64,000 bases of DNA. Origin: Paraspadella gotoi. Its lineage: Eukaryota; Animalia; Chaetognatha. This document shows, one piece after another, positions 1-64,000 of this stretch. Made by a program: the position numbers and the translations under genes. Every line of letters begins with the position of its first letter. The first letter of the stretch is position 1. The notes under the pieces were generated by a model that was given only the letters and a program-made list of their open reading frames with translations, ran no database searches and was not told the DNA's origin. The DNA lies in the NCBI GenBank assembly GCA_051294375.1, contig CM119265.1, positions 13,012,124-13,076,123 of the forward strand. The letters run 5' to 3'.

Positions 1-3000
1 AAGAAATGAACTTAGTAATTTTTCCTGCATTGCTTTTGACAGCATCGAAACAATCCATGGCAATCAAGTGGTCAATGCCTGGATCAACTCCAACCTAATA
101 TTTTTTTATATCAGCATAGTGTAAGCTACTTACGACATAAATATATTAAGGAAAACAAACATTAACCTCGTTCATGCAAGTTATATCAGCCGCCAAAGCT
201 GCTCGGTGAAGTTTTCGCAGTTCGTCAGAAGTATATGACGCTGTAACCATGTTTGTCTGTTTTTGTAAGAATTTTTTTAGGAAATCACTGAATAAGTAAA
301 TTACCAAACAAAGAAAAGGCCGTAAAACTTGATACTTTTACTAATTATTGATAGGGTAGTGCGGGGTATTTCGGAACACTAATTAGGGCAGTCTGGTGAT
401 TTTTTATTTTTATTAAGAAAATTTGTTTTCACATGCTGTCATGTAGCAGACATCGTTAGCTTTCATATGATACCTCACATGATGCATTAAAATTATTTTA
501 TGATAACATTATGACATTAAAAAAAATTGTGCTAATTTTTTTCTGCCAGGCCTCGTAGACACAGCTAAATCTTAAAATTTAAAAATCTGATTATACAGTC
601 TTTTAGCCCTATGTCAGTAGTTTTGAAATCAGGGGGAACAAAGTTTGAACTCCTAAATTATCATATTTAAATCATATGTTTTTTAAGGTTCCTACAATAA
701 TTTTTTTGTTTTTCCACAAAATGATAATCATTTTACTTAGTAATTATATAAAAATTTGAGGTATGACACAATGAAAAATAACGTGGCAAAACTGTCTCGT
801 GCTGATTTTGTCCCTTTAAAATTGTTTCTGAGCTAAATTAATTGATTATCACTTTTAGTAATATGTGCGATATACACTACTGGGCATTACTGTGTCTGAC
901 CATAACCCTTGACCATTAACAAAAAAGCTAACTTGATCAAAAATAGTAAAAAAGATGAAGCAATATAGCTCGAAACGCTTACAAAATTTTAAACCATTGC
1001 TTTTATAAATACAAAAAAAATATTAATATTATTAAAACAAAACTTTAACTATAACTTAATAGTTAACCAAGAGCAAGATGAATATTTTTTACCCATCATT
1101 TCCTCAATTTATATGAATCATTTGTTTGTAATTAGTCAATCTAAATAACAATATGACAAATTCATTTTCAGTTTTTTTTATGAATGGGAAGTTTTCTCTG
1201 CTTACTCTCCTTGTATCTAATTATCTAATATTTTCGAGGGATTTTTAAAAACCTTATATAATTGCTATATTTTTTACTTTTTTTCAATTCTTTCAAACAA
1301 AAACAACATCATAAAAATATTTTAAATTAATAAAAAAAAATTGATCGAATGATTTTGAAAAAAAATATTTTGAAACTTTAGAATAATGGATTTCGAGTTA
1401 GGAAAAAAAATTTACAATTCTAAAAAAATCAGCCTCTAACCTTTTAATTTTTCTAAAGGCTGATTTTTTAAAATTTTATTAAAATTGATCTTTATTAACA
1501 ACTTGAAATTAAATTTTTTTTGCGAAGATGTCAGTCATTAAATAGATGGCTTATCCCATCTTTTAATAATCAAGCGCAATGAATAATCACACCATCAACT
1601 GTATCATTTTTTTTTTACCAGAAGAATTAAAGTAAAGCAGAAGGGAGTAATGCAGTTGTTATGAAGTTCCAACCTATCACATAACAAATTTTTTAAAAGT
1701 AATTTGTCACTAAAGAAGTCTTGCAAAAGAAATCATACTTAATTACTTATGCTGTATAAAAACTGACTGGGTAAAAAACCGAATCATCTTTACAAAAACA
1801 AGTTTGAGCAAACAATGTCGGATCCGCCTACGATAATTAATTAATCGATTAATTTTAATAATTATAATTTATATTCAGCTTATCATTGATGTCCTTAAAA
1901 TTGAGTCAGGACAGTTATTAAATGTTTTGTTTACATTTTATCAAAACAAACAAATATCCTCTATTTTATTTTATGTCTCATTCTCTCTCTCTTTCTGTAT
2001 CTCTCTCACTCTCTCTCTCTCTCTTTTTTCTCAATTGCCGAGGGGGGGGGGGAAAAAAGGGGAAAAAAAGGGGGGGGGGGGGGGGGGGGGGGGGGGAATA
2101 CACAAGAATGGGGGGGGGGGGGGGGGGGGGGGGAAAATAAAAAAAAAATCCTTATGCTTTTAAGATTTTTTCAACTTGCATCATTTTTTCAACTTGCATT
2201 CCGTCAAAACTTTATATCTAGCTTCTTCACTCATTTCCCACCGGCTCACAAAATTTCATCTCAATCTATCATGGGTTAAAAATATAATAAAAGATTCAAG
2301 TAAATGTGACTCATATTTTTTTCATTTAAACTCATTTCCACTGGTACGTTTCCACCGAAACTTTATATCAAGCTTCGTCACACATTTTCCTACCCACACA
2401 CAAATTTCAACTCAATCTATCCATCCATTATGATTAATTAGAGTATTTATTGGTTAAAATAAGTAAAAAGATTTTAGTAAATGCGAATTATGTTTTTTCT
2501 ATTTAAACTAATTTCCACTCACACGATTCCATCGAAACTTTATATCACACACTTTCCTACCCACACCAAAATTTAATTCCAATCCAACCAGCCAATCACG
2601 AGTTATTGGAGCTTTTTGCTAAGGTGGGACGGATGGACGGATTGATTGACTAATTAATTAATTATAGATTAATTTATTTACTAATTGATTAATTAACTGA
2701 TTAACTATTTGATTTATTAATACATCCTGCATATACATTTAATATAAAAGGAAAAAGAAGCATAATCAATTAGTGAAACAGGTTTTTTGTTTTTTTCCAT
2801 TTAAACTCATTTCCACTCAAACTATTCCATCGACACTTGATTTCGCTTCAATCACACACTTTCCTACCCACATACAAAATTCCAGGTCAATCAGCCTATC
2901 CACTCATGAGCAATTGGTGTTCAAATAGTGAATATATTGTTTTTGTTTTTTCCATTTAAACTCATTTCCACTCGGACGATTCCCTCGAAACTTCATATCC

Positions 3001-6000
3001 AGCTCAATCACACACTTAGCTATCCACAAACAAAAATTTATTCAAATCCATCCATCCAATCACGAGTAATTGGTGTTTTTTGCTAAGGTGGGACGGACGG
3101 ACGACGGACGGAGGACGGACAGACGGACGGACGGACGGACGGACATCATTTTTTTTGCATAATTTATCATAATTCGATGTTCTGACGTGATATAGGTTAT
3201 TGCCCGACAATATTGAGGGGGCGGACCGACGGACCGACAAAGTGAGTTATAGAGTCGGGATCTGCTGATAAGCAGATCCGATTAAAAATCGTTTGCTTGA
3301 GGGATAGTTTTTTCAAGCAATGACGAGTTTGTACCCACATGTTCGGGAGGCATTTTAAGTATGTTTTAAACCCATTTTAATAAATATTTGGGAATTTCTA
3401 AAATGTCAATGATTTTTCTATCAAATGGTATAATATGATTAATTTTTACTTTGTGTCATTCGATTTGCCTCACGGAGTTTATTTTGAAAATAATTTTTTT
3501 CTGGTGATAGTGTCCCGACTACAGGCCGAGGTATTTAACGTTAATTATGGAAAGTTAAGTTGGTGAAATATTTAATGCACTAAAAAATATTATAAAAGAT
3601 TAGTACACAATGTTTTATTTAATATTATATGTCAGTGTTCCTAATTACCCCCGTTCCGAATTACCCCGTGTCGTTTTTAACAGCTCGGTTCCTTTCGTTT
3701 TATCACTTTATCACCTCGTTTTTACCTTTTGTTCGATACAGATCTGAGCGATTTTTGGATGAAGGGAATATGGCAAAAGAGATATGACGAGATCATGCTC
3801 GGCAACAAGCTTGTTGAGATGATCCACCTTCTCATCGTTCACGTTTAGTAAAATTGGATCCGTGTTTTTAAAACGAGAGGCGATGTCGTCGGCCTTAGAT
3901 ATAAGCCATTCCTTTAATTATTTAAATCCAAGTTAAATAATTTCTACGCTCATTTACTAACCTCTTTCCTAATATGACTAGCAATCGTAACATTTATTGT
4001 CGAATCCCTAGTAAGGTATTCGACAACAGGAGGCGAAACGTATCCCGCGCCGAGCACGAGAACCTTCTTCATCTTGGAAGCAACCTGTTGCATTTGAATA
4101 CAAAATTAGATTTTGTCTTCACCTTGTCTTCACTATTTATGAAATTATGTAGTACTGAAAAAAAAATGCACAACGATAATTATGAATTTGTAAGAGTTTT
4201 TTATTTTGCCACTTGACAGATTTTCGAGAATATAATATGAAAACAATATTTAAACGAACAGAGCATAGAACATATATAACAAAGAACATATATTTTAGGA
4301 AGGATGCCTTTAAACATGCGTGACATATTATCATGTAGGATAATTGTCCAAATTCTTCCATCACGAGTCAAAATTCTTAGTTGACAGAACAAGATCGCCC
4401 CCCCCTACTACTAGAGGGTTTCAAGACTCCCATCTTCTTTGAATAATACTGTCAAAAAAATAATTAAATTAAATGAAATTAAATGAAACCAAAATAAAAA
4501 TTATCCATTCATTTAATAAATAAGCTCTCTTGCCCCTGACTTTGGACAGGCTTTGGTGGTTTAAGGCCTACATCACTTTCACAAGATAATGACATAGCAG
4601 GTCCCTGCAAGCTTTCAATCAAGACTAACACAGTCTCGTTTATTCTCTCCCAGAGTACCTGGCTTCCCTATCAATGAAGTGGTATAATGTTTCAAAGAAT
4701 TTTTCAATTGTATGAAAAGACAACTCCCTTAAGCATTAGATCAGGGAATATTAAATTGTACTCCGCCGAGCATCAAAATACAAGGAGCTAAATTTTATGA
4801 AATTGGTACAATCAATATAAAAATTATCCATTCATTTAAATTTTAATAAATAAGCTATCTTGCCCCTGACTTTGGTGGTTTAAGGCCTCCATCACTCTTA
4901 CAAGATAATGACATAGCAGGTCCCTGCAAGCTTTCAATAAAGACTCACAGTGAGCCAATGAAGGCATGTTCAGAATGCTAATAAGTAACTGATAAATCAT
5001 TTTCCAAACTACACGAGACACACACATCCATGTACTCACCAGCGCAGCTTTATCTTTACTCCTTGACTTGGCACGTCTCAGATCGCCTATGTATCGAAAG
5101 CTTGGTGCCAACTCCCCGTTGGTGCAGATAACAGCGTTTCTGACAGTTTTAGGAAGAGCCGTTTCGGCCTCTGACCACGATGCATCTGCCTGAGACTTAA
5201 ATTTTGAAAGTTCAAAATTAAAATTCTGATGAATGCGAATTCTTTTCTTTGCTTTTAGTCTCACCTTGGCCATGTGGTATACGTAAGGCAAAAGGAGGTT
5301 TCCAAAGAAGTCAGTAGATTCTCTAGGAATTTGAGCGGGCATGTTATCAATAGAACACACCAAAATTCCAGGGCCTGTCGTAAGATCGGTACATCATATT
5401 ATTGGTTTATTATTGGATATTACTGCTATGGCAACGGGAAGACATGTGTGATGCCCGGGGTGAGAGGCATCTCGCTACAGCTGGCGCTCAGGGCTTTGGA
5501 CCTGTAGTGACCACCCCATGTCAGTGGCGTATTTATGCTAACACCATCACACACAACCAGTGTGACCGTACGAGGATTTAACCCGGAACTCAAGGTTGGT
5601 GATGGGGTACTTAGCTGTCCAAGCCAGTGGGACGAGCCAAGTTTCACCAAGCTATATTGGAGGCGAATTTAGGATTCGCCACTCAGCCTCCAGCGTAAAA
5701 CGCACCGACGAAAGAAACCGTGTTCTTGTGAAGATCGGCGTCGTAGAGGGCGAAAGGTTTATCAATAGTGGTGCACTCGTCACAGAATTCAATGGAACCT
5801 CCAGGGTCCGCGGTAATATCACATATCGCGACCATCCGGTGTGGCAAATGCGGACACCCAGTCGACGAAGGGATCCAGGGCGCGTCGTATGGACGAATCA
5901 GGTTTTTAGCATCCGGGATAGAAAGTAAACGAGGATGTCCTAAACAATAATACTAGTTTAAAACATAGATTTGATAAAGTAAAGGTTTCAGGGAAAAAAA

Positions 6001-9000
6001 AGACTAAAAAAACTAACAGAATAATCAGAAAGTTTAATACCTGCCAACTTCAGCCTTTGTAATCTATGAAAACATGGAAATTTGACAATGAAATTTATGA
6101 CAACCGTGATGAACAAAGGGGTGGAAAAATACTGGAAACTACATTTTGATAAATCAATTTTGTACAATTTTTTCTCTTTCGATTTAGTACTTTTGTAGAA
6201 TGTATTACTGCCTCAGATAAATACCAACTTTAGACGGATAAATAAGTTACATATCTTTTATACAAATCGGATTTAGAAGAAAACTACCTATACATTTCAT
6301 GATACATACCCGGCGCCCAGTAAATGCCATTAATAATGACCGACGTGTAAGGCGCAATCGTTTTAGCAAAGTGAGATACGTAATTTTCCGGGTGTTCAAA
6401 AAAGTCCTGCATTCCACCAAACTTTCCCGTGTCCTTTCTTACGAGATGGTCTTCCATGTCAACGACGCAACCATACACCTAAAGCAAAGTAACGAGCTTT
6501 GTCAGTCCACTCACGTCAAAAATTACATGGATTGCACGGAATGATGGTGGAAGCATTGTTATCTGGGAAAGGAAGAAACTCGAAGAGAGAATCTTTGTTG
6601 TATTCCTTGTTCATATCAAAATTCCATGTTTGTTAGAATTTTGTACGGCTTATCTCGTCGTTTTGCGACGTAAAACAAGCTTAAGTTGTAATTTTTTTTC
6701 TATGGTCCAATGTTCTAACCCCTATACCTTATCCGCTATCGTTGCTCTTCCTTTTTTCTTTTTATTCTTCATTTGATATTTCTGTTTTCGTTCAATCTTT
6801 TTTTCTTTTATTAATTAGTTTTCGTTCCTAAGCTTATTTTTCTTTTATTTATAGCATTTTTTGTTTATTCATTTGGTGGTAGACATTATGGTGGTTTTAG
6901 TAGTGGTGATGGTAGTTGTTGCAATTGTGAGGGAAACCTCATTAACTCACTTTATTCGTCGATCCGTGCTCCGCTACTTTTTTCAAGTCTTTCGGCTTGA
7001 CATATTCGTAAGGGAGCTCTTGAAACACTTCCTGGGCGCCTAGAGACACGTTTCCCGATCCCGTGAAAACCACGGTAAGTGGCCCGATGGATTTGGGCAA
7101 CAAACCCAGGGCGATTTCGTAGCCTGAGTTTAAACGGCCGAGATTACGGGAATCAGCAAATCGGCAAATGGTTTATAAAGGAAACGTAACAAAACCGATC
7201 AACACAAATATCAGCATATAAATTATATAACAAAATAATTCATATATGATTAATTGCTTTAGACAAGAATTTGAATTGAATTTCTTACCAGCGTCTCTGA
7301 CCGCTGCTCTGGCCATAATAGGGCTGCGATAATTGTGAGCGGGTCCAACATGCATGAAGGGAGTGTGATGCCCCAAAGCAAGTAGGCGCAACCCCAGGCC
7401 GTGTAAGATGTCAATCATTCCCGAAACGCCTTGTTGAAATAAAAAAAAACAATCATGTTACCAGGATATCATATCCAATAAATTATACAGATGAAGTAAT
7501 GCAGTAATTATAATAACAATATAATCTGGAAAAAAAAAATCTTAAAGTATAGTGATCTCGCCAGACGTTACGATAAAAAAAAATTAATAAAAATATATGA
7601 TAACGAATTATTGATATAATAGTAATTGATTGATATAATAATAATAGATTGATTGATATCATATTAATTGATTGATGTAATAATGATTAATTTATTGATA
7701 AAATAATAATTGATGTGATGATAACCAAATATTAATACTCTTTTTAATATTAAAACAGCATTACGATGATGACGATTATGGTAAAAAAAAAACGAATTAA
7801 CATTTTGCCCAAATCGGGCAAGATAAAAATACCAGCGTATTTGCCGAAGGCGACGACCCTGAATCCACGATCATCTTTCATCATTTCGTAATCAATTAGA
7901 CGAACCCGCTTTTCAAGCATAGCGTCAAGAAGGGGCATGTTTGCCTCTTGGGCTTTGATAGTGTGCGAGAAAAAGGCATAAGTTTTGTCAGGAATGAGGA
8001 GGTCGATCGGAACCTAATATGAGAATTTTTTTAAAAATATTATATAAGATTACCAGTTACAAAATGATAATTAAAAAATTATTTATTTTATGTACACTTT
8101 TAAAAGTTAAATTATATTCAATAAAAAAATTGATTTTTAAAAAAATATATTCCGCCATAACTGCGATTAAATCTATTTTAATATATTATTTTTAAAAAAT
8201 CAAATCTTTTTTATTTCAGCATCACATAATTTAATTACAATTCTAATTAATAACTGCTCCACCTGTTTTACGCCAAGAATAACTGAAGCTTCATTGAGAT
8301 CTTCTCGAATCAGAGCCCCACTCTTGGCGTATTCTTCCATGGGAAATGCTCTTCGGTTAGACGGTTGAACGATGACCTGACAGTTAAACTATATTATTCA
8401 ATTTTTTATCTCCAATTGCTAAATAATCAATATAGTATTAATACCAAAGATTTCTGGTATAAAAAAATGTTTAGTATACAATCATCATGTAAAATCCAGA
8501 CTCGAGATTACATTATTTTTTCCCTCATTTGAAATCATCTCGTACTTTATTTTTTTATCAAAACTTTTTTATGATATCTATAATTTAAATTACATATACG
8601 GAAATTAATACGCTACAGAAGTTTATAGGAAAATGAAGAACAATGTTAAAAAAATGAAAGAAAACTAAAAAGGATGATTACTCCAAAAAAAAAAGCAAAA
8701 GGATTTAAATATCGTAAATTTTAAATTTTAAGCAAATACATATATAATTAAAAAAAAATTAAAGGTTGAGGTGATGAGCGGGGTTTTCCGTCAGATGCTC
8801 ACCCTTCTATATCATAGGATTTCATGAGTCATTAGAGATCAAGAACTGGAGGTAAGCAAAAGGCAAGCATTGGTTATAGATAGAAACAACAATGATCTCT
8901 CAGGTAAGCTCGGCCTAGCCAATATTCGAGTAACATGAAACGTGTAAATCAATAACTATATATATATATAAAACCCCGACGATGGCCAACTAACATTAAT

Positions 9001-10718
9001 GCAATCTGTATGAAATAGAATCATGATTAATCAGAGCAATGAAATAACAATGAACTGTATTGTTTATAGACAAATATTGATTGTTTATATTTTTAAAGTT
9101 TTACAAAAGGCAATAAGAACGACGGATCATGAGAGTTTATATCCAACAGAGGGTAAATTACGATAAAAAATAAATTAAGGTTAAGAATATATTTAAGAAT
9201 AAAATTATTAATAAAATATTTAATGATAAAATTTTATTTTTGCTGACTGGGGTTTTGCGATGATAACCAAATGATTGATAAAATGATAACCAAATGATAA
9301 GATGATAAACAAATGATGTAATAATAATCATTTATTAATGCGATGATAATCATTCATTAACGCGATGATAATCATTCATTGATTCAATGATAATCATTTA
9401 TTGATGCGATGATAACCAAATATTGATGCAATGATAACAAAATGATGGATGCGATGATAATCATTCATTGACGCGATGATAATCATTCATCGTAAATAAA
9501 ACAAACAAATGCGTGTATGAAAGAGAGAGAAGCTGGACAGCCGCTGCAGAGCGATCTCGTTTTTAGACAAATCAGAAGCTGCGACTGAAAAAAACGACAT
9601 AATTAAAAAAGAGAAAAAAACTGGACTGCCGCTATAACAGATTAATTTGTGGATTATTTCAAATGAGATTGAGTTCCGCAACCTTATTTGCATATTGTAT
9701 TCTGATTAAGCTTTGATAAATTTTTCTTCTATTGCCTTAAAGATTTAATTTTAATATTTTACATAATCATGTTTGTTTGTAATTTAATTAATAACTAAAT
9801 AATAATGATTTAATTATCATAATTAGTAGTTTACCACTTTAATTATTTTTGTACAACCGCTGCAGAGCTAAACTTATCTATATATATAAAAATTGTTTTG
9901 TAAATATAACAAACAAATGAGCGTAAGAATATGAAACCTAACAATTTAAAAGACAAATGATGAGAAGGCATATCTAAATTTTCAGATTCCTATGGTTATA
10001 CACTTAAGCTATTTTCAATGTTAAAACAGCATGACGATGACGACAACGGTCAAAAGCAGAAACGAATTAACATCTCACCCAAGTCGGGCATTCGCCCGTC
10101 TGGCAAGATAAAAAAAAATATTACTTAATTACGCTAACCACCCTTAACCCTAAACTACCCCTAATCCTAAACCACCCCTAACTAATTATGCCAAATTAAT
10201 TTTAAATTGTTTAGAGTCTTTAGCTTATCTATAAAAAACAGCGTTATTCAGATCATTGTTATCTCGTTCCTAATTTCTCTTTTAAATTAGAAACTTTTTC
10301 TTATTTTTTTTCCACTTTTCTAAAGGCCTCTAGAGCGTATTAAAATTAAGATCCCCCAAGGAAGAGTGCCTCGCCTTGAATCCATCTTTGACCAACTGTC
10401 TGACGTGGACGGGCGCCAACGGTGCACGTCCCTCCCAGACGTTGACATCCTCGCGGCGAATCGCAATTGTATGCTTCTGAAACGAACAATGTTAAGGATA
10501 TCATGCCCTTGGTTGATTTCAAAACTTCATAGAAAATCCTGGGCCGGGCATATATAGCGAAAAAGACTAATAACAAGAAAAATGCTAATTCGTTTAAAGG
10601 GAAGATAACCAACCTGCGAAAGAGCGCTTGCTTTTAGTTGAAATCGAGACAATAGAAACTTATTCTTCTGCCTCGACGACCGGCACGGTGTCGCATTTAA
10701 AATTGTCCGAACAAACAT
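1..10718 (-). CDS. AASS: Alpha-aminoadipic semialdehyde synthase (bifunctional lysine-ketoglutarate reductase/saccharopine dehydrogenase), 3'-partial; exons approx. 10718-10614, 10476-10375, 8376-8263, 8013-7833, 7429-7289, 7123-6951, 6478-6310, 5939-5706, 5374-5265, 5189-5040, 4084-3962, 3893-3726, 256-167, 93-1
   Basis: Spliced translation gives mitochondrial-presequence-like [18 protein letters not shown], then [97 protein letters not shown] - diagnostic LKR/SDH motifs; exon phases are consistent. Confidence 0.95.
362..3668. mobile_element. Non-autonomous TIR DNA element (carries a nested Helentron-like insertion) filling an AASS intron
   Basis: CGGGGTATTTCGGAAC at 362 is an imperfect inverted match to GTTCCGAATTACCCCG ending at 3668. 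Confidence 0.55.
1795..3288 (+). mobile_element. Helentron-associated/DINE-1-like non-autonomous element
   Basis: 5' AAACAAG...TCGGATC subterminal motif, internal subrepeats, (GACG)n microsatellite, 3' palindrome TCGGGATCTGCTGATAAGCAGATCCGA; homologous copies at 55750-57570 and 18368-18790. Confidence 0.7.
4495..4948. repeat. Local ~130 bp direct duplication (4495-4630 and 4818-4948) in an AASS intron
   Basis: TAAAAATTATCCATTCATTTAA...GACATAGCAGGTCCCTGCAAGCTTTCAAT occurs twice. Confidence 0.8.
5427..5683 (-). mobile_element. Structured solo-LTR-like element, family A1
   Basis: TATGGCAAC...GGCGAATTTAGGATTCGCCACT on +, flanks CTGC/CAGC; homologous along its length to 34529-34755; strand assigned by analogy with the PBS-bearing element at 42173. 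Confidence 0.65.
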
Positions 10719-11611
10719 ACTCTTGCAAGTTGCAAGACTTTCGACTTAAAAACAATTTTATCTTTGATCCATTCCCATCAATTTCCTCAATATTTTTTAA
10801 ACTTACATTTAGATTAATTTAACCCTTGCATTTTTTTCTGAAGGAAACAAAAAAGACAACAATATTATATATTTGCGAGAATGAAAGTTACAATTGTATT
10901 ATATTGCATTCAATATTGACATTACTAACACCGGATTTTTCAGGCTCGAGCAGACGTCTAATGAAAAAATATAGAAATTAAAGCGAGGGCGAAAATACCG
11001 AACGACAGGAACGCACATTCTATTCACAATTGATATTTTTAACTTCATCCTGGGTCTGAAGCTTAACACCCTGTTAGGCTTTTGTTTTCATTTTCGAACC
11101 TTCCTCCTGATCGTCTCCGCGTGACTCGTAGCGCTGCTCTTCCCTCATCTGTAGGGGGCGACGTAGTGCCGCGACTGCAGCAGCAGCAGAGGTCAGTCCG
11201 CGGCGTCTCCAAGCGACAAAATGCCTTGACGATTTGACGCTCGATGACCATAGCATAGGACAATAAATGTAATTGTTGGATTTATTTTTACGACAATTCA
11301 AAATTAAAATAAACAGGACGAAAGAGATGAAAAAATTAGGGATGGCTGATAAATAATCAAATTAGACAAACAAAATCATGTGATGTGTCTGATTTACTAA
11401 TTAACTGTCGACCAAATACAAAATATAGCTTTTAACCTTTCATATGAAATTGTACGATCATCGTCAATGGAGGCGTCGTTGCAAGGAGCTCGTTATTTCT
11501 CCGACACAACACTTGGCCAAGCTTCTTTCGCCTTTTCTCTGGGAATGGGACCGTCTCCCTACGCGCAAGACTGCTTCCCAGTAAGTCTGTAATATTAGCA
11601 TACTTATCAAA

Positions 11612-13136
11612 GGTTTCGCATACAATCAGTGTCTTTTAAACAACGAAATCTGAACTTCAATAATTACCATATTTCTTGATCTCATTGGTTAGTACGAATC
11701 TTTTTTCATTTAAAAAAAAGGTAGTCTCAAGTTATCTCCTTATCACTTAGAACTTCCCATGTAAATTTCTATGAGTTAAAAATACGGTAAGAGATGATTT
11801 CTTCAATGCTTGTCAATCTAATCTCATTAACTTCTTAATTTTAGAAAAAAGTATGCTTGAATTTTTATAGTACAGATGATTTTTAAAGATCGAATTCCTT
11901 ATAAGAATCCTCATGTCTTTTACTTACATAAAAGATTTTAGGTAAGACGCCAAATTATCTGATACAATTTTTTTCCTTCATACGCTTTTCCTGATTATTT
12001 TTCTTCTCCTCTTTTCTTCTCTTACTTTATATTTTCCTCTTCCTCTTTCCTCCCTTACTTCTCACGCTGTCACTTACCATTTTTTTGGCCTCTACCTTTT
12101 TCTGTCACTCATGCACTTTCCTCACTTTGTTATCTTCATTCTTTCTCTTTTTTTCCCCTCTTTTCTTACCTTACAATTGTTTCACTATTTTTTCCCCATT
12201 TGCCTTCGTTTTTTTGCCTTTCACCCTCTCTTTCATTCTCTCCCCTTCTCCTTTTCTTGTTTTCCCTTTCCTATTTCCTCTCACTACGTTTACATTGAGC
12301 CAAATCAAAGAAAATATTTAAAATGCATTATAAGAAGAAAATGAACAGTAGCGCATGATTTTTCTTTCAATTTTGGTTGCCTAGCAAATTTAGTAAATCG
12401 ACAGATTTTGCGGAAAATATTTTCCGCAAAATCTGTTGATTCTGAGAAAAAACAAGTCCTGACGCTTTCCATTGGGTTAAAAGGATGCGGTTTTTTTTAA
12501 TTAATCAAGGTCAGTATGTACCTCATCTTTTAAAACTAATAAATGAGTTGAAAATATTCTCTTTATCAAAAATAAATGCAAGTCACAAAAAGTCACAAAT
12601 TAAAAGACGTCTTTAAAAATTATTTGTGGCTAAACCAAAAAAGTTTTTTTGATAATTTTATAGGTGTTAAAAGCTTATTCAATAGGCTATATTTTCTGTT
12701 AATTTCAACCAATTTGATTTATTTTTGTTTAACAAATTATGATAAAGACTGAAACTCCAACTTTTTGACTTGTTAACTTTAAAATTAATTCATAGGCAAA
12801 CTATAAATGATTTAAGCTAATAAATATACCCCGAGGTAAAGAAGATAAGAAAGAACGGATTTCCAAAGTAAAAAAATTTTATCAACTTTCCTTGTCATTC
12901 AAATCAGAAGTCGTAAGTAAAAATGGACAAAAATGGACATAATTTTTTTGGCTAAAAGTTGCTAAAATGGTACTATTTTATCATTAGAAACGGGTGGAGA
13001 TGTTTTTAACTAATCCTTCGTTCGGCCTAATTTGTGTTGTGGTACTGGTACAAAGTTAATCAACATTGTAAGTAACAACTGAACAAAAGTGGAAAGAGTC
13101 GTTTTTTTTCTAAATGCAACGTTTGTACGCGGAACC
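11612..13136. mobile_element. 1.5 kb non-autonomous TIR element with 4-bp TSD
   Basis: TIR GGTTTCGCATACAA / TTGTACGCGGAACC flanked by CAAA on both sides; inverted second copy at 22565-25073. Confidence 0.75.
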
Positions 13137-14090
13137 CAAAGTCATCGGTAATGAACGATACAGAATTATAGTAACTTTTAGTTTTATGTCGACAATATCA
13201 TGATATCAGATTAGAGTTTCGTTAACCGTTAATTTTTCAGGAAATTCGCTTAACCGTTAAAACTAACATTTTTAACGGTTAACAGTTAAAATCGGTTAAT
13301 TTTATAATTCAACTTTAAATTTAAAATACTAATATTTAAAACAAACACATTATAATTAGTAAAAGAAAAATTGGTTTGAGCAAACCATCTTGAAATTACC
13401 CATGATAATTGAGCTTATCAGCTAATCTTGCAATCAAAAAAGTCAAAGAAAGAAAAAGCACAATTTAAATTTTAATTCTAATTTTATATTAAGTTTTCTC
13501 GTTCTCTCTTTCTCTTTCTCTCTTTCGCTTTCTCTTTCTCTATTTCTCTTCCTCATTATTTTTCTAATTGTTAGTCTTTCATAAACCATGACCATAATTA
13601 AGGCATAATTATAAATAAAAAATATGAATATTAGTTTATTGATTGATTGAGTTATTGATCAAAAGATTTATTGATTAATAAATTTTTTTTTTCGTTTTAT
13701 TAAAAAATATATAATCATTGAAGGATATTTTTAGTTAGCCTTAATGTCTTTTTAAAGATTCCCTCCTTCTACTATTAATTCTAAATTTTTTTTATAATAA
13801 TTTTTTTATAAATTTTTTTCATTCATTCGTTTTTATTTCATTTGCTTCTTTGTTCGTTCTAAAGACGGAAAGAAAAAGAAGAATTATTTATTTTTTTAAC
13901 AACAAAATAGAATAAAAAGTTTTTCATGTAAGAATTTAATTTGTAATAAAATGACTTTGCATATATATTATATTTCAAAATATTCTTTGATGTAAATGCA
14001 TTGTGTTATGTAATCCTTTCTTTCATTGTGATTAGAGATTAGAGACAGAGTTTGAAATAATTGGCAACAACAATTTATTTTCAAGATGAA

Positions 14091-14132
14091 AACGTACATG
14101 TTTCGGCTTTTTTACAAACCTTCTTCAGCGTC
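14091..14132 (-). ncRNA. Minimal type I hammerhead ribozyme (Penelope-type)
   Basis: Minus strand GACG-CUGAAGA-A-GGUUU...AAGCC-GAAA-CAUGUA-CGUU: core boxes, stem I GACG/CGUU, palindromic ACAUGU stem III, GUA cleavage triplet. Confidence 0.7.
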
Positions 14133-14288
14133 AATTTAGTTTGTGAAATTATTAGAGAGATTTTGTGTAGAAGATGGGGAGAGAGAGAGAGAGAGAGAGA
14201 GAGGGAATCATAAAGAGGGCAAAGTTTCTCTCTCTCTCTTTCTCCTTCTTCTACACAAAATCTGTCTAATATTTTCACAAATTAAATT

Positions 14289-14330
14289 GACGCTAAAGAA
14301 GGCTTGTAAAAAAGCCGAAACATGTACGTT
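14289..14330 (+). ncRNA. Hammerhead motif with core mutation (CUAAAGA), probably inactive
   Basis: GACG-CUAAAGA-AGGCUU...AAGCC-GAAACAUGUA-CGUU; G5 replaced by A. Confidence 0.5.
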
Positions 14331-15135
14331 TTCATCTTGAAAAAAAAATCGTTATTGCCAATTATTTCAAACTTTGTCTCTAAGATGTAAATGCATAAAA
14401 TTAGTTGAAAGGAAAAAGTAAAAAAAATTGGGAGAAAGTAAAAAAAAATACTGGAAGGGCAGAAAAAAATGAGAGAAAAGAAAGGGGGGAAAAAAGGAGG
14501 TGAAAAGAGAGAAAGAAAAAGAAAGGAACAGAAGGGTATAAAGTTAGGGGAAAAAAAGAATAAGAGGGACTAGGATAGAAAAAAGATTGGGGTTAATAAT
14601 AAAAAAGGGGAAAAAAACATTGAAAAAATGGAAAAGAGATAGAGGGGTGAAAATATGGTGAGAAAGGGAGAGGAGAATAAGAGGACAGGAAAAAAATACT
14701 TTTCTATTAAAAAATTAAAGATTTCCTAACAAATAACAAAAATGGTATTTGAAAATTAACCGAATTTAACCGTTAAAATAAATATATTAACGGTTAAGTT
14801 AAAATTATAATTAACCGTTAATAACCGTGAACTTTTAACGGTTATCGGAACTCTATATCAGATATGATATAAAATGTGATCAAAAACGGAAAATATAAAA
14901 AGCTTCGCAATGCGTAGCTGTTCGATTCTTAGGATTCGTCTTCTTTCGCGAGAGTTTAAGAAATCCTTTTTACCCGATTAAATAGGAAATAGTATTAAGG
15001 AGGTCGGGTCGAGGGATTTGGGGAACTACTACTTACGTCAACATGAATTAGTTATTAATTCAACGTGGAACAAAGCAGGAAAAACGACAAGTAATAAAGA
15101 TAAGTAATTAGCTGAAATATTCTTTTGGTGACAAG

Positions 15136-18100
15136 ATGGAAGCAGAAGTATTAACGAAGGTAGGTAAAAATACGTTGTTAAACCTAAATAGTTTCGATGA
15201 AGCAACTTTTATTTCATCATTCTGATGGTGTCACACGCTAGTCGGAAAGTGAGACGGAAGTAGAAGCGCGAAACGCGTGCCGAGCGTACGTGTTGAGCGG
15301 CGCGCTTGTCGGCGGAGTCCTCACTATTGTCATAATCATCGCTATCGTGGTTGGTCTCGTGTACGGCGCTCCAGACAGCTATTTTACAGGAGATTTTGCA
15401 GTGCCTACCGAGAATTCGACAATTTTCAGTAAGAATTTGAACCGATCGTAAGTCGTGACTAACCCCCTTTTTAAAAAACTACATCATATTTTTGTACCTA
15501 AGCTACGGTCCTCGAAGACACATCAACGAAAACCACCACGAAGACAATCACAACTACTACAACCTCCACGACGACAACTAGCACAACTATAACCACCACT
15601 CGACCTTCCTGCCACTGGAGCAACTCAAGCGGTCGGTTCGTCTCCGATGTTCCTGAATCCGTTTCTGAGTTGAGCAAGTTATGCGTGGATTGCTTATCGG
15701 CTAATTCGTCGGTTTCGCCGTCTCGGTCCCGCTGCCGGCTCTGGTGCTATGACGATGGCGACGGGGGCGACGTTTGGATGCTGCTTTCGCGGCGCAACTT
15801 TTCGCGTGGACTGGACTGCATCTTCTCCCACGCTCGCTATCCCAATTTCGAATCGGGTTTCGGATGCGACGAGGAGGTCTTTTTCGGTCTCAAGGCAATC
15901 CACAACGCGACCGACCCGGTTCTGACCCACGACATGTTCGAGCTTCTTGTGGGAATTGACCGCAACCAGGGGGAAAAAATGAGGAAAAAAAGTTTCGTGG
16001 TCCACGAGTTTTATCTGTCTGAACTTTCTGAAGTATTTTACGATGGCAGAACGAACAGAAATGTGGCTAAAAAGACTTTTCCCGATGACGGATCCGGAGC
16101 GATGTTTTGCAACAGGTGTTATTTCCTCGACATGTTTTGTCTCTTATCTTCTATGATTTTGTTTAAAAGGAAAAGATTTAAACTTCTTTGCATCTTCAGT
16201 GCGTCCCAAAGCTGCAACATCAACGTCGAGGGCGCCTACTGGACGAAAGGATTTGGGAGGGAAATCGTCGTCTGCGCTGCATGTTGCAACTCCCAAGACT
16301 TCGACTCCGGGAAAACACATAAGGTCGTTGAGCTCTTTTTTAGGCGAAAGCGTTGCAAAGTTCAGGGGTACAAAAATTCTTCTGCCGAAGTGCGGTATCA
16401 ATTGAAAATACCACCAAAGTTGAATTGCCTTGGAATCAGTGACACCAAATTAACTTTAAAAACGGGAATGGGAAAAACGACCGTCACCGCGGGAAACAAC
16501 AGCGACGGTTTTTGGTGTAGGTGAGCCTGGTTGATTCGCTATCATTTCGTTAAAAGTACTTTCATGAAATAGCAAAAGTCACCCGATATCGGATATGCCA
16601 TAAGTTCATATAATTGTGTTCTGCTACAGCCAGCCTGGTGGAGTAACGATTCTTCGACGGAGACCAAAATCCAACTCAGAACATAATTGTATATTCGGCG
16701 ACGCTGACAAATGGAGCCGTTCCAAGTATCGCAAGGGTTTCGGTTGCAGAGGATCTATCGTCGAGGAGGGCGAATTCTTCATTGGTCTTAATAACGCCGA
16801 AAAAATTAAGAAAGGGCTTGATATTGATAGAAAGTCCACTTACGTCGAGCTGAGGATAGAGACCAAAAACCATGGAAAATACAAGGAAACGGGGAGAGTG
16901 AAAACTTTATCGACCACGCGGTGAGAGCTCGTCAATAAGGTATCAGGGCAATGCAACTTACCCGAATTTCATGTTGCGTCATTTTTTTGGGTGAAAACAT
17001 AGATAATAGAAATGAAACCGTTTATACTATACAGTATAATGTATAATAAAGCGTAGCAAAAGTATTAAAATCAAGTAGAATCAAAATTCGAATAGTAGAT
17101 CATGAACATGTTCATTGAACAGACGCGTACCTCTGAACATTTTTAAATAAAAAAATCACTTTTTAGTTTTCTATTTTTGCATTAGCCCATATTTATACAT
17201 GTAGACCATAGAAAATATCAAAAATTTTAAATGTTTTTTTCTTATTTTTGAAAGCAGATTCGAATTCCTCACGAAAAGATGATAAAAGGAACTATAACTC
17301 TTTTTAGAAAATGATTTCATTAAGTGGGTCAAAATCCTAACAAACTATGATAGATAACCGATAATTAAATTTTAGTATAAAAAATATAGTTTTTTTAATT
17401 TTTAGCTAACTTTTTTTATTTTTGATTAAGACTTATATTTTCTTTTATAAACTTTTTATGAGGAATTCGAAACTGCGTTAAAAACTAAGAAAAACCTATT
17501 TTTAAATTTGGACATTTCCTATGGTGAGTACTGAGTTCTATGTATAAATATGGGCTATTGCAAAAATTGAGAAATTTAAAAAAAATTTATGTATCAGTAT
17601 TCCATCACAGATGAATGAAACCCGGAAACAAGACTGTTCATGATCAACTATTCGAATTTTGATCTGTAACTTTCACTAGGCCTTAATGTATAAATGAGAA
17701 AGCTGCCACACTTTCGCTTTTTTTTCAGTGAATACCAACACATGATGCAGATAGGTGATGTCATTCCAAATTCGAACGATTCGATCCTTTACCAAGCATA
17801 TGAAGACAGAGATAATCCTTCTTGGTTTTGCAAGAAAGACAATGTGTCCGAGTGCGCCTCTTTGGAGGCACGGTAGGCCATTTCCTGATTTCCTATTGTA
17901 AGAAGTGGCCTGAGTTTTTAAATCTGCCTTTTAATCAGGTGGTGGATGATGAGATCAAAAACCTCACAAATGATGAACGAAGTTTGCCTTACGTGTTGCG
18001 GCGCCGAGGAAATGGCAAGAGATTTCGGGCATTGGAACAATAGAACGATAACTCAACTGGAAATGTATTTAACGGCGAAAGTCAGTTATGCATCACAGAT

Positions 18101-18137
18101 AAATCTAAGCAAAGCCAATAAAAAAAAATTAACATGA
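15136..18137 (+). CDS. Type II membrane protein with Thr-rich stalk and two divergent fibrinogen-related (FReD-like) domains
   Basis: ATG 15136; TM segment VLSGALVGGVLTIVIIIAIVVGLVY; poly-Thr stalk; motifs LWCYDDGDGGDVWMLLSRR / FESGFG..EVFFGLKAIHNAT and GGVTILRRR / YRKGFG..GEFFIGLNN..ELRIE..CA..RWW resemble the FReD consensus (YCD..GGWTV.QRR, Y..GFG..EFWLGL..IH); GT-AG introns. Confidence 0.65.
17080..17663. mobile_element. MITE/foldback in an intron of the FReD-like gene
   Basis: ATCAAAATTCGAATAGTAGATCATGAACA inverted with TGTTCATGATCAACTATTCGAATTTTGAT plus further internal inverted arms. Confidence 0.7.
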
Positions 18138-18367
18138 TGTCAACACATGAATATTGAAATAAAACGGAAAACAAGCAAACATTACGTTTATTATTCTATA
18201 CTTTACTACTCGAGCGGATGAATAGAAAAACTTCAGGAATAAGTCACTTCGGTTTCAGTATGGCTGTCTGTCTCCTCAACTTAGCATTTAAATGTGCCTA
18301 AATCATGACATAGTAATGAGAAGTTTAAAATAAAATGTTGTTTTACCACTCGCTTTTTTTTTTAATT

Positions 18368-18790
18368 TTTAGTCGGATCTGCTTATCAGCAGATTCCGAC
18401 TCTATAATCCACTTTGTCGGTCCGTTTGTCCCACCCCAAAAGCTTTTCGGTAAGACACTTAATTCACGTCAGAACATCGAATTATGATAAATTAAGCAAC
18501 AACAAAAAAAAAAATCGATGTCCGTCCGTCCGTCCCCCGTTAGCATTAAACTCCATTTACTAGTGATTGGATGGATGGATTGGAATGAAATTTTGTGTGT
18601 GGGTAGGATAGTGAATTAGTCATAGTGTGTGTCGCAGCTGAATATAAAGTTTCGATGGAATCGAATTTTAAGCCATAATTACTAGATTTGATCATAATTG
18701 GATGGATAGTTTGAATTGAAATTTTATTTGTGGGTCGGAAAGTGTGTGTTTCAATGTAATAGAGGAGTGGAAATGAGTTTGCATGGAAAA
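18368..18790 (-). mobile_element. Partial Helentron/DINE-like element
   Basis: Reverse complement of the 3' part of 1795-3288 (AGTCGGATCTGCTTATCAGCAGATTCCGACT palindrome, (CCGT)n). Confidence 0.7.
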
Positions 18791-19168
18791 AACCAAAGTC
18801 AAGTTGATTGAAAAGGCCAGACTTTTTTATTCAAATTTAAAAAAAGTGTAAAAATTTTATTTATTTCACTATATATTATATTTAATTAGTAAAGTGTAGT
18901 AAAAATTATAAATTTAACTTTAATGAAAATTATAAAAGTGAAGAACGAACAACATTATACTATTGAACATTTATATATAAAAAAATTTTATTATAAATTT
19001 TACAATTATGCAGTAGGCTACATTTATACTACTACTAATCCAATAAATGTTAAAATTTCAAAATATTTTTTTGTAGGATTTTTTTTGCAGAATTGGATTC
19101 GTCATGAAAAGTTGATATGGAGAAATATAACTCTTTTTCAAAAATTCTTTCATTAAGTTGATCAAATA

Positions 19169-20728
19169 CATGGTGACAATTTTACAAGCACCAGTAGAAA
19201 TACGCTGTAATTTACAAACCAGTGGTTATTTCATTGATTTTAAAATTTAGTTGAGTAGAAAATACTAAAACTATTTATGTGTTAAAATTTTATATTGATC
19301 AGTTAAGATATGCCTTGACAATGAGTGGAGAAAGTTGGCTTGTCAAATCAGGTTTTATTTTCCATCTCACTGTTTTTAAATTCAATTTTTTGGGGGAACT
19401 TTTAACACTTTTTTAAACAAAGTATTTATTAAAATATTAACAATATTAATATCCTCAGAAAGCCCTTAAAAATATGAAGAGAATTATATACTTAGAATAC
19501 TGTAGTATAAAATTTAACTGGCCCAGCTTTAATTTAATTAGGATATTCAAAAACGAGACATCTTTTTAAAAATCAATAGCTGGAGAGTAAATTTATAATT
19601 TTTATCAAATTGTGCTCTTTCATGATACTTTATATAAATAATAATATTTTTTGTTATAAAATTTAAACAGGTCATATATATTGAAAAAAGATTTTAAAAT
19701 TTTAAATAATTCATTTTTGACACTCTTAATTGAACCAAGGCTGGGCAGTAAGGCGTAGTGAAGTTACGTATGGAAATTCTAAAAGTAAATTATGAACAAC
19801 ATACCATCAGTAAACATTAATTTGTAAAAAAAAATTATTTTATGTTTTTTAATTTTCGCAGTAGGCTATATTTATATATAGTACTATCCTTATAAAATCG
19901 AAAAATTTCAAAATAGGCTTTTCTTAATTTTGATTGCAGATTTGAATTCCTCGTCAAAAGTTGATAAAAGAAAATATTAATTATTTTAAAAATTCTTTCA
20001 TTAAGTGGGTTAAAAATTAAAAAACAAAATAAACTATATATATATAATATATAATATAAAAAGTCAATTTTCAGCTTAAAATATAGCTTTTTTTAATTTT
20101 TGACCCACTTAATGAAGGAATTTTTCAAAAAGGGTTATATTTCTTTTTATCAACTTTTTATGACAAATCCAAATCTGCAAAAAAAACTTTAAAAAAACTG
20201 TTTTTGAAATTTTAACATTTATTGAATTAGTACTAGTATAAATATGGCCTACTGCATAAATTGTAAAATTTATTATAAATTTTTTTAATATATATATGTT
20301 CATTAGTATAATGTTGTTCGTTCCTCACTTTTAGAATTTTAATTAAAGTTAAATTTAGAAAATTTTTACTATGCCTTACTGGGCAGCTTACTTTTTATGT
20401 TAAAGCTTTCGTAAGTTTATCAATCTCTTCATATTTTTAAGGGCTTTCTGAGGATATTAATATTTTAATAAATACTTAGTTTAAAAAAGTGCTAAAAGTT
20501 AAAAAAAAAAAAAGAATTTAAAAACAGTGAGTTGGAAAATAAAACCCGATTTGACAAGCCAACTTTCTCCACTCATTGTCAAGGCATATTTTAACTGATC
20601 AATATAAAATTTTAACACATAAATAGTTTTAGTATTTTTTACTCAACTAATTTTTAAAATTAATGAAATAACCACTGGTTTGCAAATGACAGCATATTTC
20701 TACCGGCGCTTGTAAAATTGTCACCATG
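19169..20728. mobile_element. Long-TIR foldback element with TA flanks, interleaved with another inverted-repeat element (approx. 18885-21000)
   Basis: TA-CATGGTGACAATTTTACAAGC ... GCTTGTAAAATTGTCACCATG-TA with ~300 bp inverted arms; same family at 41298-43622 and 40165-44491. Confidence 0.75.
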
Positions 20729-22146
20729 TATATAAAAAACTTATATTTTAAGCTGAAAATGAAAATTTTATATACTTAATATAGTTTTTTTAATTTTAAC
20801 CCACTTAATAAAAGAATTTTTAAAAATGATTTATATTTTCTTTATAAACTTTTGACGAGGAATTAAAATCTATAATCAAAATTAAGAAAAGCCTATTTTG
20901 AAGAATATAAAATTATTTTTTTTTACAAATTAACGTTCACTGATTGTATGCTGTTCATAATTGACATATATAATTTTCGTATGTAACTTTCACTACGCTC
21001 TATTAATTAGTGTCCGGAAGCAAAACTTATAATTCTGTTTAAATGACAAGATTTTTTAAAATATTTTATAAAAATTATCATAAAAAAGCTCAAATGAAAG
21101 CTTAGTGTTTATTCTATCACTGACCCAAATATTATTAACTTAAATTACAAAATAAGTTTACAGTGAGCCATAAGAGATAAGGTGTCAGTATCCCTTTTCA
21201 CCCAAATCAATCAAAAATAGATTTGACATTGATTTTTAGTCTCCAGTAACGTTACAAATGAGACCAAAAAGTTTTCTGTTTCAGGTAAAGATGCGCCATG
21301 AAAAGACAAATGTGGTGCCCATAATGAGAAGTGATATTATTGACTCATGTGTGATTTGAAGGCTATCCTTTTGGACAACTTCAAAATTTAAAAAGAAGTT
21401 ATGTCAGAAATGATAAAAATGAGTGAGAGGACAATATAGAAAAATTAAGGCAATATATTTATTAAACATGTCCCTTCCTGGAGAGGCCGTAAAAGCTCAA
21501 AATGCAGTATACGTCGAGACTAAGACTTTTCTATGTTTGGTTTATAATTCATGTGATAATCCTTTCTATTATATATATATATACATATATATATATTATA
21601 TTTCATATAAATTTTATTGATATCCTTCAAACGATACAGGAGATATGCGTTTATTTGTATAGATAATAAATTTTTATAATTTTGCTTCCGAACCCTGTAT
21701 ATTCTTTAGAATATTTATATAATGTATTTTCTTTTATAATGTAATGGGGAGAAGGATGTTAGAGCTGTCTTCTAGAAATAGAGGTAGCATCTATACAACA
21801 CAAGGTTAAAAGTTACTTTCTGCCCTAGTTTTCTAATTAGATATTAGACATCATTCTTGTTAAGAAATCATTTATTGAAAATTCAAAATATTTAAGTCTG
21901 AACAGAATGGGGTGGAGAGGATAATTTGTTATGGGATTATGGTTATTTATGATTCGTTATTGTTGAGGGTTAAGACTACAAAGTAGAGTCGTATGTTCTG
22001 ATAGGGAAACATACCGGGGAAAGGGGCGACCATATATATTAGATGTAAATTTGATAATCTTTTATAAGTTATTCTTATATTTTAAATAATGAGTTCTCTC
22101 TCTCTTCAAACTTCAAAGTCTGTGAAAATATTTGTTTTACAAAATT

Positions 22147-22192
22147 GCGCTGATGAATGCTTACAGTTACATTGAAGCCGAAACATGTCCGA
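22147..22192 (+). ncRNA. Degenerate minimal hammerhead motif
   Basis: GCG-CUGAUGA-AUGCUU...AAGCC-GAAACAUGUC-CG; first pair of stem II mismatched; (CT)n upstream and AATAAA downstream as in other copies. Confidence 0.5.
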
Positions 22193-22518
22193 AATTTAAG
22201 TTTCTTAATAAAACTTGTTGTACATAAACAAACAATTCAATTTCCACCTCAAACAAATAACGCAACAAAATTAAAGGAAAAACAATATTTTTATATTATA
22301 TTTTTTAAACGCTTAACAATTGGGTTAGGGGTAGATAGTGGCTACTGGTTAGGGATTAGTGGTATTTAAGGATTAGTGGTAGTTAGGATAAAGGGAGGTT
22401 TCGAAATAAAATTGGTAATAAAAACTTTTTCTACCCTTACCAGTGTCCTTTTTTTATTTTTCCGTATCGAGATTTCTATACGTCGCTCATAAGAAGCGAA
22501 AAACAAATAACCGACCAC

Positions 22519-22567
<49 letters not shown>

Positions 22568-23948
22568 TCCGCTTACAAATGTTGCATTGAGAAAAAAAAC
22601 GACTCTTTCCAATATTGTTCAGTTGTTACTTACAATGTTGATTAAGTTTATACCACAACCCAAATTGGGCCGGACGAAGGATTGGTTAGAAACATCTCCA
22701 CTCATTTCTAATGATAAAAGAGTGCCATTTTGGCAACTTTTAAGAATAAAAATTATGTCCATTTTTGTCCATTTTTACTACGACTTCTGATTTGAATGCC
22801 AAGGAAAGTTGAGAAAATTTTTTACTTTGGAAATCCGTTCTTCCTTATCTTCTTTACCCCTGGGTAAATTTATTTGCTTAATTCATTTATAGTTTGCCTA
22901 TAAATTAATTTTAAAGTTAACAAGTCAAAAAGTTGTAGTTTCAGTCTTTATCCTAATTTGTTAAACAAAAATAAATCAAATTGGTTCAAATTAACAGAAA
23001 ATATAGCCTATTGAATAAGCTTTTAACACCTACATAATTTTTAAAGACAACTTTTAATTTGTGACTTTTTGTGACTTGCATTTATTTTTGATAAAAAGAA
23101 TATTTTTAACTCATTTATTAATTTTAAAAGTTGAGGTTCATACTAACGTTGATAAAACAAAAAAAAAAACCGCATCCTTTTAAGCCAATGGAAAGCGTCA
23201 GGACTTGTTTTTTTCTCAGAATCTGTCGATTTACTAAATTTCGTAAGCAACCATAATTGAAATATAATCCTCCATTACCGTTAATTTTCTTTCTTATTAT
23301 GCATATTAAAGATTTTCTTTGATTTGGCTCAATGTAAACATAGTGAGAGGGAAGACGAAAGGGAAAATTAGAAAAGGAGCAGGGGAAAAGAAACGGGAAG
23401 AATGAAGAAGAGAAAAAAAAGGTGAGGAAAGTGCATGAGTGGCAGAAAAAGGTAGGGGCCGAAAAAATTGTAAGTGACAGCGTGAGAAGTAAGGGAGGAA
23501 AAAGGAATAGGAAAATATAAAGAATGAAAAGAAAAGAGGAAAAAAAATTGCATCAGATAATGTGGCGTCTTGTTTATAATCTTTTGTGTAAGTAAAAGAC
23601 AAGGAATTCCATCTTTAAAAATTATCTGTACCATAAAAATTCAAACATACTTATTTCTAAAATTAAACAGTTAATGAGATTAGATTGACAATCATTGAAG
23701 AAATCATGTCTTACCGTATTTTTAACTCATAGAAATTTACATGGGAAGTTCTAAGTGATAAGATGGAGATAACTTGAGACTACCGTTTTTCTAAAAGAAG
23801 AAAGCTTCGTAATTACCAATGAGATCAAGAAATATGGTAATTTTTGAAGTTCAGATTTCGTTGTCTAAAAGACTCCGATTGTACCAGGATGGAAAAAAAA
23901 GTGTCGCGGTTACTTTCCAGTTATTTTTCGGAATTTTAATGTGAGAAT

Positions 23949-24156
23949 CATAGTGGTAATAACCTTTCTTTTTTGTTGTTATATGTATTGGGGCAAAATG
24001 ATTTTGTTTCACAACGAATTTTATTTTATCATATAAAACGTACATGTTTCGGTTTTGGATACAAGCCTTCTTCAGCGTCAATTGTATCCAAAGCCGAAAC
24101 ATGTACGTTTTATATGATAAAATAAAATTCGTTGTGAAACAAAATCATTTTGCCCC
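23949..24156. mobile_element. Penelope-like truncated/inverted insertion with hammerhead
   Basis: ~75 bp inverted arms; flanking direct repeat AATGTGAGAAT (23938-23948, 24157-24167). Confidence 0.65.
24037..24079 (-). ncRNA. Minimal type I hammerhead ribozyme
   Basis: Minus strand GACG-CUGAAGA-A-GGCUU...AAACC-GAAACAUGUA-CGUU. Confidence 0.65.
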
Positions 24157-25267
24157 AATGTGAGAATTGAAAAATAAAATTCAAATATAAAAAAACTTTG
24201 GCCGTTTGTGATTCATTTAAGCTGTGTCTCATTTATGTATGACAAAAAATATAGGAGTTTCATGTAAAAGAAAATGCATTATCCAAAAAAATGCTTCCTT
24301 CATTTTTATTTTTTTTATATTTATACTTTTTATTTATACTCATTTCCGGTTCTTTTTTATTACTTTTTGAGTTTAACCAATACTATTAAAAATCCCTACC
24401 TTTTCTTAGTCTCATATCAAATAGTTATTGCATTATCTCCATTAAGATAAATTCAGGAATGAATCTTAATTCATATGTTAAAAAAGAACAATATTAAAAA
24501 TACATTGATACTGTAAATATTACAAAATATTATTTTTAAATTGTAAAGTATCAATAAAAGTTATAAGGTTCCGGGTAACCTTTCTGTAAGCAAAGTTATT
24601 ATTTTTATTTACCATTGGATGTATTATCAAAATCAAGTATCAAACAACACCAAAAATAAAAAAATTAAAGATTTTACTGAAGTGAAAGACAATGAATTAT
24701 CATATTATACAGCCACAACTCAAGCCTGGTTTTTTTCATAAAGGATCAATCTTTTTTACTATTTGCTAAGGACCATTTTTTACCCCAAATCTGATAAAAA
24801 ATATTACGTCAGTGATATAATAATAATATGAATACTATTATATCTTAATCAAAAAGAAGTGAAAATAGTTAGACTTAGAGACAACCTCTTTTGGAAGTAT
24901 TTGAATGCATTGAATAATTTAATGCTGTTGAGAAATAATCATTTTATTTAGTCTTAAGGAGGTCATATTACCTTTTAAAACTTATTAATTAACCAAAAAA
25001 TATATTTGACAATAAAATTAACTGGCTTTTCCAAACCGCGACACTTTTTTTTCCCATCATGGTAAGCTGAACCCATCCTAATTTCAATTTTTTTCTCGAA
25101 TTCTAATTAATTATTAAACTAACCGACGAAGATTCTTTATCTTCATAATAATATTAATAATTATTTCATTCTTTCGTCGCTTTGTCTCTACTTTCGGTAC
25201 CATCGACAAGAAAAAAAAAATACCGAATTAAACATAAAATACACAAGTTTAAATTTATTTAATAAAA

Positions 25268-28200
25268 ATGATAGGCATGTCTTTTATACACGTTCAGGTT
25301 CGAACCCTTCGACGAAATCCCATCCTTGGGGAGGGGCGATGGTTGGATGATTGGCGCAGACAAGCGAAGGAACAGACGAACCAACTGAGACGACCTGAAC
25401 CAAGGTCGCTTTCTGTCCTAAGAGCGGACAGGAATTTAACCCAAACGGAGGAAAGAACAGTCGAAGACCAGGCGAGTAATTTAATTATAAGGGATTAAAA
25501 AGTAAAATACTGAAGTGACAGTGATAATTGTTATGTGTTAATGACAGAACCGTTCAATATAAGCAGTCCCTGAGCTTCGGATCAGGCTGTAACACAATGT
25601 TACAGGGGGGGTTAAGCGCCCCGTCCCTCTTAATTGCTAAGCAGCCACCGGGCTAAAACCCCGGACTTTTGGGTAGGGAGGTGAATGACTTGCCTCCGGC
25701 ACCAATGGCCGCTGATGAACGGTTGGTGGATTTTAGTCCACCATAATACTAAACAATAAATATGCCAAGTTATTGTAATGACGAAATATCGGTATGTGTT
25801 GGATATGACTTCCTTCCATCAGCGCCGTGATAGCGCATTGGACTATCCCTTCATTTCCGAATTCAATGATCTCGGATGCTGGCCCTGGTCGGAACGGTCC
25901 TTGCAAAATAGTACCAGGCCAGTTAAAGCACTTGTAGCAAGCCTTCCAGAGTTTTAGAAAGCAAGGAAAATGACGGTAAAATCTACATCCACTGAGCAGT
26001 GAGGACACTATGTGTGTGCGCTCTCAACACAGTAAAAGGGGCATTACGACGCCCTCCTCTCGTTCACTTCATTATTTTAGAAAGCTCGCTCGTCATACTA
26101 GTTTGAAAACCTTTATTAAAATAATCTTTTGAAGAATGCATTCGTGTAAATAAGTAAAAAAAAACTCGCAGGTTGCGGATTTTTCCCAACCACCGGTTCT
26201 CGATGGTTTTTTTCTGCTGAAGTTGTGTTGCGTCGATGATCCGGCGGATCTTTGCATTGTGGACATTTCACACAAAGGTCTACATGAAGCAAACAAGGAG
26301 GATCTAGTTCTTTTCGTCAATGTGGCAATCATAAACGCGGGTAATTTTAATAAGTAAAAAAAGACGTTCTTGCTACGACATAGATAACGGACTCAGGGTA
26401 TCTGACTAACAGGTTGGCGGCTTCGGGCCTCATTGTCGCCTCTTAGCATAGGCTGGGTAAAGTAGTTCATAATATAATTATACTAGTACCGTCTTGCTCT
26501 ACCGCCGGGATTGAACCCGGAACCCACGGTCAGGATGGTGCGTTAGCCAGCTAAGCCACTGCAACGAGGTTGAATTTATATTATATTAATTTGTAATTTG
26601 TTTTTCTTTGGTGAGGCGGTTTCAAGTCTCCGCCACAATGTTTTAATTGAAATTACGTTTGAATTATCTTGAACCCAAAATGAAACCAACCAATTGAAAA
26701 GAATATGGTATTCTGTATTCTATATTTTTTGATCCTCAAATATTTTTTATGGTTCTGCCAGGTGAGAATCTCCTTCCCCTCGGGATTTTCGCAGGATTCC
26801 CTAACTTGCGCGAACTGGAGGCTCCTTTGAACGAAATTCGCGAGATTCGATTGGAAAACGATTCATTTCCGTTCCTCGAGACACTTGACTTATCGTTTAA
26901 TCGCGTGGACGCAGACCACATCCGAAACCTAGGCGAGATCGAGACGCTCAAGCGACTAAAACTTGGCTTCAACGGCCTCCTCGCTATTCCCGTCGAGACG
27001 ACACGGCCAGTCGCGCTTGAGAGCGACGATGACATCATGACTCGGACGAAGGAGCGATTCCCGAATCTTGAGGAGCTCGATCTGGACGGAAATCGCTTGG
27101 ACGATGGAGTGTTCGAGGTTCTTGGACGGATCAAGAAATTGCGAAAATTAAATCTTAGTCAAAACGAGATAACATCGGTACCCCATTTACGCGTGTCGAG
27201 AGGGAGTTGCGTCAGAATGACACCTGAAACCGCTGAAAAGAAGTTGAGCGAAGACGCGTCGCCGGAAGAGAGGTCAGTGTGTGTGTGGGAGTACCGAAAC
27301 GTTGCGAACTCATTGATAATCATTTTTACTATAATTACCAGCTCTCGTCACAGTTCGGCTAGCGGTATACAAGCGCTGCAGGGCAAATCATCTCGAACGA
27401 GATCATCAAAGTCGCGGGTTCGATCTTCCGGTCACCAATCGCCCACCCAAGACGAACCGGCTCATCCGGAAACGGCGACGATGGAGCCGGAAGCTCCACC
27501 ACCCACAGTCGCAGAACCCGCCTCGGTTAAGGGTAAATTATTCAATAATAGCCAATCATAGTTACCTTCAGGTTTGATGGCTTAATTTCTGAAAGATATA
27601 CGCTTTTAAGACGCGACCGAGTTGTCGGAAGCCGTTGCCGACGATCTACTCAACAATTCTTCTGTCGCGGCCGTCATAGTTGTTACCGATGTCGATCGGG
27701 TAGACGAAAAGACAGAACTCGACGAAGACATCTCGCATAATTTAAACGAATTGGAAATCAGCGAGGATGAAAATGGTTTTCATGTGAGTTTCACCTCTAT
27801 TGGAATTTTCCTCAAGTCTTCCATCACGTCACATATTATATATATTACCATATTTGGTGATGTTCCAATTTCTTACCTGTACGAAATCGGAAACGCCAAA
27901 TATGTCGAAAAATATGTTTTTGTTCGGATTCCGATGAGTTCGGGTATTGAATTAGAATAAAATCAAATCTGGGTTCGGCATGTGGCTGCAGGCAAAATCC
28001 ATATCATTTGTCTTTATTGATATGGTATCCGTACTTGATTGATCACATAAATGAAATGCACTGCATCGAACTTCTGTCTTTTCGTTTTATTCCTTTTAGT
28101 TTTAGGATTTCCTGAAGGTGGCGCTTGCAGTCACTTAGTTTGGAGGTTTTCTCCTGTCTTAACAAATGAGCAACCAAGTATAGGCAAATTATACGCAATA

Positions 28201-29984
28201 TTAACTAAGTGGGACAGACCGACGGACAGACAAACCGAGAAGTGACTAAGAGTTAGACTTGGAGTTTGTGCAACTTAAGATATACATGCAAAGGCTAGTT
28301 CCGTTCTTCCCTTGCCCTTTCACTTTCACAAAATGATATTTTTAATATTCTAACATTTAATTCTAATTTACATTTATTTTGATTTAAAACAGAATGACGA
28401 ATTCGCGTTGCCCGATACAAGGCCAGCTACACCATTTGACATCTCAGATCCTACGGCCATTCGTGATCCATTCCCGACTTTGGAGGTTCTTAATTTGGCC
28501 CACAACCAGATACGAGATGAAAACGATGTTGCACCTGTTATCGCATGGCCTTCACTGCGCCAGTTGCATCTCATCAATAACCCGCTGGTGGCAGTTCGAC
28601 ACGGTGTACCCTCAATACTGCGCAACGTTCTTGAAGAACATAAAAATAAAGAATTTCGAAGACGAGAGCGAGCAGATTTGTCGCCTCCAAGGACGCTGGC
28701 AAATACCCCCTTGCAAAGAAGAAAAGTAAGATTTAATACGTATTTAAAATTAAATAATTAATTAAATAATAATAATATCATCTTACCATGAAACAAAATA
28801 CTTATGCAATGATCCAATGTTATGTTTAATTTTTTATCACTTTGTTGACGTAAATTTCTTATTTTTTTCAAGGTTAAATCAATCCTACCGGTCGTGCCGC
28901 GAAAGAATAAGCAATTGATACTTCAAGCGCCTCCCGACATGCTCAGGACTTACATGGAACTAGCTAGAATGAATTATACGTTGACGCCAAAATCGCGAAA
29001 ACCTCTCCCTGAAATAGGGGATAGATTGGTTGAAGGATGTCCGGACAGTCGCGGAATGGAACTCCTTGAAATTAACAATCGCAGCAGAGTCTACGAGAAA
29101 GAGTTATTGTCGCGTGGAACTCCTGATGGGCGGGAGGGTTCAGCAGCAGAGAGTGTTGTCACTTTTGCCTCAAGTGAAATCGTAGGTGAAGCGAGTCCAA
29201 AAGACGCGGATAAATATGAAAAAAGCGCCGGGGATTCGGGAGGATTTTTCTTGACCCAAGACGAAGAAGCTGAAGAGACGTCGTCGAATGTAAAAACGGA
29301 GGAGAAAATAAAAAAGCTACCGAGAGAGAGGATCTTGCAAGGTGACAACTTTGCTGTTACATTTTTATTTATTTTTTGCCTCTCACGTGCAATACTTAAT
29401 ACTTTTTTTTCCACTCAGGAAAATCAGCTGCTAAAACGGACGACAATCCATATCATAAAAAGTCAGCCAGAAAAAAGTTACGTGGCTTTGAACTATTTTT
29501 CGACGATGATGACTCGAGTGAGGAGGCAACGAGTTTTGACGTAAGGGCCGACTATTTTAAACTAAGGAAGGCGATCAGTCGCCATCAGTCTTTAAGTTTA
29601 AATCGAACTCATGGACGAAGAAGAGAAGATAATCAGAATCAGAATCCTCAGGATAGAGCAAAGGAAAAGCCAATAGAAATCCAAGGAGAAACTAGAAAAT
29701 CTCGTCGTAAAGTCGATACGATGAAAAAGACATTAAGCGATATGAGGCGGAATGTGCGCCTCCAGGAGGGGAGACTAGATGACGTTTTGGCAGAGAATGC
29801 GACGCAACCGGTACGATTGCGTACTTTTCGAGAAGCCGAGACTCTGTTGCGACGCGTGCAGGCGCAATACAACAATGTTAGAATAGAATCATTACAAGAC
29901 ACTTTGGAAGCTAAGGATGTAATTATGGCTGCACTTGGTAAAATGGAGACCAACTTAAAGGAATCTAACGGTAGTTACTTGTAA
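25268..29984 (+). CDS. XRRA1: X-ray radiation resistance-associated protein 1 (LRR protein); exons approx. 25268-25471, 26172-26339, 26762-27272, 27342-27531, 27611-27783, 28393-28725, 28873-29341, 29419-29984; true start may lie in an upstream exon
   Basis: LDGFFLLKLCCVDDPADLCIVDISHKGL..INAGENLLPLGIFAGFPNLRELEAPLNEI..FLETLDLSFN matches recalled XRRA1 N-terminal LRR region; further LRRs FPNLEELDLDGNRL, FPTLEVLNLAHNQI. Confidence 0.85.
25511..25745. mobile_element. Structured solo-LTR-like element (family B-related end)
   Basis: ATAC-TGAAGTGAC...GGTGGATTTTAGTCCACCATA-ATAC; at least six hairpins including cUUCGg; TGAAGTGA end shared with family B. Confidence 0.55.
25774..26071 (+). mobile_element. 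Structured solo-LTR-like element, family B
   Basis: TG...CA ends, perfect TSD TTAT; conserved blocks shared with 37634-37891. Confidence 0.7.
26355..26570 (-). mobile_element. tRNA-derived SINE
   Basis: Minus strand A box TGGCTTAGCTGG and B box GGTTCAATCCC followed by a non-tRNA body; no complete anticodon arm/acceptor stem. Confidence 0.7.
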
Positions 29985-30584
29985 GAGGTTGCGGCTAACA
30001 AATAAGTTCAATCGTATAAATTTCATTTACGAAAAGAGTGAATAACGCCGGATCAAGCTGACTTATGTACCTGGCCACCTCGCTTATCGAGTTATTCTTT
30101 ATGACAATTATTAAACTAAACTATTCAAAATGTTACATGAAGGTATTTCAATTGATAAGTTAATGTAAGCCAATGTATCATAATTTTTAGATGTAAATTA
30201 GATTTTAGTCATATTCAAAGTATGGTTGATGACCGGATTTCTAGCTATTTATAATCTGAAAATACTGGGTTCAACCGTGTTCTCAGCAACCCATTCCACA
30301 CGAAAATTAGCGAGTCGTGAGATGGGAAGACTTTTTTTATGTTTATCAACATTTTATTTTAATATAGTTTAATTTAGTTGTAACTCGCATTCTATTTAAA
30401 AGTTATGAAAACAAAAAATAAACGTTTCTTTTCGATAAAGATGAATAACATTTATTTGTCAAAAAACTCAAAATTAGGTTAATTACGAAATAAAACCGCC
30501 TTATCGGAATTAAATAATCGATGTGAGATGTGCATGCAAAGAAAAACAAGTGCATAAAACGAGGCAATATATTTATATTTTAAT

Positions 30585-31007
30585 TTAAGTGAGCCTAAGG
30601 TCGAGTTTAGAAACTTTGGACGGTGGCGGCCCGGGATTGCGAATATCATCCGTATCACTGTCGCCCTTTTCTCGATCGTCGACCTCGCGTTTTTTCAAGA
30701 GGTTCTTACGATCCCACTGTTGATGAAGGTAACGGAGGAGAATATTGGTTTTTTCCGTCGTGATAACTTGCTCCGTTGGGTAGTCTTTGGTGCAAATGTA
30801 TACCGAAGGCCGCCGTGTCGTCGACGAACCGTTGGACGAAGCTGGGCCGTAACCAAACGAAGCATCCGACCCAAACCGGGAAAAGTTATCGCTCTTGAAC
30901 GAAGGAAGTCCGGTTAGAAAGGCACTGAGATGAGGACTCTCCTTGTCCAGTTTCGGTTTTTTCGCCGTTGCGACATGGGAAGCCGTTTCATCATCATCGG
31001 CGGACAT
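30585..31007 (-). CDS. DDA1: DET1- and DDB1-associated protein 1, intronless
   Basis: [45 protein letters not shown]; first ATG at 31007 (track start 31025 is TTG). Confidence 0.95.
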
Positions 31008-31138
31008 CGTTTCTATTTTGTTCAAATACGATTTAGCAGGACGAAGTCAGGGTTTTTCTTGAACGATAGGGTATTGAAGATCTCTAATATAAAAAATTAG
31101 ATAAACATGAAAAAAAACGATTTTTCAACCAGGGTATT

Positions 31139-32003
31139 CTAGGATCTAATGTAAGCAATGGTTAAATACATTATAACACAGGTAATGACGACACCAGTCC
31201 AAAAGATGATTTTATCCTGCGATCCCCGTTTCTCAATCAACCTCATAACTGTGTTTGTTAAGCCAAGAGTGTTTAAAACGTCCAGCATTTTTTTCCTGAC
31301 GGATTTCAGGCTTCCATGTTGGTCTCGCAAACTGATGAGAAGAAAATCTACGGTTAAAAATTCTTAACAGCAAGTTAACGGATAATATATTTAATATTTA
31401 TTATTCTCGTTACATGTGATCACTGATCACTGGTCGTCTCACCTGCTTAGAACGTTTCTTCCATGGCCCAATAAATCGTCCATTTGACGATGAGTATCTT
31501 GCATTCTTTGATTGTGCTCGAGGTGAGCGTCTAGTTCGACAGAAGTATAACCTAAAATTTAAAACAATCCTGAAATTCACCTAATTTTTTATTTTTTAAC
31601 ATTGAATTTGATATCACATCTTATTACACAAAAATGGGGAAAAAATTTACTCACTTCTGGCTTCGTCGTTGGTTGTAAAAGACATCGACATTAAAGCTTC
31701 TCTCTGCTTATCCTCGTTCTCTTTGGCCAGACGTTTAGCTTTAATGTTGTTTATGGCAGCGATAAGATGTTTCACGTCATATTTTAGTTGATCGACGCGG
31801 TATTTAGCATTGGCGCGTCGGTGAGGTGACTCTTTTGCTGCGAGAACTGCTAATCTATCGCAGTTAGCGTGGATGGTATTCAGCTTTTCAGATAGTTCGG
31901 CCTCGATCAACGCTACCTGATCATCGGGTGCATGGTCCAACCTCGTCAAACCATGCTGGAGATTTTGGATGCACCGATTGGTTTCATGGTACAGCGAATC
32001 CAT
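31139..32003 (-). CDS. GOSR2: Golgi SNAP receptor complex member 2 (membrin/Bos1), 3 exons
   Basis: MDSLYHETN..AKYRVDQLKYD..REALMSMSFTTND; LRDQHGSLKSVRKKMLDVLNTLGLTNTVMRLIEKR; C-terminal TM. Confidence 0.93.
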
Positions 32004-32324
32004 GGTAACGATAATAGTTTTATCCGAGTTTTGACTAGTTAGTTTTTAACGAAAAAATTACAAGTTCATTTTAACTAAAATTTAAAAAAATCGCCTCACT
32101 GAGGGTAAATTAAAATATAGGACTAGATATGTTGGCGAGATATATAAAAAAATACTCGAATTGACCTAATATTTTCAATCGAGGGATTTTGTTATAAAAA
32201 GCAGAAAAACCATCGGCAATTAATTCAATCCAGAGGTTCAGCCTAATTAAAGTACGGGCATCACCACGTTCTAGCTAAGAAGGCCATTATGCTTAAAAAA
32301 CATGTACAGAATACTGATATAAAG

Positions 32325-35300
32325 TCAAACTTTTAGCTGTGTCGCGCTCTGCATCAGTGTTTTCAGTCCCGGCATGAAGGAGCTTATTTCCGCAAAGTTT
32401 CCTCCCCTCACGATCGCCGCGTAGACTTTCAGGCCCCTCTGATAATCTTTGGCGCTGATAGCAGCGGCCATTTGCTGCAGCCCGCCAAACACATTGGGGG
32501 ATACTGTTCCTTCGCGCAACTTGTCTGCAAGTATTTCTAGTTTCCTGCCAACATCGTCCAGTTTACGCTTCATAACTGGATTGGTGGATACGTTTTGGCA
32601 AAGCAGTAAAGCCCCAGAAAACGTGTCGTACAGCAGTTGATATTCCGGAGCGAGGGGATTCTTAACAACAAGAGCCGGTGATTGAGATGGAGCAGGAGCT
32701 TCCACTGGTGCGGATGCGAGGCCGTTCGACGACGGTGGAGTCCAAGCATTAGACGAAGGTGGAGTCAATACAGGTGCAGACGGAAAACCAGCCTGAAGTG
32801 GAAATGCTGGAGGGGTTGGGTGCTGCATGGCATAAGCCGCGGGGTTAAGAACCCCTGGTGGAAGCTCCATCGGTGTGACTGGTCCCGTTGGCTTATCTTT
32901 TGCTTTGCGAAATTGGGAATTAGGATTAGGATTCTGAGCCTGAGAAGTTGGAGGGTCGTTCCAACCAAGATTCGCTGGGGGGGCCTCTTGAAACGAAGGC
33001 ACGGCAGGTAAAGAACTGATCGCCGCATGTGTCTCCGTAGCAAATTGCGTAGTGGAATGAATCGTTGGCAGAGGAGGAGGCACGAACGAGTCAACCGGTT
33101 TCGCTGAAAAATTAGTTTCCAATGGTGTCGGTCCGGTAGCCGTGGAAGGAGAAAACATTCCCGTCTGATGGGTTATAGGAAACATCATGGGTACCGAAGG
33201 CATAGCATGATCGAGCGACGATGTCGTTAAGGATGTTTGGTTGGTATGGCTCACGGATGAGTATTGATATCCTAAACACAATGCGCATCATGAAACCAGG
33301 TAAACTTGTATTAAGGGGGCATAACCTTATAAACACCTTACCTCCACTGTTTCCCATAATTTCCGGGTGAGCTGGGTATTTAGGGCGCCCTTTTAATCCA
33401 GTGTGTTTGCTGGAAATTCCCTCTGTCTTGTTTTGCATTGGGACCGACGGTGGCTGTGGGAAAGTGCTAGTCGGTTGCATTATAGGTGCTGGATTAACAA
33501 AGGGTATCGGTTCTGGAGGTTGCCGAGTCTCTTGGCCGAGACTTCCACGCGAAGACCGCGACATTTGCCTCGATCGCGAGGAAATGGAGTGATGATGAGT
33601 GGCTTGATGGTAAGAGGGTTTTGATGGCGTCATTGAACTGGGACGACGATTCAATCGTAGCGCCACAATCACGCGCTCCTTCAGATTTCGCGCTTCTTTT
33701 CCGTCGCAGATATCCAGGCAGGACAGAGCCAACTGTAACTGACCTTGAGATATTAAGAGGTTAGCGTAACGAGTCAAAAGCGCCGACAAGCGTTCAGAAG
33801 AAATGTTGAGGTTTGCAAGCGCCTTGCTGAAAACTGTAATCTTTTCAACTTGAGAATGGAGTTCGAGGCATGTTTTGCTCTCGCAGAGCTTTTGAAGAAG
33901 CTCTATGACCTAAAAGAATTAATTTAGAATTAGCTGATAAATAATGAATAGAGAAAGATACAAATTGTTCGAAATTTCAGGAAAAATCTTGGATAAATTG
34001 CTTTAAAGAAAACGGCGAACCTTAGACTCGTTTCCTGCACAAATGTAGCACAGACAAGCACACGTAAAGAGAGCTCTGTCGTTCTCAAGCCGTGACGCGA
34101 GGATATTTCCCAGAGGAACCAATTTTTCTACGCCATTGGAAGAATTTGCTAAAATTCCGGCCAATGCCTGACGCCAGTTATCCAAGTTGCATGATGTAAT
34201 CAGTTTGTCCCAGTCTTGGTCGAGAACTATAGACATCACGCGCGCAATCTGCTTGTCCTAATAAGGGAAAACCATAAATAGAGCCAATAATAATAGAGCC
34301 AATCTAAGTTAATGGGTTGGGTCAGAAGTTTCTAAAATAGCTTTATGCACGAGTACTTGATTTTTAAATATTTATTTACAGATAGGAAATGTCAATCCAT
34401 TTTTTAACATTTTAATCAGATTTAGATAGTTCATAAAAAGTTGTCCGCAAAAATTCTTCATTAAATATTTTGATGATACGTGGGGCAAAATTACGTAAAA
34501 CATTAAAAAATTAAGACCATCATCATTTTATGGCAACAGGGAGACATGTATTGCCCGAGGTGTGAGGCATCTCCCGACTGCTGGCGCTCAGGCTTTGGAC
34601 CACCCCAGGTCACTGGCGTGTTTATGCCGAAATCACACTAACCAGCGTGACCTCACAGAACTCTCGGTTGGTGAACGTGTACTTAGCTGTCAAAGCCAAT
34701 GGGACGAGCTGAGTTTCACCAAGCTATACGGGAAGCGAATTTAGAATTCGCCACAATATATTAGTTTTTGCTAATTTTCAGTAATAAAAGATCAAAATTT
34801 TGAAAAGTTTTAATTATATTTGTTTTTTGTGCTTTATTTTGTTGTATGTTTTTGTTTTTTTTGTAAGCTTTGTCAGAATTTATCAAAAAAAAGATTCTAA
34901 CAAAAAATATTAAGAGTACAGTGATCTCGCCAGACGTTACTATCAAAGAAAATTAATAAAAAAGTTTAAAAAAAACAAAAACGAATGATTGATGCGATAA
35001 CAAATTATTAATATAATAATAATTACCCAGGGGTAAAACAGAACACTTGTTAATTTTTAAAAAAATGCGGCCCCAAGGAGACGAAAGTTAAAAACAAATA
35101 CATCAGCCAATAGCGGGGACACTTTCCTAGATATATCACCAGAAAATTTTTTTGAAAAACATTTATTATGTGAAAATTTTGTTCCGCACTATCCTAAATA
35201 ATAAATTGAAAGATGATAAAGAGACTAGTATGTGGATGCATACATTTAAAGAGATCTGTAATGTATATATCCTGATATGCTTGAAAAGATGGAAATTTGA

Positions 35301-38300
35301 TATAAAAATATATAAAAGATTCAAATTACCCCCAAAGGATTTGCATCTTATCATCAAAGCTCACTATAATATTTCTTTGCTTGCTCTCATAGATTTACTA
35401 GACTCATAACATAACTGATTATGTAAACAGATGCGTTTAAGATAAAAAAGTACAAAACTAATAGTCATGATATACAAATAAAAAGTATAATAAAATTCAG
35501 CCGCCAGCTATTTCATATCATTTATTATTTTTTATCATTAAAGTGAGAAATAACATTCATTAACATATGAAAAAACATCTTAATATCAATCAAAAAAATT
35601 ATGTACTGGACTCCAAACCCTGTCACCAAATTTGGTCAAGGCAAAATATACATTTTTAACTGCTAATTTTTTTTAATAAGATTATTTTGTTTTTTATTAA
35701 AATATTCTAGGGCTTAAACTAATTTAATGTCAATTTTAAGCAAAGTTTTATATTTTAAAAAAGATTTATAGTTCAAAAATTAATTCCATAATTAAAATAC
35801 AGAAGGCTTCATATTATAAAATGTGGTACCCCTTTTTTATGACCAGAATCTGTTCCCACCAAACTACCCGATCGAATTTAATGAATTTTTACATTTAGAG
35901 TGCTAATGACTATATAAATGGAATTATCGAAGCGAATTTTGATATTCAACCCCTGACAAGAGATACAGGGCCCTGGGGGTGAACCCCTGGGGGGCCAAAA
36001 AATGCTAAAACTTTTTTTTTCATTTTTCAAATTTTTTTAGTAGCATCAGGTGCATTGACGTTTTAAACATAAGAAAAAAACCTTTTAGAACAAAAATTGA
36101 TAAATTTGCAATAGCATGGTTGAAGATGCATGGTTCATCGTTTTACTTCCAATTTTCGCAAATTATTCCAAATCTGACTAACTGCTGATGTTCATGAAGC
36201 TAAAAATTAAGGTAAATGAATATTTTTGAGGTAATAAATACATTTTTGTGGAAGAGTAAACGTCTGTACAACTGTTCAAAACAAAAATAATAAAAAATCA
36301 GCGGTCAAATATTGAAATTCGCCTCGATAGTTTTATTAGTATTCACATAGGGATCGTTCATTCCAAATTTCAATAAATTTGGTCCAGTAGTTTTCTCGGA
36401 ACGAGTTCTGGTCCTTTATATTTAATTTATTATCAATTTGTTTGAATTTATTTAAAATAATGTTTCTCTTCTTAATTTTAACAAATTGAATCATAAATTT
36501 ATCAGTTATATTTGTCTTTTAAAGCTACTTTTGTTAATTAAAAATTGCCTACTTTTATTCAGTTAACTACTGAGTAAACCAAAAAATTGTCTATTGCCTA
36601 CTAAAAAAAAAAATCTTTATCCAAGTTCACAGTATATTAAATACAGTATACTATTTAAAAATTAGGTAAGAAAAATAACCTGCTTTCGTTTTTTAAGTTT
36701 TTCTAAGTATCTTTGGCGGGTTCTCAGAAGCAATGCTTGATTTCCTGATGATGCCAGAACTAGAGCATCGGCTAGTCGGTCGTCCGCGAAGCAAATGTCG
36801 ACAGCAGTTTCCAAATCACCCACTAAAACAGCCTGCACCAACAATCCTTCTACGGAATCTAAGTCCGAAGGAATGCTAATTTCCGCAGGTTCCAGGTCTT
36901 CTTTGTCTAAGAAAATAGGAATAATACCAATTAAAGCTTCCTGAGACCCTCACCAAACACCTAATGATACCGTTATCAACACGAAGATCGACGTGCAAGC
37001 CTTCCTTAACGTCATCGATTCTGGAATCAGCGTCGAAAGCATGGGTGATGTTATCAAACGCCGATGTGGCAGGGTTTCGTGACGAGGATGTTAAAAGGTT
37101 ATCAAAATCCGACGTTACTTCGTCATCGGCTACGAAAAGCGCCGAAGCAGGTTTTTTAGAAGCGCCCTCAGGTGAACCATTTTCGTCAGAAAACTAACGG
37201 TAATTAATAAAAATTATATGCAAATTGTACTACTTACCAACTATTGTAGTAAAAATAAGAATAATTGATTATTATTAAAATTTTACAAGACATTTATTAT
37301 TTAAGCTAGAATCCTAATGTAATGAAACCTGATCTCTATCTTCAATCGAAGGCTTGTCATCATGAACCACAGTAGCGCCGTTGTCACTTCCACTGGCGCT
37401 GTTGGCCTCATTCTCGCTCTGTGGAGCACTCGGTTTTCCGGACGAGACAAAATCGAATGAACTTGTGCTGCCGTCTTCGCCCTAATGAAAAAAGTATTTA
37501 TATTTATGGATATACTATTATAAATTATACGTAAACTTCTTATGCGGTGCACTCAGGAGCGGGATAAATTTATAAAGCGGAAAAATTGAACACAGCAAGT
37601 AAAAAGTGACACACAGAAAAATAAGAGTAGGCCTATAGTAACTTAATAGCACTACCCGTTGGATACGACTTCCTTCCATCAGCACCGTACTAGCGCAGTG
37701 GGCTAACGCTCCATCACTAAACCTATTCGGAACGGTCCTTGCAAAAGAGTGAGGAACCGGTCAAAGCATCGGTAGCAAGCCTACCGCCGGATCCGAAGTT
37801 CCGGAAATCTCTCAGACCGAATGGGTACAATAAAGATGGGGCATCCACACCAACAGAGTGGCACGGCGACCCTCTCCTCTCGGTCACTTCAGGCTGTATC
37901 ATTTTTAGAAAATTCTTAAGGACCATACAGGGTTGGGACCTTATATCGAGACAAACCTCAAGGTCCTGCCCTGTCTGGACGATTTAAGATACAATAATAA
38001 AATGAGTTGAAAATGTTTTATCTGGCTCTGTACTTTTAAAATACATTTTTAAGCAACTACAAGCCGTTGTGGATGTTTTCAAAATAGTCGTTTTTATGCG
38101 CGCATTGTATTGCACATGTTAAAAGCCAAAATTATTAAAAATGTTTTCGGTAAGCATTTCATCACTATCCAAAATAAACATATTTAATCTTTTTCAGGTA
38201 AGATAAAATTTTAGGAAGACTAACAAATATGCTTAAATTGTTAAATACTTAATATATTTTTTACCTTTTTAATGCTTTTATTATGCATTCAGAAATCTTA

Positions 38301-41300
38301 CATGATTAACCTAATTATCTGACAATATCGTTAATAAATTTGTTGATAAAAGTTTTAATAAAAATTAAACCATAACAGTAAATTACACAAATCTTACCTG
38401 CTTACTTCAAAATTTTTTAAACCAAAATACAATGTAAACATTGCCAGAAGCATTATTATAAGTATTTATAATATTTATATTTATAATTATTATTTAAGTA
38501 TTTCCAAAAATATTTTTAACTGTTATGTCTTAGAATGAGACTAAAAAATAAGTTTTCAAACATTTTTCTTCCACACCGCGCGGAGAAAACCGAGCAGTTG
38601 CCTTTGCTGCATCAAAAAAAAAGTATTATATTAATAAAATAGAATTCGTAAGATCTTTGGCTGGCATCGATGGGAAAGCATCAGAAACCTTAGAGAAGGT
38701 TTTGGTTACCCTGACATTTATAATATTTTCAAAATTAGTCATGAACGATTCATGAAACGTTTAACTTTGACGAAAAATAAAGTTTTGTCTGATTTCTATG
38801 AAAATATAGAAATAATCTCGTAGCTTAGTTTTCCTTCACGTTAACGTCTTAATTCTGTTTTTTATTTGTTGCTGATGTATGCTACTGTATCATTATTGAT
38901 ATGAAATAAAATTCTCATTAAAGAATTTCAAAAATATTAATACATCGTCTAAAAGCGAAGAGAGTATTATACAAATATTTCAGATTTTAAAAATCATTAG
39001 GGGTTTTAGAATAATGATTTTTAAAATTTTGTCTCGATGTATGGTCCCAACCCTGTATTATTATATCCATCAGTCAAACCAGAGCTTCTGAGGTGACTGC
39101 ATAGAAGTGTTCTCATTTTCATGCTTAAAAATATTTAATTGGTATGTTTTTCTAAATCTATTGAATGTGGTACACACTATATAAATGTCTGTTATTTCCA
39201 AAATCGAAGAACTGGCAGGGAAGGCGTTAATTATAGTTAGCAACTTGTAATTAAAAATTTGGTTACAACTTGAACGCAGAAAAAGAAAATATGGATTAAA
39301 GCCCTCAGAATGCACGGTTATTACAGAGAACATGAATTTCGACTCTCCAACACGCCGTCTGAAATTTTTCTCAATCCATTAAGTTAACACGAGGAAAAAT
39401 GCTCAAGAGGTTAAAACTTCATTCTCATATAAACAATCTATGCCATAGACTATGGCAAAGATTTCAACAGAAGGGGTGGGGTTAATGGGTTTTTTAAAAT
39501 TATTTCAAACGAAACTTGTATTAAAAGAATGATATCTTTTACTTTTTACAAAAAAGTTTTGACCAGAATACCGAAAAGTTAAAAAATAACTACTTCCTCA
39601 TGTGGCGACGCTTAATTTTAAAATGAATAACTGGGAAATATTTCTATTTTTGATAATAAATTAATTCTTAGCTTAACCATGAAATAAACTAAAAAAATTT
39701 CAGACCTCAATCCTTTGTCATATTCTTGTTTGCTCCTAGTAATTATTAAAGCAAGTTTCTTAGCGACGATTACAAAAAATATTTTCAATAAGAATATTTT
39801 AAATATTAAATATTTCAAATTAAAAGGACAGCAGTATTTTTTCTAGGATTGAGGACAGCGTTTTTGTCATGGAGGATCAGGAAAGATAATTACAGGTCGC
39901 TACTAATTAGCGTATCCGCATGCTAAAATCTGACCGAGTATAAAACTGCAAACTTTCTCAATGAAACCAACCTTCGTTTGTTGTTGGTGTTGCAATTCTA
40001 GGTTTGGTTCGTATCCTAAATGTCCCTGCATTATTATCTCAACCTCCTGGTCAGAGTCATAAAATCCGGGAGGCTTGCAAGATTTATCTACGGGTGCAGA
40101 TTTGACCTGGACATGCGAGTGAGATTGATCTAAAATTGACTCTCCTAAAAATCTTTTCCGCATACATGGTGACAATTTTATAAGCGCCGATAAAAAAAGC
40201 TGTCATTTTCAAACCCATGAAGATTTTTTCAATGTTAACTATGAATTTAAAAGTAAAAACTCATCGTGAATTTCCTTTCGTTTCGTTATTTTGAATTAAT
40301 AGAAGACGTTATTGTAGCAAGAAGTACATGTTTCGACTTTAGACATACAAGCCTTCATCAGCGTCAAAATTGTTTGTGAATTTTTTGAAAAAATTTTGTG
40401 CAAAGGGGGGAGAGAGAGAAATAGAGAGAGGTCAAAGTTTCTAACGAAACAGGCGGAGACCTTTGCGCAGGCAATGGGCAAACGATGCCTATCTTTCAAC
40501 TGCAGCAACTCATTTCCTCTCTGTGGAGTGAGCGCCCACCAAAAAGGCGACTGCAGGAGGAAGGGAAGGAGTCCACACTCCACAACTCATGTCGCAAAAG
40601 TGTCAAAAATTGACAACCACCCATCTCGCCAGCAGGTGAGAAGAGGGCAGTCAACAGGCGTACCAGGCCAGAGACATTAGGGTAGCCTTTGGACTCTTTC
40701 TGCAAGGAAGCCTCCCTAGTCCAACACATACAGGCTCAACCAACATGACCTCTCATTTGAAATGAACTACAAATTATTCTGCTACAGATTTGAAAATCGT
40801 CTCTGATTTTTAAACTCACTTTTTTTAAGATTTGTTCTTTCAGTAAGTTTTCTGAAAAAATTTGAAATAAAATAAATTAATATTATTATCTTCTGAAATC
40901 CCTTTCATATCTAAAGAGAATGATGTACTTACGAATACTGAAATATAAAATTTAACCGGTCCAGCTTTAATTTAATTAGGATACTCAAAAACGAGACATC
41001 TTTTCAAAAATAAATAGTTAAAGGGCAAATTTAAGATTTTTATCAAATTGTGATATTGTGGCGGTATATACGGAATATACCGCCACAATATACTATATTT
41101 GACTCTTAATTGAACCAAGGCTGGGCAACTTAATTTTTATGTTAGAGCTTTCGTAAGTATATCATTCTCTTCATATTTTTAAGGGCTTTCTGAGGATATT
41201 AATATTGTTAATATCTTAATAAAATGAATACTTAAATAGTGATAAAAGTTAAAAAGAAATCTTAAAAGCATAAGGATCGTCGCAATTGCAATATATACAT

Positions 41301-43632
41301 GGTGACAATTTTACAAGCGCCGGTAGAAATACGCTGTCATTTGCAAACCAGTGGTTATTTCATTGATTTTCAAATTTAGTTGAGTAGAAAATATTCAAAC
41401 TATTTATGTGTTAAATTTTATATTGATCAGTTAAGATATGCCTTGACAATGAGTGGAGAAAGTTGGCTTGTAAAATCGGGTTTCATTTTCCAACTCACTT
41501 TTTTTAGATTCAATTTTTTTTTCTTACTTTCATTAACAAAGTTTGATTTTATTTTGCAACGAATTTTATTTGCAAGAGCAGACATGTTTCGGCTCACAAT
41601 ACGAGCCTTCATCAGCGCATATGAGTTGTGAACTTGATACAAGTTTTAGTTAAAGAAAAGAGAGAGAGAGAGAGAGAGAGGGAGAGGAGAGAGTTAAAGG
41701 TTTCCAACAAAGAATTGAGTAAGGACAGTGATCAGTGGTGAGGACAGATTTTTAAAGTGGCTAGTTTGAATAAGTTTTGAAAAGAAGTGAAAATTGGTGA
41801 GAGAGACAGAGAGAGAGAGAGAGAAAAATAAATAAATAATTACATTTGAGCAATATACAACATAGATAAAGATAATGACTGTTTAATACAAATTGAAAAT
41901 TAAAAATTGAAAAGTTGAAAATTGAAATTGAGAAGTTGAAAATTGAGATTTTAGAGGGATAGATAAGTAAAGATTGTGGTGAAATATAAGAATTAAGAAA
42001 GAGCTTACTTTCAGAAAGTTTTCTGAAGAAATTTGAAATAAAATAATATTAATTTTATTATCTTCTGAAAGCCCTTTCAAATCTAAAAAGAATGACGTAC
42101 TTACAAATACTGTAGTATAAAATTTAACTGGCCCAGCTCTAATTTAATTAGGATACTCAAAAAACGAGACATTATGGCAACAGCCGGGTTGCCTGTGATG
42201 CCCATTGGGATGGGGCATCTCACTGTTGGCTTTGGGGGCTTCCGACCCTCAGTGACGCCTCCAGTCACTGGCGCGGTTACCCTAGGACGGTCTCGCTTTG
42301 CCAACGCAGAGGGAAGTCGTTAGGACTGTGGATGGAACACTACGCCTGGGATGGTGTGTTCCCCCTCTGAGCCAATGGATTTGGCTGAAGGATGGTGGAC
42401 GTGAGGCGGTGTGAATATACCGCCACAGGATCCCGGGCCAAAACATCACGCAGGTTCCTCAAGCTGAGAGGTGTCTGACAAGACTGTTACCATAGTGGGA
42501 GAGGAGAGAGAGAGCGCGAGTTGTGGGGGCATAGGCGTTTGTCATAGCGTACCCCAGGGGCATAGGGTTTGTCGTAGCGTACCCGAAGTTGGCAGGGCAT
42601 AGGCGTTTGTCGGTAGCGTACCCTTGAGAAAGTTGCGTGTTCGATAGTAGGGCTCACCACTTATGGCAACAGCGGTCTCGCTTTGCCAACGCAGAGGGAA
42701 GTCGTTAGGACTGTGGATGGAACACTACGCCTGGAATGGTGTGTTCCCCCTCTGAGCCAATGGGTTTGGCTGAAGGATGGTGGACGTGAGGCGGTGTGAA
42801 TATACCGCCACACCATCTTTTTTAAAAATCAATAGCTGGAGAGTAAATTTATATTTATCAAATTGTGATTGGCTATCTTAAATCCTTCTTTCTCAGGCTC
42901 TTTCATGATACTTATATAAATAATAATATTTTATGTTTTAATAATTTAAACAGGTCATATATTTTGAAAAAAGATTTAAAATTTTAAATAATTTACTTTT
43001 GACACTCTTAATTGAACCAAGGCTGGGCAGCTCACTTTTTGTGTTAAAGCTTTCGTAAATATTCATTCTCTTCATATTTTTAAGGGCTTTCAAAGGATAT
43101 TAATATTGTTAATATTTTAATAAATACTTTATTTAAAAAAGAGCTAAAAGTTAAAACAAAAATTGAATTTAAAAACAGAGTTAGAAAATGAAACCCGATT
43201 TTACAAGCCAACTTTCTCCACTCATTGTCAAGGCATATCTTAACTGATCAATATAAAATTTTAACACATAATTTTAACACATCGACACACAGGAGTCAGA
43301 TCAATTCTACTGAAACTAAAGAAAGCTAGGTCTATTTATATCTGGAGAAGAGGATCAGAGGCATGGGCTATTTTTACAATTTCATGGTTTCTGCAAGCTG
43401 ATTGGTCGAGGCCGATTCCGTCTCGACCAATCATGATTCGGCGATTCCATATCGGCGGAGATTTCCCGATCCTCCGATCCGTTTCTACTTTGAGTAGGAT
43501 TTGTTATCCTGCGATGATAGTTTTAGTATTTTCTACTCAACTAATTTTTAAAATCAAAGAAATAACCACTGGTTTGAAAATGACAGCATATTTCTACCGG
43601 CGCTTGTAAAATTGTCACCATGTATATATAAT

Positions 43633-43664
<32 letters not shown>

Positions 43665-46600
43665 AATAAAAACCCGATGTTGCGATAGCAAAATCATAAC
43701 ATGCACGAATGCGATGCCTAATTTTACGAGTTCAATCCTAATTACATTTTTTTTAAATAAAAACGCAGAAAGAGAAAGAGCAAAATTGTTTTCGGACGAA
43801 TCAGCAGAAGCAGCAGGAAAAACTTTTTCATTGTCAAATAAACTGATCAGCAGACGCAGCCCCTGAGAAAAAAGAAGAAAAAAAAAAAGAGAGAGAGAGA
43901 GAGAGAAGCCAAATCGTTTTCGGACGAATCAGCAGCGGCAGCAGCAGAGGCAGCCAGAAAAAAAGAAAAATCAAAAGGCAGCAGCAGAAGCAGCAGGAGA
44001 AAAGAGAAAAAGCCCCTGCAGACTCGTTTTTTTTTCCCAGTGGGGAAAAGAGAGAGAGAGCTACATATAATTAAAAGAGAAAAGAAAGAGAGAAGGAGAC
44101 ATAAAAAATTTGTTTTTATAAAACGTAAACAAAACATAATTAATAACTGTCCTTACCCAATTTCAAGGACCTCGATGATGAGAAGCTGTATATAAATTTT
44201 CAGCTTATTACACCCAAATTTAATCATAAAAAAGGCGATCTATAATTTGGAACGACGACAACAACAACGACGACGACGCCACTTATGTGCAAAACCACAG
44301 CAAAAACTGAGTTGGAAAATGAAAGCCAATTTTAAAAGCCAACTTTCTCTCCTCATTGACAAAGCATATCTTAACTGATCAATATAAAATTTGAACACAA
44401 ATGATTTTAATATTTTCTACTCAACTAATTTTTAAAATCAATGAAATAGTTTGCAAATGACAGCGTTCTTTTACCGGCGCTTGTAAAATTGTATATATAT
44501 GTATATTGGCACTCCACCCTTCGTAAAATTAAAAATATTGCTCAACTATTTGATATTCATTTCGATTAAAATACACAAATTGTCCTTTTTCGTTACCAAA
44601 TCCTCAAAGGTGTTTTTTGGCTCAGTCTCTGCTATGAATTGGTTTGAATTTTCCCGCTGATCAAGCTCGATCTTCTCCACCCGTAATATAGAAGGTTCAG
44701 GGCATAACGAATCATTTGATTTCTCCCCGACTCTCTCGAGATCCGGAAATACGTTGGGCTTTTAAAACCGTTCGGAGATCGACAAAAAACCGATTGTTGG
44801 TTGGGGGAAAATTGAAATCGATTAGTACGTACGCCATGAGCCAATATAATTCCAAATCAGAAGCAAGAAGAGTTCGTTGATTTATCGAGTATTTTGATAG
44901 CTAGCTTATAATACAAAAAAGTAATTACAATGGGACGACTTTCAAACGATAGCTTATTGCAAATAAGAACTTATAGATCATTGCAGAGAGTAATTATTAA
45001 ACTTCAAATTACAAACGTTAAATTTTTTTTTCACCTTTTTATGATCATTCTATTTAATCGGAATCAAGTGGAACTAGTTAATGGCTACCCTTCTAGCCGT
45101 TTTATTTTTATTCTTATCTTACTTTTTATCTTATCAAAAAGAGTAATTACATCACTGCTTCCAAATTGATAATTCCTTTGTAACCAAATTTGCACCAATT
45201 GCTCCTTCAATGAACTTTATTTGACTTAAATGAGAATTAAAGCTTAAAAGATTTTTATCCGCCAATCTACATTGTAATCTGTATTGGAGTACTTTTTTTC
45301 ATAGGTCTGTAGATTATAATTTTGTTTTACAAATTAACCAAAAAGCATCGAAAGAAGCCTTAAATCTTTTTCTTCCACGCTCACCTCTGCGGCAGCGGGC
45401 GAAGCGGTAGATCCATCAACGACACGAGGATCCGCACGTCTTGCTTCTAAAGTACGTTTGACATCAATCGCCCGGGCAGCAAGAGCGCCGTCCCCGTAGC
45501 CCAACAGTTTAAGCCACTCGCCACGAGGGTCTTGGGCGAAGTGTGCGCCAACGAATCGCCAAAACTCGCGGTCAAAATCGACGGTTTCGGAGGCTGCTTT
45601 AGTGGCGCAAAAGTCTCGCAAGGAACCGGCTTGAACTACGTTCCTAAATTGAATCGCGCGGTCGACCAGCTCCTCTTCTGTGATCACCTAAAAAAAATAT
45701 TACATTAGAATAGTACACATTATGTCTTGAATAAAATGGAAATTCGGAATTCTATATAGTATTAAGCATCTAAGAAAAACCAACCTGCGATATAACGACT
45801 TTTGATTCTTCCGCGAAGGAAACGAGCTTCCCGCCAAAGGCAAATGAGACACCCTGTGGACATCGAAGCCACTTGGGCGGCTTCTTTAAAGGCGGCACTA
45901 CCACTTTCTTTGGTGTCAATTGAGGAACTGGTGTAGAAACAGAGCCGAACGCTTCCGAGATGTCTACTTGTGGCTTGTCGGACAATTCATGAGTGCCACC
46001 CATTAACGAATACAAGCTAAGAAATAGAATTATAGCTTAGGTGCGTGGTAATCGAGAATCATTTTTTTAGTACTTATTTTTTACTATAAGACTGACTATA
46101 TAGTATATACCATATAGAATTTATGCCCCAATCTCATTTTTATCATACTGTGGCGGTATATATTCACACCGCCTCACCTTCGAGTTTATTCAGCCAATTC
46201 CAATGGCTCAAAGGGGAAACGCACTATCCCAACCGTGCGTTCTAACCACAGTCCTAACGACTTCCCGTGTTGTCAAAGCGAGACCGTCTTAGGGTAACCG
46301 CGCCAGTGGCAGAAGGCCAACTGAGATGCCAGATCCCAATAGGCATCACAGGCAACTCGGCTCTTGCTATAATACCCAGTTTTTCACCCACTACTAAACT
46401 AACCTTATGTGTCCGTCGAAGGCGCAGCTGGAAATTATTGCAGGATTTCGAGGGCACCACTGGACGTCAAAAGACCATTGCGATGACAGGGGCATCTCAT
46501 AGAGGACTTCGCCCCCCTGGACATTCGCATTAGGATCCCAGCAAAGTATGCGGTTATCTTTGCCACAGGAAAGAAGTAAGTCCGGGTCAAGAGGACACCA

Positions 46601-49600
46601 GGCAATTGAAAGCACCCCTAACAAAGTGTTTTTAAATGGTATTTGGAGATGGAGAAATGTACATGTATATGAGACTAAATTGAGAAAGAAATTACCTCTT
46701 TGATGGCTCTCTAGTGATCTAACCGGAGAAGTGGCGAATCGAAGATCCCATATTTGAATAACGGGGGAATGATCGTCTTCAGATGCTAACGCCATCTGGG
46801 TTGCAACTTCTGGATGCCAAGACACTTGCTTACAACGTAGACGAGAAACAGAGTCGCTGACCTGAAATAATGTGGATAATGTGTTTAAGGCTTTTTGTGG
46901 GCTGACCATCCATAAATCTTATCTTCTGTAGCCAGCCATAAAACAGGTCCAGTCTTAAAACCAGAATATTGTAAATTATATGAGTCAGATTTCATGTTCC
47001 AATCCAAACGATTGTCCCTAAATTGTAAAGCAATAACCTTTATGATTGGTTCGTTCTTTCGAAGATCCCAAACTATACAACGATTGGCAAAGGTACTGGC
47101 GAGAATGTGTTGCACTTGAGTGTTCCATGCAACAGAAGTAACGTCATCTGCCGGCTGCAAATGATAAATAAATAAATAAATATTGATATGTTTTATTTAC
47201 AGAAATTTTATTACCTTTCCTGAATCCTGATACTTCAAGAGTAACAATAACTAACAATATCTTATAATTAAGGCGAAAAATGGCTGAGTATACTCACCAT
47301 AGATTTAGATCCAGGAGCCATTGCGTTAACCGGATTATTCAAATCCCAGAGTAACACTTCCGACTCTGTAGCCCCAGAAGCAAGAAGGTTTGGTTGAAAT
47401 TTGTTGAAATCCAAAGCCCTTACCGCTCCTGGGATTAGCAAAAAATATAAGTAAAGTATAATATAAGTAAAGTAAAGGAATATTGGGACTAAATAAGTAC
47501 AACTAGATATTATGTACAAAAGGCTTCATATTATAAAATGAGGTACCCGTTTTTTGTGACCAGAATCAGTTCCCACCAAACTACCGATCGAATTTCATGA
47601 AATTTTATATAGAGTCATGGAACTCTCGAGGCGAATTTTGATATTCAACTCGTGACAAGAGATACAGAGCCCTGGGGCTAGACCCCAGTGAAAAAAAAAT
47701 TTTAATTTTTAAAATTGTTTATAATATCAGGTGCATTGACGTTTAAACATAAACTGAATGATTGATGCCGATAACATATGATTTTGTAATAGTATTGTGT
47801 ATATAATGTTTAATTAGTATATATGGATGTGAATAATATTAGTTACTGATAGTAATTGATGATTTAGTATAGTAATTGATGATTTATGTAATAGTAATTG
47901 ATGATTATGTAATGTAATGTGATTGATTTGTAATGTAATTGTGATTTTGTAATAGTAATTTGATGATTTATAGTAATTGTGTAATTGATGATTTATGTAA
48001 TAGTAATTGATGATTTATGTAATAGTAATTGATGATTTATGTAATAAATTGATGATTTATTGAATAGTAATTATGATTAATGTAATAGTAATTGATGATT
48101 ATGTAATAGTAATTGATGATTTTTGTTAATAGTAATTGATCATTCATGTAATAGTAATTGATGATTGAGGAAAATTTGAAAATTACTTGTTTCACCATTT
48201 TCTATTTTTATATTTTATGAAGGATGTAGTATTTAATCTAAAATTGTCGCGGTTTTGAAAAGTCGGTTAATTTCAATTGTCAAATATATTTATTGGCCGA
48301 TAAACTTTGTTGAAATCCAAAGCCCTTACCGCTCCTGGGATTAGCAAAAAATATAAGTAAAGTATAATATAAGTAAAGTAAAGGAATTTGGGACTAAATA
48401 AGTACAACTAGATATTATGTACAAAAGGCTTCATATTATAAAATGAGGTACCCCGTTTTTTGTGACCAGAATCAGTTCCCACCAAACTACCGATCGAATT
48501 TCATGAAATTTTATATAGAGTCATGGAACTCTCGAGGCGAATTTGATATTCAACTCGTGACAAAGAGATACAGAGCCCTGGGGCTAGACCCCAGTGAAAA
48601 AAAAAAATTTTAATTTTTAAAATTGTTTTATAAGCATCAGGTGCATTGACGTTTTAAACATAAAACGAATGATTGATGCGATAACGAATTATTGATGTAA
48701 TAGTAATTGATGTAATAGTAATTGATGTAATAGTAATTGATGTAATAGTAATTGATTAATGTAATAGTATTGATGATTTATGTAATAGTAATTGATGATT
48801 TATGTAATAGTAATTGATGATTTATGTAATAGTAATTGATGATTATGTAATAGTAATTGATGATTTATGTAATAGTATGATGATTAATGTAATAGTAATT
48901 GATGATTTATGTAATAGTAATTGATGATTTATGTAATAGTAATTGATGAGTTTATGTAATAGTAATTGATGATTTATGTAATAGTAATGATGATTAATGT
49001 AATAGTAATTGATGATTTATGTAATAGTAATTGATGATTTTTGTAATAGTAATTGATCATTCATGTAATAGTAATTGATGATTGAGGAAAATTTGAAAAT
49101 TACTTGTTTCACCATTTTCTATTTTTATATTTTATGAAGGATGTAGTATTTAATCTAAAATTGTCGCGGTTTTGAAAAGTCGGTTAATTTCATTGTCAAA
49201 TATATTTATTGGCCGATAAAAAAGTTTTAAAATGTAATGTGACCTCCCTAAGACTAAATAAAAAGATTATTTTTCCACAGCATAAAATTATTTAATACAA
49301 TCAAATACTTTCAAAAGAGATTATCTCCAGCTGTCTTCACCTCTTTTTGATCAAGAGGACTTTTCTCACATTATTATTACTATTAAATCTCTGACATAAT
49401 ATTTTTTATCAGATGGCAAAAAATGGTCCTTGGCAAGCAGTGAAAAAGATTGATCTTTTATAAAAAAAACCAGGCTCGAGTTGTTGTTTCATAATGTGAT
49501 GATACATTATCTTTTATTTTAACAAAATCTTGATTTTTGTTTTTTTTTGGATATGTTTTATATTTGGTTCTGATAATACATTCAGAGGTAAATAAAAAAA

Positions 49601-52080
49601 ATCTTAATAGCATAAGGATCGTCGCAATCGCATAAGAAAAATCTGGATTGACGATAAATTTTGATACTAAAAAAATCAAATTTGAGAAAAATGAAGAAAA
49701 TTTAAAAAAAAAATAATAATAATAAATAAAAAAAATAAAATAAAGTATAATAAATATAAAACAATAAAATAACTTATTTTCGAGTTTAATTTTTAACAAG
49801 TGCTAAGTCTGGAGAACCATTATTGAAGGTACTTTTGTTTTACTTTTAGCGAGCAGTTTGATCGAATGCGACCTCTCTAAACACTGTCAACATTCCCAGA
49901 CAAAGGACAAAGTGAAACTTGAATCAGACTGACGAAGTGAAGTAAAGACTAAAGTGAAGTAAAATGAAATAAAGTAAAATAAAATAATAAAGTAAATATA
50001 TATTAAAAAAAAATATTATTCTGATTGATATTTAAAATATTTAGAAAAAAAAATCCACAAAAATCTCGGATGTATTTTGGGAATAAATGTTTTATCTAAT
50101 AATTCAATTCGGGAAGGGGAAGTTAGTGTTGTCTTCTGGAAATAGAGGGAGCATCTATACAACACAAGGTTAGATTACAATCTGTCCTAGTAATTGATGA
50201 TTGATGTAATTGTAATTGATGTGATGATAATCAATGATTATTAATCATTCATTGATGCGATGATAGTCATTCATTTAACTTCAAACGCTGATGTTTATGA
50301 AGCTGAAAATTAAGATAAACTATTATTTTTGTGGTAATAAATACGTTATTAAATACGTTTTTGTGAAAGAAACGTCTTCAACTGTTAAAACCAAAAATAA
50401 TTAAAAAATTCGGGGGGCCCATATCTCGCCTCGGGTCAAATATTGAAATTCGCCTCGATAGTTTTATTTCTATTCACATATGGATCGTTCATACCAAATT
50501 TCAATGAATTTGGTCCAGAAGTTTCCTCGGAACGTGTTCTGGTCACGAAAAACGGGTAGGGAAGACGGGGCAAGACGGGAACATGGGGTAAGATGGGGTT
50601 TGCTAATTTTAGCAACATAAAGTATATTCAATCCGTTTTTCTTTTCTAAATAGAAGCAACTACTCATCTTAGGATGACTCAAGAACTTTCCAACCGATTC
50701 CTTTACATTTTCAAAAATTATGCTAAAATATGTATCTACGTTATGAACGTAGTTTTCACTTTCAACATTTATTGTGCAAAATTTTACAAATTTAAATTTC
50801 AGTTTTTCGTATTTGGGGTAAGAAGAAGAAAATTTTCTTGGGCAAGATGGGGATGCACAAATCATTTTATCTTTTGGATTGATGTAGCTAGGTAGTTAGA
50901 AGGCCGAGAAACTACATTAGAAAACTAGTAGATGTCGTTGGAATGAAAAATCCATGGAAAAGGCGTGATGGAGAAATGGGCGCTCCAAAGCTTCCAGGGA
51001 ATTCAACATTCGATTTAAGACAAATCAGACAAATCAGACCCAATTAAATTTGTAAAGCAATCAACTAAAAACAATTATATAACATGTAAAAATTAACATT
51101 TAATCAATGCTGCTAGCTGGATAATGCGAAACACGTAAGACTTGACCCAAAAGCTACAGATTTAACACACTGGACGGGCTATGAGCTACAAATTCTCAAG
51201 AGCCATCGATGTTAAAGGATTTGATATCCTTGTGTTAGTTTTCGTGTTTGGTTTCTTTTTGCCAATGAATGGCAGTTACTTTGTTTCATGTTATGCTATG
51301 TCCGAATGCGACATTATTTTGTCCATATTAACAAATTATCAAAATGTTCTGATTTTCTATGGCAAAGTTGCATTTTTGTTGGTGCTGTATTGTTTTTGTT
51401 TGAAATCGCATTTTTTAAAAACAGTTTCAGCTCCCCATCTTGCCCTGCCCTTCTCCCCATCTAAACCCCATCTATAGGGAGTTTGACCAGTTTTTTAAAA
51501 AAATTCCAAACTTTATATGGTTAACTTTATATGGTTCACAATTATTGAAACTCACAAGGCATAAAAAATGGTAATGGTGTTTTCATCTGTAGTTCAATGT
51601 AGGATGGAATAATAAACTGTTTCAAACATTGCATTCAGAAAAAAGATTGGATAACGGATATCCGATACAGGGGGCATCAAAGATGATCCTGTGAGTGACT
51701 TGCAAGAATCATATCTAAAACAACAAACCTGTGTGTTTAATGCATTTGTAAAGAATATCCGACGACCCGGCTAGAAGAGATTCAGGATCATAGAGATAGA
51801 TGGATCCTTGTTCGCCTCCGGCGACCAAGGTACCCAATTGGCCTTTTCCGTGATTGCCCCAAACTAGTTTGTGAAAGCGCTGGTCAGAGGGTGATGTAGT
51901 TTGTCGAGGCATATCTAGGTCAGATTCCCCTAAGTCGAGTCGATATATTTCAATAGCGGCCGTCGTGTTGAAGGTGGCATCTAGCTGTTGGGCCGCTGTT
52001 CCCACCGCCAGCCGAATAGGATGGTGATCGGAGGGCGACCAAGCCACATTCCCAGTCCGCAAAATTTCTTTGACTTTCAT
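32325..52080 (-). CDS. SEC31: COPII coat protein Sec31 (multi-exon; introns up to ~8 kb)
   Basis: [59 protein letters not shown], proline-rich linker, C-terminal [20 protein letters not shown]. Confidence 0.97.
34529..34755 (-). mobile_element. Structured solo-LTR-like element, family A1
   Basis: TATGGCAAC...GCGAATTTAGAATTCGCCACA on +, flanks ATTT/ATAT; homologous to 5427-5683. Confidence 0.65.
37634..37891 (+). mobile_element. Structured solo-LTR-like element, family B
   Basis: TATAGT...CACTTCA, flanks GGCC/GGCT, AATAAA at 37829; blocks shared with 25774-26071. Confidence 0.65.
37928..39055. mobile_element. Tc1/mariner-type MITE
   Basis: TA-CAGGGTTGGGACCTTATATCGAGACAAA ... TTTGTCTCGATGTATGGTCCCAACCCTG-TA. 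Confidence 0.8.
40321..40365 (-). ncRNA. Minimal type I hammerhead ribozyme
   Basis: Minus strand GACG-CUGAUGA-A-GGCUU...AAGUC-GAAACAUGUA-CUUC. Confidence 0.6.
40440..40771. mobile_element. Structured LTR-like element distantly related to family B
   Basis: GC-rich, multiple hairpins; AAGGAAG..TCCAACACATAC shared (inverted) with 25792-25815; ends CTACA, flanks AGTT/AATT. Confidence 0.45.
41057..41087. mobile_element. 31-bp palindromic mini-element made of two family A ends
   Basis: ATAT-TGTGGCGGTATAT ACGGA ATATACCGCCACA-ATAT. Confidence 0.6.
41578..41618 (-). ncRNA. Minimal type I hammerhead ribozyme, best-preserved copy
   Basis: Minus strand GCG-CUGAUGA-A-GGCUC guauugu GAGCC-GAAA-CAUGUC-UGC: intact core, perfect 5-bp stem II, GUC triplet; same sense as SEC31 pre-mRNA. 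Confidence 0.75.
42173..42812 (-). mobile_element. Miniature LTR retroelement (TRIM-like): LTR 42812-42662 (internally deleted), tRNA-Trp PBS 42659-42627, non-coding internal region, LTR 42427-42173
   Basis: Direct terminal repeats differing by 2 substitutions and one ~104 bp deletion; 2-nt spacer then TGGTGAGCCC; flanks ACAT/CCAT; empty site GAGACATCTTTT seen at ~19555 and ~40993. Confidence 0.75.
46149..46371 (+). mobile_element. Solo LTR of family A2
   Basis: TGTGGCGG...TTGCTATA with perfect TSD ATAC; colinear homology to the LTRs at 42173-42427. Confidence 0.75.
47401..49220. repeat. ~0.9 kb tandem duplication containing a 22-bp minisatellite (ATGTAATAGTAATTGATGATTT)n and part of SEC31 exon 2
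   Basis: 47401-48304 repeated at 48307-49220; first copy is indel-rich. Confidence 0.85.
50554..51460. mobile_element. MITE (pogo/Tigger-like ends)
   Basis: GGGAAGACGGGGCAAGACGGG / CCCATCTTGCCCTGCCCTTCTCCCC imperfect TIRs. Confidence 0.5.
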
Positions 52081-52101
52081 ATTTATAGCGATAATTCAAA
52101 T

Positions 52102-52125
52102 CTGGAAATACAAAAGTCAGAACGC
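52102..52125 (-). promoter_or_regulatory. Unpaired 3' splice acceptor (candidate SL trans-splice site) between RRP8 and SEC31
   Basis: Minus strand TTCTGAC-TTTTGTATTTCCAG 21 nt before the SEC31 ATG, inside a 54-nt intergenic gap. Confidence 0.55.
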
Positions 52126-52134
52126 ATACAACAA

Positions 52135-53659
52135 TCATCTTTTTTTGTAGAAACACGGTTCCAAACTAAGGGGAAAAGAGTCGGAGACCAGAGTCTTTCC
52201 GGTTTTTTTAAAATCAAGCAAGAAAAATACTTTGTAGTCTAAATTTTTTTTTATCAGCTTGAAACCGCACTTTTGCACGTCTCTCAGAAATTGCTTCAAA
52301 TTTTTGCATCTACTTTCCACTTCGGCTATTTTTAAGATACCGCCTTTCTTGAGCACGCGATTCGCCTCTCGTATGAAGTCCACCAGGTTTGTACCCATCA
52401 AGGAAAGGCAAAAAACCGCTACGTCGACAGATGAGTCTTTAAGAGGGCAGCACCCCATGTCACAAGCCGTAACCATTTCGTTCGCAGCGACCAGATCGAA
52501 GGAATCGACGTTATGGACGCCATCTTCCGACAAGTCGAGAGCAAGCTTCGCTTCGCCGCAACCGAAATCAGCAATGTGTTTTGGAACATTGATGGATTTG
52601 AGATCGGATATGATCACATTGAGGGGATTTACGGGCCACTTGGCAACCTTAAATTAAGAATTTCAAATTTAAAACAATTATTTAAAAAAAAAGTGTTTTA
52701 TATTATATTAAAAACTATTTTATATTTTTTATATCAACCTGGGCAGAATATCCGCGATGATAATTATGAAAAGCGTCGCGATCACTATCAAAAATTTTCT
52801 TGGCCTCTGTACTAGACATCGTGTATAGCTTTTCGTTGATAAATCTGAATTTTGCCGACTCGAGTTTACCCACGAGCTTGGCTTTTAACTTTTCAGATTT
52901 CGTTTCACCGGGTTGTTTCACGTCGTGAACTTTTTCCTCGAGTTTATTACCTTTGCCTATGGCGCGAATTTGGGAAATTCTTTTAACCAAACTTTGTAAT
53001 TCTTCATGTTTATTCACATCGGTCCTCACTGTTTCATCATTCTCTTTCGCAAAAGAAACTTCCCTATTTGTTGGTGATAGATCTAATTTTTGTTTTGCTT
53101 TTTTCTTCATTTTGGATCGTTTCCTCAATTCCGCGATTTTTTCTTTGATTTTCTTGGCCTTTACAGAAGGTTGGTCAGGGGTGGACGGGATGCAACTAAG
53201 CAAATCGAAATCTGGGGCGGAGGAAACAGATGAAACTTTGCACGTTATAATTTTTTTTGGAGCGGATTCGCTCTCATTATCTGAAGAGCTGGTAAATTTC
53301 CTTTTTACATTATGATTATATTTATCCTTCTCTGCCTCTTTTGTTTCGCATTGCTTTCGTTCTCTTGCAACTTTGCGCATTTCTTGGCGCCTTAATTTGT
53401 TTTTTGCTTTTTTTTGTAATATCCTTTGTTGTTCCTCGGGCGGAAGATCGGAAAGAGGAATAATGTTTTTTGATACGTCTTTTTTTGCCTTGAATTTTTT
53501 ATCTGTTTTTGAAGATGTTTTTAATGGAATTTCATGCTCTCCTGTCGAATCTTTTAACAAATTTTTGTTGACTTTCTTTTTTTTTCTTTTACTTTGCAAT
53601 CTTTTAAATCTCCTCTCTTTAGCCAAAGGCGTTAATGATTTTTTATATTTCTTTAACAT
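52135..53659 (-). CDS. RRP8: Ribosomal RNA-processing protein 8 / nucleomethylin (SAM methyltransferase); exons 53659-52739, 52647-52135
   Basis: Lys-rich N-terminus, LESAKFRFINEKLYT, YHRGYSAQV.KWP.NPL, IADFGCGEAKLA, VAVFCLSLMGTN, LKIAEVESR, PCFYKKR. Confidence 0.93.
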
Positions 53660-55749
53660 TTTTTTACCCTGAAAGTAAATTTTAAAAACAGAACCAATTA
53701 CTAATAACGAGCCGGCCTGAATCCATTACCATAAAAAATATACAAAAAGAATGTATGGAGATCTACAGTATAATTCTACAAGTATAATTTATTAGCCCTG
53801 TTAGGTTCGGAAACATTTTTAATTTAAGGTCTATAAAGAGGCGCAAAAGATTTTAATATAAAAAGGGCCGTATCGAATAATAAGTGGTCGTCAGGACTTT
53901 ACAAATACGTATGAAATGTTGCCAGGTTTAAATAAGTCAAAAATCCAAGAAAGCATTCTCTTCTGTCATCGTTAGAAGTTACATAAAATTAAGGCGGTTG
54001 ACTGTGTAACATCATACCTTTAACTAAGCATAAAATTCTGAAAAGAACTAATAAATATTAAACTGCCAGACTTCATTAAATAAAAATCATAAGCATAATA
54101 CGATCAACAGATAATAACTCAAAAAATATCGAGGTCTTAATTAGCCTTATGTTCCAAGTTTTTTCTTTCCTATACCTAGTATACTAAGAGCAAGTCTATT
54201 GTGGGTCGACCGGCAACAAATTCTAATCATAAACATGATCTTGATTTTATAAAAGTGGGTTTATCTGTTAAAAAGCAACGGTATGTCGCAACTTTTTTCA
54301 TTAATCCATATTATCCATATTCGGTTTTGTTTTTTCATACTAAATTTTACAAATATCTTATTTTTTCCCAAAGAGGAACAATCAAAATGACAATCCAAAA
54401 AGTCCTGATTTTGCACCCCTTGGATTTTTAGTTCACAATATATTTTGCATTGATTTTTACTAATGTTTATACAAATAAAAATGGAATTCATCTTTTATTT
54501 CGGATAGTAGTTAGACCATAAAGGTCTAACTCATTCACAGTTGGTCATCTTCAAGAAGACAAAACTTGGAAGTAAAGTTAAAAAAGATTTACATCAATGA
54601 GTGAATAAATAAAACAAATGCAAAAATGCAGTTGATTGTGATATTCGATAATAAAGGAATTCAAAATAATTTCTACTTCTAAAGCTGTATAACGTAACAG
54701 CACAAATAATTTTTGTTCAAATTCACCTACTGTTGAAGAGTAATTTTGATTATGTTACTGGTTCAATATCGTGTAATGTGACTTCAAAACTAGTCAACAT
54801 AAATAATAAATGTTTTGATTACGAGAAATGCGGGTCAACTTTTTGAAACTTTTTTTGTCCTGCTTGGGCAATTTTCGATTTTTCGTTTCGTCAGTCCTCG
54901 TTTTGTTTTTTTAAATTTTAATATCACAAATACAATGTATGTATAAAATTTATCTATGAGCATAGTATAAATTTAAGAGTCATAACCTTCCAAAAACTTT
55001 TTCTTCGCGTCTTAGGATCCGACGGTTCGTCCTCTAGAAATTTTTTAAAGGCTCGCTACAGTTGAGACTTGATCCGAGTTTTAAGTACTAGAATACATAA
55101 AAATTTAATTTTTTTCCCCTTTTATCTGATCAGTTCTCTATTGAATTTAAAACAAAATAATTTTTTTTCTCGAATCTTTCGGATTAATTCCTTAGTTTTA
55201 TAATTTTTTTAATACAAAAAAGGGCAAAGTCGAATAATGCCTACAAGCGTTTTCATATATAGTTTCATATAAAAGTAAAATAAATTTTATTAGTAAATAT
55301 CAAAATTACTCTCGCAAAATTTGGTATCCTAATAAATTACATTTAAAATTTAAATTTTTTCTTGCATTTTTCATAAATAAATTAAAAATAATATGTGCTA
55401 ACTTACAAAAATATTTAAAAATTTGGTATCCTAACAAATTGTTAGAAACCAAATGAAAAAAGCTTTTGAGCTAAAAAGGAAAAAGAATTTTAAAGCAATA
55501 AGCGAATAACATCTCCTTTCTGTTAAGTAAAAATACAGAAATGATTTTCCTTTAATGCTCAATGTTTTCACTCATGTGTTACAGAGATGATACTATTTAT
55601 ATATATATATTAATATATAAAATAAAACTATTATGTATAGACTTTCGAATTCGTTGTCAAAACAAATAAAAATTGTTTTTCTCCTAAAAATAAAACTAAT
55701 AATTAAATTTAGGATTTATAGAAATTATTTCAAAATTTACTTCATTATT

Positions 55750-57570
55750 AAACAAGTTTGAGCAAACAATGTCGGATTTGCATACGATAATTAATTAATT
55801 ATTAATCGATTAATTAATTAATTAATTTTAATATGTAATAATTAATTTTAAATTTATATTCAACTTATCATCATCGATGTCCTTAAAATTGGGTTAGGAC
55901 AGTTATTAAATATGTTTTGTTATCATTTTATCAAAACAAACAAATATCCTTTATTTTATTTTATGTCTCTTTGTCTCTCTCTCTTTTTATGCAATTGCGA
56001 CGATCTTTATGCTTTTTAAGATTTTTTTAACTTTATTATTAATTAATTAAAACATTTATTAGTAATCATTAATAAAGTAAATTTGACTTATGTTTTTTTC
56101 CATCTAAACTCATTTCCACTGGCTCAATTCCGTCAAAACTTATATAATTATTATATATTATAAATATTTAAAAGCTTCAGTGCAACAACCAATGAACTAA
56201 ATCAAAAGTTACATTGAAAATCGATTTAGTAGTAAAAGGAAAAAAAATTTTTAAAGAGAACTAGAAGTTATAATTTTTTAAGGTTTTTTCTATTTTTAAC
56301 CAATTTATTGTCAAAATTTGAAAAACATTATAGTACTCATTTCATTAACTTTTAAGCTCTACAAGAACCCTTCTTAAAAAAATCAAATTTTTAAAATTTT
56401 TTTTTGTCATTTGTTATATATTAATAAATATTTAAAAGCTTCAGTGCAACAACCCAATGAACTAATTCAAAAAGTTACATTGAAATCGATTTAGTAGTAG
56501 AAAGAAAAAGAAATTTTTTTGAGAGAACTAGAAGTTATAAAAAGTGTTCAATTATGGCCCGCCTTACTAGATATTTGCATGTGATTAAACAATGTTATCG
56601 GAATAATAATTTCATCAATTTTATGTATTTTGTAAGTATTTTAATTATTTTTATTCAAAATTCCAGGTCAATCGATAATTAAGTGGTAATAAGCTAACTT
56701 GTTCAACTTGCATAATTTAATCAACTTGCATAATTTGGTCAACAGAACATAATTTGGTCTACACATGATCATTAATTTGGTCAACATGGCATATTTTTTG
56801 TCAATTGGCATAATTTGGTAAATCAATCAATCAATCAATCAGAGAGAGATAGAGAGTGAGAAACTTAAAAAAATTCAAATAAATGTTCTTTAGGTTTTCT
56901 AATTTGAACTCTTTCCACTCCAACGATTCCATCAAAAAATTTATATCCAGCTTTATCACATACTTTCCTACCACACACCAAAATTCCATTTCGATTTATC
57001 TATCCAATTTTTAATAAACATAATAATTATGAGTAAATTTAAGTAAAAATACTTCAAGTAAATATGACTTTTGTTTTTTCCATTTTAACTCATTTCCACT
57101 CGCACGATTCCATCGAAACTTTATATCCAGCTCAATCACACACTCCCTACCATCATACAAAATTTCAAGTCAATTGCCCTTCCACTCATGAGCAATTGGC
57201 GTTCAAATAGTGAAATATATTTTTTTTTTTTCCATTTAAACCAATTTCCACTCGCACGATTCCCTCGAAACTTCATATCCATCTCAATCACACAGTTTCC
57301 TACCCACACACAAAATTTCATACCATCCATCCATCCAATCACGAGTAATTGGAGTTTTTTGCTAAGGTGGGACGGACGGAAGGACGGACAGACAGACACA
57401 GAGACAGACAGACAGACGGACGGACATCTTTTTTTGCATAATTTATCATAATTCGATGTTCTGACATGACATAAGTGTGTGCCCGACAATATTGAGGAGG
57501 CGGACCGACGGACCGACAAAGTGAGTTATAGAGTCGGGATCTGCTGATAAGCAGATCCGACTAAAAAAAA
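55750..57570 (+). mobile_element. Helentron-associated/DINE-1-like non-autonomous element
   Basis: Homologous to 1795-3288 including both ends and the 3' palindrome. Confidence 0.7.
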
Positions 57571-57789
57571 AGTAAAACAAATGCTTTCGCAACTTTCATA
57601 AGGAAAAGAAAAGCAGTAGAAAAATGTCAAAGTCCTCCTCCCTTTTTAAAAAGAACTTATAACCTGGATTCATTTTAGGCGTCAGAGTGAGAAAAAATTA
57701 TGTAAAACTACATAAACGGTTAATTTTGTAGTGTGCATAAAAATATTAAAATAACCCAACTATGGTAAACTGGAAAACAATAAAAAAAA

Positions 57790-59379
57790 TCAATAAGGTA
57801 GGGAATCGATCCTAGCGTAGGATCCAGTTTCGTTCATATCGGCATTTCTTCTACTCGAGTTGTCAATATCCAATCGGCTGTAAGACTGCCTGAAGCAGAA
57901 AAGCAACGGAATTCCGATAGCGGTGACACCCAGTATTGCCCAGTTGCTCCACGCGACACCGATGCCTTTAATACCCATGATGAGGAGATAAGCAGCGCCG
58001 CAGACGTTATTTATTAGCGTCAGCATGCAGGAGGCAATCGAGTCTGAGATTGGGTACACAGTTTCGATTGTTGCCTCATAGTACAACGGAATAGTCGAAG
58101 TTTGGCAAACGGCATAGGCGATGAAAGCAATGTATAAGTGGGTTGTTTTCATTGGCAAAACTTCATTATACATAAGGCATATCCATGAAAATAACCCCGT
58201 CATAAAGATCGTCAACGTGAGGAGAAAAAGCTTGAAATGTCCCGCAAAACGGTCGGCTGTGAAGGCCATAATGAAGGAAGCTAAAATACCGGCAGTGCTG
58301 TAGTAAAGGCCTAAATGACCAGCGTCGTCTTGAGTGACCCCGAACTTGTGGAAAATAGAGTTGAGCTGAGTTCCATAGGTGGAGAAACAACCAGCGCAGA
58401 GGCCGTAGGGAAGCGCCACCAACCAAAAATTGGGGATCTTAATAATATTTAAAAGCCCTGCAAGAAGGCTTCCTTTCGGTTGGGAGGCCGAGAGCGACGG
58501 GGGTAACCTCGGCCTGTTAGGAAAGTAGACACAGGCGGCAACAGTGAGCGTCGTGATCAGCGCCCACTCGAACCACATCAAGTTAAATATATCTTCACGA
58601 AATGGTTGTAGACTAGTCGCATTGGTAAGGTTTTGAAAAGCAAAAGAATCCACCGTCACGTTGGCCATCGTCGGTACTTCTCGGACAAAGAGCGGCCCGA
58701 CGAAGAAGGACAACGCGATTCCAAGAAGATTGAGCAACGCTCCGATCGCCGTCGCGGTCGTTCTCTGCTTTGGCGGGAACCAGGTGGCCGAGAAGATCGG
58801 GGGAACCGCCATTGACACGGGACCGCCTAGTCCCGCCAGAAATTGACCAACGTGCATAGTGTAGCGGACGTAGTCGCGTTGGACTGGAAGAAGGCGCACT
58901 GTCGTTCCGAAGAAAGTGCCAAACAGCGCCAAAAGCAAAGACGCGCGTAAGCCCCACTTCTCTATGACGTAGTTGAAGGGAAAGAGAGCGATAAAGAAAG
59001 AAATGCAGCCCCAATTAGCGATTAGGGCAATGTCGGTATTGTCCCAGCCGAAGACGATTTCGCAAGTTTCCGAAATCGGACCGAATGTATTCCATATAAG
59101 TCCTTGGACAAAACCGTTCATGGACAGAAGAAAGAGGAGATACCACCGAATACTGTAGACGCCGGTGACGGGCGGATTGTTGACAGGGGATGCGCCGTTG
59201 TCAACTTCATCGTCGATGGGTAATCCAGGCCAACCGAGAACGACCACATTCGGTTCTGAATTGTTCGTCGAGGCGTCTTCGCGGATGCCGTAACTTGAAA
59301 GGACAGGCGTTGTTTGAGAACGGCCCCGCCTGTCTGAGGGATTCGGGCCTAATAATGGCGCTGATTCCGAGGATGACAT
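57790..59379 (-). CDS. SLC49A4: MFS transporter of the SLC49 (DIRC2/FLVCR) family, intronless, 529 aa
   Basis: VYSIRWYLL, QGLIWNTFGPI, SATWFPPKQRTTATAI, YFPNRPRLPPSLSA, E..YPI.; ~12 hydrophobic segments; N-terminal ESAPLL dileucine lysosomal signal. Confidence 0.85.
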   Translation of the reverse strand: MSSSESAPLLGPNPSDRRGRSQTTPVLSSYGIREDASTNNSEPNVVVLGWPGLPIDDEVDNGASPVNNPPVTGVYSIRWYLLFLLSMNGFVQGLIWNTFGPISETCEIVFGWDNTDIALIANWGCISFFIALFPFNYVIEKWGLRASLLLALFGTFFGTTVRLLPVQRDYVRYTMHVGQFLAGLGGPVSMAVPPIFSATWFPPKQRTTATAIGALLNLLGIALSFFVGPLFVREVPTMANVTVDSFAFQNLTNATSLQPFREDIFNLMWFEWALITTLTVAACVYFPNRPRLPPSLSASQPKGSLLAGLLNIIKIPNFWLVALPYGLCAGCFSTYGTQLNSIFHKFGVTQDDAGHLGLYYSTAGILASFIMAFTADRFAGHFKLFLLTLTIFMTGLFSWICLMYNEVLPMKTTHLYIAFIAYAVCQTSTIPLYYEATIETVYPISDSIASCMLTLINNVCGAAYLLIMGIKGIGVAWSNWAILGVTAIGIPLLFCFRQSYSRLDIDNSSRRNADMNETGSYARIDSLPY

Positions 59380-60606
59380 TTAGTTTGAAGCTTTATAAAT
59401 AATTGAGAAATTATTCTTATTAACTTCAGGAATCAATTTTTTAGATCATTTTTGGTTAAGCCGACCGTTTAATCGGTTAACGATCAGGGATTCAATGACG
59501 AATCAACTTCAAGTGAACTTCGGAATTTGGTTTCGAAGACTTGTCCGTTTTTGATCGTGTTTCGATTGTGTCTTTTAATTTTTTTTTAAATTATGTAATG
59601 ATTTTTTTTTTCAACTAGAAAATAATAATATTTTTGATAAAGACATTACAAGAACCAAAAAAAATTTAGGAAGTAAAAATTTCACGAAAGTAACACAAAA
59701 ATAAACGGATAATGCATACCTAAATTGCCTTGCGTAATGTGAACCCTATAATTTGTAAAGTATATTTTGTGAAAAAAAAGAAACTGCCTGCCACTAAATA
59801 AAATAAAAATCAAATTGCAGACGGAATGGACATTAACGACCACGGTTCTCCACCACCATGTCATTGACAATACCTTTGACGTCCTCAGTCTATAATACTA
59901 TTTCAGATGGGAACAAAAAGTCACGAAAATAAGCCGACAAGGAAATAAAATGAAAGAACCCCCTCCTCGACCTAGCGGAGAGGGAGAAGACGTCGGAAGA
60001 AAAACTACTGAAAAACTAGTGAAGACCGGGATCGAAGGCGCCGTAATTTACTTAATGGCGTAAAGTTTATAATTGTTTCTTATCCACTCTTTCGCGATCT
60101 CTTTCGGGACTCTTCTCCAAAATAAGACGGTTTATTCGTGGACGCTGCCGTGGACTTTCTTGTACCATTCTGTGCACATTTCGTGGATTTGATTATTTAC
60201 TTGTTTTATTATTATTGTAAAGTCCAGACGAATATCTACAACTCAGATGCTCTTTCATATAGGAGATATCGACATTCGTCTCTTTCTCTCTTTTGCGGTC
60301 ATTCCATATTTTGCTCTGAAACGGGACTCTTCTCTAAAATAATAAACGTTTGTGGACGCTTAATGGACGCTTAGTGGATTCTTTGTGGATTTGCTTACTA
60401 TTGCTTCTTTGATTAATTAGTATTATTATTATTGTCTGTATGAATATCTATATGCTTTGATTATTTTATTAAGGTACCATTAAATATCAAGACTCCAAGT
60501 GGATAAGAAACTTATCAACTTTACGTCTCCTGCGGTCCCGGTCTTCAGCACGATTTCTCTCCCGACGTCTTCTCCTTCTCCGCTAAGGTCGAGGAGGGGG
60601 TTCTTT

Positions 60607-60692
60607 ACACCGAATACGGTCGTGTCGGCCCCCCTTGACCCCATGGTCGTCGCGACAGTGCAGGGCGTGGTCCCTCAGGTCGTCCACATACG
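60607..60692 (-). pseudogene. Possible relic of the zinc-knuckle region of an RLE-type non-LTR retrotransposon
   Basis: Minus-strand frame reads YVDDLRDHALHCRDDHGVKGGRHDRIR, like the H-x3-C...RHD motif preceding RLE domains; in-frame stops nearby. Confidence 0.35.
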
Positions 60693-62999
60693 TCAAGATA
60701 ATTCATTTTCCGGCAACGTCTGAGCTTCTTTAGTTTTTATTAGATTTCCAACGTGGCATGGATTCGCCCTCTGACTAAAACTAGTTCAACTATAAACGAA
60801 CAAAACAACAGCGAAACTATTGAAAATATATGTGTTTGTCTTCTCGCTTTTGCTCTCACGCAAAGATGGCACATTACGTTATTTTTAAGCGACAAATTTG
60901 ACGTCATTCGTGAAACGACCCCCTCCCGGCTTTGAAATTCTGTAACATTTAATAATGAAGTGATAATGAGAAAATACATTTTTTTACGTTGACTCACAGA
61001 TGAAAAACAAAAATAAACGAAACTCCTGCGGTTGGTGGTTACGTGTATTTGTGATTTAGTTTTTCTGAAAATAATATTATGTACTTTATATAATATTTGA
61101 AATATTATCCTAATTCATTGATATTAAATGAATGAGTAATTTTTAAATTGGTTGTACCAATTTCATACCCCAGTATAAATTATATAGGTTCACGAGAATG
61201 TTCACTTTTGTGAAAAGATGAAGTTTTAATAAACATTAATGTTTAATTCTTAGTAACAAGACACGCTACAATGTTGTTTGTATTTCGTCAAAATTTGTTT
61301 GAATCCTCTCCAGGGCCTCCATATAAACATACATAACATAACATGGGAAAATGAGGAAAAGATATAGAAATAATTAAGACCATTGTTATAATAATTTTAA
61401 AAATATTAGTTCCATCGGTATTCGGTTAAACGATTCTTTTTCAAATATAAAAAATACATTTAAAAATAATAAAATTAATATTTTATTTAAAATAAAATAC
61501 ATAGTTTTATTCAAATTCATTTTGATATTATTCAATAATTTTGTAATAAATATAACATTTTAATAGTAATTTGTATTAATAATTTATTATTATTTTAAAA
61601 TATTTTTATTTTAAATTTATATTCTTAACCTTAAACCTTATATTAAACCTTATATTACCTTATATATTATATATATATTATATATATTATATTATATTTT
61701 TACCTTATATTACCTTATATTAAACCTTATATTACCTTAAACCTTATATTTAGCTTTAACCCTACGTTTACTGTTAATCTTATACTATACTATAGGAAAA
61801 TGTAAAGTCTGTGGATGTCCTCGCTTTTTTTAAGTCTTTGGATCCAACATTTTTTTAATGAATATTAAAATAACAAAAAGAGATTCAAATATCATTTTTG
61901 AAAAATTATAATTAATAATATGGCACTTTTTTTCAAAGAAGCCCCCTTGCTGCGGCTCCTGAAGCAGCTACTTTTTTTACTTTTTGCCGTCGCTCTCACC
62001 GTCGCAACTGCTTCCTCCATCGTTCAAATTATCGTTATCGTTTCTGACGATCCCGATCCTGACGGAGGCTTAATTCTTTCTCTTGCCGAGTTACCCTAAT
62101 CCCAACCCTAATCTATCCTCTAAACTAACCTGTAACCCTAACCGAAACCCTAAACAATCCATCGTTCATGTTAGGACCCGCCGGTCCGTCCCTCCAGGAA
62201 AACGCCCCCGAGAATCTTTGATTCGAGGAACTTCTATCGGCGAGCTGCTTCGGTCGTCCGGGGAAACCCTTCAAAGGCAAGAATTGGCGGCCGGAGTGGA
62301 TCGACGATGATATCAAACAGTTTATCTCTTAATCTTTGAGTTTCTGAAGAATTCTTAAAAAGGGTACCTTAATAAAATAATCAAAGCATATAGATATTCC
62401 AACAGTACACAAAATAATATCAAAAATCATTATTTAAACATTTAAAAGAATTACAATGTATTATATAAAGAAAACGTAATGATTCAGAACGCAATGAATA
62501 ATACTGAAAAAATACTGAATTTCGACAAAAATAACTGAATCCCGACGATGACGAATGTAGAGAAAAGATCATAAATAAACGGTAAATCCTTGTGACGACG
62601 TAATAAAGTTTAAACACAGATATCACGATTTGTGAGTCTTTGGATCTAACATTCAAATTATCGTTCAAATTATCGTCGTCGTATTTGTCATACAGCCAGA
62701 GAGCGAGAGAGATTTTCTGCTCCGTCATACGGCAAGGGGGCATCGATGTTTGAAAAGGCCGAAAAACCATTGCTAATTTTAGCGCGCAGATGCAGTTCAG
62801 TAATCACAGTAATCACTCTCTGTATTTTTAAAATAAAAATAGCAAATTTTAAATATTTTCCTCATTTTCTTAATAAAAAAATAATTAGCTCATTTGTTTA
62901 TTTTAAATTCCTCTATCTCTTTTATTTCTAGTTCTATATAACTATCTAAAATTGTGAAAATGATTCGTTTTTTAACTGACTCTATTCACTGAAACAATC

Positions 63000-64000
63000 A
63001 TGACTCTTGTCCGAGGCACCTCAATGGTCCGTCGGGACGGCGCGCCAACCGCTCCCGCTACTGCCCCTTCCAGCGCCTTTCTGGAGAAGCGCCATAAAGA
63101 ATTGGAGCGTCTTCGTGAAAAAATCGCGTCACAACTGAGCGGGGATCTGGAGGCGCTTTTTCTCTCACAGGACAACGCCAATCTAGTCATGAAGTCCGGC
63201 CACAAAACTTTTCGCGTGCACAAGGAAATAGTTCAAGTTCGAAACCCTTCAATGTTTAGCCGGATGCTGAGGGAAGCCGCCTTCACTCCAGGATGTGAAG
63301 AAGGGGAAAGGCTGCCTCAGTTCGACGTCGACTTTGCCTATGAAGAGTCATTCGAGGAATTTCTCAGGTCCGTTTCTTTTTGCTTTGAAATCTCTTTCGT
63401 CATATTGAATATACTAATTAGACGAACTTGGTCCAATTTTTTGCATTTATGATTTTTTTCTTTTCGCCTTATGAATTCTCGTTTTTCGTTTATCGTGCTA
63501 CCCTAAATATTATTTTACATTCTGACTTTTCTAATCATCTGAAAATATTTTTGATAACTAAGCACCAATTTTTAAATCGCAGGTGCTTATATTCTGAAGA
63601 TACTGGCGATGTATGCGCGAAGATTTCTCAAAGTTGGAAAGAAGCAAAAAAGGATGAAGCAATCAAAAAATCTCAAAAAACCGATGGTAACGTTTTATTA
63701 TTTGTTAGGTAATGATATCACAAAACGTACTACTCTTTTATCATTCAGTTCGCTTCAACTCCACAACTGGGCCAATAATAGTAGTTACCTACAAGCTTTT
63801 ACCGATGGTAGACTTCGTTTTTTCGCAACCGGACGACTTTTCGTGGCATCGGCCAAAAACTGAAGTGAAGCAAGAAAAAGAGGAGGAGGAGCATAAAGAG
63901 AAACACAACGTAGTTGATGTGAGGAAAAGTTCGTACATGCAAAAGGAAGAAATCGAGGAAATCGAATCGAACATGCTTGGTCGAGTCCCCACGAAAGAAG
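63000..64000 (+). CDS. BTB/POZ domain protein, BTBD8-like, 3'-partial; exons approx. 63000-63367, 63583-63686, 63796-end
   Basis: QLSGDLEALFLSQDNANLVMKSGHKTFRVHKEIVQVR..FEEFLRCLYS fits BTB consensus; N-terminus recalls BTBD8. Confidence 0.65.

Follow-up and report, generated by a model that had tools for sequence, protein, structure and literature searches.

The 64-kb window, that is, the whole stretch of DNA analysed here, contains six copies (A1 to A6) of a repeat designated family A, which represent one 640-bp element with two long terminal repeats (LTRs) and four solo LTRs, every insertion being within a host intron. A1 (257 bp; 5427..5683, minus strand; flanks CTGC/CAGC) lies on the gene strand of a 331-nt intron (5375-5705) of an enzyme gene, which has a Pfam AlaDh_PNT_C match below the cut-off and which we take to be AASS-like. 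The solo LTRs A2 (227 bp; 34529..34755, minus strand) and A5 (223 bp; 46149..46371, plus strand) are located in introns of a Sec31 gene, for which all named database matches are animals (52-65% identity); A2 has suffered deletions in the box B region, L1' and P3'/P4, and A5, antisense to the gene, has a perfect ATAC duplication and has lost P4/L4 of the twister pattern described below. The two-LTR element (42173..42812, minus strand; duplication ACAT/CCAT) is nested in another repeat in a Sec31 intron and comprises A3 and A4. A6 (26368..26637, minus strand; flanks ACGT/ATGT, the far end at 26368 being tentative) is antisense, as judged from exon frames, in an intron of a leucine-rich-repeat gene; it was detected by nhmmer (E 5e-10 and 6e-8) using profiles built without it, and an earlier note on this DNA had taken its terminus, 26611-26637, for a lone end, whereas the copy is a diverged full-length solo LTR (E 5e-10). 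The five other copies reported in that note, with TATRGCAA and CGCCAC(A/T) ends and 4-bp flanks, were recovered at the same positions, although 42173-42427 and 42662-42812, there counted as separate copies, are the two LTRs of the 640-bp element. The sense strand reads TGTGGCG…GCCATA, the reverse of the earlier reading, because the primer-binding site, box A/B and the ribozyme pattern are all found on the TG-start strand; the LTRs terminate in TA, not CA. Two subfamilies are evident (A1/A2 85% and A3/A5 86% identical over aligned columns), between which identity is 64-68%, with no blastn match and yet an nhmmer E value of 1e-6. Four-bp flanks were present at all four listed insertions, agreeing at 4/4 positions for ATAC/ATAC and at 3/4 for CTGC/CAGC, ATTT/ATAT and ACAT/CCAT, a level of 3/4 being reached by 7.3% of random position pairs.

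The empty paralogous site near 40996, which has a single ACAT, fixes the duplication length of the two-LTR element at 4 bp, and DNA-run contigs without the insertion were also found. The 3' LTR, A3 (255 bp; 42173..42427, minus strand), belongs to the high-copy subfamily and has a complete twister pattern, and the 5' LTR, A4 (42662..42812, minus strand), has lost most of it through a 104-nt deletion at a CGG microhomology, for which no high-depth joint was seen among the 15 joints listed from DNA-run contigs; the two LTRs differ by 2 mismatches across 140 shared nt. The primer-binding site TGGTGAGCCCTAC (42647..42659, minus strand) starts 2 nt past the 5' LTR, begins with TGG, is seen in one copy of the element and is identical at 11/13 positions to the tRNA-Trp primer site of Gypsy-32_NVi, as compared by eye with Fig. 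S2 of PMC10886601 (in part). The 234-bp internal region (42428..42661, minus strand) is non-coding, includes three short tandem units, folds no better than shuffled sequences (z +0.6/+1.6) and terminates in GGCCCGGGATCC, so that no polypurine tract adjoins the 3' LTR of this one two-LTR copy; this absence lowers the case for a terminal-repeat retrotransposon in miniature (TRIM) but does not exclude it, because some Helenus internal ends are also weak tracts. An inverted near-copy of the LTR 3' end and primer-site start (42484..42498, minus strand) has a duplex energy of -15.8 kcal/mol on the TG strand as compared to -11.2 on the other, and is absent from the circular MFE fold. With no ORF of 120 aa in 42173-42812, two direct LTRs and a length of 640 bp (about 744 bp were both LTRs full), the element falls within the TRIM size limit of less than 1 kb, and family A almost certainly represents the LTRs of an animal TRIM that encodes no protein. 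The Gypsy-type LTR hallmarks previously suggested hold more strongly than had been claimed.

Copy number and variation were assessed in assembled contigs of three DNA runs, in which loose ends halt at 42427 in 124, 116 and 114 contigs and are followed by unrelated AT-rich flanks starting ATAT; in run X1, 8,082 contigs fell on the 276-bp stretch in question. LTR depth was about 9x that of the internal region, from which it follows that LTRs joined to other internal regions could exist, and this excess, together with the 4-bp duplication and the Gypsy-like primer site, would suit an autonomous Gypsy family that has a tRNA-like unit and a twister in its LTR and is represented by ordinary solo LTRs, the 640-bp element being a deletion derivative. 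We regard that explanation as very improbable, as the sole abundant LTR-internal junction listed leads into the short internal region (19 contigs, X1), the internal region is high-copy by itself, and none of the 17 long ORFs of the window matched retroelement Pfam families.

The LTR carries what its sequence identifies as a Helenus-like tRNA-like box A/B unit, clear in A6 and decayed in the abundant A3 type. The A6 unit (26507..26558, minus strand) combines box A TGGCTTAGCTGG with a perfect box B GGTTCAATCCC (9/9) and has all the tRNA-like features published for Helenus (TRIMp3) LTRs. In A1 (5574..5626, minus strand) box A TGGCTTGGACAG is followed at tRNA spacing by a box B with one mismatch, this unit being one of just 2 matches to the box A/B pattern on both strands of the window, and in A3 (42329..42374, minus strand) box A is TGGCTCAGAGG. 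TRGCY is present in 6/6 copies; box B matches at 6/9 positions in A3, A4 and A5 and is deleted in A2. No tRNA was called by ARAGORN or Rfam.

On the TG strand the tRNA-like unit precedes, inside the LTR, a pattern of the type-P5 twister ribozyme, complete in A1 and A3 and broken in the other four copies; the earlier note, whose author had not folded this strand, recognised no twister core. In A1 (5480..5561, minus strand; predicted cut between 5535 and 5534) the stems pair at P2 4/4, T1 2/2, P1 2/2, P4 4/4 and P5 5/6, and in A3 (42225..42305, minus strand; predicted cut between 42279 and 42278), which has a palindromic P1 segment, at P2 3/4, T1 2/2, P1 2/2, P4 3/4 and P5 6/6. The decayed A6 pattern (26416..26506, minus strand) retains L1', P1, UAA, L4 and P5, but has an insertion in P2 and a broken P4. 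T1 is Watson-Crick in these three diverged copies in three forms, UG/CA (A1), CC/GG (A3) and CG/CG (A6), and T2 is GC/GC in A1 and A3, both of which have intact GA..G, UAA and UC..AAGC segments representing the conserved L1/L4 bases, the general base G and the U|AA site. UAA is found in 5/5 copies retaining the region, and A1 has A for G before P4. A3 deviates by its short P1, one A-C in P2 and one mismatch at the outer P4 end; natural twisters tolerate such deviations, the sensitive parts being the pseudoknots, general base, general acid and next A (PMC11662667, in part), all of which A3 keeps.

Two independent narrow Rfam scans placed twister-clan models on the same strand and at the same place, albeit below threshold (A1: Twister-P5, 14.7 bits, E 0.94, gathering 37.6; A3: partial twister-P1, 15.2 bits, E 3.7, gathering 67.2), whereas whole-window Rfam scans gave no match inside the elements, either at the gathering score or with E values up to 10. 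A type-P5 descriptor had 3 sequence matches in the window, of which A1 and A3 passed all four stem tests and the third failed; these tests were passed by 0/100,000 shuffled copies (58 sequence matches among them) and by 0/36 parsed matches that arose by chance in metagenome and viral collections, nulls that are optimistic because the descriptor was written after the copies were seen. The L1'-P1-UAA motif occurs 4 times across both strands of the 64 kb, always in family copies and on the TG strand. In agreement with the earlier note no recognisable hammerhead was found, as none of the 12 hammerhead-core matches in the window lies inside a family copy, where the twister pattern occurs in its stead. 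Pairing is also retained across copies: in an alignment that misplaces A3 P3 and the A2 and A5 deletions, 6/26 pairs are doubly changed and 76.8% of cells pair as compared to 29-47% for slid partners, and with its 4-5 sequences the covariation score was reached by 9/500 shuffles, although the number of doubly changed pairs was reached by 80/500. Among contigs aligning at 80% or more, variants of at least 5% were seen at 0 of 74 twister framework positions and at 13 of the remaining 181 LTR positions (Fisher p 0.010). The LTR fold is thus very probably twister-derived, and active cleavage in the A3 type appears likely.

Dinucleotide-shuffle z-scores (100 shuffles) were -2.7/-3.2 for A3, -4.1/-4.5 for A4, -1.9/-2.2 for A5, -1.6/-1.7 for A2 and -1.5/-0.9 for A1, as against -0.4 to +1.0 for exon controls, so that A1-A5 do fold better than shuffles, but modestly (z -0.9 to -4.5); the description of the copies as almost wholly consecutive stems was overstated, since 52-66% of their bases are paired in MFE folds and three exon controls gave 57-64%. 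In both A1 and A3 the MFE is lower by about 15 kcal/mol, an uncalibrated gap, than the energy of the nested twister scaffold, whose P2/P1 pairing probability is near zero, P2 values below 0.1 being found also in 18/50 canonical phage twisters. Next to the catalytic loop the A3 type has A-C at a position paired in 50/50 of these controls, and the only two-LTR copy has lost the twister from its 5' LTR. Such competing folds, the A-C mismatches fixed in the abundant A3 type and the breakage of 4/6 twister copies could be explained if the twister, taken for instance from a Penelope-like element, were a captured passenger that the TRIM no longer needs in order to move. This is improbable, given that the pseudoknot and stems stay paired between subfamilies about 64-70% identical and that, among present copies, no part varies less than the twister framework. 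Decay after insertion is common to the genomic copies of all retroelements.

The stems named in the earlier note do change in pairs between copies, and GATGCC/GGCATC, said to be kept, is intact in 3 of its 4 listed holders and broken in A2. This covariation in hairpins beyond the twister, including the terminal hairpin, which closes on the LTR end, could indicate a novel mobile structured RNA or ssDNA whose fold is unknown and includes none of the known ribozymes, or else a non-LTR repeat derived from Penelope, as could the presence of two TG-type LTR ends joined as a 31-bp palindrome (41057..41087, no strand assigned) that has its own perfect ATAT duplication. However, the conserved core parses completely as a twister, and fixed ends, 4-bp duplications and a primer site are present, whereas animal non-LTR retrozymes are without LTRs or primer sites and have longer duplications (PMC7229834, in part), making such an origin highly improbable. 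Selection on a fold, as previously proposed, is upheld more strongly than was claimed, but the fold is that of a known ribozyme class beside a tRNA-like unit rather than an unknown one spanning the whole element, and the ssDNA idea found no support.

On balance we favour, with modest confidence, an animal LTR retrozyme, in which the TRIM LTRs carry a tRNA-like unit and a likely self-cleaving type-P5 twister and the element likely spreads by way of a unit-length RNA that would become circular. RNA would be produced from the TG-start strand, either by the tRNA-like Pol III promoter, presumably an ancestral feature, whose box B has decayed in the A3 type, or by host-gene read-through. Twister cleavage after LTR base 149 in both LTRs would release an RNA of about 489 nt consisting of the 3' part of the LTR, the internal region and the 5' part of the LTR, without a terminal repeat and with 5'-OH and cyclic-phosphate ends, which a host RtcB-type ligase could close into a circle; the predicted circle folds only slightly above shuffles (z -1.6). 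A tRNA-Trp-like primer, and reverse transcriptase and integrase lent by some Gypsy element, would then allow the circle to be copied past its junction and inserted, chiefly into ATAT-like sites, where 4 bp would be duplicated. In plant retrozymes, removal of the R repeat by cuts in both LTRs is the published argument for circles (PMC4918200, in part), and if both LTRs are cut the same argument would apply to family A. We consider a circle-based cycle slightly more probable than its converse. Were only the 5' LTR cut, LTR bases 150-255 would be left as an R repeat, and a Helenus-type TRIM with an active twister could follow a linear cycle, through 5' leader trimming or incomplete cutting, with the terminal repeat kept and the usual TRIM reverse transcription. 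That cycle is rather unlikely, as both LTRs bear the same motif by construction and the TG strand of the element has a single T4 run, within which X1 copies mostly differ (42442, 22,633/22,888 depth), leaving no obvious Pol III stop before the second twister.

P1 is an 8-nt palindrome forming a minimal stem of 2 bp with a self-complementary YUAG loop, and in 4/5 copies its hairpin costs +2.9 to +4.7 kcal/mol as against a self-duplex gain of -5.6 to -11.0. Penelope-like element hammerheads cleave as dimers through a palindromic short stem (PMC6765202), and the palindromic P1 suggests that cleavage may likewise need two LTRs: pairing of the P1 segments of both LTRs might make cutting more efficient in two-LTR transcripts than in the solo LTRs that lie within host introns. 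We put forward such dimer gating tentatively, at somewhat less than even probability. More speculatively still, there might exist an animal class of LTR retrozymes, that is, miniature LTR elements of Pol III type in which the ribozyme following the tRNA-like promoter can be exchanged. In family A, P1 pairing between LTRs would restrict cutting to two-LTR transcripts, place the cuts side by side and pass the ends to the ligase for the circle, keeping intronic solo LTRs quiet, and wasp Helenus LTRs with hammerhead-like cores would be a second, hitherto unrecognised member of the class.

To our knowledge, LTR retrozymes have been described mainly from plants and with hammerheads only, and we know of few eukaryotic twisters with an assigned job. 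An animal, twister-based counterpart of the plant elements was not found in our literature search, and a high-copy animal TRIM with a conserved twister in its LTR would show the retrozyme strategy to reach beyond plants into animals and beyond hammerheads to a second class of ribozyme, while linking it to the Helenus/TRIMp3 group. Family A would also make it inexpensive to test whether replication of an LTR element via a circle can dispense with an R repeat and with a clear purine tract. Its thousands of genomic copies would yield a natural alignment of great depth for a twister with minimal P1, and its sense copies in short host introns prompt the question of how self-cutting RNA within pre-mRNA can be tolerated by the host.

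The retrozyme comparison made in the earlier note is stronger than was claimed there. Like family A, plant LTR retrozymes (PMC4918200, PMC7761336, both in part) are non-coding, with two ribozyme-bearing LTRs, a 4-bp duplication, a primer site, many solo LTRs and a presumed Gypsy helper, and after cutting of both LTRs they have no R repeat (PMC4918200), as would be the case for family A. They differ in having a type III hammerhead rather than a type-P5 twister pattern, a tRNA-Met rather than a tRNA-Trp-like primer site, and LTRs of 300-400 bp and a unit of about 700 nt as against an LTR of about 255 bp and a predicted unit of about 490 nt; family A in turn has an animal host, a tRNA-like LTR unit, no purine tract and circles that are predicted only. 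Helenus/TRIMp3 (Kojima 2024, PMC10886601, in part) shares with family A a TRIM size below 1 kb, a sense-strand tRNA-like box A/B in the LTR, a 4-bp duplication in animals and a primer site matching a tRNA 3' end, Trp in wasp Helenus, whereas family A is without a purine tract, has a decayed box B in its abundant subfamily and has TG…TA ends; Pol III transcription is a prediction for Helenus as well. The portion of that paper considered here reports no ribozyme in Helenus LTRs and contains 0 occurrences of 'twister'. By eye, two wasp Helenus LTRs in its supplement have a hammerhead-like core, which its text, in that portion, leaves unmentioned. As in type-P5 twisters (Rfam RF02684; PMC5408937, in part), the order in family A is P5'-P2'-L1'-P1-UAA-P2-T2-P3-P4-L4-P4'-P5, with the catalytic G and A and both pseudoknots, but P1 is 2 bp with a YUAG loop rather than the long hairpin of 4 P5-type phage controls, T1 departs from the consensus CC/GG orientation, and Rfam scores are below gathering. 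Schistosoma Perere-3 (PMC8501958, in part) likewise has a weak-P1 twister serving an animal retroelement. Perere-3, however, is of the non-LTR kind and autonomous, and its single twister, of type P1, lies at the 5' end, whereas the non-coding LTR element of family A would have a type-P5 copy on either side. Animal non-LTR retrozymes (PMC7229834, bioRxiv 10.64898/2026.07.22.740005, both in part) are, like family A, small non-coding ribozyme-bearing animal retroelements, and give circular RNA that is RtcB-ligatable in vitro; unlike family A, they are Penelope-like derived tandem repeats with type I hammerheads, without LTRs or primer sites.

Five copies of family A had been described in the earlier note, and their positions, ends and flanks were all reproduced; its 'lone end' at 26611-26637 proved to be part of a sixth, diverged full-length copy, A6 (~26368-26637), which was recovered at E 5e-10 with a profile built without it. 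The copies fall into two subfamilies, A1/A2 and A3/A4/A5, with identities over aligned columns of 85-86% within and 64-68% between them. A4 and A3 represent the 5' and 3' LTRs of a single 640-bp element (42173-42812) with a non-coding centre of 234 bp, and the 140 bases present in each contain 2 mismatches, A4 having lost another 104 nt by deletion. A primer site, TGGTGAGCCCTAC, is located on the TG strand 2 nt past the 5' LTR and shares 11 of 13 bases, by eye, with the tRNA-Trp primer site of Gypsy-32_NVi as given in Fig. S2 of PMC10886601. Of the four features tested for a TRIM, a miniature non-autonomous LTR retrotransposon, the 640-bp element possesses three, the exception being a purine tract, which was not found in it. 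The primer site, box A/B and the ribozyme pattern described below establish the TG strand as the sense strand, opposite to the strand on which the earlier note had read the copies; counts of G-U versus A-C wobbles, made by eye, left the sense strand undecided. DIRS/Ngaro and Helitron-type identities were ruled out by the fixed 4-bp duplications and direct repeats. Insertion of the element is evident from another copy of the host repeat, near 40996, which lacks it and has the target ACAT once, and from contigs in sequencing runs that skip the insertion. In each of three DNA runs 114-124 contigs leave the LTR exactly at 42427, their unrelated flanks starting with ATAT. Family A is very abundant and consists mostly of solo LTRs, as the summed contig depth of the LTR, which is not a copy number, is ~10^4x that of unique sequence and ~9x that of the centre. 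A rival reading assigns these LTRs to an unseen autonomous element. The ratio of depth in run X9, which contains spliced Sec31 contigs, to that in DNA run X1 was 0.065 for the LTR and 0.16 for the internal region, with 0.05-0.08 for other repeats and unique introns, these being contig depths, which do not reflect RNA level, strand or ends. Separately, a 31-bp palindrome with perfect arms at 41057-41087 is derived from two TG-type LTR ends and has its own ATAT duplication, which suggests that the integrase is able to insert a fold-back of the LTR terminal hairpin.

The window harbours housekeeping genes with many introns (Sec31, a leucine-rich-repeat (LRR) gene, DDA1, RRP8 and an MFS transporter) amid dense repeats, and the Sec31 fragment is 52-65% identical to its named best matches, all of which are animal, pointing to an animal host. 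A2 and the A3-A4 element are located between Sec31 exons, while A1, A5 and A6 are intronic with cleanly translating exons on either side. The complete A1 twister pattern lies in sense orientation within a 331-nt intron (5375-5705, minus strand) of a host enzyme gene with intact flanking exons, an intron that measures 70 nt without the insertion. Elsewhere, extended inverted repeats whose partners are 88-94% identical (11600-13150 with 22560-23900; 19150-20750; 14074-14347) belong to a large fold-back repeat family, a 22-nt AT-rich minisatellite lies inside a near-perfect ~910-bp duplication at 47540-49200 that is either a recent event or an assembly artefact, and a stop-free frame of 340 codons with a Thr-rich start but without a Pfam match occupies 15502-16524 (+).

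The earlier note recognised no hammerhead, HDV or twister core in family A. The hammerhead pattern is indeed absent there, and HDV-like cores were rejected by eye and by Rfam; the twister part fails, as A1 and A3 parse in full type-P5 order by hand and by script. In A1, pairing amounts to 4/4 in P2, 2/2 in P1, 4/4 in P4 and 5/6 in P5, with UG/CA as the T1 pseudoknot, and the corresponding values in A3 are 3/4, 2/2, 3/4 and 6/6 with CC/GG. A6 retains the conserved loops L1' and L4, the UAA at the predicted cut site and P5, and carries a third T1 form, CG/CG. Across the whole window Rfam gave no match at gathering and 24 at E <=10, none of them within family A; narrow scans of the TG strand returned Twister-P5 for A1 (14.7 bits, E 0.94) and a partial twister-P1 for A3 (15.2 bits, E 3.7), both far under gathering. 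A descriptor, drawn up after the copies had been seen but leaving T1 complementarity outside its sequence pattern, found three sequence-only matches in the window, and the two in family A passed all stem tests. These tests were passed by none of 100,000 shuffles. In public collections the exact 23-nt motif occurred in no metagenome contig, the degenerate pattern matched 36 metagenome stretches and one viral stretch, none of the 36 that were parsed passed the stems (one at a contig edge, L017, was left out), and the family profile gave a single weak match (E 0.06).

The twister pattern is complete in two of the six copies and broken in four, and a rival explanation holds it to be a dispensable passenger. 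Among present genomic copies, the 74 framework positions hold no variant at >=5%, and 13 such variants fall in the remaining 181 positions (p 0.010). When four copies were aligned, both sides had changed in 6 of the 26 pairs, and 76.8% of pairing cells were paired as against 29-47% with slid partners; the shuffle test was mixed (4, 9, 26, 80 and 327 of 500 across five measures), with misalignments at P3 of A3 and near deletions. The stems named in the earlier note are real, and the changes in them are partly compensatory. Its statement that the copies consist almost wholly of stems did not hold, as their paired fraction equals that of exon controls; folding was clearly below shuffles only for A3 and A4 (z -2.7 to -4.5; -0.9 to -2.2 for A1, A2 and A5). 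Mass testing has been reported to show that twisters tolerate flaws in P1 and P2 and across the greater part of P4, the pseudoknots and catalytic bases being sensitive (PMC11662667), and P1 has been described as dispensable (PMC5408937); the deviations of A3 belong to the tolerated kind. Nested folding did not recover P1/P2 of the family twister, nor those of 18 of 50 canonical phage twisters, a control set of 50 distinct sequences from 133 loci after duplicates and unparsed loci were dropped. All 50 phage controls have a base pair next to the catalytic loop, at a position where the A3 type has A-C.

The eight bases before UAA form a self-complementary palindrome in A1, A3, A5 and A6, and not in A2; for this P1 segment a hairpin costs +2.9 to +4.7 kcal/mol and a two-copy duplex yields -5.6 to -11.0, and only 36 of 256 possible tetraloops are self-complementary. 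As the copies share ancestry, a role in dimers is suggestive only; Penelope-type hammerheads rely on the same palindromic-stem device (PMC6765202). As a separate observation, hammerhead-core patterns (CTGA.GA…GAAA) occur in a large host repeat family at 41615(-), 40361(-), 24075(-), 14128(-) and 22150(+), that at 41615 having, by eye, a stem II of 5 bp and a stem III that is short and palindromic, as in Penelope-type dimeric hammerheads. A weak match to RAGATH-13, a ribozyme-associated Rfam motif, with CTGATGA inside was located at 25684-25770 (+) (21 bits, E 0.21, gathering 80).

Over both strands, the window contains two matches to a box A/box B pattern with the spacing of a tRNA, one in A6 and one in A1. 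A6 also carries Kojima's Helenus motifs TRGCY, YGG and GGTTC as listed in PMC10886601. Box A is retained in all six copies, and box B is 6/9 in A3, A4 and A5, while A2 has lost it to a deletion. ARAGORN found no tRNA in the window, and A6 alone gave in Rfam only a mascRNA-like T-arm match (E 9.5) with no tRNA called. We infer that the tRNA-like unit is a Pol III promoter of ancestral origin, which has undergone partial decay in the abundant subfamily. A second family, at ~25795-26075 (+) and 37660-37890 (+), has a tRNA-like box A and a shared structured core that might contain another pseudoknotted ribozyme, for which no fitting Rfam model was found.

If each LTR were cut after its base 149, an RNA of ~489 nt without a terminal repeat would be set free, which, by analogy with retrozymes, a host enzyme may ligate into a circular template for copying by Gypsy proteins. 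For plant retrozymes the missing terminal repeat has been put forward as an argument for a circular template, host ligation and Gypsy copying (PMC4918200), and ligation of animal retrozyme RNA by RtcB in vitro has been reported (PMC7229834). The element has a single sense-strand T4 run, which varies in most copies, so that the transcript would most obviously end at the predicted second twister. The rival is a linear cycle in which the twister trims the 5' end only.

The proposed circular cycle would work like that of plant LTR retrozymes, but family A differs from these in having no hammerhead, Met primer site or purine tract. LTR retrozymes are reported mainly from plants, and animal retrozymes are described as non-LTR (PMC7761336; bioRxiv 10.64898/2026.07.22.740005; PMC7229834). 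Among the titles and passages covered, which lie outside subscription journals, Repbase and Dfam, neither a twister-bearing LTR element nor an animal LTR retrozyme was found. In the PMC10886601 supplement, the tRNA-like part of the wasp LTRs Helenus-2_SyJa-LTR and Helenus-2_SyUm-LTR is followed downstream, by eye, by a hammerhead-like core whose stem II loop may take part in a 12-bp pairing; Helenus-2_SyJa is listed there with a tRNA-Trp primer site, and the text of the paper makes no mention of a ribozyme in these LTRs. Family A is alike to Helenus, the TRIM type with a tRNA-like LTR, with box B at 6/9 in its abundant subfamily, and twister is never mentioned in the Helenus paper (PMC10886601). 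The combination appears to be undescribed; each of its components is already known.

Follow-up and report, generated by a model that had tools for sequence, protein, structure and literature searches.

How would a 640-bp non-coding retroelement that carries a tRNA-type primer site and lacks a polypurine tract (PPT) copy itself? An insertion at 42173-42812 raises this question in the stretch of Paraspadella gotoi DNA analysed here (the window, 64 kb). The insertion is read in sense on the minus strand and ends in TG...TA on that strand. We consider it probable that it is a decayed copy of an abundant, twister-bearing LTR retrotransposon, and that its family replicates in the manner of a plant LTR retrozyme, likely through a circular template.

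The first-pass annotation had described two LTRs around a 234-bp interior at these positions, and a re-reading of the letters gave the same layout (Table 1). As it had said, the LTRs differ by two substitutions (42350/42735 and 42379/42764) and one deletion, which follows the first 12 bp and measures 104 bp; the three repeats of about 28 nt are also present, at 27-30 nt. Its assignment to the non-autonomous LTR elements likewise held, and the 4-bp target-site duplication (TSD) with empty-site paralogues marks the element as integrase-type: the empty site is preserved in two host-repeat paralogues, near 19555 and 40995, and comparison with them reveals the TSD ACAT/CCAT. Among the features that define a TRIM, the element has the size (below 1 kb), the lack of coding sequence, the two LTRs, a TSD within 4-6 bp and, with the L138 tRNA-Trp described below as reference, a primer-binding site adjoining the 5' LTR; it lacks the PPT adjoining the 3' LTR. 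The core folds no better than shuffled sequences on either strand.

Table 1. Coordinates of the element, its parts and its relatives in the window
Feature	Position	Strand	Description
Target-site duplication, left	42169-42172	+	ACAT
3' LTR	42173-42427	-	255 bp, intact, highly structured (z = -3.3)
P5-opened twister (predicted)	42305-42225	-	In the intact 3' LTR; every part in P5-opened order
Twister P5	42305-300/42230-225	-	Predicted
Twister P2	42296-293/42276-273	-	Predicted
Twister GA and T1	42292-288	-	Predicted
Twister P1, palindromic	42287-280	-	Predicted
Twister UAA	42279-277	-	Predicted cut between 42279 and 42278
Twister T2	42272-271	-	Predicted
Twister P3	42270-250	-	Predicted
Twister P4	42248-246/42237-235	-	Predicted
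Twister L4	42245-238	-	Predicted
tRNA-derived promoter remnant	42330-42374	-	In U3; homologous to the A/B boxes of the 26.6-kb relative
TG-end hairpin of LTR	42402-42427	-	Present in 5/5 relatives folded
Core	42428-42661	-	234 bp
PPT position	42428-42441	-	GC-rich, two 6-nt palindromes, no purine tract; no variant at or above 8% in 14 nt
AG microsatellite	42497-42514	+	Length variable; pyrimidine on the sense strand, hence not a PPT
Three repeats	42527-42623	-	27-30 nt; third rare in the family
Primer-site extension	42627-42649	-	Bulge, then 17 nt complementary to T loop, T stem and variable loop of tRNA-Trp
Primer-site core	42650-42659	-	10 nt, exact complement of tRNA-Trp 3' end (with CCA), locus L138
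5' LTR	42662-42812	-	151 bp; ribozyme from P1 onward and most of U5 removed by the 104-bp deletion
Target-site duplication, right	42813-42816	+	CCAT; 3/4 letters same as left
Solo LTR	46149-46371	+	74% identical; TSD ATAC/ATAC; ribozyme P4/L4 deleted
Diverged solo LTR	5427-5683	-	Complete predicted twister fold 5552-5490, compensatory changes; TSD CTGC/CAGC
Diverged solo LTR	34529-34755	-	Ribozyme broken by deletions; TSD ATTT/ATAT
Third relative (26.6 kb)	26370-26637	-	TG-end hairpin, intact A and B boxes, decayed twister; 3' end undefined

The insertion host is an AT-rich, MITE-like repeat with long inverted copies, itself nested and rearranged, which occupies 19154-20746, 40837-41530, 42008-42172, 42814-43637 and 44302-44508. 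The element sits between Sec31-like coding pieces on its own strand; the Sec31-like gene lies in pieces over about 20 kb (32325-52095, minus strand), and the 34.5-kb solo LTR is also found between its pieces, in sense orientation. Among RRP8 homologues, the named ones are mostly from animals and do not exceed 58%, and four unnamed ones reach 72-77%, which points to an invertebrate host with no closely related named species. Elsewhere, the window holds a duplication of about 900 bp (47397-49220, 93% identical) with an internal tandem array, and two inverted copies of a repeat of about 1.4 kb (11621-13136 and 22565-23883, about 82% identical).

To place the locus within its family, we sampled other copies from contigs of public runs aligned to 500 bases of the element (9,412 contigs in run X1, 3,097 in X5, 567 in X9 and two in X10). 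X9 and X10, which may be RNA runs, are not taken as a sign of expression, nor the two X10 contigs as a sign of a second host. The LTR is left at exactly 42427, into unrelated AT-rich flanks, by 109 X1 and 105 X5 contigs; at its other end, 89 X1 contigs leave at 42173, 59 at 42172 and 70 at 42171. In X10, one contig runs from an intact LTR with its ribozyme (one difference in 191 nt) straight into the primer site; in X9, one contig spans the junction of core and 3' LTR. A search for the LTR-internal-LTR layout in other copies, proposed as a check in the first-pass annotation, thus found both LTR-core junctions, on separate contigs of which none spans a whole second copy, and the layout is a family trait. 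The third repeat of the core is uncommon in the family, the depth of X1 contigs summed per position, which is not taken as copy number, being 1,673 at 42611-42626 against 89,722 at 42631.

The copy at 42173-42812 is a decayed member of this abundant family and not its founder, with private letters at 42442, 42450, 42544 and 42631 that set it apart from nearly all other contigs. The insertion had been called young, which applies only loosely: against it stand the mismatch in the TSD, the 104-bp deletion and the four private substitutions in the 234-bp core. The claim that it is the parent of the family A2 solo elements failed, since these are either 74% identical or, like the solos at 5427-5683 and 34529-34755, beyond the reach of BLASTN except for 12 bp; with identity of 74% or less, they are older relatives rather than descendants. 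All three solo relatives have 4-bp TSDs, one exact and two agreeing at three of four letters. No autonomous partner was found among the run contigs or in the window. Contigs that match the element from 42632 onward and diverge before it (13 in X1, four in X5, two in X9, one in X10) suggest a sister family with the same LTR end and extended primer site. This putative sister family, whose loose ends before 42632 occur in runs X1, X2, X5, X9 and X10, is a candidate autonomous partner or sibling TRIM.

Minus-strand priming has a candidate site. The tRNA-like stretch at 42627-42659 ends in CCA and lies 2 nt from the LTR. A T-arm pattern search returned 17 viral and 120 genome loci, and 36 tRNAs, three of them tRNA-Trp, were called in a total of 146 loci; as the pattern was taken from the element, the T-arm match exists by construction and only the match to the acceptor end is independent. 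By that measure the tRNA-Trp of locus L138, which is a eukaryotic gene but not known to be that of the host, was the best of the 36, with 10 nt exact against 7 nt for the runner-up. Its predicted pairing energy is -47.8 kcal/mol over the extended site, compared with -22.0 kcal/mol for the acceptor part alone. Measured against this tRNA, the earlier proposal of a tRNA-Trp-type primer site 2 nt from the LTR, with pairing that reaches past the acceptor stem, was borne out. No variant at or above 8% occurs in 42632-42661 among the run contigs. The honeybee tRNA-Trp end (PMC10886601, Fig. S2) would mismatch the site once, at position 7. ARAGORN called no tRNA in the 64-kb window, and a metagenome scan with the 18-nt LTR/primer-site junction returned nine loci, all chance matches of at most 21 nt. 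L138 (positions 1-417) is itself a eukaryotic contig in a bacterial metagenome-assembled genome, in which a gene that resembles 5S rRNA by eye lies directly upstream of the tRNA-Trp.

Pairing of the primer with both the acceptor stem and the T arm is described for Ty1 and Ty3 (PMC5371799); here the tRNA is a different one, the two parts are adjacent and a 3-nt shortfall lies between them. We also considered the three core repeats as binding sites for the 5' half of the tRNA and rejected them: L138 ranked first, second and first of 36 for complementarity to that half, a weak signal, and comparison with shuffles was not significant (p = 0.18, 0.36 and 0.09).

Second-strand priming would be less conventional. 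The first-pass annotation had seen no clear PPT, and the same is true of other copies, in which 42428-42441 is invariant at the 8% level: only six of the last 15 nucleotides before the 3' LTR are purines, and the core has no sense-strand purine run of at least 8. The missing PPT is therefore a family trait. The T-run found in its place is a private feature of this copy, as nearly all other contigs have a different letter at 42442. Candidates for second-strand priming are the GC-rich 14-mer at this position, which is conserved, and the hairpin that adjoins it at the LTR terminus. A 31-bp mini-insert at 41057-41087, flanked by ATAT on both sides, consists of two TG-end LTR termini of the family set head to head with 13-bp perfect inverted arms; it may be a fold-back or deletion product that became integrated, and as such may bear on second-strand priming.

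The feature that distinguishes this LTR is a predicted ribozyme. The first-pass annotation had neither this fold nor the tRNA-derived segment described below, and both alter the probable mechanism. The lead was a weak Rfam twister match (15.2 bits, E = 3.6), which was then parsed against the published anatomy, and no hammerhead was matched in the element up to E = 10. The intact LTR holds a complete predicted P5-opened twister fold on the sense strand, with compensatory changes between copies; all parts by which a type P5 twister is recognised (P2, P4, T1, T2, UAA, GA, L4 and the P5-opened order) are found in its sequence. A descriptor built on published twister anatomy (PMC5408937, PMC8501958) matched twice in the 64 kb, at 42305-42225 and in the solo at 5552-5490; each match falls in a copy of the LTR and shares the strand of the primer site. 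Sixty shuffled windows gave 0.05 matches on average, and none of 5,000 shuffled LTRs matched. Since the descriptor was written after both sites had been recognised by eye, this is a test of rarity and not a blind discovery. A relaxed form gave one extra match, at 16789-16863, which is no more than chance would give (0.73 matches per shuffled window).

Comparison of the two folds shows that five of 21 pairs changed on both sides, two on one side and 11 not at all, while three are unpaired in one copy; two of the three pairs of the T1 pseudoknot are among the compensatory changes. The 26.6-kb relative, for which Rfam gave no match, has the strands of the T1 pseudoknot swapped (26493-26489 and 26427-26420) in a fold that has decayed. 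Within run X1, variation at or above 8% affects none of the 74 twister core positions, two of the seven in the P3 loop and 11 of the 122 upstream (Fisher p = 0.0075). The 52 nt that follow the ribozyme are equally invariant, and the core compared with all other LTR positions gives p = 0.023. Rfam scores lie far under the gathering thresholds, at 15.9 of 67.2 bits for the P1 model and 14.7 of 37.6 bits for the P5 model, the latter in the solo at 5552-5490, which aligns over the full length of that model. P2 contains a C-A mismatch adjoining the active site; P2 defects are reported as tolerated in twister ribozymes. Type-P5 twisters (RF02684) share with this fold the strand order, the UAA cut site, the GA, both pseudoknots and the YNNNAAGC loop. 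The fold departs from RF02684 at three points: it has a P3 hairpin, which is missing from the Rfam P5 model; its P1 is a palindrome of 8 nt and not a long hairpin; and its T1 is other than CCC/GGG.

The palindrome has a possible function. The 8-nt P1 is self-complementary over all four pairs in each of the four copies that retain it, and the outer pairs differ among them; the calculated energy is -5.6 to -11.0 kcal/mol for the homodimer compared with +2.5 to +4.7 kcal/mol for the hairpin. As the inner YUAG is conserved, the palindromy does not count as four independent events, and given the outer pairs its chance is 14%. On this model, cutting may need two ribozymes paired through P1, which would favour transcripts with two LTRs over solos. 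The copy at 42173-42812 would not cut its own 5' end, because the ribozyme has been lost from that LTR. The element and the 34.5-kb solo, which both lie in the Sec31-like gene, have each lost ribozyme copies; selection could act against a ribozyme that lies in sense within an intron.

Upstream of the ribozyme, U3 contains the remnant of a tRNA-derived promoter. The 26.6-kb relative has an A box (26558-26547) and a B box (26517-26507) that agree with consensus motifs at 9/9 and 10/10 letters, and a tRNA profile also picks out its sense strand (E = 4e-4). Its tRNA-like segment is homologous to U3 of all four other LTRs (p of about 0.001 or less). The LTR at 42173-42427 does not itself match the tRNA profile, so that its tRNA origin is by homology only (p = 0.001); its A-box-like stretch (42374-42364) keeps eight of nine specified letters, and its B box is degenerate (7/10). 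A 5S-derived LTR, as in Ajax or Cassandra, was considered and set aside: the weak 5S likeness is antisense, absent from all three solos and at p 0.002-0.003 among 24 tests.

These features recall Helenus/TRIMp3 (PMC10886601), with which the element shares TRIM size, a sense-strand tRNA-derived LTR segment and an animal-type 4-bp TSD; some wasp Helenus also use tRNA-Trp (PMC10886601). The tRNA-derived segment that defines Helenus is direct in the 26.6-kb relative and present by homology in 42173-42812. Of the further Helenus marks, the primer site and the 4-bp TSD are present and the PPT is absent; the exact box A (TRGCY...YGG) and box B (GGTTC) are both missing from the LTR of 42173-42812. Judged from these likenesses, the lineage is Helenus-like, although the strict boxes and the PPT are lacking. 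Helenus as described in PMC10886601 has a PPT and no reported ribozyme, the reverse of the element with its predicted twister, and keeps a B box that the 42173-42812 subfamily has lost and only the 26.6-kb relative has intact. The word twister does not occur in that paper, and five twister-loop motifs were absent from its Helenus consensus file in a text search of the line-wrapped sequences.

In the replication cycle that we favour, the tRNA-derived promoter in U3 would start transcription ahead of the ribozyme; this promoter was presumably of Pol III type in the ancestor and is uncertain in the 42173-42812 subfamily. The twister would cut the same U-A in both LTRs and release a unit that comprises one LTR and the core, 489 nt with a core of this size; the unit would have no terminal repeat because both LTRs are cut at the same site. 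Joining of its 5'-OH and cyclic-phosphate ends would give a circle, a template that was proposed for plant retrozymes to solve the missing terminal repeat (PMC4918200). A tRNA-Trp would then anneal through the 10-nt site and the T-arm extension, the reverse transcriptase of a Gypsy-type partner would copy more than once round and so rebuild two LTRs, and the integrase of that partner would insert the product; the 4-bp TSD and the use of tRNA-Trp point to a Gypsy-type partner (PMC10886601). A bolder form of this reading would make the element the first animal LTR retrozyme and the family the first LTR family to use a twister, derived from Helenus, cutting only two-LTR transcripts through the palindromic P1, and combining a circular template with PPT-free priming; we offer this form tentatively and regard it as doubtful.

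The nearest competitor keeps the twister active and makes the template linear. The ribozyme would then form the 3' end of the RNA, taking the role of a poly(A) signal or terminator, and a cut in the 3' LTR only would leave a terminal repeat of about 110 nt for strand transfer. The element has no poly(A) signal, the only T4 run on its sense strand is peculiar to this copy, and the A-box remnant about 95 nt upstream of the cut would make such a repeat usable. Perere-3 twisters do form ends of linear retroelement RNA (PMC8501958), and cutting could be partial if the twister competes with another fold. However, an intact element has the same ribozyme in both LTRs, so one-sided cutting would need a kinetic bias, and plant retrozymes of the same layout yield circles (PMC4918200). 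We therefore consider a linear template unlikely.

It is less likely still that the element is an ordinary Helenus-type TRIM in which the twister-like fold is carried along without activity or has arisen by chance in an LTR rich in hairpins. The sub-threshold Rfam scores would fit such a view, as would the deletion or breakage of the ribozyme in four of the six LTR copies of the window and the energy of the nested twister fold: without its pseudoknots it reaches -21.4 kcal/mol, and an alternative fold is more stable at -31.5 kcal/mol. Against it stand the low rate of the descriptor in shuffled windows, the invariant core, the PPT of published Helenus (PMC10886601) and the compensatory changes that three subfamilies show in the T1 pseudoknot and in both core stems. 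An origin without integrase, as a derivative of a Penelope-like element or non-LTR retrozyme, a tandem duplication or two nested insertions, seems very improbable. Ribozyme-bearing pseudo-LTRs are known in Penelope-like elements and animal non-LTR retrozymes (PMC7761336), one LTR end is TA and not CA, and no single contig crosses another full copy; yet the ends are sharp and uniform in more than 100 contigs per run, the TSDs are of 4 bp, solo LTRs have TSDs of their own, the LTR and the primer site are 2 nt apart, and other copies show both junctions of LTR and core.

A twister-bearing LTR element replicating through a circular template, the reading that we prefer, would resemble the plant LTR retrozymes (PMC4918200, PMC7761336) in being non-coding, with an LTR ribozyme, a tRNA primer site, a 4-bp TSD and many solos. 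Of what defines those elements, a ribozyme in each LTR is represented here by a predicted fold in the 3' LTR that is deleted from the 5' LTR of 42173-42812 and present in the LTR that the X10 contig joins to a primer site. The type III hammerhead, the tRNA-Met primer site and the PPT are lacking; the element has a predicted P5-opened twister, a tRNA-Trp site and no PPT instead. Its unit would be about 490 nt compared with about 700 nt in plants, where circles are found; here they are predicted. Perere-3 T-variants of Schistosoma mansoni (PMC8501958) likewise associate a retroelement with a twister that cuts an RNA end, but Perere-3 is autonomous, belongs to the non-LTR (RTE) elements and has a single twister, of P1 type, at its 5' end, whereas the predicted twister here is P5-type and lies inside each LTR.

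In the excerpts available, animal retrozymes are described as non-LTR only, without primer site or PPT (PMC7761336); reviews and a 2026 preprint assign type III hammerheads to plant LTR retrozymes and type I hammerheads to animal non-LTR ones; and twisters in retroelements are described only for RTE/Perere types (PMC8501958, PMC7761336). No twister-bearing LTR element appeared in the literature searched, a scope that excluded most subscription journals and Repbase. If our reading is true, a twister-bearing LTR element in an animal would break the division of retrozymes into plant LTR and animal non-LTR forms, and the strategy of placing a ribozyme in the LTR would have arisen again with another catalyst. 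Twisters would gain a second genomic job besides trimming the 5' ends of RTE elements, and Helenus and retrozymes, classes that were described separately, would become linked. Such elements would also be a possible genomic source of the twister-bearing circular RNAs seen in transcriptome surveys.
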